A stretch of 64,000 nucleotides of DNA from the NCBI GenBank assembly GCA_965204745.1, contig OZ242010.1:672001-736000 (forward strand), written 5' to 3'. Of the stretch, positions 1-64,000 are shown piece by piece; position 1 is the first letter of the stretch, and each line of letters starts with the position of its first letter. The DNA is from Candidatus Latescibacterota bacterium (lineage in GTDB: Bacteria; Latescibacterota; UBA2968). The position numbers and the translations under genes are program-made. The notes below the pieces were generated by a model. It was not told the origin of the DNA and ran no database searches. It saw only the letters and a program-made list of their open reading frames with translations.

Positions 1-1982
<1,982 letters not shown>

Positions 1983-2071
1983 AAAACAGGTTTTCAGCAG
2001 ATCACTACTGTGCTCTGCCAAAGAATCCATACTTCGGTTTGGCAAATTGATATACCCAATTCATATTCAAT

Positions 2072-2083
2072 TGTCAAAGAGCA
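2072..2083 (-). promoter_or_regulatory. spacer boxA antitermination site
   Basis: TGCTCTTTGACA on minus strand between tRNA-Ala and 23S. Confidence 0.75.
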
Positions 2084-2118
2084 GTCGGGTAAATCCCGAA
2101 AGTTCTGTCATACAACTT

Positions 2119-2194
2119 TGGTGGAGATAACCGGGGTCGAACCGGCGACCTCCGGCTTGCAAAGCCGGCGCTCTCCCATCTGAGCTATATCCCC
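2119..2194 (-). tRNA. tRNA-Ala(TGC)
   Basis: GGGGATATAGCTCAGATGGGAGAGCGCCGGCTTTGCAAGCCGGAGGTCGCCGGTTCGACCCCGGTTATCTCCACCA: cloverleaf, TGC anticodon, encoded CCA. Confidence 0.98.
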
Positions 2195-2212
2195 AATATG
2201 TTGCTTTGTGAT

Positions 2213-2289
2213 TGGTGGGCCTAAGTGGAATTGAACCACTGACCTCGCGCTTATCAGGCGCGCGCTCTAACCATCTGAGCTATAGGCCC
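2213..2289 (-). tRNA. tRNA-Ile(GAT)
   Basis: GGGCCTATAGCTCAGATGGTTAGAGCGCGCGCCTGATAAGCGCGAGGTCAGTGGTTCAATTCCACTTAGGCCCACCA: GAT anticodon, encoded CCA. Confidence 0.98.
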
Positions 2290-2408
2290 GCCCTAAAAAG
2301 CCGGGCGCGAACCCGGCTCTTCAAAAACCAAATAACGTGCACATGCCCAAACTTGGCATTGACCTTAGGAGTAGATGTGAGCACCTATGGCCTCACATCG
2401 CGTCTCCC

Positions 2409-3957
<1,549 letters not shown>

Positions 3958-4059
3958 AAATGAGAGTGCCCAATTAAATGGGCTTTTGTGCAAATACTAA
4001 ATTCCCAAGAAATCTTGAGAACCTACCAAGCTTTCAATAACACATGCACGTTATTCGAT

Positions 4060-4071
4060 TTTCAAAGAACA
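4060..4071 (-). promoter_or_regulatory. leader boxA
   Basis: TGTTCTTTGAAA on minus strand between the promoter and 16S. Confidence 0.7.
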
Positions 4072-4108
4072 GAATAAGCACTTCATCGCAAAGTGCCGGT
4101 AAGGGACA

Positions 4109-4137
4109 AATTTACAGGATCGCCCTTTGGAAGTCAA
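4109..4137 (-). promoter_or_regulatory. sigma70-type rRNA promoter
   Basis: TTGACT-17 bp-TAAATT on minus strand, with T-rich upstream sequence. Confidence 0.7.
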
Positions 4138-4389
4138 GAAAAAATCTGCGCCATTTTCGGCGTAGAAGCAAAAAATATAAAAAACGGAATCTCATAAGTC
4201 AATCAATTTTTGGCAAAAAACCCTCATTCCCACGCAACTTTTTTTGTCATCTGCTCAGAACCGCTCGCAAGCCGCCCTGTATGATGGTTTGTCAATCAGC
4301 ATCAACCTATCAGTATTACCGAATCCTCTTGCATCAAAATCAAATAGGACTTACTCAAAAAAGAACTGAATCGAAAATCCATCCTCACT

Positions 4390-4417
4390 AGGGACAGGCA
4401 CAAGGGCCTGTCCCTAC
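4390..4417 (-). repeat. GTAG-type REP-like palindrome
   Basis: Minus strand reads GTAG-GGACAGGC-CCTTGT-GCCTGTCC. Confidence 0.6.
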
Positions 4418-4564
4418 GGGTGATGGATGGAACTGATCGCTGACCCCTTGGGACGCGAGCCGGGGTCACGCACATGGCGGGGTGAGGATGGGCAGGGCAC
4501 GCACGGGTGGACGGGCGGAGCGGCGAGGCACGCACGAGTGGCGAGGCGGCGGGGTGGGGGTTTG

Positions 4565-5494
4565 TCATGCCCTCGGATGAAACATCCGATGCACTTCCTT
4601 CAAATACTCGCGGTCAACGTGCGTGTAAATCTGCGTGGTCGAGATATTCGCATGGCCCAACATCTCCTGAACCGCCCGCAAATCCGCACCGCCTTCCAGC
4701 AGGTGCGTGGCAAACGAATGCCGTAGCGTATGCGGGCTCACCTTCTTCTCCAAACCCGCCAACGTCGCGTATTGCCGCAGCAACTTCCAAACGCCCATCC
4801 GCGAAAACCCGGCACCGCGAAAATTCAAAAACACCTCCTGCTCGGTATGGGGCTTGACCAACTCGGGACGCACATCGTCCAGATACGCCGTCACCCACTC
4901 GATCCCCTCTGACCCAATCGGCACCACCCGCTCGCGGTTGCCCTTGCCCATCACCCGAATCACCTCCACGTCAAACAGCAAATCCATCTGCGCCAACCCG
5001 ATCAATTCCGACACGCGCAACCCCGCGCCGTAAAGCATCTCCAACAACGCACGGTCGCGCAACCCCAGCGGCGTTTCCACATCCGGCGCGAGCATCAGCC
5101 GCTCGATCTCATACACATTGAGCACTGCCGGCAACTTTCGCCCCAAGCGAGGCGGACGCAAATGCTCGGTCGGATCCCGCCGCGCCATGCCTTCCGCCAA
5201 CAAAAACCGATGAAACATCCGCACCGCTGTCAAATTCCGCGCCACACTCGACGCCTCCAACCCCAACTCCGCGAGCACATTCAACAGTGCGGACACATTC
5301 GCTTGGGAAATCGCATCCGGCGTCTGAATGCCGCCATCGGTCAACAACCCCAAATACCGGCACAAATCGCGCTGATACGCCCGCGCCGTATTGTCCGACA
5401 ACCCGCGCTCGAGCATCACGTAATCGAGAAACCCCTGTAACGCCCCCCGCAATTCAGGCGCGATTTCCCACCTCTGTTCTACACGTTTCAGCAT
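4565..5494 (-). CDS. xerD: site-specific tyrosine recombinase XerD
   Basis: GLRVSEL, GKGNRERVVP and HTLRHSFATHLLEGGADLRAVQEMLGHANISTTQIYTHV motifs; start uncertain (ATG 5494 or 5548). Confidence 0.9.
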   Translation of the reverse strand: MLKRVEQRWEIAPELRGALQGFLDYVMLERGLSDNTARAYQRDLCRYLGLLTDGGIQTPDAISQANVSALLNVLAELGLEASSVARNLTAVRMFHRFLLAEGMARRDPTEHLRPPRLGRKLPAVLNVYEIERLMLAPDVETPLGLRDRALLEMLYGAGLRVSELIGLAQMDLLFDVEVIRVMGKGNRERVVPIGSEGIEWVTAYLDDVRPELVKPHTEQEVFLNFRGAGFSRMGVWKLLRQYATLAGLEKKVSPHTLRHSFATHLLEGGADLRAVQEMLGHANISTTQIYTHVDREYLKEVHRMFHPRA

Positions 5495-5664
5495 GAGATT
5501 CCTCAAGAAATGACGGCATGTCATGCGAGCGACAGGCTGACGGAGCATCTCTACCTGCTTCGCCTTTCTCGACTTGGCAACTCATCAATTTTCCACTATG
5601 TTGATTTCAGCCCCCGGCTATTTCCTCTATTCGCCTGTTTTGCTGGCCCTTATACGGAGCCCCC

Positions 5665-6273
5665 ATGAAAACACTTTACTACGTCGCCGACCCGATGTGT
5701 TCTTGGTGCTGGGGATTTCACCCCGTATTGCAAAAAGTGAAAGACGCCGTGCCCGAAGCCCTGTCGCCGATCTACGTCATGGGCGGGTTGGCACGCGACA
5801 CAGACGAGCCGATGCCCGATGAAGTGCGCGCCCATATCCAGCGCGCCTGGCGCGAGGTGACAGCGCGGACCGGTGCGCGTTTTAATTGGGATTTTTGGGA
5901 CATGTGCAACCCGCGGCGATGCACCTACCCATCTTGTCGGGCTTTTTATGCGGCCCAAAACCAAGGCGAGGGAATCGCGATGTACGAAGCGATTCAACAT
6001 GCGTATTACCTTGAGGCACGCAACCCATCGGACGTCGAAGTCTTGGTTGTATTGGCAGGCGAAATCGGCTTGAACACCGCCCGCTTTGCCCGCGATCTGG
6101 CCTCGGCCGAAATCGAACAGCAGATGCAGGATGGATTCAATCTCAGGCGGTCGATGAACGCCAATCAGTTTCCAAGTCTGGTCGTAAGAGACGGGGCCTC
6201 TGTAATCTTCGTCGCCAGAGGATATGCCGATTCAGAAACCGTATTGACCCGGTTGCACGCAGCCCTGCGGTAG
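5665..6273 (+). CDS. DsbA-family thioredoxin-fold protein
   Basis: N-terminal DPMCSWCWGF (CxxC) and C-terminal FPSL cis-Pro motif. Confidence 0.85.
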   Translation: MKTLYYVADPMCSWCWGFHPVLQKVKDAVPEALSPIYVMGGLARDTDEPMPDEVRAHIQRAWREVTARTGARFNWDFWDMCNPRRCTYPSCRAFYAAQNQGEGIAMYEAIQHAYYLEARNPSDVEVLVVLAGEIGLNTARFARDLASAEIEQQMQDGFNLRRSMNANQFPSLVVRDGASVIFVARGYADSETVLTRLHAALR

Positions 6274-6497
6274 AACGGAACGCGAGCCAACTGCGTCAGC
6301 AATTCATCGACAAATTGAGTGGTTTTGGGAGTAATTGAACGGTGGGTGCTATCCATACATTTGGGAAGCACAGGTACCGCGCCTCTCTCATCTGCGTTCA
6401 TCTGTCATCCCTACTTACTGCCTTTCCCGCCTTTACACATTTCACACAACGCCCTATATTGATAAGAAACACCGTCCCACAAAACAAGGAGGTTGGT

Positions 6498-7760
6498 GTG
6501 GAATCCGTCATTGGCATCATATTGGGTGGGGGTCAGGGGTCGCGTCTTTATCCACTGACCAAATACCGCTCCAAACCCGCAGTGCCGTTGGGTGGCAAAT
6601 ATCGCCTCATCGACATCCCCATCAGCAACTGCCTGCACGCGGGCCTCAAGTGCATTTACGTGCTCACGCAATTCAACTCGGCCTCGCTCAACCGCCACAT
6701 CGTGCAAACCTATCGCTTTGACGCCTTTTCAACGGGCTTTGTCGAGATTCTCGCGGCCGAACAAACCCAAGATCGCCCCGACTGGTATCAGGGCACAGCC
6801 GATGCCGTGCGCCAGCAACTGCGCCACCTCATGTACAACCCGATGGACCAGTGTCTCATCCTCTCGGGCGATCACCTCTATCGGATGAACTACCGGGACT
6901 TTATCGCCACGCACCGCGCAAAAGGCGCGGACCTCACCATCGCCATCAAACCCGTACCGCGAGAAGCCGCACCCGACCTCGGCATCCTCAAAGTGGATGA
7001 CGCGGGCCGCATCGTCAACTTCGTGGAAAAGCCACAGACCGACGCGGAATTGGACGACCTCAAACTCACCGCCAGCACCCATCCCGGCGACGAAGCGTAC
7101 ATGGCCTCAATGGGCATCTACGTATTTGAAAAAGAAGTCCTAAAAGAACTCCTGCACCAAAACGACGGCGATGACTTTGGCAACCACATCATCCCCGCTG
7201 CCATTCAAAGCCACAAGGTCTATGCCCACCGGTTTGAGGGATACTGGGAAGACATTGGCACGATCCGCGCCTTTTACGAAGCCAACCTCGCGCTCACAAC
7301 TCCTAACCCGCCATTCACCTTTTATCAACCCGACGCGCCCATCTACACGCACCCGCGCTACTTGGCCGCCACCAAATTGGATGGTTGCTACCTCAAGCAG
7401 TGCAAAATCGGCGATGGGTCCGACATTCGAGACGCGGAAATCGAACACTCCGTCATCGGCATTCGCAGCATCGTCGGCCCGCACGTCAAACTCACGCACA
7501 CGGTCATGATGGGGGCTGATTTTTACGAAACACCCGACGACAAAATGCACAACAACCAAAAAGGCATCCCAAACATCGGCATTGGTTCGGGATGCGTCAT
7601 CAACCGCGCGATCATCGACAAAAACGCCCGTATCGGCGAAAACGTCCGCATCCAAAATGCAAACGACATCCGCGAAGCAGAACGAGACGCCTACTCCATC
7701 CGCGACGGCATCGTGGTCATCACCAAAGACGCGGTCATTCCATCGGGAACAGTCATTTAA
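6498..7760 (+). CDS. glgC: glucose-1-phosphate adenylyltransferase
   Basis: GGGQGSRLYPLT..RSKPAVPLGGKYRLID, WYQGTADA, FVEKP, YWEDIGT; GTG start after AAGGAGG. Confidence 0.96.
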   Translation: MESVIGIILGGGQGSRLYPLTKYRSKPAVPLGGKYRLIDIPISNCLHAGLKCIYVLTQFNSASLNRHIVQTYRFDAFSTGFVEILAAEQTQDRPDWYQGTADAVRQQLRHLMYNPMDQCLILSGDHLYRMNYRDFIATHRAKGADLTIAIKPVPREAAPDLGILKVDDAGRIVNFVEKPQTDAELDDLKLTASTHPGDEAYMASMGIYVFEKEVLKELLHQNDGDDFGNHIIPAAIQSHKVYAHRFEGYWEDIGTIRAFYEANLALTTPNPPFTFYQPDAPIYTHPRYLAATKLDGCYLKQCKIGDGSDIRDAEIEHSVIGIRSIVGPHVKLTHTVMMGADFYETPDDKMHNNQKGIPNIGIGSGCVINRAIIDKNARIGENVRIQNANDIREAERDAYSIRDGIVVITKDAVIPSGTVI

Positions 7761-7850
7761 GGCGAGAGGCGAGAAGCAAGAGGTGAGAGGCAAGAGGCAA
7801 GAGGTGAGAGGCGAGAAGCAAGAGGCAAGAGGTGAGAGGCGAGAAGCAAG
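7760..7850 (+). repeat. 13 tandem degenerate heptamers A(G/A)G(C/T)(G/A)AG
   Basis: aggcgag aggcgag aagcaag aggtgag aggcaag ... directly after the glgC stop. Confidence 0.9.
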
Positions 7851-7902
7851 AGGGCCACCCTTCAACCCAAAACCACTACGCACTTTGATTAACTGATGAA
7901 CG

Positions 7903-8158
7903 AGGTTGTGTTGACATTTCATTTTTTGACGTTACGCACAGAGTAGCAACAGTGTTGCTTCTTGCTCATTTAAGGCGTTTGGTCCTTTGATGGCTTAGGT
8001 TGCTCTGATGGCGTGGCGCGAGGGCATAAAGCGATTAAAAATCCCTCACACCATCCCCTCGCAAAACCCATCCGCGTTCCCCCCTTCCTCTAAGGAAGGG
8101 GGGCTAGGGGGGTAGGTCCAGGATCGACTGTTTCAGTTTCTCAAACCGAGAGCATATC
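7903..8158. mobile_element. IS5 end remnant, MITE-like element (partial copy) and transposase C-terminal remnant
   Basis: AGGTTGTGTTGACATTT (7903-7919) matches the IS5 TIR; ~7985-8158 is an inverted near-copy of ~18260-18470; minus strand encodes ICSRFEKL. Confidence 0.75.
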
Positions 8159-8206
8159 GTAGCTATACCCCGTCCCGCTGATTTGCTCGTTAAAGGACAA
8201 CCCCCA

Positions 8207-8713
8207 ATGACATATTCACAAACAGAACTAAAAACCTTCATGACTGTTGCCCTTGCCGAAGGTCGAAAAGCACTGCCAGCGTGTTTGCCCAATCCGCCGG
8301 TGGGATGCGTGCTCGTGCGGGCGGGCGACATCATCGCCCGAGGGCATACCCAGCCGCCGGGCCAATTTCACGCAGAGGCCATGGCACTCGCGCAAGCGCA
8401 GGGCCCATTGGAGGACGTCACCGCATTTGTCACGCTGGAACCCTGCGCGTTTCACGGGCGCACGCCCTCGTGTGCTCGGGCACTCGTACAAAAAAAAATC
8501 TGCGCCATTTTCGTGGCGCTGATCGACCCCCACCCGAAAAATCGCGGACGCGGCATTCACATTCTTCAAAACGCGGGCATTCCCGTACAACTCGGCCTAT
8601 TACGAGAAGAAGCCGAGAGAGATATGGGGCGTTATTTGGTCACTGGCAAATTCAACACCATCAGGAGGCAAAATGAACAACTGGATGGACGTGTACGAAA
8701 AACGAATGTATGA
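8207..8713 (+). CDS. stand-alone RibD-type Zn deaminase domain (no reductase domain)
   Basis: NPPVGCVLV, HAE and TLEPCAFHGRTPSC motifs; about 168 aa. Confidence 0.8.
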   Translation: MTYSQTELKTFMTVALAEGRKALPACLPNPPVGCVLVRAGDIIARGHTQPPGQFHAEAMALAQAQGPLEDVTAFVTLEPCAFHGRTPSCARALVQKKICAIFVALIDPHPKNRGRGIHILQNAGIPVQLGLLREEAERDMGRYLVTGKFNTIRRQNEQLDGRVRKTNV

Positions 8714-9494
8714 CCGCATGCCCTATCGCCTGCTCAGGCCCATCGCAGATCATCCCGACACGGCGTATCCCCTCATCCTCAGCCTGCACGGCGCGGGCGG
8801 CAAAGGCACGGACAACATCAAAAACCTGCGCCACTGGAATGAGACTCTGGCCGAGGAAACGCACCGCCGAAAATACCCCAGTTTTGTGCTCGCCCCGCAA
8901 ACGCCCCTGCGATGGCTCATGCCCGCCGCCCTGCCCGAAATCACGCCGGAATACATCGAATCGCTCTCCGATATTTGGCAGGCGCGCATTCAGCGACTGC
9001 TGGCCCGCGGCGACGATCCCACAACCGGCGAGTTGGGCAAAGCATTTGATCTGCTCGACGCGATCTGCGAGGCATATCCCGTTGATCGCAACCGCATTTA
9101 TGTGCTCGGGCATTCCATGGGTGGCTTTGGCACTTGGAACGCCATTTGCGAACAACCCGACCGCTTTGCGGCGGCGATTCCCTCTGCTGGCGGATGCGGA
9201 CCCTGGAACGACATTAGCCGCATCGCACACATTCCCATCTGGACATTTCACGGCGACGCGGATCAAACCGTACCCGTCGATTTGACGCGAGACGCGTTTC
9301 GCCAGTTGGATGCGCGAAACGCCAACGCCAAATACACCGAACTCAAAAACATCGGGCACAATGCGAGCAGGTATGGCTTTGCGTACACAGGCGACGACCC
9401 CCAGCGCGGATTCATCACCCATCTTGCCAGTGACCAATGCGACAAAACCGAAAACGTCTGGGACTGGCTGTTCGCACAACAACGCGGGCAATAG
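8673..9494 (+). CDS. alpha/beta-hydrolase (predicted peptidase or esterase)
   Basis: LHGAG, GHSMGG nucleophile elbow, FHGDAD, GH. Confidence 0.85.
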   Translation: MNNWMDVYEKRMYDRMPYRLLRPIADHPDTAYPLILSLHGAGGKGTDNIKNLRHWNETLAEETHRRKYPSFVLAPQTPLRWLMPAALPEITPEYIESLSDIWQARIQRLLARGDDPTTGELGKAFDLLDAICEAYPVDRNRIYVLGHSMGGFGTWNAICEQPDRFAAAIPSAGGCGPWNDISRIAHIPIWTFHGDADQTVPVDLTRDAFRQLDARNANAKYTELKNIGHNASRYGFAYTGDDPQRGFITHLASDQCDKTENVWDWLFAQQRGQ

Positions 9495-9505
9495 GTCAGG
9501 GCGTC

Positions 9506-10807
9506 CTACTCCTTCCCATACCCAATACAATACAGATGAGTCGCGGTGCGAATAAAAAGCTGGGACCCTGCGGACACGGGCGAGGACAGCGTGTACGTGC
9601 CATCCAATTCATTTGTGCCCAACACCTTAAACTCTGGGCCGGCCGCCAAAACAGTCGTCACCGCGTTTTCATTCAGGAGAAACACCTTGCCATCGGCCAC
9701 ATGGGGAGACGCGCTCACAACGCCTTGCGCGGTCCTCTCTGGCCCCCACACCACGGCGCCGGTTTTGGCGTCGAGACACGTCGCCAGACCGCGATCATCC
9801 ACCATATAAAAATACGTGCCATCACTGGCCGGCGTGGGCACATCCGGCGCGCCTGCGCCCTCCCACTTCCAAACCACATTGCCCGACACATCGCCCGTGC
9901 CTCCCGCGGACAGGGCCAGCAACGGGCGGCGGCGGGTGGGCGCGTAAATCATGTCGTCGATCACAACCGGAGAAGCCACAATCCGATAATTGCCCCGCTG
10001 CTGTGGATTCAACCCATCGGCCCGCCAGATTTCCCGGCCCGTCTCCGGATCGTGCCCGGTCACGCAATCCCCACCCGTAACCACAATTTGGGTCTCGCCA
10101 TCGCGCTTCAACAGGGCGGGCGTCGTGTACGAATCAGGCGATTCCCGCAAGGCATCTGTCGCACGTTCCTCGCGCCACACTTCTTTCCCAGAATTGGCGT
10201 CCAACGCGACGAGGTACGAGGGATCATCCGTATGCATGCCGTGAAGCACCTGCACGATGAGTTTGTTATCGTAGAGAATGGGCGACGAGGCATAGCCCCA
10301 GTACAGCCCAAACGCGCCGTACTCCTTTTGCAAATCGCGCGTCCAAACCGCCCTGCCATCCATGTCCAAACACGTCACCACGCCATTGCCCGTCATCACC
10401 CACACATGCGCGCCATCCGTCACAGGCGAAGGCGACGTATTGTTGTGCTTGCGCCACAGCCTATTGCCCTCGTCCAATTTGTACCGCCAGCGTTCCCGAC
10501 CATCTTCTCTCGCCAAACACAGGATGTAAATTTCCGGCCCACCCGGTTCCCGTTCTTCCGGCGTGCGTGCAGGCGAGGGCGACACGACGAAAACGCGATT
10601 CCCCCAAACGATGGGCGTGCTGCCGCTCCACGAAGGCAACTCGGTTTTCCAGATCAGATTTTTTGTCAGACTCCAAGTAGTGGGCAGGTTCTCGGCCGTG
10701 CCCACCCCGTTTTGATTTGGCCCGCGCCATTGCCCCCAATTCTCTGCGCGAACAGCGAGCGGAATAAGTGCCAAAACACAGACTGCACGAGCGATTCGAC
10801 GAATCAT
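9506..10807 (-). CDS. secreted PQQ-binding-like beta-propeller protein
   Basis: Signal peptide, ENWGQWRGP, repeated SSP and D..TG..W propeller motifs. Confidence 0.88.
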   Translation of the reverse strand: MIRRIARAVCVLALIPLAVRAENWGQWRGPNQNGVGTAENLPTTWSLTKNLIWKTELPSWSGSTPIVWGNRVFVVSPSPARTPEEREPGGPEIYILCLAREDGRERWRYKLDEGNRLWRKHNNTSPSPVTDGAHVWVMTGNGVVTCLDMDGRAVWTRDLQKEYGAFGLYWGYASSPILYDNKLIVQVLHGMHTDDPSYLVALDANSGKEVWREERATDALRESPDSYTTPALLKRDGETQIVVTGGDCVTGHDPETGREIWRADGLNPQQRGNYRIVASPVVIDDMIYAPTRRRPLLALSAGGTGDVSGNVVWKWEGAGAPDVPTPASDGTYFYMVDDRGLATCLDAKTGAVVWGPERTAQGVVSASPHVADGKVFLLNENAVTTVLAAGPEFKVLGTNELDGTYTLSSPVSAGSQLFIRTATHLYCIGYGKE

Positions 10808-10827
10808 GGTAATACCCTCCGAATAAA

Positions 10828-10912
10828 ATGCTGAGAAAGCCGACAGGCCGGCGGAGCATCTGTTACCCGCGTTGAGACGAGCTTCTTCAATTCCGCTCCG
10901 CTTAGAATGACA
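10828..10912. repeat. degenerate palindromic intergenic element; partial second copy at ~5519-5558
   Basis: CGACAGGC(C/T)G(G/A)CGGAGCATCT shared by the two loci; ends ...CGCTCCGCTTAGAATGACA. Confidence 0.5.
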
Positions 10913-11138
10913 AGGTTATTTTAAGCGCGTGATTTTCAATTTGTTTTTTTTTACTTTGACGGATATTATTCCCCCGTTGTTCCTGATCGCAAGATAGAGG
11001 AAACGCAATCAAAACGCGAACCCGTTGGGCGAACAGGTGTCCAAGTGACCGAAATGTGACTGGGCGGCACGCCCTTCACCCGTTTGGCAATGTTTTCACC
11101 CGATAGAGCTTTCGACGTATCTCCCAATTTCCACCCTC

Positions 11139-11780
11139 ATGCTTAAGGAGACCCAAACGATGATTCACCTGCGCGCTTTAATTGAGATCGCCTGCAAAAT
11201 TCTGGGATTGATGTTCTTGATATGGGGTATAAATGCAAGCGCGTTTATACCCGTAGGATGGTTGATGCGCCCAGACGATGAGGCGACAGAACAGCAAATG
11301 ACCATCTCGGATCTCACGGAAGTGCAACTGATGCGCCCAGACGATGAGGCGACAGAACAGGAGATCCAAGACGAAGACGAGGGCGAGATCGCAAAAACGA
11401 TTGCGATTTATAAACGACTTACAATGCCCATTCTCTATTTTGTCTTCGCATTTGTATTCTTAAAATACGCCGATACAATCGCGCACCAGTTGGGTCGCAA
11501 GGACTGGCATATTTCAATTTTTTCCCATGGCGATTGGTCGCAGGTGCTCTACAACATGGGCATTCTGCTCATCGGGGTCTTTATGGTGGTCAAGGGCGTG
11601 CCCCGAGTGATCCATTCGGGAGCCTCGTTTCTCGCCTTTGGTCAAGTCAGCCTCATCCCCACGCATATCTGGGGACAGGTCATTGCCTCGCTCGCCTATC
11701 TCGCCTTGGGATTTTATTTGCTCGCAGGGAGCTCTCCCGTGGCAAAATTAAAAAATGTGGTGAACCCAAACGACGACTGA
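11139..11780 (+). CDS. hypothetical membrane protein with internal duplication
   Basis: About 4 hydrophobic segments; LMRPDDEATEQ occurs twice; start may be ATG 11160. Confidence 0.7.
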   Translation: MLKETQTMIHLRALIEIACKILGLMFLIWGINASAFIPVGWLMRPDDEATEQQMTISDLTEVQLMRPDDEATEQEIQDEDEGEIAKTIAIYKRLTMPILYFVFAFVFLKYADTIAHQLGRKDWHISIFSHGDWSQVLYNMGILLIGVFMVVKGVPRVIHSGASFLAFGQVSLIPTHIWGQVIASLAYLALGFYLLAGSSPVAKLKNVVNPNDD

Positions 11781-11794
11781 TAAAGGACGCGCCA

Positions 11795-12826
11795 ATGCAA
11801 AAAGTACGATGGGGCATCATCGGGTGCGGCGATGTGTGCGAAGTGAAAAGCGGACCGGGGTTTTACAAAGCGGACCATTCAGAACTCACCATTGTCATGC
11901 GCCGAGATGCTGAAAAAGCGGCTGACTTTGCCAAACGCCACGGCGTTTCCCAATCCACCAACAACGCCGATGAGGTCATTCATCACCCCGATGTCGATGC
12001 CGTGTACATTGCCACGCCGCCCTCCTCGCACTGCGAATACGCCCTCAAAGTCGCCCAAGCGGGCAAACCTTGTTATGTGGAAAAACCCATGGCCATGAAC
12101 CACCGCGAATGCCAGCAAATGGTCGCCGCATTTCAGGCAAAAAACCTCCCCTTGTACGTCGCCTATTACCGCCGCGCACTCCCGCGTTTCCTCAAAGTTC
12201 GCGCACTCCTCCAAGAAGGCGCGATAGGCACGCTCACATCCGTTCACATCGTCCACTACGACAAACTCAAAAATCCCAGCAACCGGCGTTCTGACCCCAA
12301 TGCCAATCCCGCAACTTCCCTATACCCACACGAAAATTCCGGCAACTGGCGTTTTGACCCGTCCATTGCCGGAGCCGGTCTGTTCCTCGACCTCGCATCG
12401 CATGGGTTCGACATTTTGGACTTTCTCATCAGCCCCATCACCCGCGCCTGTGGGTTCGCGCTCAACACGGGTGGCACGTACGAGGCCGAAGACGTCACCG
12501 CCGCAGCATTTGAATTTGAAACCGGCGTCGTGGGCACGGGCATTTGGAACTTTCATGCCGATCATTCCGACAACCGCATCACCTTTACAGGCTCTCATGG
12601 CGAAATCCAAACGCCCGTCTTTTCAAACACCGACATCATCCTCAAGCGCGACGGCACGGAAGAACGCATATCCGCGCCCAATCCCCCACACGTCCACCAA
12701 CCCCTCATTCAATCCATTGTCGACGAACTGCGCGGCAAAGGCCAATGCGTATCCACCGGCGAAACCGGTGCCCGCGCCTCTTGGGTCATGGATCAATGCC
12801 TCATCACCTATTACGGTGAGCGATGA
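11795..12826 (+). CDS. Gfo/Idh/MocA-family oxidoreductase
   Basis: WGIIGCG, DAVYIATPP..H, YVEKPMA, GAGLFLDLASH; ATG after AAGGA. Confidence 0.92.
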   Translation: MQKVRWGIIGCGDVCEVKSGPGFYKADHSELTIVMRRDAEKAADFAKRHGVSQSTNNADEVIHHPDVDAVYIATPPSSHCEYALKVAQAGKPCYVEKPMAMNHRECQQMVAAFQAKNLPLYVAYYRRALPRFLKVRALLQEGAIGTLTSVHIVHYDKLKNPSNRRSDPNANPATSLYPHENSGNWRFDPSIAGAGLFLDLASHGFDILDFLISPITRACGFALNTGGTYEAEDVTAAAFEFETGVVGTGIWNFHADHSDNRITFTGSHGEIQTPVFSNTDIILKRDGTEERISAPNPPHVHQPLIQSIVDELRGKGQCVSTGETGARASWVMDQCLITYYGER

Positions 12827-12909
12827 GAAGGCGAATAGACTCACAGGCGCAACCTACGATGCGCGGAGCGATAGGGGGTAGGTCCATCACCAACACCAAA
12901 GGAGACTTC

Positions 12910-13488
12910 ATGCAACTCTTCGACGGCAACACCCTCAATGGCTGGGCAGCCACTGGCAACCCCGAAGGTTGGGTTGTGGATCGCGGTTGCATCTTCTGCA
13001 CCGCAGAAAAAGGGAAATACCTGTATTACACCGAAGACCAATTTCAAAACTTTGAACTCTCGCTCGCGTTCAAACACCCGCCCAACACCAACAGCGGCGT
13101 GTTTTTTCGCTGGACCGATTTGGACAACCCCGTGCAAACCGGCATTGAAATCCAAATTTTGGACACCTGCGGTCGCGAACCCGCAACCGTCAAATGCTGT
13201 GGCGCGGTCTATGATCTGCAAGCCCCCACGCACAACACTTGCAAACCCGCGGGTGAATGGAATCACATGATCCTCTACGCTCTGGACAACATCATTCGCG
13301 TCACCTTGAACGGCGAGCAAATTGTCGATATGGACCTCAATCGTTGGACCACGCCGGGCCAAAACCCCGATGGCACGCCCAACAAATTCAAACGCGCATT
13401 TTGCGAAATGACCGAAGCCGGCTACATCGGTCTTCAAGACCACGGCAACCAAATCTGGTTCCGCGATATTGAAATCGAGAAGCTGTAA
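12910..13488 (+). CDS. DUF1080 / 3-keto-disaccharide hydrolase-family protein
   Basis: LFDGNTLNGW, NSGVFFR, EIQILD, GEWNHM, GYIGLQDHG..IWFRDI; ATG after AAGGAG. Confidence 0.9.
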   Translation: MQLFDGNTLNGWAATGNPEGWVVDRGCIFCTAEKGKYLYYTEDQFQNFELSLAFKHPPNTNSGVFFRWTDLDNPVQTGIEIQILDTCGREPATVKCCGAVYDLQAPTHNTCKPAGEWNHMILYALDNIIRVTLNGEQIVDMDLNRWTTPGQNPDGTPNKFKRAFCEMTEAGYIGLQDHGNQIWFRDIEIEKL

Positions 13489-13502
13489 CGCGGGAATCGC
13501 AC

Positions 13503-13545
13503 AAAACGCCGGAGATCGTTCAGATCCCCGGCGTTTTATTTTTTT
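13503..13545. terminator. intrinsic terminator, probably bidirectional
   Basis: AAAACGCCGG(A)GATC...GATC(C)CCGGCGTTTT followed by a T-run, between convergent genes. Confidence 0.8.
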
Positions 13546-13547
13546 AC

Positions 13548-13703
13548 TGGCTAAAATCCCATCTTGTATCTTTGGGCGCGCCCGGAGCATCGCCCCTACA
13601 CATACCGCTCACCTTTGAACGGGCTATCTCCAGTTGTACCCCTTTTGTGCCTTTGAACTGGCTGTCGCCAGTTGTACCCCGCTCGTGGCTAAAATCCCAT
13701 CTT
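13548..13703. repeat. REP-like cluster bounded by 18-bp direct repeats
   Basis: TGGCTAAAATCCCATCTT at 13548 and 13686; GTAG-REP at 13574-13599; two 31-bp units at 13612-13642 and 13650-13680. Confidence 0.8.
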
Positions 13704-13726
13704 ACATCTCACTTTTTACCACTGCC

Positions 13727-14530
13727 TCACGACCCAACCGCCGAGTACTTCTTCACGCCCGCCCGCCAAACGAGTTTGATCATGACAACGGCCGCGAGCA
13801 ACCAGAGGGCTTGCATGGCGAAGCCGTTCGCGATTTGGTCTTGCGAAAGCCGACCGAGCATGAGTTCCACCGGAAACGCAATGGCCCAGCGAAAGGGCAG
13901 GGCGTCTGCGAGCAGTTGGATGGGAGCGGGCAGCAGGTCGATGGGGGCGATGCGTCCAGAGAGAAATAGGCCGAGTGTAAAATACATCTGGTTGATGGCT
14001 TCGTTGCGCGTGGTCCAAAAGGCGATGAGGGCGAGCGTCCATTCGATGAAGAATCGCATGAAGAACGCAATGCCCAGTGCCAGCACAAAGGTGGCAAATG
14101 TTTGAATATGAAAAGCGAGGTTGGGGTCAAAGAGAAAGAAGAGCACCATCGCGGTGGGAAAGATGATGACCGCGGTCATGAGTTTGTACGCGATGTTTTC
14201 GGCAATATCCGAGTGGATGGGGTGAACGGGTTTGAGCAAGAGGTTGGAGAGCTCGCCTTGCCGAATGCGAAAATCGTAGATGTGCATGATCCATGAAAAC
14301 GTGAACTGGTTGACGAGCATGAGCACGATGTAATACGCGGCAAAATCAGCAGGGGAATAAGCCCCCACCTGCCCCCCACGCGCTTGGGCAACAGTGGACC
14401 ACACGGTCAGGTAGATAATCGGTTCGAGAATGCGCCCGATCATCCAGATGCTCATCGCGGCGCGATATTGAAACTGGTTGAGCAACGAGATTTTGAGGAA
14501 GGCCCAGTAAATGGCGGGGTAGTGTCTCAT
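13727..14530 (-). CDS. ABC-2 family permease (DUF990-like), no partner subunits nearby
   Basis: QFQYR, IRQGELSNLLLKPVHP, FLSGRIAPIDLLP...LPF; about 6 TM segments. Confidence 0.85.
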   Translation of the reverse strand: MRHYPAIYWAFLKISLLNQFQYRAAMSIWMIGRILEPIIYLTVWSTVAQARGGQVGAYSPADFAAYYIVLMLVNQFTFSWIMHIYDFRIRQGELSNLLLKPVHPIHSDIAENIAYKLMTAVIIFPTAMVLFFLFDPNLAFHIQTFATFVLALGIAFFMRFFIEWTLALIAFWTTRNEAINQMYFTLGLFLSGRIAPIDLLPAPIQLLADALPFRWAIAFPVELMLGRLSQDQIANGFAMQALWLLAAVVMIKLVWRAGVKKYSAVGS

Positions 14531-14531
14531 G

Positions 14532-14688
14532 CGAATAGACGGAGCGGGGTACAACTGACCGTTTTTCAGGAGTTCATCAACGAACGGGGTACAACTGCGA
14601 CAGCAGTTCATCCCGAATAATCATCGTCAGATCCTGCCGACGCTTCGAGGTAACGTACAACTGCGACAGCAGTTCATCCCGAATAGAC
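14532..14688 (+). repeat. GTAC-hairpin repeat cluster
   Basis: Perfect 31-bp GTACAACTGCGACAGCAGTTCATCCCGAATA at 14589 and 14655, degenerate unit at 14545; CGAATAGAC at both ends. Confidence 0.85.
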
Positions 14689-14700
14689 AGCGTCAACGGT

Positions 14701-16155
14701 TCATCGGCGAGCAAAAAACCGATCCGTATCTCGAGGGGGTTTGGTGGCTAATGACACGAGCACGAGGAGCAACGCCGACACCGGGACGATAATACCCGCG
14801 GGAATCAAGCCCGTGCCGCCCACGCTGTACGCCCCGTCTGCGCTGAGGGAATCGGCGAAAAAAAACATCCACAGCCCGATCACGCCCAAAATTGCCGCGG
14901 CGGCGCCCTGCTTTGTGCTGCGCTTCCAGTACAGCGCGCCGACAAACACGGGCACCAATCCCGCAAAACCCGTGAGCGACCAAGTGCCGAGTTCAAAAAT
15001 CGACCGCGTTGTGAACAGGGACGCGACAAAGGCCAAAACGAGAAACGCCGCGACAAAAACGCGCCCGAAAAAGACCTGTTGTTTTTCGGACAACTGATCG
15101 TCAAACCCGTAAAACCGCACGATATCTTCGGTGAACATCGCGCCTAGCGCGAGGGTTTGCGAGTCGAGCGACGACATAATCGCGGCAAAAACGCCCGCTG
15201 CCAAGCACCCGGCCAGCACCCCACCCGTATGTGCCAAAATCAATTCGATGAGAATGGGGCCACTGAGCGGGGCTGTAAAATCGATGCGCCCGACCATCCC
15301 CAGCGTGACGCTGGGCACCCACACCGCGGCGATACATATCGGATAAAACGCGATGGGCGTTTGAAAGGAGCGCGCGGTTCGGGCGGAAAGCCAATGGCCG
15401 TAAATATGGGGAAATGCCGCCACGCTCATGGGCAGCATCAGATAGGAGAGCATTTTGAGCGCGTCGTAAGAACCACTGCCAAAAACCACAAATTCGGGAT
15501 GCGATTCGCGCAGGGTCGTCATGGCCTTGCCGATCCCGCCGTAGTGATCCATAATCACCAAATAGGCGACCAAGCCCACGAGGACAAACACCGATGTCTG
15601 AAACGTATTCGCCCAAGCCGTGCTCCGCATCCCGCCATACGTCACGTACAAAAATGTCACGCCACACACGAGCAAACTGCCGGCCCAACTCGGCCAGTCT
15701 CCCCGCGTAATCGCCACGAGCGCGTCTCCCCCGCCTTTGACCCCAATGAGGATGTAGGGCAACATCAACAACACCACGACCGCGAACAAGAGCGTGCCCA
15801 GCGCGGGCGAGGCATAGCGGTCGCGGATCAGTTGGATTTGCGTGACGTATGAAAACCGCTTGCCCAGCCACCAACTCTTTGTCCCCAAATAAAAAAAGAG
15901 AAACGGAATCACAATGGCCGAACTCGCGCCCATCAGCCCAAACACGACAATCCCTTGCCGATACGCTTCTCCAGACGCGCCGAGCATGGTAAATGCCGTC
16001 AAATTTGTGCCCAACAGGGTCATCAACAACACCACGGACCCAATGCTTCGGCTCGCCACAAAATAATCTTCGCCGGTCGCCCGAAAAAGCCGGTGCCCCA
16101 TCGCGCCGACCACGAGCACGAGCACGAGATAAATGACAACGACCGCCATAATCAT
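14701..16155 (-). CDS. sodium:solute symporter family transporter
   Basis: EDYFVASRSIG, YVTYGGMRSTAWANTFQ, AAIMSSLDSQ; ATGA overlap with upstream small ORF. Confidence 0.92.
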   Translation of the reverse strand: MIMAVVVIYLVLVLVVGAMGHRLFRATGEDYFVASRSIGSVVLLMTLLGTNLTAFTMLGASGEAYRQGIVVFGLMGASSAIVIPFLFFYLGTKSWWLGKRFSYVTQIQLIRDRYASPALGTLLFAVVVLLMLPYILIGVKGGGDALVAITRGDWPSWAGSLLVCGVTFLYVTYGGMRSTAWANTFQTSVFVLVGLVAYLVIMDHYGGIGKAMTTLRESHPEFVVFGSGSYDALKMLSYLMLPMSVAAFPHIYGHWLSARTARSFQTPIAFYPICIAAVWVPSVTLGMVGRIDFTAPLSGPILIELILAHTGGVLAGCLAAGVFAAIMSSLDSQTLALGAMFTEDIVRFYGFDDQLSEKQQVFFGRVFVAAFLVLAFVASLFTTRSIFELGTWSLTGFAGLVPVFVGALYWKRSTKQGAAAAILGVIGLWMFFFADSLSADGAYSVGGTGLIPAGIIVPVSALLLVLVSLATKPPRDTDRFFARR

Positions 16156-16367
16156 TCCGCATCCTCCTCGTCCAAGTGATGAGGCCACGCCCGGCGCACG
16201 ATCACCGCCATCGAAAGCGTTGCCACAACGCACAGGCCAATGTGGTAGAGCAAATTGATCGGCAACCCCAAGACCAGCGCGTCCATATCCCACATCCAGA
16301 AATTCAAAAATAGAATCAGCAGAACGATCAAAACGCCCAAGGGCCAGAGCTTTGTTTGTCGTGACAT
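16152..16367 (-). CDS. small 2-TM SSS accessory protein (DUF3311-like)
   Basis: FWMW...LVLGLP motif; AAGGAG RBS; translationally coupled to the SSS gene. Confidence 0.8.
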   Translation of the reverse strand: MSRQTKLWPLGVLIVLLILFLNFWMWDMDALVLGLPINLLYHIGLCVVATLSMAVIVRRAWPHHLDEEDAE

Positions 16368-16417
16368 AAATTTCTCCTTCATATCCCAAAGATTTCGATT
16401 CATCTTGGATAATACAC

Positions 16418-17053
16418 ATGCCCAACACCATTCGCAAGCCCTACATCGTCGGCATTGCCGGCGGCACGGCCGCGGGCAAAACCACGCTCGCCCGCATGCT
16501 CTTCAACCGCCTCGGCGACGACCGCGCCGCGTGCATCGCCCACGACGCCTATTACCGCGTCTTCTCCCACCTGCCCGCAGACCAGCGCGCACAAATCAAC
16601 TTCGATCACCCGGACGCGCTCGAAACAGAATTGCTCGTCCAACACCTCCGCGCACTCACACGCGGCGAAACCGTGCCCGTGCCCATTTACGACTTCACCA
16701 CGCACACGCGCACCGCCAAAACCAAAAAAATATCTCCTCGCCCCATCATCATCGCGGAAGGCATTCTCTTATGGACCGAACGAACCCTACGCAATCTCCT
16801 CAACCTAAAAATTTTCGTAGATGTCCCGCCCGACATTCGCCTGATTCGCCGCATCCACCGCGACGTCAATGAACGCGGGCGCACCCTTGAATCCGTCACC
16901 CGTCAATACCTCGAAACCTCGCGCCCCATGCACGAGGCTTATGTCGAACCCGGCCGCAAACACGCGGACCTCATCGTGCCCGGCGACCGCGACCTCACCA
17001 TCGCCGCCAACGTGATCCTGTCGCACCTCTGCACCGTCCTATATAGCAAATAA
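16418..17053 (+). CDS. udk: uridine kinase
   Basis: GIAGGTAAGKTT, INFDHPDA, P.YDFTTHTR, RRIHRDVNERGR. Confidence 0.93.
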   Translation: MPNTIRKPYIVGIAGGTAAGKTTLARMLFNRLGDDRAACIAHDAYYRVFSHLPADQRAQINFDHPDALETELLVQHLRALTRGETVPVPIYDFTTHTRTAKTKKISPRPIIIAEGILLWTERTLRNLLNLKIFVDVPPDIRLIRRIHRDVNERGRTLESVTRQYLETSRPMHEAYVEPGRKHADLIVPGDRDLTIAANVILSHLCTVLYSK

Positions 17054-17082
17054 AAAAGGGGAGACCTCGAAAGATCTCCCCC
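17052..17082 (-). terminator. intrinsic terminator
   Basis: GGGGAGA...TCTCCCC hairpin preceded by A6 (T-tail on minus strand). Confidence 0.65.
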
Positions 17083-17157
17083 ATCTCGCCCGGTCGCATC
17101 TGATCGACCACGCCACGAAGCAAACCAGAAATGCCGACCCGGATCGAGAACACTGAC

Positions 17158-17904
17158 TTAAGGCGAAAAGCCGATGCTGATGCCGCCATACACTTCATTA
17201 TTAGGATTAACGCCTTCTTCCACAATAGCAAATCCAACCATTGGCGTGATAGAAATCTGCCCTAGAGGCAAAGCAACTGATGCTGTCAGTGTCAGATCAT
17301 TGAATCCATTTTTTTTGCCATAGGCATCGGCATCGCCACTTGCCGCAACGCTGGCCCCCAAACTCAATGCGGGGCCATCTTCTGAACCCAATGGCAGATC
17401 CACACCAGCAGACAAAGCGAGATACCAACTATCCGTTACCCCAAAATCGTAATAAAATGTCAGCGCGGGCGCGATGGCATTATCCAGAGAAATCCCCACA
17501 TAAGCCTCTTCAGAGTGCTTTTCTCCGGGATCTCCATTGGGAAACACGTATTCGATAAAACCAATCGAAATGCCCACGCCAAACTCTTCGCTCAACATCG
17601 TTGAAAAATCGGCATAGAGGTCAATTTCATCTGCCTCTTTGGTCATCTCGCGATCTTGCACAAACCACGAACCCCAAGCACCTACTGTCAAACCCGTTTC
17701 GCCGAAACCCAGTTCAATACCCGGCTGGAGTGCGATTTTGTCATTTGTTCTGTACTGTTTTTCGTCATCGGCACCGAGTTCTTGACCCCGCCAGATATAA
17801 CCGTACATCGGATCAACCGTAATGCCGAACGACACATCTTCCTGCGCGTTTGCCGGTGCAACCAGCAACATGCCCACGAGCAAAATACCGAACAACTTCT
17901 TCAT
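17158..17904 (-). CDS. putative outer-membrane beta-barrel (TorF/Gcw_chp-like)
   Basis: Signal peptide; YIWRG, LQPG, WGS, EIDLY, IEYVFP motifs; C-terminal GISIGF. Confidence 0.75.
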   Translation of the reverse strand: MKKLFGILLVGMLLVAPANAQEDVSFGITVDPMYGYIWRGQELGADDEKQYRTNDKIALQPGIELGFGETGLTVGAWGSWFVQDREMTKEADEIDLYADFSTMLSEEFGVGISIGFIEYVFPNGDPGEKHSEEAYVGISLDNAIAPALTFYYDFGVTDSWYLALSAGVDLPLGSEDGPALSLGASVAASGDADAYGKKNGFNDLTLTASVALPLGQISITPMVGFAIVEEGVNPNNEVYGGISIGFSP

Positions 17905-18187
17905 GACTTCCTCCTGATGAGTTTGTGATTAACTGCACGATGAACCATGACCCATGTGCAAAATTCGTGGCGTCCACACGGGCCACATATTGAACTTCAA
18001 CTTCCGCACTTTCAGTTCCCGATATGCTCCTTTCTTTTTTTTGACCGCATGTCTTTCAATGCGTTCAAATATAGGATGAAAATGTTTCATCCGGATTTCT
18101 TAAAATCAGAGAAAATATAAAAAATGCGCCGCAATATTTCAAATAGATAAACCACGCCCTTCTTTTGATCGCACAAAGCGTTAGGTT

Positions 18188-18295
18188 AGGCTGTGTTGAC
18201 ATTTACGAGCAATGCAACTAGATGGGGCGGTTTATCGAGAAAATCAAGCCCTATCGCAGGATATGCTCTCGGATTGAGAAACTCGGACAGTCGCT
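18188..18295 (+). mobile_element. internally deleted IS5 derivative
   Basis: AGGCTGTGTTGACATTT TIR-like end followed by RFIEKIKPYRRICSRIEKL, similar to RLIGKMKQYRRIFARFEKL of the IS5 at 20594-21373. Confidence 0.75.
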
Positions 18296-18302
18296 CCTTA
18301 TC

Positions 18303-18519
18303 GGGACCTACCCCCCTAACCCCCGTTACTCGCTTCGCTTCGTTGTAGGCTACGCCTGTGCCTTAGAGGAAGGGGGAACGCAGATGGGTTTTGCGAGGGG
18401 ATGGTGTGAGGGATTTTTAATCGCTTTATGCCCTTGGTCAATGCCATCAGAGCAACCTAAGCCATCAAAGGAACTTTACTCCCCTTTCCTCGTAGGAAAG
18501 GGGCCGGGGGATAGGTCCC
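18303..18519. mobile_element. MITE-like element with terminal inverted repeats
   Basis: GGGACCTACCCCCC...GGGGGATAGGTCCC ends; internal hairpin CCCCTTTCCT-CGT-AGGAAAGGGG; partial copies near 8000-8119 and 12842-12885. Confidence 0.75.
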
Positions 18520-18585
18520 CTCGCGCAACGCCATCAGAGCAACCTAAGCCATCAAAGCTAAAATCCCATCTCATGTCTCCCATCT

Positions 18586-20568
18586 ATGGCACTTACGCAA
18601 CCGACAAATGAACTCGCCTTGCCCAACCGCGACCGCGTAACAGTTCGCTGCGTATTGTTGGGGTTGTTGCTGGTAATCAGCGTGAATACCTGGCCGATTT
18701 ACGGGCTGTATGTCATCCACATCAATCAGATGGTGTTCAGCTACATGGCGATGGCCTTGATGATACCGTTCGTCTTGCTATCCCTGGGGCTGAACGTCTC
18801 GTTGCGAAAATTCTGGCCGCATATTGCGTTTTCACCCCTTGAAATGGCGGTGGTCTTCTCAATGGGGTTGGTGGGCGCGTTGTTTCCGCTGATGAATTTC
18901 ACAGGGCTAATCATGGGGCATTTGGCGACGCCCTATTATTTTGCATCCGCGCAAAACCGGTGGTCCGAGTTTTTGCACCCGCATTTGCCGCGCTGGTTGT
19001 TTCCCACAGATGAAAACGGAGCGATGCGCCTCTTTTTCGAGGGCCTGCCGCCCGGGCACGCCATACCCTGGGAAGTGTGGGTAGTGCCCCTTTTCTGGTG
19101 GTTCGCATTTGCAGGCGCGATTACGTGGACGTGTTTGTGCATTGCGGTCATCTTGCGGCGGCAGTGGTCCGAGCATGAAAAGCTCCCATTTCCCGCGGCG
19201 CAGGTGGCGTTGGAACTCGTGCAGAAAAAGGGCGAAAGCGCGTGGCCGCCGCTGGTGGGCCGCCCGGCATTTTGGATTGGCGCGGCCATCCCCCTCACGG
19301 TGATATGCTGGAACATCCTCTCGTATTTCATGCCCGATTTCCCGAAAATCCCAATCACACGCGCAGGCGACGGGGTCGCGTTTTTGCACGTCAGCCGGTA
19401 CATTCCAGATCGCTATTTTTACATCGGCATTCAGTTCTTCATCGCGGGATTTGCGTACTGGACTAGCTTGGACGTGTTGTTCTCAATATGGTTTTTTTAT
19501 CTTCTCATCGTGGGCGAAGTCTATACCTTTAACCGAATCGGCTATACGATTGGCACGCCTGGGCTGTGGTCGTCAACACACGCGGCCAATGCCTGGCAGG
19601 CATTTGGGGCCTTGGCATGTATGCTGTGCTGGGGATTGTGGATGGCACGCGAGCATCTCAAAGGCGTTTGGCATGCGATCAGAGGCCGAAAGACGTTGGA
19701 TGATTCCGAAGAATTGATGTCCTATCGCACGGCGGGTATCGGCGGGTTGGCCGGGTTGTTGTTCATAATCGGCTGGTTGCACGCAGCGGGCATGGCATTA
19801 TACGTGATCGCGCCCTTTTTGATCGGCATGGGCATATTGTACATAGGCATTGCCCGGGTCATTGCCGAAAGTGGCTTGGTCTATTTGCGAGGATCCATGA
19901 TGCCCCCCACCTTCGCGCTATACACCTTAGGCTCCGCGAACATCCCCGCGGCGAGCATGGCGAACTTCGCGTTCTCTTTCGCGTATTTCACAGATGCCAA
20001 AAGTCTGGCTATGGCGAGTATGGCGCATTGTTCGTGGATCACCGCCGCCATTAAAGGCCGCAAACGCATGGTGGCAATCGCGCTGGCACTGGCAGGAATA
20101 ACAGCGGCGATTTCGTCGGTGGTGTTCACGTTGTATTTGGGCTATGAGACGGGCGCGTACAATTTTAGGGCATTTGAGTTCCGCACGCACCCGCGCATTT
20201 TCGATTACTGGGTTCGGCAGATGCAAACCCATAACCCGCCCGACTGGAAGCGGATCGGATTCTTTGGCTTTGGCGCAGTGGGGATGGCACTGCTGATCTC
20301 GTTGCGCTACCGCGTATCGTGGTGGCCCCTGCACCCGGTCGGCTTTGCCATCATGGAAACCCAAGCCGTGCGCGGAACGATCTTCACGATCTTTCTCGTG
20401 TGGTTGTGCAAATTGCTGATCTTGCGAATCGGCGGCATCGCCTTGTACCGCAAAGGCCAACCCTTGTTTTTGGGGATACTGGTCGGATTTATTCTGGGCG
20501 TGGCAATCTCGGCAATCATAGACACCATCTGGTTTCCCGGCAGTGGGCATTCGGTTCACCATTGGTAA
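18586..20568 (+). CDS. large polytopic membrane protein (DUF6785/DUF6784-like putative transporter)
   Basis: ILRRQWSEHEKLPFP, WWPLHPVGF, RIGGIALYRKGQPLFLGILVG motifs; many TM segments. Confidence 0.8.
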   Translation: MALTQPTNELALPNRDRVTVRCVLLGLLLVISVNTWPIYGLYVIHINQMVFSYMAMALMIPFVLLSLGLNVSLRKFWPHIAFSPLEMAVVFSMGLVGALFPLMNFTGLIMGHLATPYYFASAQNRWSEFLHPHLPRWLFPTDENGAMRLFFEGLPPGHAIPWEVWVVPLFWWFAFAGAITWTCLCIAVILRRQWSEHEKLPFPAAQVALELVQKKGESAWPPLVGRPAFWIGAAIPLTVICWNILSYFMPDFPKIPITRAGDGVAFLHVSRYIPDRYFYIGIQFFIAGFAYWTSLDVLFSIWFFYLLIVGEVYTFNRIGYTIGTPGLWSSTHAANAWQAFGALACMLCWGLWMAREHLKGVWHAIRGRKTLDDSEELMSYRTAGIGGLAGLLFIIGWLHAAGMALYVIAPFLIGMGILYIGIARVIAESGLVYLRGSMMPPTFALYTLGSANIPAASMANFAFSFAYFTDAKSLAMASMAHCSWITAAIKGRKRMVAIALALAGITAAISSVVFTLYLGYETGAYNFRAFEFRTHPRIFDYWVRQMQTHNPPDWKRIGFFGFGAVGMALLISLRYRVSWWPLHPVGFAIMETQAVRGTIFTIFLVWLCKLLILRIGGIALYRKGQPLFLGILVGFILGVAISAIIDTIWFPGSGHSVHHW

Positions 20569-20593
20569 ATCCCCGATCACTGAGTAGTCAGTA

Positions 20594-21373
20594 GGTTCTG
20601 TTGGTAGAGCGATGAGCGTGGCCGCAAAAGCGAGAAAGCCTCGATAACTCGTGCTGAGTTTCTCAAAGCGAGCAAATATCCTGCGATACTGCTTCATTTT
20701 TCCAATCAACCGCTCAATCAAATTGCGTTGCTTATACCGATGGCGAGCGGGGTCTTGCGATAAGACCGGGGCTACATCACGGCAACCTGTCATGGTGAGA
20801 GAGGTCAGAAACGCTTGTGAAAAATAGCCCTTATCCGCGATGACAGATCGGCTCTCATACCCAGCGATTAACGCTTCGGCTTGCGTGATATCGTGGGTTT
20901 GTCCCGGTGTGAGTCGAAACCGGAGCGGGAGGCCACGCGCATCTGTGCAGAGATGGATTTTGGTGCCCAACCCGCCTCGGCTCCTGCCGAGGGCTTGCGC
21001 GGCTTGCCCCCCTTTTTTGAGGCACCCGCTGCACAGGCAAAAGCACGCACGACCATGCTGTCAATGATCAGACATGCCAAGTCTGGATCAGACGTAAAAT
21101 GCTGGTGCATGCGTTCCCACACGCCATCCCGAGCAAAGCGTTTATAACTGTGTTCCACTTCCCGTACTGTGCGGGCAACTGACGCCACTGACCACCCGAG
21201 CGCATCACCCACAGAACCGCTTCAATGAAGCGGTTGCAACCGGCTTCCTCGCCGACATAGACGCGAGGGCATTCGCGGATGAATGCGAGAATTTTAGGCC
21301 ACTGGTTCGCAGAAAGAATAAGGTTTGACATACACACAGAGTAACTCAAAATATCCCAAATGTCAACAGAACC
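20594..21373 (-). mobile_element. IS5-family insertion sequence, ~780 bp
   Basis: TIR GGTTCTGTTG / CAACAGAACC with TA on both flanks; TAGTCAGT also repeated at 20585 and 21374. Confidence 0.88.
20600..21331 (-). pseudogene. degenerate IS5 DDE transposase
   Basis: Fragments in three frames: EAVLW..RSGGQWRQLP..YGKW / IIDS..VRA / GRSRGG.GTKIH..ADKGY..RNLIER; A6G6 slip site at ~21006-21018 plus an extra frameshift at ~21146. Confidence 0.85.
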
Positions 21374-21414
21374 TAGTCAGTCCCCGCGCTCCCCAATGCG
21401 TTTTGAGGTGTGCT

Positions 21415-21678
21415 ATGAAATCCATCAACAAACACAATCCCGACAAACAATCGGGTATCGGTAGTGCCTATCGCAATGTCGGCGCGTACCTCGCCCTGGG
21501 CATTCAATTCGTCGTCACCATTTTGCTGTGCGTATTCGCAGGACATTGGGCGGATGGCAAATTCGACTCATCGCCCCTCTTGACCTTAATCGGCGGCCTG
21601 TTGGGCATTGCGGCCGGATTTTATCATTTTATCCGCACGGTCCTAAAAATGGACCGCAAATCAGAGGAGGATGCGTGA
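21415..21678 (+). CDS. AtpZ/AtpI-family (ATPase_gene1) protein
   Basis: GHWADGKF..SP..TLIGGLLG; first gene of the atp operon. Confidence 0.85.
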   Translation: MKSINKHNPDKQSGIGSAYRNVGAYLALGIQFVVTILLCVFAGHWADGKFDSSPLLTLIGGLLGIAAGFYHFIRTVLKMDRKSEEDA

Positions 21679-22055
21679 GCGCGTTTGTCAAACAGATCGC
21701 CATCGTTTTGCTCGCATCGTGGGGCCTGGGCGGGTACCCGCTATACCTGTGGGGCGGGCTGGATATCCTAATCGCCGCGGGCGTGGGATGTGCGATCTGC
21801 GCCCTGAATGTAACCGCCGGCGCGTGCCTCGCGCTGTGGGGTCTGCGCCGAGACAACCACACATTTACAATGGTCGTGTTCGGGGGCACGGGGGTTCGCC
21901 TCATTATTGTACTGCTTTTCTTTTTTCTCGGTCTAAAATTAGCAAAACTTCACGTTTTTGGCTTGACTCTTTCCCTGTTTTTCTTTTTTATAGTGTTTCA
22001 AATTTTAGAGATTCGATTCTTTATCGGGCACTCGTCCGACAAAGCCAATGCGTAG
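21675..22055 (+). CDS. atpI: ATP synthase I-like 4-TM protein
   Basis: GTGA overlap with the previous gene; 4 TM segments; G..VRL motif. Confidence 0.7.
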   Translation: MSAFVKQIAIVLLASWGLGGYPLYLWGGLDILIAAGVGCAICALNVTAGACLALWGLRRDNHTFTMVVFGGTGVRLIIVLLFFFLGLKLAKLHVFGLTLSLFFFFIVFQILEIRFFIGHSSDKANA

Positions 22056-22066
22056 GAGTCTGACGG

Positions 22067-23133
<1,067 letters not shown>

Positions 23134-23161
23134 ACCGCGTAGAGAAAGAGAGACCTAAGGC

Positions 23162-23656
23162 ATGGATTTGCTGAGTCCAAACCCCGGCTTGATCGTCTGG
23201 ACGCTCATCACCTTTGGGCTCGTGTTGCTCGTTTTGAAAAAATGGGCATGGGGGCCGTTGTTGTCCGCCCTGGATCAGCGAGAAACGCGCATCCGCGAAG
23301 CCCTCGAACAGGCCGATAAAGCGCGCGCCGAAGCCCAACGCGCCGCCGAAGAGAACGAGGCGACCCTCGCACGGGCGCAAGCCGAGGCCCAAGCCGTGAT
23401 CGACAAGGCACGCGAAGACGCCGAGGGAATCGCCCGAGAAGTGCGCGAACGCGCCGAGGCCGATGCCCAACAACTCATCGAGCAGGCGCGGCGCACCATC
23501 GAGCAGGCGCGCAATCAGGCCCTTCAGGAACTGCGTCAGCAAACCGCTGAACTGGCGATTCTCGCGGCCGGGCAATTGCTGGAGGCAAATTTGGACGACG
23601 AGCGCAACCGCAAAATCGCAAACGATTTCATCGACCGCATGCCCTTGCAGAATTGA
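23162..23656 (+). CDS. atpF: Fo subunit b
   Basis: [20 protein letters not shown] anchor followed by coiled coil. Confidence 0.95.
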
Positions 23657-23681
23657 ACATCCCCGAGTTCCGGAGTTTGTC

Positions 23682-24222
23682 GTGAGTCAATCCGCCGTTT
23701 CCATCCGATATACCAGCGCGTTGATCGATGCCGCGCAAGATCGCGGCGTGCTCGACCGAGTCGAAGCCGATGTGCAGGCATTGTTGGATTTGTTGCACGC
23801 ATCTGAAGACCTGCGGGCATTCGTCGCAGACCCCATGATGCAAGCCGAACAAAAACGCGCGGTTTTGAACGAGTTGCTCGCCGGGAAAATTGGGGATATC
23901 ACCCTCCGTTTTTTGCTGTTGCTTTGCGACAAACGCCGCGAACGGATGTTGCCCGAGTTGCTCGCAGACTTCCTGTCCGCTCTGGAAGATCGGCGCGGCC
24001 AAGCCACCGCCCAACTCGCGGTTGCCGCGCCCTTGTCTTCCGAGCAGGAAGCGCGATTGATCGCAAAGCTGTCGGCCTATTCCGGCAAGCAGGTGAAATT
24101 GGAAACCACCGTAGATGAACGTCTTGAAAGCCGGGTTTGTCGTGCGGCTCGGCGACCGCGTATTTGATGGCACGCTGGCGACGCAACTCAACCGGTTGCG
24201 ACAGCGTCTGGCGTCTGGATAA
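23682..24222 (+). CDS. atpH: F1 subunit delta, one-base frameshift near 24121-24125
   Basis: RY..AL N-terminus; C-terminal [22 protein letters not shown] lies in the +1 frame ending at TAA 24222. Confidence 0.9.
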
Positions 24223-24239
24223 GAGAAGGTAGGCAGAAC

Positions 24240-25757
<1,518 letters not shown>

Positions 25758-25799
25758 AACCCACCCCATTCAACCTACCCCCGGGGCCGGGCGGCGGGG

Positions 25800-25825
25800 A
25801 CTGACAACTGACAACTGACAACTGA
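25800..25825 (+). repeat. heptamer tandem (ACTGACA) x3.7
   Basis: actgacaactgacaactgacaactga between atpA and atpG. Confidence 0.75.
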
Positions 25826-25835
25826 AGGAACTGAC

Positions 25836-28068
<2,233 letters not shown>

Positions 28069-28105
28069 GGATCGCATTCTAACCGCTGAAAGCCGACTAC
28101 TTAAA

Positions 28106-28510
28106 ATGACGACATTTCACTTGGACATCGTAACGCCCGAAAAAACCGTGTACTCCGGCGAGATCGTGCATTTTCAAGCACCGGGCGTTGACGGCAGTTT
28201 TGGGGTGCTGGCGCGTCACCAACCCCTGCTATCCGCATTGGGCATTGGCCGGGTTGGCTTCCGAGAAGCCGATGGCACCGAGCGCGTGCTCGCATTGGGC
28301 GGTGGATTTGCCGATGTGTCAACCGATGGCGCGACCATCTTGGCCGAAGCCGCCGAGTTTGGCGATGCGATAGACGTAGAACGCGCCCGCGCCGCCCGAG
28401 ATCGCGCCCAAAACCACCTGAACAACCGCACGCCAGAGGTCGATGCGGACCGCGCACGCGCCGCGCTGACACGCGCATTGTGGCGGCTACGGGTCTCAGG
28501 GGCCGAATGA
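28106..28510 (+). CDS. atpC: F1 subunit epsilon
   Basis: LDIVTPE, G.FGVLARHQP, GGFADV, ILAE.AE. Confidence 0.96.
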   Translation: MTTFHLDIVTPEKTVYSGEIVHFQAPGVDGSFGVLARHQPLLSALGIGRVGFREADGTERVLALGGGFADVSTDGATILAEAAEFGDAIDVERARAARDRAQNHLNNRTPEVDADRARAALTRALWRLRVSGAE

Positions 28511-28583
28511 GATAACACGGACAATGGAACTATCGAGACAGAATTGCGGTTGATCCACAAATTCATTTTCAACTTCAGAGACC

Positions 28584-28618
28584 AAAAAAAACGCGACCAC
28601 AAAGGCCGCGTTTTTTTT
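28584..28618. terminator. bidirectional intrinsic terminator
   Basis: A8-CGCG..CGCG-T8 between the atp operon and the giant gene. Confidence 0.85.
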
Positions 28619-28636
28619 AGTTCGCGTGTCGCGTCC

Positions 28637-31600
28637 CTAAAAGTTCAAATGACCTTGTAGCATCACCCCGTGAGTTGCCTCATCGCTGGCCGCATGGCGC
28701 ATCCCCTCCAGACTCACATTCCCCAACCCACCGATCTCCATCCGACCGCCAAAGCGATAGCCCCGCGTGCCATCCTGTGAAAATCTGAAGCCACTATAAG
28801 GCGTGAGCAACCCAGCGAAAATCGGCACCGTGTATCCGACCTCCGTATCCATCTGCATCGTCGGCGCGAAGCCGGTCACTCCCGTACCCACCACGCCTTG
28901 CTCCCACAACTGCGCGATGCCACTGCCCATCTCGCCATAAGACGGTTGCAATCGGAACGACAGCCCGCGACCATTGTCTTTTGGCGCAAACTGCACGGAA
29001 AGACCCGCGCTCCACTCCTTCGTATCCCCCGCATGGACGAGCAAAATTCGGCTCGTCGCCTCCACCGTCAACCGCACAGCCACATATTGCAACCCACCGC
29101 CGAGTTCAACGCCTGCGCCGGTCTGTCCATCGCCGCCATCCATCCGCATGCCGAGTTCCATCGACGGCGTCAGCGACGCGCCCGAGGCAAACCCAAAAGT
29201 ATGCGCCCCCTCGCCCGCCAAGCGCAAGCGTTGGGTCGTTGCGGCCACGCCTTCGATCCCATCGCCATTGTCATCAACCGCCAGCCGCGTCACCCACGCC
29301 TCGCCCTTCAAATCGAACGTCGAGGGCAGGCCAAACAGACGCACGCGCCCACCCGCCGCTGCGGTCCTCAGATTGCTGTCGCTCGCCTGTGACCCGGCGG
29401 TTTCGTCATCTATCGCAATCTCGCCCTGGCCATAGCCAACCGTTGCCCACAGGTTTGCCCCCTTCTGCGAAGACCAGCCCAAATAGGGATGGGCACTCAC
29501 CATGCGGCTCTCGTGCGTTCCAGCTATGGCCTCGCCATACCCCCGATCCGTGTACCCAACCGATCCGTCAAACCATGACCCTGCAAGCCCGGCGATCAAG
29601 CCATTGCCAAAACGCATGTCTGCGCCTAAATGCACGCCGAAAAGATCGCCATCCCATGAAATAGGCGCGTCACTGCTGAGGCTCAGGCTTCGAAAATCGC
29701 TCGCGCCCCACAGCGCGACACCTCCGCCTTGCCCGGCATTGGGCGTGCTCGCGTGGTTATGGGAAAGCGGGATGGCAAAGGACGAACCCCCGAGCATCTC
29801 CTGCAAGGACCATAGACCTTCTTGGATCGCGTACTCACTCGCCATCACCTTGTTGGCAAGTGACATGAGGGTCGCTTCGGCGTTCACGTTTCCCGGCGAA
29901 AAGCCTTCCTGATCGAGGCGCCCGGTCAGCGCGTCGAGGCTACTCGTCCGCATTGCGCGTGCGAGTTCGGGCAAAATCGCCTCGTTGATCGCCTTGAGCC
30001 GCACCCGATCTGACACCTCAATCGCAATGGTAAAGTTCAGTTCCGCCATATCGCCATCCGCATCTGTCACCGCCCACTTGTAAGCGACCTCGGTCATCGG
30101 CGTGGTCGGCACACCGGAAAGCACCCGCGTCGCCGGATCAAACGTCAACCCAGCCGGCGGGGAGGGCGTCAACGAGTAGGTCAGAATACCATCGCCCCCG
30201 GTCGCCTCGGGCAATGTGAGCGGCACAATCTCCCGACCTGCGCGGTAATGCTGAGGGGCTATTGTCTCTGTGAACACCGGCACCAAATCCGCCGCCACCT
30301 CAACCGTAAAGACCAAAACCGCCGTATCCCCATCCGCATCTGTCACAGTCCAAACACACTCCGTCTCATCTATCGCCTCAATCGGTGTGCCGGAAAGCAG
30401 GCGCGTCACAGGATCAAACGTCAAGCCGGGCGAAGGAGCAGGCCTCAACGTGTACGTTAGCGGGGCATCCCCACCAGACGCCAAGGGCAACCTGACAGGC
30501 TCAATCGCTTGGTTCTCAACGAACCGCTGTGCCGCCACCGTATCCGTGAACACAGGCACCAAATCCGCCTCAACCTCAACCGTGAAGACCAAAACCGCCG
30601 TATCGCCATCCGCATCTGTCGCAGTCCAAACACACTCCGTCTCATCTATCGCCTCCGTCGGTGTGCCGGAAAGCAGGCGCGTCACAGGATCAAACGTCAA
30701 GCCGGGCGAAGGATCAGGCGTCAGTGCATAGGTCAACACACCATCCCCACCCACGGCCTTGGGCAACCTGACGGGAGATATCGCTTGGTTCTCAACGAAC
30801 TGCTGTGCCGTCACCGTATCCGTGAACACGGGCACCAAATCTGCTTCAACCTCAACCGTGAAGACCAAAACCGCCGTATCCCCATCCGCATCTGTCACAG
30901 TCCAGATACATTCCGTCTCATCTATCGCCTCAATCGGCGTGCCGGAAAGCAAGCGCGTCACAGGATCAAACGTCAAGCCGGGCGAAGGATCAGGCGTCAG
31001 CGTGTACGTTAGTGGGGCATCCCCACCAGACGCCAAGGGCAACCTGACAGGCTTAATCGCTTGGTTCTCAACGAACCGCTGTGCCGCCACCGTATCCGTG
31101 AACACCGGCACCAAATCTGCCGCTACCTCAACCGTGAAGACCAAAACCGCCGTATCCCCATCCGCATCTGTCGCAGTCCAAACACACTCCGTCTCATCTA
31201 TCGCCTCCGTCGGTGTGCCGGAAAGCAGGCGCGTCGCCGGGTCAAACGTCAAGCCGGGCGAAGGATCAGGCGTCAATGTGTACGTTAGCGGGACATCCCC
31301 ACCAGACGCCAAGGGCAACCTGACAGGCTTAATCGCTTGGTTCTCAACGAACCGCTGTGCCGCCACCGTATCCGTGAACACCGGCACCAAATCTGCCTCA
31401 ACCTCAACCGTGAAGACCAAAACCGCTGTATCCCCATCCGCATCTGTCACAGTCCAAACACACTCCGTCTCATCTATCGCCTTAATCGGTGTGCCAGAAA
31501 GCAGGCGCGTCGTAGGATCAAACGTCAAGCCGGGCGAAGGATCAGGCGTCAGTGCATAGGTCAACACACCATCCCCACCCACAGCCTTGGGCAACCTGAC

Positions 31601-34600
31601 CGGAGATATCGCTTGGTTCTCAACGAACTGCTGTGCCGCCACCGTATCCGTGAACACCGGCACCAAATCTGCCTCAACCTCAACCGTGAAGACCAAAACC
31701 GCCGTATCGCCATCCGCATCTGTCACAGTCCAAACACACTCCGTCTCATCTATCGCCTCAATCGGTGTGCCGGAAAGCAGGCGCGTCACAGGATCAAACG
31801 TCAAGCCGGGCGAAGGAGCAGGCCTCAACGTGTACGTTAGCGGGGCATCCCCACCAGACGCCAAGGGCAACCTGACAGGCTTAATCGCTTGGTTCTCAAC
31901 GAACCGCTGTGCCGCTACCGTCTCTGTGAACACCGGCACCAAATCCGGCTTCACCACCTCAACCGTGAACATCAGTTTCGCCATGTCGCCATCCGCGTCC
32001 ATTGCCGACAGCGTGTACAGGATTGCATCCGCTTTTTCGCTCGGTGTGCCGGAAAGCAGGCGCGTCACAGGATCAAACGTCAAGCCGGGCGAAGGATCAG
32101 GCGTCAGTGCATAGGTCAACACACCATCCCCACCCACGGCCTTGGGCAACCTGACGGGAGATATCGCTTGGTTCTCAACGAACTGCTGTGCCGTCACCGC
32201 ACCAAATCGCCTCAATCCGTGAACACGGGCACCAAATCTGCTTCAACCTCAACCGTGAAGACCAAAACCGCCGTATCCCCATCCGCATCTGTCACAGTCC
32301 AGATACATTCCGTCTCATCTATCGCCTCAATCGGCGTGCCGGAAAGCAAGCGCGTCAACACACCATCCCCACCCACAGCCTTGGGGACCTGACCGGAGAT
32401 ATCACGAACTGCTGTGCCGATCAAACGTCAAGCCGGGCGAAGGATCAGGCGTCAGCGTGTACGTTAGTGGGGCATCCCCACCAGACGCCAAGGGCAACCT
32501 GACAGGCTTAATCGCTTGGTTCTCAACGAACCGCTGTGCCGCCACCGTATCCGTGAACACCGGCACCAAATCTGCCGCTACCTCAACCGTGAAGATCCGC
32601 TTTTTCGCTCGGTGTGCCGGAAAGCAGGCGCGTCACAGGATCAAACGTCAAGCCAAGTGCATAGGTCAACCGCCGTATCCCCATCCGCATCTGTCGCAGT
32701 CCAAACACACTCCGTCTCATCTATCGCCTCCGTCGGTGTGCCGGAAAGCAGGCGCGTCGCCGGGTCAAACGTCAAGCCGGGCGAAGGATCAGGCGTCAAT
32801 GTGTACGTTAGCGGGACATCCCCACCAGACGCCAAGGGCAACCTGACAGGCTTAATCGCTTGGTTCTCAACGAACCGCTGTGCCGCCACCGTATCCGTGA
32901 ACACCGGCACCAAATCTGCCTCAACCTCAACCGTGAAGACCAAAACCGCTGTATCCCCATCCGCATCTGTCACAGTCCAAACACACTCCGTCTCATCTAT
33001 CGCCTTAATCGGTGTGCCAGAAAGCAGGCGCGTCGTAGGATCAAACGTCAAGCCGGGCGAAGGATCAGGCGTCAGTGCATAGGTCAACACACCATCCCCA
33101 CCCACAGCCTTGGGCAACCTGACCGGAGATATCGCTTGGTTCTCAACGAACTGCTGTGCCGCCACCGTATCCGTGAACACCGGCACCAAATCTGCCTCAA
33201 CCTCAACCGTGAAGACCAAAACCGCCGTATCGCCATCCGCATCTGTCACAGTCCAAACACACTCCGTCTCATCTATCGCCTCAATCGGTGTGCCGGAAAG
33301 CAGGCGCGTCACAGGATCAAACGTCAAGCCGGGCGAAGGAGCAGGCCTCAACGTGTACGTTAGCGGGGCATCCCCACCAGACGCCAAGGGCAACCTGACA
33401 GGCTTAATCGCTTGGTTCTCAACGAACCGCTGTGCCGCTACCGTCTCTGTGAACACCGGCACCAAATCCGGCTTCACCACCTCAACCGTGAACATCAGTT
33501 TCGCCATGTCGCCATCCGCGTCCATTGCCGACAGCGTGTACAGGATTGCATCCGCTTTTTCGCTCGGTGTGCCGGAAAGCAGGCGCGTCACAGGATCAAA
33601 CGTCAAGCCGGGCGAAGGATCAGGCGTCAGTGCATAGGTCAACACACCATCCCCACCCACAGCCTTGGGCAACCTGACCGGAGATATCGCTTGGTTCTCA
33701 ACGAACCGCTGTGCCGCCACCGTATCCGTGAACACAGGCACCAAATCCGCCTCAACCTCAACCGTGAAGACCAAAACCGCCGTATCCCCATCCGCATCTG
33801 TCGCAGTCCAAACACATTCCGTCTCATCTATCGCCTCCGTCGGTGTGCCGGAAAGCAGGCGCGTCGCCGGGTCAAACGTCAAGCCGGGCGAAGGATCAGG
33901 CGTCAATGTGTACGTTAGTGGGGCATCCCCACCAGACGCCAAGGGCAACCTGACAGGCTTAATCGCTTGGTTCTCAACGAACCGCTGTGCCGCCACCGTA
34001 TCCGTGAATACTGGCACCAAATCCGCCTCAACCTCAACCGTGAAGACCAAAACCGCTGTATCCCCATCCGCATCTGTCACAGTCCAAACACACTCCGTCT
34101 CATCTATCGCCTTAATCGGTGTGCCAGAAAGCAGGCGCGTCGTAGGATCAAACGTCAAGCCGGGCGAAGGATCAGGCGCCAATGTGTACGTTAGTGGGGC
34201 ATCCCCACCAGACGCCAAGGGCAACCTGACAGGCTTAATCGCTTGGTTCTCAACGAACCGCTGTGCCGCTACCGTCTCTGTGAACACCGGCACCAAATCC
34301 GGCTTCACCACCTCAACCGTGAACATCAGTTTCGCCATGTCGCCATCCGCGTCCATTGCCGACAGCGTGTACAGGGTTACATCCGCTTTTTCGCTCGGTG
34401 TGCCAGAAAGCACCCGCGTCGCAGGATTGAAACTCAGCCCCTCCGGCAACCGCGGCATCAGAACATAAGTCAACACACCATCGCCACTGGTCGCCTCGGG
34501 CAACGTCAGCGCGTCAATTTTCACATTCTGCACGTAGTTCTGCGCGGACACGCTATCCGTGAACACGGGCACCAAATCTGGGATAACCTCTATCGTGAAC

Positions 34601-37600
34601 CGCACCATAGCCGTATCGCCATCTTCATCCGTCGCGGTCCACAGATATTCGGTCGTGTGCATCGCCTTGGTCGGCGTACCCGAAATCGTGCGCGGACCTT
34701 CGTCGAAATCCAAACCCGCAGGCAACGCAGGCGCCAACTCGTAGGTCAGCACACCATCGCCACCGGTTGCCTCGGGCAATGTCAGCGCGTCAATTTTCGC
34801 ATTCTGTACATAGTGTTGCGCGGACACGCTATCCGCAAACGACGGCAACAGATCTTCGTCCACCACAACGAAGAAACTCACGCTCGCCTCGTCCCCATCC
34901 TCATCTGTCGCGGTCAGGGTGTAGCGCGTCTTGGCCTGTGGCTCGGGCGGCGTGCCAGCCATGATACCGCCATGATCGTCCCCTTCCACAGGGGGCGTAT
35001 AAGTCAGCCCGGCAGGCGGGATCAGCGCGTAAGTCAACGCGCCATCCCCACCGGTCGCGGGTGGGAAGACCAACGGCGTGATGGGTGTGCCTTGCCGATA
35101 GCGTTGAAAATCCACCGCATCCGTGAATGTCGGCACCAAATTGGGCGGCACTTCCTCTGTCAAAACCACAGTTTGCAAAATCGCCGCAGTTTTGGCCTTC
35201 GGCCCTGCACCGGCCGCGTTCACCGCTCGCACATAGAACATGTACTCTATGTTATTTGCCAACCCGGGTAGCGTGTGCTCAGTGGTCGTTGCGTCGCTAC
35301 CCGTTATCGTTGCCCAAGCGACAGCGAGAATGTCTTCGTCCTCATGCGCGTACCGAACCTCATAGCGCGTGATGGTGGGGTTATTGGGATTAGCCCACAT
35401 GAGGGTCGCTTGCTCGCTGCCAGCGACTGCCCGCAAGTTGGCAGGCGGATCAGGGACCGCAAATCTCACCGTGATGCTGAACGTCAAGTCCGCCGTATCG
35501 CCATCGATATCCGTCGCGGTCAGCGCGTACGTGGTCTTGGATTTCGTCTCTGTCGGCGTTCCAGAAATCACCCGCGTCGTCCCGCTGAAAGAGAGTCCAT
35601 TCGGCAAAGTCGGCGCTAGTGTGTACGTCAGATCACCATCGCCGCCACTGGCTGCCGGCAAAGTGACCGGGGTGATCGTCTTGTACAGGAGATAATGCTG
35701 GTCATCATAGGTATTTGGGCTAAAAATCGGCGTCAGACCGACCTGTCCTCCTCTGGGAATTGATACCACTTCGATTGTGAATGTCAGCGCGGCTTGGGCG
35801 TTGCTTGTGTCTGTCGCTGTCCATGTGTACGTCGTCTTGTCCAAGGCCACACTCGGCGCACCGCTGACCCGGTGTGCGGCGTCCTTGGTTACCCCATCGG
35901 GCCAGGCAGGAGCAATGTCGTAGCTCAAAGTGCCGGTACCACCGATCGCAGTCGGCAAAGTGAACGCCGTGATCGTCTCGTTCTTCGTCCAAGACTGGTT
36001 ATCTATCGCCGAACCAAACGACAGCTGACGTCCCCAAAATGATCCCCCTTCAGGGTTCTCGACGCGTTGTGGTCCAACCTGGATCGTGAACTTCAGTGTC
36101 GCCGTGTCGTTATCTGCGTCCGTCGCAGTCCATGTGTACGTCGTCTCGCTCATCAACCGGGTCGGCACACCGCTGACCCGGTGTGCGGCGTCCTTGGTTA
36201 CCCCATCGGGCCAGGCAGGAGTAATGCTGTAGGACAAACTGACATCACCACCGGTCGCAGTCGGCAAAGTGAACGCCGTGATTGTATCGTTCTGCGTCCA
36301 AGACTGGTCATCTATCGTCGCCGAACCAAACGACGGCACCCCATCCACCACAATGGTGAACGTCAATTCCGCCTTGTCCCCATCCGTTTCCGTCGCTGTC
36401 CATGTGTACGTCGTCTTGCCCAAGGCCACACTCGGCGCCCCGCTGACGCGATGATTGGCGGCCTTGGACACGCCATTCGGCAGATTAGGCGATAGGGTAT
36501 GGATCGCGGTGCCATCGCCACCACTGGCCGTAGGCAAGGTGAACGCCGTGATCGCCTGGTTCTGCGTCCAAGCCTGATCGTTCACCGTTGTCGAGAAAGA
36601 CGGAGCCTCGTCGTCATCGCGGATGGTCAGGGTTACATCAGAGGGATCGGTTATGCCTTGAGTGTTACTCACCGAACCCGAAACAGTCACTGACTTATCC
36701 GCCGAATCCTTCGTATTGTCCACCGCTGAGATCGTCACGGTGCCACTACTCGTCGTCTGACTGGTCGCTATCGTCAGCGTTGTCGCATTGGACAGCGTGA
36801 AATCGCCAGCCACCGCATGCGTGCCAGCCGTTGCCGATACCGTGATAGTTGTCACCGCGCTTGATGCGCCGCTCAACTTTGCGGTCACTGTCGCCACTCC
36901 GCCATCCTCTGAAATCGACGCGGGCGACAGAATTAGAGATACCGTCGGTGTACCCTCATCATCGGTAATCGTCAGCGTCGCGTTAGATGGGTCAGACACA
37001 CCAAGACCACCGCTCGCTGAACCCGAGACCGTCACGCTCTTGCTCGGCTCATCTTGATTGTTGTTCACCGCCGTAATCGTCACGGTGCCACTACTCGTCG
37101 TCTGACCGGCCGCGATAGTCAGTGTCTTGTCCGCGCTCAGCGTAAAATCGCCTGCTACCGCATTCGTGCCAGCCGTTGCGGTTACGGTGATCGTCGTGAC
37201 CGCGCTCGACGCCCGAGAGAGCGTAGCTGTCACCGTCGTCACGCCGCCATCCTCTGAAATCGACGAGGGCGACAGAACCAAAGATACCGTCGGTGTACCC
37301 TCATCATCGGTAATCGTCAGCGTCGCGTCAGACGGGTCAGACACACCAAGACCACCACTCGCTGAACCCGAGACCGTCACGCTCTTGTTCGGCTCATCTT
37401 TGTTGTTGTTCACCGCCGTAATCGTCACGGTGCCACTACTCGTCGTCTGACCTGCCGCGATGGTCAATGTCTTGTCCGTGCTCAGCGTGAAATCGCCTGC
37501 TACCGCATTCGTGCCAGCCGTTGCCGATACCGTGATGGTCGTCGCCGCACTCGATACGCCGCTTAACTTTGCGGTCACTGTCGTCACGCCGCCATCCTCT

Positions 37601-40600
37601 GAAATCGACGAGGGCGACAAAACCAAAGATACCGTCGGCGCACCCTCATCATCGGTAATTGTCAGCGTCACGTTAGACGGGTCAGCCACACCGAGACCGC
37701 CACTCGCTGAACCCGAGACCGTTACACTTTTGTTCGGCTCATCCTTATTGTTGTTCACCGCCGTAATCGTCACGGTGCCACTACTAGTCGTCTGACCGGC
37801 CGCGATAGTCAGCGTCTTGTCCGTGCTCAGCGTGAAATCGCCAGCCACCGCATGCGTGCTTGCCGTTGCCGATACCGTGATCGTCGTCGCCGCGCTCGAT
37901 GTGCCGCTCAACTTTGCGGTCACCGTCGCCACACCGCCATCCTCTGAAATCGACGAGGGCGACAGAACCAAAGATACCGTCGGCGCACCCTCATCATCGG
38001 TAATCGTCAGCGTCTCGTCAGAGAGGCCGGACACACCAAGACCACCGCTCGCTGAACCCGATATGGTCACGCTCTTGTTCGGCCCATCTTGATTGTTGTT
38101 CACCGCCGTAATCGTCACGGTGCCACTACTCGTCGTCTGACCCGCCGCTATTGTCAGCGTTGTCGTATTGGACAACGTGAAATCGCCTGCTACCGCATTC
38201 GTGCTTGCCGAAGCAGAAACCGTGATCGTTGTCGCCGCGCTCGACGCGCCGCTCAACTTTGCGGTCACCGTCGTCACGCCGCCATCCTCTGAAATCGATG
38301 TTGGTGACAAAGTCAGAGATACCGTCGGTGTACCCTCATCATCGGTAATCGTCAGCGTCGCGTTAGACGGGTCAGACACACCGAGACCACCGCTCGCTGA
38401 ACCAGATACCGTCACGCTCTTGTTCGGCTCATCTTTGTCGTTGTTCACCGCCGTAATCGTCACGGTACCACTACTCGTCGTCTGACCGGCCGCGATGGTC
38501 AGCGTCTTGTCCGTGCTCAGCGTGAAATCGCCAGCCGCCGCATTCGTGCCTGCCGTTGCCGATACCGTGACCGTTGTCGCCGCGCTCGATGCACCACTCA
38601 ACTTTGCGGTCACTGTCGCCACGCCGCCGTCCTCTGAAATTGACGAGGACGACAGAACCAAAGATACCGTCGGCAACCCCTCATCATCGGTAATCGTTAG
38701 CGTCGCGTCTGACGGGTCAGCCACACCAAGACCGCCACTCGCTGAACCAGACACGGTCACGCTCTTGTTCGGCTCATCCTTATTGTTGTCGTTAGCCGTA
38801 ATCGTCACGGTACCACTACTCGTCGTCTCTCCCGCCGCGATAGTCAGCGTCTTGTCCGTGCTCAGCGTGAAATCGCCATCTGCCGCATTCGTGCCAGCCG
38901 AAGCAGAAACCGTGATCGTTGTCGCCGCACTCGATACGCCGCTTAACTTTGCGGTCACCGTCGTCACGCCGCCATCCTCTGAAATCGACGTTGGTGACAG
39001 AATTAGAGATACCGTCGGCGCACCCTCATCATCGGTAATCGTCAGCGTCGCGTTAGATGGGTCAGCTACACCGAGACCGCCACTCGCTGAACCCGAGACC
39101 GTCACACTCTTGTTCGGCTCATCCCTGTCATTGTTCACCGCTACAATCGTTACCGTCCCGGTGCTCGTCGTCTGACCGGCCGCGATAGTCAGCGTCTTGT
39201 CCGTGCTCAATGTGAAATCGCCTGCTACCGCATTCGTGCCAGCCGTTGCGGATACCGTGATGGTCGTTGCCGCACTCGATGCGCCGCTCAACTTTGCGGT
39301 CACCGTCGTCACACCGCCATCCTCTGAAATTGACGAGGGCGATAAAATTAGAGATACCGTCGGCAACCCCTCATCATCGGTAATCGTCAGCGTCGCGTTA
39401 GACGGGTCAGACACACCAAGACCACCGCTCGCTGAACCCGAGACCGTCACACTCTTGTTCGGCTCATCTTGATTGTTGTTCACCGCCGTAATCGTCACGG
39501 TGCCACTACTCGTCGTTGATCCCGCCGCGATAGTCAGCGTCTTGTCCGTGCTCAACGTAAAATCGCCAGCCACCGCATTCGTGCTTGCCGTTGCCGATAC
39601 CGTGATGGTCGTTGCCGCGCTCGATACGCCGCTCAACTTCGCGGTCACTGTCGCCACGCCGCCGTCCTCTGAAATCGACGAGGGCGACAGAACCAAAGAT
39701 ACCGTCGGCAGACCCTCGTCATCGGTAATCGTCAGCGTCGCGTCAGAGGGGGCGGACACACCAAGACCACCACTCGCTGAACCAGACACGGTCACACTCT
39801 TGTTCGGCTCATCTTGATTGTTGTTCACCGCCGTAATCGTCACGGTGCCACTACTCGTCGTTGATCCCGCCGCGATGGTCAGCGTTGTCGTATTGGACAG
39901 CGTAAAATTGCCATCCGCCGCATTCGTGCTTGCCGAAGCAGAAACCGTGATCGTTGTCGCCGCGCTCGATACGCCGCTCAACTTTGCGGTCACTGTCGTC
40001 ACGCCGCCATCCTCTGAAATCGACGAAGGCGACAGAACCAAAGATACCGTCGGTGTACCCTCATCATCGGTAATCGTCAGCGTCGCGTCAGACGGGTCAG
40101 ACACACCAAGACCACCACTCGCTGAACCCGAGACCGTCACGCTCTTGTTCGGCTCATCTTTGTTGTTGTTCACCGCCGTAATCGTCACGGTGCCACTACT
40201 CGTCGTCTGACCTGCCGCGATGGTCAATGTCTTGTCCGTGCTCAGCGTGAAATCGCCTGCTACCGCATTCGTGCCAGCCGTTGCCGATACCGTGATGGTC
40301 GTCGCCGCACTCGATACGCCGCTTAACTTTGCGGTCACTGTCGTCACGCCGCCATCCTCTGAAATCGACGCGGGCGACAAAATTAGAGATACCGTCGGCG
40401 CACCCTCATCATCGGTAATCGTCAGCGTCATGTTAGACGGGTCAGACACACCGAGACCACCACTCGCTGAACCAGACACGGTCACACTTTTGTTCGGCTC
40501 ATCTTGATTGTTGTTCACTGCCGTAATCGTCACTGTCCCACTACTCGTTGTCTGCCCCGCCGCGATAGTCAGCGTTGTCGTATTGGACAATGTGAAATCG

Positions 40601-43600
40601 CCATTCGCCGCATTCGTGCTTGCCGTTGCCGATACCGTGATCGTTGTCGCCGCACTCGATGCGCCGCTCAACTTTGCGGTCACTGTCGTCACGCCGCCAT
40701 CCTCTGAAATCGACGAGGACGACAGAATTAGAGATACCGTCGGCACACCCTCATCATCGGTAATCGTCAGCGTCGCGTTAGACGGATCAGACACACCGAG
40801 ACCACCGCTCGCTGAACCCGACACGGTCACGCTCTTGTTGTTCGGCTCATCTTGATTGTTGTTCACCGCCGTAATCGTCACGGTGCCACTACTCGTCGTC
40901 TGACCGGCCGCGATGGTCAGCGTTGTCGTATTGGACAACGTGAAATCGCCATTCGCCGCATTCGTGCCAGCCGTTGCCGATACTGTCACCGTCGTCGCCG
41001 CGCTCGATGTGCCGCTCAACTTCGCGGTCACTGTCGTCACACCGCCATCCTCTGAAATTGACGAGGGCGACAGAATTAGAGATACCGTCGGCGCACCCTC
41101 ATCATCGGTAAGCGTCAGCGTCGCGTCTGACGGGTCAGACACACCGAGGCCACCACTCGCTGAACCCGAGACCGTCACGCTCTTGTTCGGCCCATCTTGA
41201 TTGTTGTTCACCGCCGTAATCGTCACGGTGCCACTACTCGTCGTCTGACCGGCCGCGATAGTCAGCGTCTTGTCCGTGCTCAACGTGAAATCGCCTGCTA
41301 CCGCATTCGTGCTTGCCGAAGCAGAAACCGTGATCGTTGTCGCCGCGCTCGACGCGCCGCTCAACTTTGCGGTCACCGTCGTCACGCCGCCATCCTCTGA
41401 AATCGATGTTGGTGACAAAGTCAGAGATACCGTCGGTGTACCCTCATCATCGGTAATCGTCAGCGTCGCGTTAGACGGGTCAGACACACCGAGACCACCG
41501 CTCGCTGAACCAGATACCGTCACGCTCTTGTTCGGCTCATCTTTGTCGTTGTTCACCGCCGTAATCGTCACGGTGCCACTACTCGTCGTCTGACCCGCCG
41601 CGATGGTCAGCGTCTTATCCGTGCTCAACGTGAAATCGCCATCTACCGCATGCGTGCCAGCCGTTGCGGAAACCGTGATCGTTGTCGCCGCGCTCGATAC
41701 GCCGCTCAACTTTGCGGTCACTGTCGCCACACCGCCATCCTCTGAAATCGACGAGGGCGACAGAACCAGAGATACCGTCGGTGTACCCTCATCATCGGTA
41801 ATCGTCAGCGTCTCGTTAGAGGGGTCAGCCACACCGAGACCACCGCTCGCTGAACCCGAGACCGTCACGCTTTTGTTCGGCTCATCCTTGTTGTTGTTCA
41901 CCGCCGTAATCGTCACTGTCCCACTACTCGTTGTCTGCCCTGCCGCGATGGTCAGCGTCGCCGCGTTCGACAGCGTAAAATCGCCATTCGCCGCATTCGT
42001 GCTTGCCGTTGCCGATACCGTGATCGTTGTCGCCGCGCTCGATGTGCCGCTCAACTTTGCGGTCACTGTCGTCACTCCGCCATCCTCTGAAATCGACGTT
42101 GGCGACAAAATTAGAGATACCGTCGGCGCACCCTCATCATCGGTAATCGTCAGCGTCTCGTCAGAGGGGGCGGACACACCGAGACCACCGCTCGCTGAAC
42201 CAGATACGGTCACGCTCTTGTTCGACTCATCTTTGTTGTTGTTCACCGCCGTAACCGTCACGGTGCCACTACTCGTCGTCTGACCGGCCGCGATAGTCAG
42301 CGTCTTGTCCGTGCTCAACGTGAAATCGCCTGCCACCGCATTCGTGCCAGCCGTTGCGGTTACGGTGATCGTTGTTACCGCGCTCGATGTGCCGCTCAAC
42401 TTTGCGGTCACTGTCGTCACTCCGCCATCCTCTGAAATCGACGAGGACGAAAGAATTAGAGATACCGTCGGCGTTCCCTCATCATCGGTAATCGTCAGCG
42501 TCGCGTTAGACGGGTCAGCCACACCAAGACCGCCACTCGCTGAACCAGATATGGTCACGCTCTTGTTCGGCTCATCCTTACTGTTGTTCACCGCCGTAAT
42601 CGTCACGGTGCCACTACTCGTCGTTGATCCCGCCGCGATAGTCAGCGTTGTCGTATTGGACAGCGTGAAATCGCCAGCCACCGCATGCGTACCAGCCGAA
42701 GCAGAAATTGTGATCGTTGTCGCCGCGCTCGATACGCCGCTCAACTTTGCGGTCACTGTCGTCACGCCGCCATCCTCTGAAATCGACGAAGGCGACAGAA
42801 TTAGAGATACCGTCGGCAACCCCTCATCATCGGTAATCGTCAGCGTCGCGTTAGAGGGGGCGGACACACCAAGACCGCCACTCGCTGAACCCGACACGGT
42901 CACTGACTTGTTCGGCTCATCCTTGTTGTTGTTCACCGCCGTAATCGTCACGGTGCCACTACTCGTCGTTGATCCCGCCGCTATCGTCAGCGTTGTCGTA
43001 TTGGACAGTGTAAAATCGCCTGCTACCGCATTCGTGCCAGCCGAAGCAGAAATTGTGATCGTTGTCGCCGTGCTCGATGTGCCGCTTAACTTTGCGGTCA
43101 CTGTCGTCACACCGCCATCCTCTGAAATCGACGCGGGCGACAAAGTCAGAGATACCGTCGGCGTTCCCTCATCATCGGTAATCGTCAGCGTCGCGTTAGA
43201 TGGGTCAGCCACGCCAAGACCACCACTCGCTGAACCCGAGACCGTCACGCTCTTGTTCGGCTCATCTTGATTGTTGTTCACCGCCGCAATCGTCACGGTA
43301 CCACTACTCGTCGTCTGACCGGTCGCGATAGTCAGCGTCTTGTCCGCGCTCAATGTGAAATCGCCTGCTACCGCATGCGTGCCAGCCGTTGCCGATACCG
43401 TGATTGTTGTCGCCGCGCTCGATACACCGCTCAACTTTGCGGTCACTGTCGCCACACCGCCGTCCTCTGAAATCGACGCGGGCGACAGAATTAGAGATAC
43501 CGTCGGCGCACCCTCATCATCGGTAATCGTCAGCGTCGCGTCTGACGGATCCGACACACCAAGACCACCACTCGCTGAACCCGACACGGTCACGCTCTTG

Positions 43601-46600
43601 TTCGGCTCATCCTTATTGTTGTCGTTAGCCGTAATCGTCACGGTGCCACTACTCGTCGTCTGACCTGCCGCTATTGTCAGCGTTGTCGTATTGGACAGCG
43701 TGAAGTCGCCTGCTACCGCATTCGTGCTTGCCGTTGCCGATACCGTGATCGTCGTCGCCGCACTCGATACGCCGCTTAACTTCGCGGTCACCGTCGTCAC
43801 TCCGCTGTCCTCTGAAATCGACGAAGGCGACAAAATTAGAGATACCGTCGGCGTTCCTTCATCATCGGTAATCGTCAGCGTCGCGTTAGAGGGGTCAGAC
43901 ACACCGAGACCACCGCTCGCTGAACCCGAGACCGTCACGCTCTTGTTCGGCTCATCCTTACTGTTGTTCACCGCCGTAATCGTCACGGTGCCACTACTCG
44001 TCGTCTGACCTGCCGCGATGGTCAATGTCTTGTCCGTGCTCAGCGTGAAATCGCTATTCGCCGCATTCGTGCTAGCCGTTGCCGATACCGTGATCGTTGT
44101 CGCCGCGCTCGATACGCCGCTCAACTTCGCGGTCACTGTCGTCACACCGCCATCCTCTGAAATCGACGCGGGCGACAGAACCAAAGATACCGTCGGGGTG
44201 CCCTCATCATCGGTAATCGTCAGCGTCGCGTGAGACGGGGCAGCCACACCGAGACCACCGCTCGCTGAACCCGAGACCGTCACGCTCTTGTTCGGCTCAT
44301 CTTTGTTGTTGTTCACCGCTGAGATCGTCACGGTGCCACTACTCGTCGTTGATCCCGCCGCGATAGTCAGCGTTGTCGTATTGGACAGCGTGAAATCGCC
44401 AGCCACCGCATGCGTACCAGCCGAAGCAGAAATTGTGATCGTTGTCGCCGCACTCGATGCGCCGCTTAACTTTGCGGTCACCGTCGTCACTCCGCCATCT
44501 TCTGAAATCGACGTTGGTGACAGAATTAGAGATACCGTCGGCGCACCCTCATCATCGGTAATCGTCAGCGTCGCGTTAGACGGGTCAGCTACACCGAGAC
44601 CGCCACTCGCTGAACCTGACACGGTCACGCTCTTGTTCGGCTCATCTTTGTTGTTGTTCACCGCTGAGATCGTCACGGTACCACTACTCGTCGTCTGCCC
44701 CGTCGCGATAGTCAGCGTTGTCGTATTGGACAACGTGAAATCGCTATCTGCCGCATTCGTGCTTGCCGTTGCCGATACCGTGATCGTTATCGCCGCACTC
44801 GATGCGCCGCTCAACTTTGCGGTCACCGTCGTCACGCCGCCATCTTCTGAAATCGACGAGGACGACAGAATTAGAGATACCGTCGGCGTTCCCTCATCAT
44901 CGGTAATCGTCAGCGTCGCGTTAGACGGGTTAGACACACCGAGACCACCGCTCGCTGAACCAGAGACCGTCACACTCTTGTTCGGCTCATCCTTATTGTT
45001 GTTCACCGCCGTAATCGTCACGGTGCCACTACTCGTTGTCTGACCTGCCGCTATCGTCAGCGTCTTGTCTGTGCTCAATGTGAAATCGCCTGCTACCGCA
45101 TTCGTGCTTGCCGTTGCGGATACTGTCACCGTCGTTGCCGCACTCGAGGCGCCGCTCAACTTTGCGGTCACCGTCGTCACTCCGCCATCCTCTGAAATCG
45201 ACGTTGGTGACAGAATTAGAGATACCGTCGGTGTACCCTCATCATCGGTAATCGTCAGCGTCTCGTCTGACGGGTCCGCCACACCGAGACCACCACTCGC
45301 TGAACCCGACACGGTCACGCTCTTGTTCGGCTCATCTTGATTGTTGTCGTTAGCCGTAATCGTCACGGTGCCACTACTCGTCGTTGATCCCGCCGCGATA
45401 GTCAGCGTTGTCGTATTGGACAGCGTGAAGTCGGACGCCACCGCAGGTGCCACTGGCGTTGCCGATACCGTGATCGTTGTCGCCGCGCTCGATGTGCCGC
45501 TCAACTTTGCGGTCACCGTCGTCACACCGCCATCCTCTGAAATCGACGAGGACGACAAAACTAGGGATACCGTCGGTGTACCCTCGTCGTCCGTAATCGT
45601 CAGCGTCGCGTCAGAGGGGTCAGCCACACCGAGACCACCGCTCGCTGAACCCGATACGGTTACACTCTTGTTCGGCTCATCTTTGTTGTTGTTCACCGCC
45701 GTAATCGTCACTGTCCCACTACTCGTCGTCTGACCTGCCGCGATAGTCAGCGTCGCCGCGTTCGACAGCGTGAAGTCGGTCGCCACCGCAGGTGCCACCG
45801 GCGTTGCGGTCAAGGTGATTGTTGTCGCCGCACTCGATACGCCGCTCAACTTTGCGGTCACTGTCGTCACGCCGCCATCCTCTGAAATCGACGCGGGCGA
45901 CAAAATTAGAGATACCGTCGGTGTCCCCTCATCATCGGTAATCGTCAGCGTCGCGTTAGACGGGTCCGCCACGCCGAGACCACCGCTCGCTGAACCAGAC
46001 ACGGTCACGCTCTTGTTCGGCTCATCCTTGTTGTTGTTCACCGCTGAGATCGTCACGGTGCCACTACTCGTCGTTGATCCCGCCGCGATAGTCAGCGTTG
46101 TCGTATTGGACAACGTGAAATCGCCAGCCACCGCATGCGTGCCAGCCGTTGCCGATACCGTGATCGTTGTCGCCGCGCTCGATGCACCGCTTAACTTTGC
46201 GGTCACTGTCGTCACTCCGCCATCCTCTGAAATCGACGAGGGCGACAGAACCAACGAAACCGTCGGCAGACCCTCATCATCTTGGATAGTCAACGTCACG
46301 TCTGACGGATCCGCCACGCCGCTCGTGCCGCTCGCTGTCGCCGACACGGTCACCGATTTGTCCGGCTCATCTCGATTGTTGTCCACTGCCGCTATCGTTA
46401 CCGTCCCAGTGCTCGTCGTCTCTTCCGCCGCGATGGTCAGTGTCTTGTCCGTGCTCAACGTGAAATCGCCATTCGCCGCATTCGTGCCAGCCGTTGCAGA
46501 AACCGTGATCGTTGTCGCCGCGCTCGATGCACCGCTCAACTTTGCGGTCACTGTCGTCACGCCGCCATCCTCTGAAATCGACGCGGGCGACAAAATCAGA

Positions 46601-49600
46601 GATACCGTCGGTGTCCCCTCATCATCGGTAATCGTCAGCGTCGCGTCAGAGGGGGCGGACACACCGAGACCACCGCTCGCTGAACCCGATACGGTCACAC
46701 TCTTGTTCGGTTCATCTTTGTTGTTGTTCACCGCCGCTATCGTTACCGTCCCACTACTCGTCGTCTGACCTGCCGCGATAGTCAGCGTTGTCGTATTGGA
46801 CAGCGTGAAATCGCCATCTACCGCATGCGTGCCAGCCGTTGCGGAAACCGTGATCGTTGTCGCCGCGCTCGATGTGCCGCTCAACTTTGCGGTCACTGTC
46901 GCCACGCCGCCATCCTCTGAAATCGACGTTGGTGACAGAATTAGAGATACCGTCGGCGCACCCTCATCATCGGTAATCGTCAGCGTCTCGTCAGAGGGGG
47001 CGGACACACCGAGACCACCGCTCGCTGATCCCGAAACAGTCACGCTCTTGTTCGGCTCATCCTTATTGTTGTTCACCGCCGTAATCGTCACGGTGCCACT
47101 ACTCGTCGTTGATCCCGCCGCTATTGTCAGCGTTGTCGTATTGGACAATGTGAAATCGCTATCCGCCGCATTCGTGCCAGCCGTTGCCGATACCGTGATC
47201 GTTGTCGCCGCACTCGATACGCCGCTCAACTTCGCGGTCACCGTCGTCACGCCGCCATCCTCTGAAATCGACGAAGGCGACAGAATTAGAGATACCGTCG
47301 GTGTACCCTCATCATCGGTAATCGTCAGCGTCGCGTTAGATGGGTCAGACACACCAAGACCACCGCTCGCTGAACCCGACACGGTCACGCTCTTGTTGTT
47401 CGGCTCATCTTGATTGTTGTTCACCGCCGTAATCGTCACGGTGCCACTACTCGTCGTCTGACCCGCCGCTATCGTCAGCGTTGTCGTATTGGACAGCGTG
47501 AAATCGGTCGCCACCGCAGGTGCCACTGGCGTTGCGGTTACGGTGATCGTTGTCGCCGCACTCGATACGCCGCTTAACTTTGCGGTCACCGTCGTCACAC
47601 CGCCATCCTCTGAAATCGACGTTGGCGACAAAATTAGAGATACCGTCGGCGTTCCCTCATCATCGGTAATCGTCAGCGTCGCGTTAGACGGGTCCGCCAC
47701 GCCGAGACCACCGCTCGCTGAACCAGACACGGTCACGCTCTTGTTCGGCTCATCCTTGTTGTTGTTCACCGCTGAGATCGTCACGGTGCCACTACTCGTC
47801 GTCTGACCGGCCGCGATGGTCAGCGTCTTGTCCGTGCTCAACGTGAAGTCGGTCGCCACCGCAGGTGCCACTGGCGTTGCCGATACCGTAATCGTTGTCG
47901 CCGCGCTCGATGTACCGCTCAACTTTGCGGTCACCGTCGTCACACCGCCATCCTCTGAAATCGACGAGGACGAAAGAATTAGAGATACCGTCGGCGCACC
48001 CTCATCATCGGTAATCGTCAGCGTCATGTTAGACGGGTCAGCCACACCGAGACCACCACTCGCAGAACCCGATACCGTCACGCTCTTGTTCGGCTCATCC
48101 TTGTTGTTGTTCACCGCCGTAATCGTCACGGTACCACTACTCGTCGTCTGACCTGACGCGATGGTCAGGGTCTTGTCCGTGCTCAACGTGAAATCGCCAT
48201 CTGCCGCATTCGTGCTTGCCGTTGCCGATACCGTGATCGTCGTCGCCGCACTCGATACGCCGCTCAATTTCGCGGTCACTGTCGTCACACCGCCATCCTC
48301 TGAAATCGACGTTGGTGACAGAACCAAAGATACCGTCGGTGTACCCTCATCATCGGTAATCGTCAGCGTCGCGTTAGAGGGATCAGCCACACCGAGACCA
48401 CCGCTCGCTGAACCAGACACGGTCACACTTTTGTTCGGCTCATCCTTATTGTTGTTCACCGCCGTAATCGTCACGGTACCACTACTCGTCGTCTGACCGG
48501 CTGCGATAGTCAGCGTTGTCGCATTGGACAGCGTAAATCGCCATTCGCCGCATGCGTGCCAGCCGTTGCCGATACCGTGATGGTCGTCGCCGCGCTCGAT
48601 ACGCCGCTTAACTTCGCGGTCACCGTCGTCACTCCGCCATCCTCTGAAATCGACGAGGACGACAAAGTTAGAGATACCGTCGGCAGACCCTCATCATCGG
48701 TAATCGTCAGCGTCGCGTCTGACGGGTCCGACACACCGAGACCACCACTCGCTGAACCCGATACGGTCACACTTTTGTTCGGCTCATCTTGATTGTTGTC
48801 GTTAGCCGTAATCGTCACGGTGCCACTACTCGTCGTTGATCCCGCCGCGATAGTCAGCGTTGTCGTATTGGACAGCGTGAAATCGCCTGCTACCGCATGC
48901 GTGCTTGCCGTTGCAGAGACCGTGATCGTTGTCGCCGCGCTCGATGTGCCGCTTAACTTCGCGGTCACCGTCGCCACACCGCCGTCCTCTGAAATCGACG
49001 AAGGCGACAGAACCAAAGATACCGTCGGCAGCCCCTCGTCATCGGTAATCGTCAGCGTCGCGTTAGACGGGTCAGCCATACCAAGACCGCCACTCGCTGA
49101 ACCCGATACGGTCACGCTCTTGTTTGGCTCATCCTTATTGTTGTTCACCGCTGAGATCGTCACGGTGCCACTACTCGTCGTCTGCCCCGCCGCTATCGTC
49201 AGCGTTGTCGTATTGGACAGCGTGAAGTCGGACGCCACCGCAGGTGCCACTGGCGTTGCGGTTACGGTGATCGTTGTCGCCGCGCTCGATGCGCCGCTCA
49301 ACTTTGCGGTCACTGTCGCCACACCGCCATCTTCTGAAATCGACGAGGGCGACAGAACCAACGAAACCGTCGGCAGGCCCTCATCATCTTGGATAGTCAA
49401 CGTCACGTCTGACGGATCCGCCACGCCGCTCGTGCCGCTCGCTGTCGCCGACACGGTCACCGATTTGTCCGGCTCATCTCGATTGTTGTCCACTGCCGCT
49501 ATCGTTACCGTCCCAGTGCTCGTCGTCTCTCCCGCCGCGATAGTCAGCGTCGTCGCGCTCGACAGCGTGAAATCACCCGCCGCCGATACCGTCAGTGTCA

Positions 49601-52600
49601 AAGCCTCGCTCGACGCATGATCCAGTGTCGCGGTCACTGTCGCCGAAGTTGTCGTGCCGCGCTCGTCAATCGTCGATGGCGTCAGCACCAAAGTCGCCGT
49701 CGGCGTCGCCTCGTCGTCCGTCAGCGTCAGTGCCACGCCAGTCACACTGCCTATGCCGTGGCCGTTCGTCGCTGTCCCGGACACGGTCGCGCTCCGGTTA
49801 CCCACATTGTCAAGGTCGTCATTCACCGCCGTGATCGTCACGCTGTCGGTGGTGTTCGACGTTTCGCCAGCCGCTATCTCAATCGTCGCGTCCGCCCCCA
49901 CCGTATAGCTCCCGGTCACTGCGGTCACAGTAACGGTTGTCGCCGCGCTCGACGCCCGAGAGAGCGTCGCCGTCACGGTCGTCACACCGCCATCCTCTGC
50001 TATCGCGCCATCTGCCACCGCTAGCGTCACCGCGGGCGCGGCATCGTCGTCGGCAATGGTCAGCGTCACATCCGACGGGGCAGTCACGGCCGCGTTGCCG
50101 CTCGTGCCCGCCACGGTCACCGTCTTATCCGGCGCATCCACCTCGTTGTCCACCGCCGCTATCGTCACCGTCCCAGTACTCGTCGTCCCTCCCGCCGCGA
50201 TAGTCAGCGTCGCCGCGCTCGACAGCGTGAAGTCGGTCGCCACCGCAGGCGCTACCGGCGTCGCGGTCACGGTGATCGTCGTCGCCGCGCTCGATGCCTT
50301 GTCCAGTTTCGCGGTCACTGTCGCCGAAGTTGTCGTACCGCTCTCGTCGATCGTCGATGGCGTCAGCACAAGCGTTGCAATGGCCTTGTCGGCTACGGTC
50401 ACGTCGAAGGTCAGCGACGCGGTATCGCCATCTCTATCGGTGGCTGTCCAAGTGTATTCGGTCTCTGCCGAGGTCACAGTCGGCGTGCCGGAGACCACGC
50501 GGGTGGTCGCATTTCGGATCACGCCAGTCGGCAACGCGGGCGACAGCGTGTACGTGAGGCTGCCATCGCCGCCGGTCGCTTCGGGCAAGGCGAAGGAATC
50601 GATCTGCACATCCTTGATCCAATTATGATCGGCAATCGCCGCGTCGCCAAAACTCGGCAGAGCATCTACGCTGATGGTGAACGTCAGCGTCGTAGCATCC
50701 CCATCGCCGTCCGTGGCTGTCCACGTATAGGTCGTCAACGCCTTGGCCGCCGTCGGCGTGCCGGAGACTTCGTGGGTGGCGGCATCCCGCACCACGCCGC
50801 TGGGCAACTCGGGCGACAGCGCGTAGGTCAACGCGCCATTGCCGCCGGTCGCCGCCGGCAGGGTGAATGCGGTGATGAGCACATCCTTGATCCACGATTT
50901 GTCATCCACTGTGGCACTGAACGACGGCGTTAAGTCCGCGGCAACGGCCACGGTGAACGTCAGCGTCGCCGCATCGCCATCGATGTCCGTGGCCTTCAGG
51001 GTGTAGGTCGCTTGGGCCGCGGCAACGGTCGGCGTCCCGATAAGTGCGCCGCCCTCGGCCGCGTTTCTGGACTGCTGATACGTGAGCCCGGCGGGCAGGG
51101 TCAAGTTGGTCGCAGTGCCCGGCCCGGACAGGGCGTAGGTCAACGCGCCATTGCCCCCCATGGCCGCGGGCAAGGTAACCGTGCCGATAGGCGTGTTCTG
51201 AATGTAGTTCTGGGCAGTCCAAGTGTTGGGGTTGAAGGCCGGGATGGCGTCTGCTTGCACCTCTATCGTAAAAGTGAGCGAAGCCGCGTCGCCCTCGGCA
51301 TCGGTAACCGTCAGCTTGTAGGTCTGCGCGGCTGCGGCTGTGGTGGGCGTGCCGGCAATCGTGCCGCCGTTGGTCGTGCCGGTGGGCTGGGTGTACGTAA
51401 CGCCCGCGGGCAGGGTCAAGCTAGTCGTCGAAGTGCCCGGCCCGGACAGACCGTAGGTCAACTCGCCATTGCCCCCCATGGCCACGGGGAGCGCGACCGC
51501 CGGCGAGATGGGCACATTCTCGACATAGAGTTGCGCGGGGAAGGTCGAACCGAACGTCGGAACCGAGTCCTCGACGATTTCGATAGTGAAGCTCAAGGAC
51601 CCGCTGTCGTTATCCGAGTCCGTCGCGGTCAATTGGTACTGTGCTTGGCGCGTCACCGCAGTCGGCGTGCCGGTAATCGTGCGCGTGCTCGGCGTGAACG
51701 TGAGCCCAGCGGGCGGACTGGTGGGCATGGAGTATGTCAGGGTGCCCTCGCCAGTGGCCGCGGGCAACCGGTACCTGACCGGTTCCCGAACCGTCCAGCG
51801 CAAGGCCGGCACGACGGCCCCGCGAAACACCGGAATCGACTCCACCCGGTAATCGACCTTGTGCCCGGCCTGATTGCCCAAGCCCCCAAAGGTCCGAGAC
51901 GCATCTTGACCGCCCAGGTCCCGAATGGTGCCGCCGGTCAGCGGATTGGCGGGAATACTGATGCCGTCGGTATCTAAATCCGGCGACTGCACTGTATAGA
52001 CAAAAGAATGTTGAGTGCCGTGATTGAGAGCACCGCTTGCGTACCGCGTCTGACCGCCGATGTTCATCGCCAAATTGACGACACTGCTGGCGCTCACCAG
52101 CTTGCCAAACCAGACCTGTAACTGAATCCTCTCGCCATTGCCGTAGGTTTGGCGTTGGCGGGGGCGCGAGACGAAGAAGATGCTCTGGATTAGGGCCGGA
52201 TGGTTGACGCTACCGTCAACCAGGTAGGAGAACGTGCGGTTGCCAACGGACAGGCGGGCATTGCCGTTGGTCGCCGCGGCTCGGATGCTGCCGCCGTTGA
52301 GGGTCAAGGCGTTGTCCGCGATGCTAATGCCGTCGGTGTCCCGATCCGACGACTGCACGGTATAGCGGAATATCGTGTGAGTGCCCGTCCTACCGCGATA
52401 AGTCAGTTGCCGCTTATAGGTGCCGATAGTCAACGCGAGTTGGGGCGAACCGCTGACGTTCACCGGCACACTGAAATGCACATGTGCATCGATGTATTCG
52501 TGTACATCGAACGAATTGTTGTATTGCGGGGCAGAGATCGAGACGCGCGTCACGCTCGGCAGGCGGCTTTCGCTGCCATCGACCTTGTGCGCCGAGGCGT

Positions 52601-55600
52601 TGGTTATCGCATGGCTGCCCAGTCCGAGGGCCGCGGCATTGTCGTTGGCCGCCCCCACAATGCTCCCGCTCAGCGCGCCCGCCGCGATGCTGATGCCGTC
52701 GGTGTCCGCGTCCCCGGGCTGCACCGGATACATAAAACCTAACGCATTGCGTCCGCTGGCCACATTCTGGCTACCGGGCACCCACGCTTGGCGCGTATAA
52801 GTGCCGATGCTCAATGCCAGTTGCGGATTGCCGCTGAATTTCACCTTGTCGCTAAACGACACCGCCACATAGACGGTCTCGCCGATGATGTATTCGCCGT
52901 TGGCATGGGGATGACCCGTGAACCGCACGCCGGTTACTGTCGGTCGCCGCCCGTCGACCTTGTGGCCTATGGCCGCGCTGATCGCGTGACTGCCGAGGTT
53001 GATGTTGGCATCCACGCCGCCGCTGCGAACAGTGCCGCGGCCACCGTTCAAGTCCAGCGCATTGGCGGCAATGCCGATCCCGTCGCTGTCGTAGTCGCCT
53101 TCCACTACCGTATAGCGAAACGTGTGGGTGGTGCTCGGCGGATCCGCAAGATATTCACGCGGGGCCTTGTTGATCGCCCGTCGCGTCGCGTTGCCGATAG
53201 TGAGATTCAAAAACGGAAAGCCGTTGTTGTTTCGAGTGTAGGTCCTGCGGCCTACCACCACCGCCTTGCTGAACGTGACCTGCACGGTGATGGTCGCGCC
53301 AATGTTGTAGGAGGTACCCCGAGACGGGCTAGAGGTGAACGACACGCCGGTTATGACCGCCGGATGGTTCACGCTGCCATTGACCTTGTGCCCGGATTGG
53401 TTGCCGAGCGCGAAGGTGCCCAGGCCGATTTGGGCGTCTTCGCCCTGGGCATTGCGGATGGTCACGCCAGAGGGCAGGGTCAGCGCCGAAGTCCCGATGC
53501 TAAGCCCGTCCGCATCCCGATCAGACGCCTGTACCGCGTACTCAAAGGCCATGGCCGTGCCGCTCCCCGGGACCATGCCGCGATAGGTGGCCTGCCGGGT
53601 ATAGCTGCCGATAGTCAACGCCAGTCGCGGCGAACCGTTCACCGCGGCCCCTTGGTTGAAGCGCACCTGTACGCGGATGACCTCGCCGAGGCTGTATTCG
53701 TTGGTCGTGGTGTTTTGCGGCCTGGAGACCAGACGCACGCCGGACACCTGAAAGGCGCGGGTCACGCTACCATCGACCTTGTGCGCCGACTGATTGCCCA
53801 AAGCGTAGATGCCCAAGCCGAGCACTGCGTTGTGCGTGCCCCCCCGGTTGCGGATGGTGCCGCCATTGAGCGTCAGGGCATTGGCCCCGATGCTGATGCC
53901 GTCGCTGTCCCGATCCGACGCCTGCACTGTGTAGCGGAACACCACAGAAGATCCCACCACACTGGCGTATGCCGCCTGCCGGGTGCTGCTGCCGATAGTC
54001 AACGCCAACTGCGGCGTGCCGGTGACCTTCACCGTCTTGTCGAACCGCACATAGACCGCGATCTCCTCGCTACGGGCATACGTACCATCGCGTAGCGGCG
54101 TCTGCGCGAGGGATACCCCGGTAACCGCGGGGCTTTCCCCGCTCACCTTGAGGGTGAAGGGCAGCGTATCTCTGTCGCCATTGGCGTCGGTCGCGATCAA
54201 GTTGTAACGGATCTGAGGCGAGGCATTCTGCGGCGTGCCGGAGAGGACAACCGTCTGGCGGAGACGACCATTGACAACGACCGCCCCGCGTCCGAGTCTC
54301 AGGCCGCTGGGAAGCGAGGGCGAGGTCGTATAGGCCAAGGGGGCGTCCCCAGTGGGTGATGCGGGCAAGTTATAGAGGGCCGCCATGCCGACCGTCAGCG
54401 CCAAGTTGGGACCCGTCGCCGAGCCAAAGTCCGGCCACTGCCCTTGCTTGCTGCCATCGACCTTGGCCGTGGTCACATTGGTCAGGATGTGGGTGCCGAG
54501 GTCGAGCACTGCATCTTCGGTATCCACGCCCCGAATGGTCGCGCTAGAGGGCAGGGTCAGCGCGTCCGCCGCGATGCTGATCCCATCGGTATCCGCATCT
54601 TCGGCCACGACGGTATAGGTGAAGTCAAGGGAGGCGGCTGGCGTGGAGGAGGCACTGGCAGTCGCCTGGCGCGTGTACGTGCCGATAGCGAGGGCCAGTT
54701 CCGGGCTGCCGGTCACCGTCACGGATTGATCGAACGTGACCCGCGCCGTGATCGTCCCGCCTCGGGTGTAGGTGTTGGCTTGTTGCGGCGTGGAGGAGAT
54801 GGACACGGCCGTGACCTTCGGCGGCGAGGACACCTTGTGGCCCGCCGAGTTGGCGATAGCCTGACTGCCCAAGCCGAGGATCGCGTCGGCATTGGCCGCA
54901 TCCCGCAGGGTCGCGCCAGAGGGCAGGGTCAGCGCGCCCGCCGCGATGCTGATGCCATCGGCGTCGTAGTCGGCTTTGGTCACCGTGTAGCTAAACCGAA
55001 AAATGGTGCGCTGGCCGTTGACGATGGGAGCAGTGTCTCCATCGACGGTGTACGCTGTGGCTTCGCGCGTGGAGGTGCCGATGGTGAGGGCCAGTTTGGG
55101 AGCGGCGGACGCCGTAACCAACTCCGAAAACCAAACACTCACATTGATAAATTCGCCCTCGCCGTACGCGTCCCCGGAGCTGGGATTGCTAATTATGTCC
55201 ACCCTTGTGATCGCAGGCAGTGCATTGCCGCTGCCGTCCACCTTGTGGCTCGGGTCGTTGGTGATGGCATGGCTACCGAGGCCCAGCGCGGCGTCGACGT
55301 TAGAGGCATCGCGGATCGTGCCGCCATTCAGGGTCAGCGCGCCGCTGCCGATAGTGATGCCGTCGTTATCCGCATCGGACGCCTGCACGAAGTATTGGAA
55401 TGTGTGGTAAGGATGGTTGAAGGTTGGGCTACCAACGTGGGTTGCTTGGCGCGTGGTGCCGCCGATAGTCAGTGCCAGTTGCGGCGTGCCGGTCACCGTA
55501 ACGAGTGGCGTGAACTCGATCCCTACCGCGATGGGCTTGCGCGGGTTGACAAAGTAGAAATTGTTGGCTCCGGGCCCCGGGTCGGACAAAAAGGTCACTT

Positions 55601-58600
55601 CGGTCACATTGGGCGCGTTGGCCGCCGCCACCGTGATCGTAAATGCCAGCGGCGCGGCGTCGCCATCCCCATCCGTCGCTGTCCAAGTGTACGCCCGCGC
55701 CGGCCCGACCGCTTGCGCTGTCGGCGTGCCGGTGATCTTCCGGGTCGTCGCGCTGTACGAAAGCCCGCCGGGCAACGTCGAAGGCGACAAGGTGTGGGTC
55801 ACCGTCCCGTCGCCGCCCGTCGCCGTGGGCAGGGTGAAATCTACCGCTGTCCCGGCGATGAAGTGCTGTGCCTCCAACCTGCCAAAGGTCGGCTTGGTGT
55901 CCCGCACCGTGTGGTCCGGGTCGTTGGCGATAGCGTGCCTGCCCAAGCCCACCAGTGCCCGTCGCGGAAAGGTGCCCGGAACAAAATAAGTAGAAAAGCC
56001 GGTGTTGGCGGTCACCGCGTCCGCGGCGATGCTGATGCCGTCGCCGTCGAAGTCCGACGACTGCACGGTGTAGCTGAAGGTGTGTTGAGGAGTGCCGGTC
56101 GTCCACGTCGCCGTGCGGGTGTGGGCGCCGATAGTGAGCGCCACCGTCGGGGGGTTGTTGTGCACGATCACTTGCTCGGTGAACGCGAGGCGAACCTCAA
56201 TCGCCTCGCCCGCGTCGTAAGTGCCGTTCGCCCCGGGGCTGGACGAGATGGTGACGCCAGAGATGATCGGCGGCGTATCCACTTTGTGGCCGGTGGCGGT
56301 GGCGATAGCGTGGCTACCGAGGGCGAGATTGGCGTCGCGCGTGTTCGTCGCGTCGCGCAACTTGCCCGTGCCAGTCAGGGTGAGCGCGCCCGCGGCGACG
56401 CCGATGCCGTCGTCGTCATCGTCTGCCGCCTGCACTTGGTAGCCAAAGCGCAAGGTGCTGGCGTTGGGCTTGCTGGCAAACGCCGCGCTGCGCGTGACCG
56501 TGCCGATAGTGAGTGCCAAACTGGGGTTGGGCGCCGTAACCGTTACCTCTTGGTCGAACTGCACATCTACGCTGATGGTCTCCAGCGCGCCGTAGCTGTC
56601 GCCGCTTCCCGGGCTGGAACTGATGGAAACCGCGCTCACCGCAGGGGCCGTGGTCACCGCCAGCGAAAAGGTCAACGAGGTCGCGTCGCCATCGCCGTCG
56701 GTCGCCGTGTACGTGTACGTCGCGGTTGCGGTTCGCGTGGTGGGCGTGCCGTGGATGCGGCGCTGGGCCGCGTCAAAGGAGAGACCTGCGGGCAGAGCCG
56801 GCGTCAAGGAGTAGCGACGGTTGCCGTTGCCGCCGGTCGCTACGGGCAGATATTCTGCTACTGCCGTGGCCGCCGGGTAGTTCTTGGCGGCTACCGTGGC
56901 GCTGCCAAACGAAGGCGACATGTCGTTCACCGTGCGCCCCGTGGCGTTGATAATGGCGTAGGCACTGAGGTCGAGCGCGGCGGCTTTCCTGTCGGCACCA
57001 TGGATGCTACCGCCGTTCAGGGTCAACGCGGCGGCGCCAATGCTGATGCCGTCGCCGTCGAAGTCCTGCGACTGCACGGTGTACCCAAACATAATGGCGT
57101 CCTCTGTAGTGAGAGGTGTGTGAGTCGCTTGGCGCGTGTTTTCGCCGATAGTCAGCGCCAGTTGCGGCGCGCCGGTCACCGTGACGGGCCGATTAAATGC
57201 GATAATCACAGAAATGATCTCACCCGTGGCGTAGTCGCCATCGAACGTTGGAGATACCGGGATCATTAGGCTACGCGGCCTCGGCGCATCGGCCGCCGCC
57301 ACCATGACGGTGAACGGGCCGAGCGTCGCCTCGTCGCCGTCGACATCCCGCACCGTCAGCGTGTGCGTGGTCGTGCCCGAAACCGTGGGCGTCCCGGTTA
57401 TGGTCGGAGTCGCGCGCTCCAGCGAGAGACCGCTGGGCAGTGCCGGTGACACGCTATAGGTCAACGCGCCATCGCCGCCCGTCGCCAAAGGCAACGTCGA
57501 GGACGTCTGCATATTCGGCGCGAGCGACCGGTTGGCGGCACTCGCGTTCTGGGTAAAGGAAGGCGACGTGTCCTGCACTCGCATCTTTCGGCTGGTCGCG
57601 TCGCCGTTCGCAATCGCGTGCGTTCCCAGGCTGAGCTTGGCGTTCGCGCCGTCGTCCGACGCCAGGATGGTCCCCCCGTTCAGGCTCAGCGCGTCCACTG
57701 GGACCGCGATGCCGTCGCCGTCGAAATCGTCTGACCGCACCGTGTAGGTGAAGATCAGTATGTCGTATGGATCGTTGTCCGTCGCCCGCCTCAAATAGGC
57801 CGTCGCGGTGGCGTCATAATTGGCCTTGCGCTTCCTGTTGCCGACGACCAGCGTGACCTGCGGCGTCCCGGTGACCGTCACCTTCTCGGGATACTGGACC
57901 AGGAACATTATCTCATCCCCGGGCCAGTGGTTGACTTTGGTGCGGCCGTTCACATGCTCCAGGCGCACGCTGGTACCCTCAATCGCCGGCCCCCTGGGTG
58001 CCCACACCCGCAACGAGAAGGTCAGGGTCACGGCGTCGCCGTCGGCATCCGTCGCCCGATAGGTGTAGGTGGTGGTGGCCGTGGCCGTGGTCGGCGTGCC
58101 CGCAATGGTGCGCGTCGAGGCCGTCCATGTCAGGCCCGCTGGCAACGTGGTCGGCGAAATCGAGTAGGTCAACGCGCCATTGCCGCCCGTGGCCGCTGGC
58201 AACGCAATCGGCGTGATCGCCGTGCCGGTGTCGTACAACTTGCTCTCGACGGTCGCCGTGCCAAAGGAAGGAGAAGAGTCGTTCGCCGTATAGGGCGGGT
58301 CATTATCGACCGCGTGCGTGCCGAGGCCGAGCACTGCGTCGTTGGCGTCCGCGTCGCGGATGGTGCCCCCGTTGAGCGTCAGCGCGGTGGCGGCAATAGC
58401 GAGGCCGCCGCTATCACTTGACTGGACTGTGTGGGTGAAGGTCAGCGCGGTACTGGTCTGGCTACTTTTGGATGCCTGTTGCGTGAACGTGCCGATAGTG
58501 AGGGCCAACCTGGGGCTGCCGGTCACTGTCACCGCCTGATTGAAATCGACCGTCACGGTGATCACCGCGCCCGTGATGTAGTCGCTATTGGCGGGCGGCG

Positions 58601-60425
58601 ACACGAGGCGCACGCCGGACACGCGCGGCGGCGTCTTCACCTTGTGGCTTGTGGCGTTGGCAATGGCGTGCGTGCCAAGGCCGAGCAACGCATGCCGGCC
58701 TCTGGCGCCGCGCAGGGCGCCGCTGCCAGTCAGGGTCAGCGCGGTGGCGGCGATAGTGATGCCGTCGGCATCTTGGTCCGCCGTCTGCACGGTGTAGCGG
58801 AAGCTCAAGGTGGTGAAGTTCTGGCTCAGGCTGTGGAAGGCGGCGGTGCGCGTGTACGTGCCGATAGTCAGCGCGAGGCTGGGATTGGGCGGATACACCG
58901 CGACAGGTTCGTCAAACGTCACATTCACCGCAATCGTTTCCCCGGCGTCGTAGGCGTCGCCGGTCGCCGGGGTAGAGGTGATGGTCACTCCGCTCACCAC
59001 GGGATGACTGCTCACCGCGATAGTGAATGTCTGGGAGATCGCGTCGCCATCGCCATCGGTCGCCGTGTAGGTGTAGCTGGTGGCCGCCGTGACCGTGGTG
59101 GGCGTGCCCGCGATAGTGCGCGTCGAGGCCGTCCACGTCAGGCCCGCTGGCAACGAGGTCGGCGAAAGCGCGTAGGTCAACGTGCCATCGCCACCCATCG
59201 CCGCTGGCAGTTGGTCATTCACCGGCGCGTCCTTTTGGTAGTACCTCGCGTTCATCGCAGAGCGGAAGGTGGGCGAAGCGGTGTCCCGCACCTTGTGCCC
59301 GGCCGCGTTGGCGATGACGTGGTTGCCGAAGCGGAGCGAGGCGTCCAAGCCGCCGGTTCTGGCGCGGATGGTACTTGGGTAGGGTCGTCCCAACGCGGCG
59401 ATGCTGATGCCGTCGCTGTCCGAGTCCTCTGATGTGATGGTGTAGCTGAAGGACAGGGTGACGCTGTCGGCGGCGATGCTCTGGTAGGTCGCATAGCGAT
59501 TGGCGTCGCCGATGCCGAGCCTCACGTTGGGCGTGCCGGTAACGACTACCGCCTCGTCAAAGACGACTTCCACCGATAGGTCTTCGCCTGCGATGTAGTT
59601 GCCAGTGTTCAGCGGCGTGGAGCTGATCCGCACCCGGCTCACCTGAGGCGCGTTCTCGTTCGCCACCGTGATCCAGAACGACAACAACGCATAGTCGCCA
59701 TCGGCGTCGCTGGCTCGTATGTAGTAAGCAGTTTGCGCCAGGGCCGTCGTGGGCGTGCCGGAGAGAACGCGGGTGGCGTTGTTGAAGGTGAGGCCGTTCG
59801 GCAGAGCACCCTGGAGGCTATAGGTCAAGGTCCCGTCGCCGCTGTTGGCCGCCTCCAGCGTCTCGCTGACCGAGTTGTTTTGCACAAAGTGGAGTACCGG
59901 GCCGTGGTATCCCCCAGGGGCGCCGAAGTACGGACGGGTGTCGTTGACCGTGTGGCGCGTGGCGATGGCGATGGCGTGACTACCGAGGGATAGATTGGGA
60001 GGAGTGCCGTTGGCGTCTGCGATGCGACCGCCGTTGAGCGTCAGCGCGGTCGCGGCGATGCTGATGCCATCGCCATCGTGATCCGTCGCCTGGACGACAT
60101 ATTTGAATTGCAGGGAGGAGTCGTTGGTGGTGCTGTGGAAAGACGCGCGGCGCGTCTGACTGCCGATGCCGAGCGCGAGATAGGGCGTGCCAGATGCCGT
60201 GTTCACCGTGAAGCGGGCCGAAGTGAACGACACCTGCACGGTAATGGTATCCCCGGCGGCGTAGGTATTGGCGCGCGATGGCGTGGACGTGATGCTTACA
60301 CTGCGAACAGTCGCGGCGGTTTGCGCCTCGGCCGGGACAGCGCATAACAGCGAAGTAATGGCAGAGAAAATCGCAAAAAATTGAACGCATCGAGCATGGA
60401 TGCTATGTATCGCACTAGCATCCAT
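28637..60425 (-). CDS. giant repetitive surface adhesin with C-terminal autotransporter-like barrel (~10,600 codons; three ORFs in this assembly)
   Basis: ORFs 48510-60560, 32641-48474 and 28637-32215 continue the same repeats across the breaks; signal peptide ...LLCAVPAEA|Q; ends GVMLQGHLNF; start at ATG 60425 (GAGG RBS) or 60560. Confidence 0.88.
30020..35150 (-). repeat. ~276-bp (92-aa) He_PIG-like Ig repeats
   Basis: LP.A.GGD..LTY.L.P.PSPGLTFDP.TRLLSGTP...TDADGD units, near-identical at DNA level over ~30270-34400. Confidence 0.9.
35185..35457 (-). other. fibronectin type III domain in the giant protein
   Basis: PDPPANLRAVAG...LMW...YEVRY...GLANNIEYMFYVRAVNAAGAGP. Confidence 0.85.
36600..50390 (-). 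repeat. ~38 near-identical plus 2-3 diverged 345-bp (115-aa) Calx-beta-like repeats
   Basis: Unit PTVSL.LS..SISEDGG...GDFTLS...LTIAAG.TTSSGTVTITAVNN..DEPNKSV...LTITDDEG; 345-bp period counted by eye. Confidence 0.92.
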
Positions 60426-60441
60426 GCTCAATGCCTCTCGC

Positions 60442-60470
60442 CGTAAATCGCTGTAAAAGAGCGATTTACG
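60442..60470. promoter_or_regulatory. perfect 11-7-11 inverted repeat
   Basis: CGTAAATCGCT-GTAAAAG-AGCGATTTACG; function unknown. Confidence 0.6.
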
Positions 60471-60471
60471 A

Positions 60472-60492
60472 GGGGGGGGGGGGGGGGGGGGG
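60472..60492. repeat. G21 homopolymer (C21 on the coding strand)
   Basis: 21 consecutive G at the 5' end of the giant gene. Confidence 0.95.
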
Positions 60493-60611
60493 TACGGAGT
60501 ACAACGAAAGGAAAGACAGCGCCGACAGGCTAACACCGCCCGCCCCTTTGATGTGAACATTCGTCGTCATCTGAACACTCGTTCCGCACAAACGCGCGGA
60601 AAATCGCGTCA

Positions 60612-60947
60612 CTACTCCGCATCTAACACGCGCTGAAATGCCTCTAGATCATCGACTTGCACCGCCGCACGATGCAACCGCTTGAGCCGTTGCAAATCGT
60701 CAATGACCGCAATGCGATCAGCCAATCGCCGCACCGCGCCCGGATGAAATCGAATTTCCAATGCTTCAAGGAGAAATTCAATGGCGTTTTCTCTTTCCCC
60801 TTGCTCAATGCCCTGCTCAATGCCCTGCTCAATGCCCTGCTCAATGCCCTGCTCAAGGAACTGTTCCTTGAATTGTTCCTTGAACTGTTCTTTGAACTGT
60901 TCCTTGAGGTATTGGGCAAATGATGATTCACGCATAATTGCGTCCAT
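60612..60947 (-). CDS. stand-alone Rpn/YhgA-like C-terminal domain protein
   Basis: AGGAGG RBS, then MDAIMRESSFAQYL-(KEQF)4-L-(EQGI)4-EQG..LEIRF..IDDLQRLKRLHRAAVQ; 12-bp tandem repeats at ~60797-60905. Confidence 0.7.
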   Translation of the reverse strand: MDAIMRESSFAQYLKEQFKEQFKEQFKEQFLEQGIEQGIEQGIEQGIEQGERENAIEFLLEALEIRFHPGAVRRLADRIAVIDDLQRLKRLHRAAVQVDDLEAFQRVLDAE

Positions 60948-61060
60948 AAGACCCTCCTGGACAATAATAACAAATATAGCAAGGGATGTCAAAGGATATC
61001 AAGGGTTTTGGAACGGAGAGATTAGAAAAAATTGAAGAGTGAAAAATCTGTCTGATTCAC

Positions 61061-61099
61061 AAAAAAAAGCGACCCAGATCTTTCGACCTAGGCCGCTTT
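61061..61099 (-). terminator. intrinsic terminator after carbonic anhydrase
   Basis: AGCGGCCTAGGTC-GAAA-GATCTGGGTCGCT followed by a T-run on the minus strand. Confidence 0.85.
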
Positions 61100-61122
61100 C
61101 ATTTATTTCCTACAACACATTT

Positions 61123-61863
61123 TCACTGCAACACAACCCGTGCGTTGGTCGCTTGAATCGGGCGATTATTGGGGTGTTGGATCGTGCGGGCGAACTTTTC
61201 GATTTGTTCCTTAGACGCAGAGACCTGATGTTTCATCACGAGCCAGCGGACGCCCTCTGTGCAGGGGGGCGTCGTCAGCGATCCGTTGAAACGATAGTAG
61301 TCGCGGTCCACAGGCAGAAGGTCCGAAGCGTCAATGAGGGACGAAAAAGCGTGCTCGTCTCCCGCGTGTTGCGGCATTTTCGCCCATGCCTTGGCCAGTG
61401 CCTCGTTGGCCTTTCCCTGCGTGAACAAGATCGCGACGACCGCCAAGTTTCCGTCTTTGTCGGCGTGTACAAGGTGCGCTTCCAGTGGAAATGATTTGCC
61501 GTCGAGGTGGTTTTCGCTCGGCGCGTGGAAGTGAAACTGCAAGAGGTGGAATGTCTGCCCGTCAACGCCGATGGTGCTACCCTCCTCGTAGGACACCTGC
61601 ACGGTGTGACCGTTGTTGGAGATTTTATCGCCGCCGGCGCGGTAGGCAAATATTATCGGCGCCAGGTCCGCCTCGATGAACTCGGTCAAATTGATCGGTG
61701 CTTGGTTCTCGCCCGAACACGCGCTGTATTGCGGGGACAACTCTGCCCAGTGTTCCGGGCCTTTGTCACCGGAATAGCTCCAGTGTGGAAGGTCGCCCGA
61801 ACACGCGATTCCCAACGAGGCCGCTATGCCTGCGCCGAGTATTGTCATTTTCGTGCTGGTCAT
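61123..61863 (-). CDS. cah: alpha-class carbonic anhydrase, predicted lipoprotein
   Basis: HWSY, QFHFH..SENH, EAHLVH, YYRFNGSLTTPPCTEGV; AAGGAG RBS; signal ends LGIAC. Confidence 0.95.
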   Translation of the reverse strand: MTSTKMTILGAGIAASLGIACSGDLPHWSYSGDKGPEHWAELSPQYSACSGENQAPINLTEFIEADLAPIIFAYRAGGDKISNNGHTVQVSYEEGSTIGVDGQTFHLLQFHFHAPSENHLDGKSFPLEAHLVHADKDGNLAVVAILFTQGKANEALAKAWAKMPQHAGDEHAFSSLIDASDLLPVDRDYYRFNGSLTTPPCTEGVRWLVMKHQVSASKEQIEKFARTIQHPNNRPIQATNARVVLQ

Positions 61864-61983
61864 TTTATCATCTCCTTTGAACGGGGGTTTGGGATCCCAT
61901 CTGCTCCAGCAAGGGGAGTGCGTCACAGAAACGCGATCTCCGCAATTCTTAGGGATCGGGTCAAAAAAAGAATTGGGAGCGGA

Positions 61984-63711
61984 TCAATATTTTCGGCAAC
62001 GATTGGTAATGGGCAATCGCCTGTCGCGGCCGAATGCGCGAGCCGTGATCTTGATGCCCAAAGGGGCTTGGCGGCGTTTGTACTCGTTGTGGTCAACCGT
62101 GCGGATAATGCGCGTGACCAAGGCTTCGTCATAGCCCAGCGCGATGAGGTCTTGCAAACTCGCGTCGTCTTCCACATACGCTTTGAGAATGGGATCGAGC
62201 ACCGGATAGGGAGGCAAGCTGTCCGTGTCTTTCTGGTCGGCGCGCAATTCCGCAGTGGGGGGGCGTTCGATAATGGAAAGGGGAATGACGGGCTGATCGG
62301 ACAGGGCATTGCGATAGTGCGCGAGATCGTAAACCAAGGTTTTGTAGATGTCCTTGATAACCGCGAACCCGCCGGCCATATCGCCGTACAGCGTGGCATA
62401 GCCCATGCTCAATTCGCTCTTGTTCCCGGGCGCGAGCACCAAGGCGCGGAACTTGTTGGCGAGTGCCATGAGCAACGTGCCCCGAATGCGCGGTTGGATG
62501 TTTTCCTCTGCCGTGTCCGAGGGCAGATCGCCAAATTCGTCGGCGAGCAGACCGAGGTACTGGTCAAACAGCTTTTGAATCGGCAACGCGAGGATGCGAA
62601 TGTCCAAATTGCCCGCCATCTGCAACGCGTCGTTAAGCGTGCCTTCTGAAGAGTATTGCGTGGGCATGGTCACGCACACGACATTTTTCGCACCCAGTGC
62701 GTCTCGGGCTATCGCCGTGACAAGCGCGGAATCGATGCCGCCAGACAGCCCGATAAAAACCTTCTCAAACCCGTTCTTCACCACATAATCGCGCGTGCCC
62801 AAAACCAACGCATCGTAGATGGTTTCGAGGCGATCAGCGGGACGCGGAGACTCGAGAGGCCGAAGCGGTGAAAGGGGAACGGATCGGGGGCGTAGATCGG
62901 GCAACTCGATGGCGATCACTGGGGTAACATCGCGTTTTTCCTTGCGCCGCCGCGAATCGTGCAGGCGATTGCGGAAAACCGTTTCCGCGTCGATATCGGC
63001 CACGAGCATGTCCTCCCGAAACCGAGGCGACCGCGCCGTGACGCGCCCTTCTTGATCGACCAACAGGCTGCCGCCATCGAAAATCAACTCATCCTGTCCA
63101 CCCACCAAATTGCAATACCCGAGCACCGCGCTGTTATCCGTGGCGCGCGTGGCGATCACCTGTTCGCGCAACAATGCTTTGCCATCGTGGAAGGGGGAAG
63201 CCGAAATGTTGATGAGAACTTCGACATTGCCGGCCAGTCCTTGTTGCCGCGCAGGGCCTCCGGGATACCAGATATCCTCGCAAACAGTGACGCCGAAGGT
63301 GACGCCGTTGAGGCGGTACACGCCAGCGGTCTTGCCAGATTGGAAGTAGCGCTCTTCGTCAAAGACGCCGTAGTTGGGCAGGTAGGTTTTGTGATACACA
63401 TCGATCAAGCGTCCGTCGCAAGCGATGGCCGCGGCATTGTAAATGTCGTCTTGCCGATCCACAAATCCGAAAACAGCGGCAATGCCCTGCGTGGCCTGAA
63501 CGAGTTCGTCCAGCACCAGGAGGTTGGCTTGGATGAACCGAGGCTTAAACAGCAAATCCTCGGGCGGATAGCCCGTGACCGCGAGTTCGGGAAAAACGAC
63601 GATATGCGCGCCCAACTCGCGTGCTTTGTGCATGTGGTCGAGAATTTTTTGACGGTTGCCCGTCAAATCGCCCACAGTGACATTGATCTGCGCTAAGGCG
63701 AGGCGAATCAC
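61984..63711 (-). CDS. nadE: glutamine-dependent NAD+ synthetase
   Basis: Nitrilase domain (FPEL, K..LPNYGVFDE.RYF, CED) plus GLSGGIDS and GYATLYGD. Confidence 0.97.
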   Translation of the reverse strand: MIRLALAQINVTVGDLTGNRQKILDHMHKARELGAHIVVFPELAVTGYPPEDLLFKPRFIQANLLVLDELVQATQGIAAVFGFVDRQDDIYNAAAIACDGRLIDVYHKTYLPNYGVFDEERYFQSGKTAGVYRLNGVTFGVTVCEDIWYPGGPARQQGLAGNVEVLINISASPFHDGKALLREQVIATRATDNSAVLGYCNLVGGQDELIFDGGSLLVDQEGRVTARSPRFREDMLVADIDAETVFRNRLHDSRRRKEKRDVTPVIAIELPDLRPRSVPLSPLRPLESPRPADRLETIYDALVLGTRDYVVKNGFEKVFIGLSGGIDSALVTAIARDALGAKNVVCVTMPTQYSSEGTLNDALQMAGNLDIRILALPIQKLFDQYLGLLADEFGDLPSDTAEENIQPRIRGTLLMALANKFRALVLAPGNKSELSMGYATLYGDMAGGFAVIKDIYKTLVYDLAHYRNALSDQPVIPLSIIERPPTAELRADQKDTDSLPPYPVLDPILKAYVEDDASLQDLIALGYDEALVTRIIRTVDHNEYKRRQAPLGIKITARAFGRDRRLPITNRCRKY

Positions 63712-63719
63712 GTTGTCCT

Positions 63720-64000
63720 CTAATAGTTGGCGTAAAAGAAATGGCGATTATCGACGATTTCGGCATTCTCGCGCAACGCGGCAAACCACGCCTCGATCAC
63801 CTCTTGGCGTTTTTGCGACAACAACTGCTGGGTCAAATCCCCTTTTGCCGACTCCAATTCATCCGCAGGCAATTTTTCATCCACGCGGAGAATATACGCG
63901 CCGAGATCCGTGGTGACGATGTCGCTGGCCTGGCCCTCGGTCAAGCGAAACGCCGCGCCGACAAAGGCATTGCGACTGCCCACGCCGAGGACAAAGCCCA
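63720..64000 (-). CDS. PpiD/SurA-like peptidylprolyl isomerase, 3' end only
   Basis: FVGAAF.L..GQ.SD.V....GAYILRV and W...LRENAEIVDNR; no start in window. Confidence 0.7.
   Translation of the reverse strand, partial: GFVLGVGSRNAFVGAAFRLTEGQASDIVTTDLGAYILRVDEKLPADELESAKGDLTQQLLSQKRQEVIEAWFAALRENAEIVDNRHFFYANY

Follow-up and report, generated by a model that had tools for sequence, protein, structure and literature searches.

A probable megadalton surface-fibre gene with a C-terminal autotransporter-like barrel in a probably sponge-associated Candidatus Latescibacterota bacterium

Export of type Va autotransporters depends on BAM and moves the passenger from its C- to its N-terminus; the outer membrane offers neither ATP nor a proton force, and folding of the beta-helical passenger is thought to be the driver, as outlined in PMC13721041 and PMC6555100. 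In type Ve proteins (intimin/invasin), a barrel bears many Ig-like domains in a row, with 2-47 repeats in the range given in PMC9704523. Giant adhesins of the type I secretion system (T1SS) are described as tethered to TolC (10.64898/2026.03.19.712371), and Periscope proteins, in the account of PMC9704523, are single chains in which the copy number of near-identical tandem repeats varies. In sponges, extracellular Calx-beta arrays are described for the aggregation factor MAFp4, a eukaryotic glycoprotein complex (PMC11670116).

In a window of 64,000 nucleotides, the whole stretch of DNA analysed here, we found what is probably one gene for an outer-membrane-anchored, megadalton surface fibre, broken twice by assembly errors. 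The gene lies on the minus strand and spans ~32 kb (originally placed at 28637..60560; ~10,500-10,550 codons, product ~1.05 MDa). As assembled, it falls into three open frames of 4,018, 5,349, and 1,201 codons with two breaks, lengths far beyond chance. The original prediction of a single gene is contradicted by the assembly as it stands and favored by read-through in same-species proteins and by an intact orthologue (see below). The predicted module order (signal peptide, head, Thr/Ser-rich stalk of 40 units, He_PIG/FN3 base, barrel) was borne out on the minus strand, as was the estimate of about 90 domains: we counted 91 modules (17 unnamed Ig-like, 33 He_PIG, 40 Calx-beta-like, and one FN3) plus one scrambled unit, followed by the C-terminal barrel. 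A size far above that of usual autotransporters, also predicted, agrees with the unbroken frames of 11,178, 11,240, and 14,091 codons in relatives that share the barrel, and the protein is roughly three times as long as the longest autotransporter that we found in print. The host is probably a Ca. Latescibacterota bacterium living with sponges. Named metagenomes with sequence from the locus were sponge, marine, or unspecified, and no RNA dataset was among those listed.

The start had been placed at 60560. The probable start is instead ATG 60425, which is shared by the public gene call and by four proteins of the same species (start seen in P0357 and P0359-P0362). It opens a putative Sec-type signal peptide of 34 residues (60324..60425, minus strand), read by eye, which has the typical n/h/c layout, ends in A-E-A at residue 34, and is kept in same-species proteins. 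Ahead of the gene, and missed in the original prediction, is a leader (60426..60570, minus strand) in which a short ORF runs from ATG 60570 through a 21-C tract (60472-60492), a candidate slippage switch. Leader ORF and C tract recur in the G016 (C6) and G018 (C13) orthologues; assembled contigs end at the tract, and a search of JGI metagenomes for variants in its length returned 0 matches. We postulate that the poly-C leader may toggle expression.

The head (51843..60323, minus strand) comprises 17 unnamed Ig-like units of ~125 residues, with a mean identity of 40% among themselves, interleaved with 7 He_PIG units. The head unit had no match in Pfam and nothing convincing among PDB sequences, and its Atlas neighbors were unnamed or carried Big_5/Big_12 on fewer than one quarter of members. 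We found no lectin or other recognizable binding tip or ligand-binding domain. The repeat was present in 2,511 of 8,000 scored candidates and in two loci only of its own genome. The genome encodes dockerin-tailed proteins. A cohesin-like dock for such proteins was considered for the head and rejected, because no cohesin family matched and the unit occurs at only those two loci. An adhesive role is what we infer for the fibre.

Beyond the head, five He_PIG units (50394..51818, minus strand) lead into the stalk (36610..50378, minus strand), which consists of 40 Calx-beta/LapA-like units of ~115 residues with a T+S content of 36%. Across the 34 complete units in frame B, DNA identity averaged 85% (74-99%). 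The stalk matched LapA and Calx-beta profiles; with the Calx-beta profile (PF03160), a 1,158-residue stalk piece scored 62 bits in total, and two single units scored 19 against a cut-off of 27. Glu and DD[ED] acidic motifs were found in all 40 units, with one canonical acidic (Asp) site occupied by Asn in most of them. The acidic motifs common to the 40 units make a calcium-stiffened fibre plausible. The base continues on the minus strand with four He_PIG units and one FN3 domain (35182..36603), nine acidic He_PIG units (32668..35133), and eight more (30020..32200), the first of these overlapping the tail of the scrambled block. Following FN3, there are 17 He_PIG units plus one scrambled here, 15 in P0354, and 9 in G018, counts in which assemblies may mis-size repeats. 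Such near-identical repeats would let fibre length change by recombination.

The predicted barrel anchor is indeed present at the C-terminus (28637..30040, minus strand), where a linker helix precedes an autotransporter-like beta-barrel with 18 predicted strands, a C-terminal Phe, and the stop codon (28637-28639); the original prediction had missed this departure from the standard 12-stranded barrel. An AlphaFold model built with 92 sequences (pLDDT 85, pTM 0.80) contained the helix (model residues 11-46, which align with autotransporter chains) and the 18 strands, while a single-sequence fold (pLDDT 32) was set aside. The best structural matches were classical type Va autotransporters (EstA 3KVN, NalP 1UYO, Hbp 3AEH, AIDA-I 4MEE, EspP, and BrkA; PF03797), with Z of 14.7-17.0 and rmsd of 3.8-6.3 Å; these matches end at model residue 388, and alignments to 22-stranded receptors span residues ~50-467. 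With PF03797, whose cut-off is 26, the window's own barrel reached 20.3 bits; the cut-off was passed by 18 of 20 relatives, these having been picked for already carrying the label. PF03797 covers about the first ten strands, and its profile end was reached in 0 of the 20. TIGR01414 matched one of three relatives, and a PDB sequence search with the barrel profile gave a single unrelated match (E 1.6). Among full-length family rows, 299 of 322 end in W or F; of the 328 rows that have strands 1-12, 326 also retain strands 13-18. Direct-coupling analysis (334 rows, effective 196) gave noisy top single pairs and supported neighboring strands at the level of whole strands (mean 4.0 vs 1.9), with strands 13-14 at background (2.3 vs 1.9 ± 0.7); closure was supported neither for strands 1-18 (0.4) nor for strands 1-12 (1.7). 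An origin of strands 13-18 by duplication of strands 7-12 was not supported: hhalign gave it a probability of 10.6%, and controls that were shifted or reversed reached as much as 14-18%. We conclude that the barrel is probably autotransporter-related and is predicted to have 18 rather than 12 strands.

Set beside the described systems, the locus resembles type Va in its putative signal peptide, in a passenger at the N-terminus, and in a helical linker ahead of a terminal barrel with an aromatic end; passenger and barrel, broken in this assembly, would form one chain, which is continuous in P0358, P0354, and G016, and family members picked for the label mostly match PF03797. It departs from type Va in the modeled strand number, in ~10,000 passenger residues, and in ~90 Ig-like modules where a beta-helix is usual in the account of PMC6555100. 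The long Ig-like string on a barrel recalls type Ve, but the barrel here is C-terminal rather than N-terminal, is related to type Va, and carries roughly twice as many modules. With the T1SS giant adhesins LapA and MpIBP, as these are generally understood, the protein shares Ca2+-type Ig-like extender repeats and a similar mass. Unlike them, it has a putative Sec signal peptide, a barrel of its own, and an anchor at the C-terminus (the opposite polarity), with no adjacent T1SS and, as predicted, no RTX motifs (0 GGxGxD in the five regions counted). In contrast to Periscope proteins, it combines several repeat types per chain, and its rod shape is predicted. The likeness to MAFp4, Calx-beta arrays in the same habitat, is one by description in PMC11670116 and a lead only.

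The expected lack of T1SS or T9SS genes nearby held for the 22 flanking ORFs scanned, although the genome carries the T9SS gene SprA, 14 PorV-family genes, and T1SS-like genes elsewhere; it also has matches to a BamA-sized Omp85 and to TamB. None of the T1SS or T9SS signal families reached its cut-off on the protein pieces scanned (TIGR03660 matched only below that threshold), and neither Pfam nor NCBIfam placed a T9SS C-terminal sorting domain on the C-terminal frame. In the mechanism that we propose, Sec would carry the chain into the periplasm, and BAM, perhaps with TAM, would insert the barrel via its C-terminal aromatic signal; by analogy with type Va, the passenger would exit C-terminus first. 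Its Ig-like units would fold outside and bind seawater Ca2+, providing both a ratchet for export and a stiff rod. At ~4 nm per domain, this rod would reach ~0.35-0.45 micrometers and would keep the diverged head off the cell to let it attach within sponge tissue. We infer a calcium-stiffened fibre, assembled by BAM, that would act as an adhesin or a spacer, with export, calcium binding, and ligand each put forward on this basis.

The gene could instead be truly broken in this strain, as a pseudogene or by a frameshift to the off state, and yield a shed, anchorless piece of ~4,000 residues, which we consider improbable. Break 1 (48534..48537, minus strand), a single missing base in the sixth unit of the stalk, is probably an assembly error. 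Run X1, near-exact to the assembly (0-1 differences per listed long piece), has zero depth there, run X4 covers it at depth 20.5 with no inserted base among the rows listed, and the G018 orthologue also has one 1-bp break within a stalk unit, all of which would suit a genuine lesion. However, the only X2 contig over break 1, from the same sample, restores the frame with an extra base that lengthens a homopolymer (depth 106.8/106.8), and P0358 (97.7% identical to frame A) passes the site unbroken into the start of frame B. A programmed frameshift was rejected because the G018 break sits at a different unit position and the same-species P0358 is in frame. Break 2 (32138..32667, minus strand), a scrambled 530 bp between two 993-bp exact repeat copies, is a probable consensus artefact: it is a patchwork of He_PIG fragments from other units, and the repeats on either side are offset by 1523, which is the nearby 1383-bp period plus 140. 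Such an out-of-register patchwork is unlike what we would expect from recombination between aligned repeats, and P0354 (91-93% identical) runs Calx-PIG-FN3-PIG-barrel unbroken over the region. Outside the two breaks, ~10,500 codons are free of in-frame stops, which also argues against decay, and the G016 orthologue is one frame of 10,886 codons with the same module order in a syntenic position flanked by nadE and the ATP synthase operon. As a control for frameshift rate, a frame change in either genome turned up for 3 of 49 matched genes, at least one of them in an antisense frame. A hairpin after the stop codon was seen by eye and is absent from the terminator-scan listing. From these comparisons, both breaks look like assembly errors.

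Export through the barrel has its own competitor, which we regard as rather unlikely: the barrel may be an anchor only, with export by or with TAM or T9SS, or strands 13-18 may form a domain beside a normal 12-stranded barrel. The SprA, PorV-family, and TamB genes, the end of the autotransporter matches at residue 388, and the background covariation of strands 13-14 are consistent with it. Against it stand the C-terminal frame without a T9SS tail family, the retained pore-type helix, the short reach of PF03797, and the near-universal retention of strands 13-18; the high rmsd to 12-stranded barrels, together with the 22-stranded receptor alignments, fits one wider barrel. We hold it comparably unlikely that the fibre is a physical spacer or shield (phage, phagocytosis, crowding in sponge tissue) rather than a ligand-binding adhesin. 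Its lack of a recognizable tip and the wide occurrence of the head repeat would suit a spacer, as would the distant relatives G014, G027, and G032, in which a scan with four profiles picked up only stalk-like units. Yet a diverged head on a homogenized stalk would be the usual tip-versus-stalk pattern of adhesins, and the head is near neutral in charge whereas the base is strongly acidic.

Beyond the favored reading, which we consider likely, we offer a broader proposal that is tentative and less likely than not: that these are the largest type V substrates seen, at 1.0-1.4 MDa and at least 90 Ig-like domains, exported by BAM and an undescribed 18-stranded autotransporter-type barrel with a Ca2+-folding ratchet, and that they are length-variable, poly-C-switched fibres of sponge symbionts, with Calx-beta stalks that interact with the aggregation factor of the host or imitate it. 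Repeat-induced assembly errors would conceal such genes from protein databases. A passenger of 10,000-14,000 residues made of independent Ig-like domains on a wider barrel would test the reach of the type Va mechanism and Ca2+-triggered folding as its driver, and the barrel with a few repeats could be produced in Escherichia coli, which would make the question testable without culturing the host. For uncultured sponge symbionts, the fibre is a candidate means to attach or to keep their distance.

Positions 28637-60566 of the window, which contains no N bases, hold three long open frames on the minus strand, A, B and C, which measure 4,018, 5,349 and 1,201 codons from stop to stop. Read through the two breaks that separate them, this giant gene comprises about 10,550 codons and encodes about 1.05 MDa of protein. 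Its start is probably the ATG at 60425, shared with the public gene call of the assembly and with four same-species proteins and followed by a signal peptide of 34 residues (read by eye). With profiles made from the locus's own units, we counted 91 modules (17 head, 33 He_PIG, 40 Calx-beta-like and 1 FN3), besides one scrambled He_PIG unit and the 460 residues of helix and barrel that close the protein; Pfam independently recovered 12, 13 and 8 He_PIG stretches, plus the FN3. The original prediction of about 90 domains with a Thr/Ser-rich stalk of about 40 repeats proved sound, Thr and Ser making up 36% of the stalk. Mean DNA identity among the 34 whole stalk units in frame B is 85% (74-99%); most of them can be told apart, so the count of 40 is credible. 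Glu and DD[ED] acidic motifs are present in all 40 stalk units. The base is acidic (D+E 15%, K+R 5%), and the head is near-neutral and diverged, its unit being a widespread unnamed Ig-like repeat. No GGxGxD motif was found in the regions of the protein counted, in agreement with the predicted absence of RTX motifs.

A single ~32-kb gene had been predicted, a claim that stood in same-species read-through and in an intact orthologue but not in the assembly itself, which shows the three frames. It is possible that the gene is truly broken in this strain. Break 1 (48534-48537), inside the sixth stalk unit, is one base short; in P0358, a 3,798-aa same-species protein from another assembly that is 97.7% identical to frame A, the end of A runs straight into the start of B. 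We compared four sequencing runs over 48250-60700, and the outcome at break 1 was divided. Run X2 has one contig over the break, in which an extra base, added to a homopolymer, brings the sequence back into frame (depth 106.8/106.8), whereas X4 (depth 20.5) is without that base among the rows listed, and X3 and X1 have no depth there; X1 is recorded as X2's sample and is nearly identical to the assembly. Break 2 (32138-32667) is 530 bp flanked by two copies of an exact 993-bp repeat and consists of one ordinary unit interrupted by short fragments of other units, the repeat offset of 1,523 being the local 1,383-bp period plus 140. The same-species protein P0354 (3,958 aa, 91-93% identical) has an unbroken stalk, He_PIG, FN3, 15 He_PIG and barrel. 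G016, another genome of this genus, has the orthologue at the equivalent site, with nadE on one side and the ATP synthase operon on the other; there it is a single frame of 10,886 codons whose modules follow the same order (14 head, 29 He_PIG, 51 stalk, 1 FN3) and whose barrel is 85% identical to the window's; the orthologue in the relative G018 has its own 1-bp break, at a different position of a stalk unit. We conclude with high confidence that the breaks are assembly errors, and that this is a real gene, very probably intact in nature.

Matches covering the barrel were found in 18 of the 21 genomes of the genus searched, with two more weak and one genome giving none. Barrel-ending frames of more than 10,000 codons occur in three of the 20 other genus genomes (G016 10,886, G014 11,240 and G032 14,091) and in G027, of a neighbouring family (11,178); all four are unbroken on fetched sequence, their lengths running stop to stop with some residues before the start included. 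The longest member seen, the 14,091-codon frame (G032:C1:2326560-2368835, L110-L112), has a signal-peptide-like start, 98 Calx-like matches and the same barrel as the giant gene. A profile search returned 6,502 cluster representatives at E <1e-30, a number that overstates the barrel family because the profile includes passenger columns; the longest protein among the best 150 representatives is 7,796 aa. The window's genome, G000, has only one barrel of this type. Second, shorter paralogues, with FN3 heads, He_PIG stalks and barrels 78-80% identical, occur at G016:C1:4646185-4656699 (3,504 codons) and G018:C1:4059601-4066191 (2,196 codons), and no counterpart of them was found in G000.

The predicted C-terminal barrel is borne out by an AlphaFold model of the last 467 residues (92 sequences; pLDDT 85, pTM 0.80), which has a helix of 36 residues, shorter helices and then 18 strands. 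In Foldseek and VIA-align the top-ranking matches are classical autotransporters (EstA: Z 17.0, rmsd 4.6 Å, 245 aligned), which cover no more than model residues 9-388; alignments to 22-stranded receptors extend over residues ~50-467 (Z 11-12). The window's own barrel scores below the cut-off of PF03797, the Pfam autotransporter barrel family, which 18 of 20 relatives, chosen because they already carried that label, pass. None of these 20 reaches the profile end: the match stops at position 204-222 of 255 in 15, at 242 in one and earlier in four, and about 150 further residues remain after it. Strands 13-18 are retained in 326 of 328 alignment rows, and W or F is the C-terminal residue in 299 of the 322 rows of full length. 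The strand order is backed by covariation, which supports barrel closure for neither pairing scheme looked at. From the model, a single 18-stranded barrel appears likely.

A 21-C tract lies 46 nt ahead of the start, within a short leader ORF also found in G016 and G018. At 21 C this ORF stops 40 nt early; at one C more it ends 2 nt ahead of the start, and at one C fewer it is fused to the giant gene. Judged from sequence, the leader is a candidate slippage switch. G000 has 40 C-tracts of at least 9. A long frame on the same strand begins at 27 of them, and most of these 27 tracts sit inside one conserved leader of giant surface genes, just ahead of the ribosome-binding site; A/T runs of at least 12 are nearly absent. 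The tracts look like a genome-wide set of such switches. The leader ORF of the giant gene also contains a terminator-like hairpin (60541-60514, minus strand), which closely precedes the poly-C tract and could have a role in attenuation. Further upstream, a small ORF with EQF/EQG repeats (60612-60992, minus strand) has a strong sigma-70-like promoter (11/12) at 60992-60964 and no Pfam match; it may be akin to the C-terminal region of Rpn-type proteins. Between the giant gene and the converging ATP synthase epsilon gene, an A-tract, hairpin and T-tract (28584-28618) look by eye like a bidirectional terminator, an element that the terminator scan did not list.

The giant gene is flanked by housekeeping genes, with ATP synthase lying downstream and carbonic anhydrase and NAD synthetase upstream. 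The claim that no T1SS or T9SS genes lie nearby stood in a scan of 22 flanking ORFs, but G000 carries such genes elsewhere. SprA and 14 PorV-family genes score above the cut-off; a HlyD-like and a PrtD-like gene, side by side, fall below it. These indicate that a T9SS, and perhaps a T1SS, exists; the giant protein, which has its own barrel, gave no match above cut-off to a T9SS or T1SS signal on the pieces scanned. Fourteen PorV-family loci beside one SprA are unusual in a non-Bacteroidota genome. G000 also has six Omp85 matches (one an 802-codon frame) and one TamB. Elsewhere in G000, 42 open frames (~298 kb, 5% of the genome; e.g. C1:235547-243235, L113) close with a nearly identical tail that matches dockerin weakly (E 0.008, below cut-off). 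A dockerin/EF-hand-like motif ends 31 frames, some of them possibly among the 42; many dockerin-like-tailed frames have Calx-like and He_PIG units in common with the giant gene. A tyrosine recombinase (XerC/D-like) gene lies at 4565-5548 (minus strand), distant from it. Among the best 78 of 283 loci, the nearest named records carry the label Ca. Latescibacterota (78-84% identity); those farther off belong to MAGs of Alpha- and Gammaproteobacteria, Binatia, Nitrospirales, Vicinamibacterales and others. The stretch occurs in 16 runs: five labelled sponge metagenome, two marine metagenome, two metagenome (small share) and seven with coded organism names.

Neither this barrel family nor an autotransporter of such size turned up in the literature covered (main texts, few subscription papers). 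In the portions of the sources available, AtaA has 3,630 aa and measures 260 nm (PMC13721041), BadA, a trimeric adhesin among the largest of its kind, measures 240 nm (PMC6555100), and the Ig repeats of inverse autotransporters number 2-47 (PMC9704523). Equally partial texts of a giant-gene survey use the word autotransporter once, for ShdA-like domains (10.1101/2023.11.21.568195), of a strand-count survey hold no passage on an 18-stranded one (10.64898/2026.03.07.710327), and of a sponge Latescibacterota paper make no mention of autotransporter, adhesin or Calx (PMC12993501); Calx-beta arms are described for the sponge aggregation factor (PMC11670116, in part). Far larger bacterial ORFs of 36,806 and 20,647 aa, adjoining T1SS-type genes, are known (10.64898/2026.03.19.712371, in part), so the giant gene is no record among bacterial proteins and possibly one within type V secretion only.

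On the architecture, homology and context found here, the giant protein would work like a type Va adhesin, although its barrel is predicted not to have the 12 strands of that type. Reviews, in the parts available, describe Sec delivery, a BamA hybrid barrel and C-to-N export driven by outside folding (PMC6555100, PMC13721041). We infer that the acidic base would exit first and that Ca2+, bound at the conserved acidic motifs, would fold and stiffen every stalk unit. At about 4 nm per domain, our own estimate, the rod would extend ~0.4 micrometres and present the diverged, near-neutral head. The protein may instead be a spacer, given that the head unit is a common repeat. What is new here is a size class of 1.0-1.4 MDa, to which the unbroken frames of four further genomes lend support.
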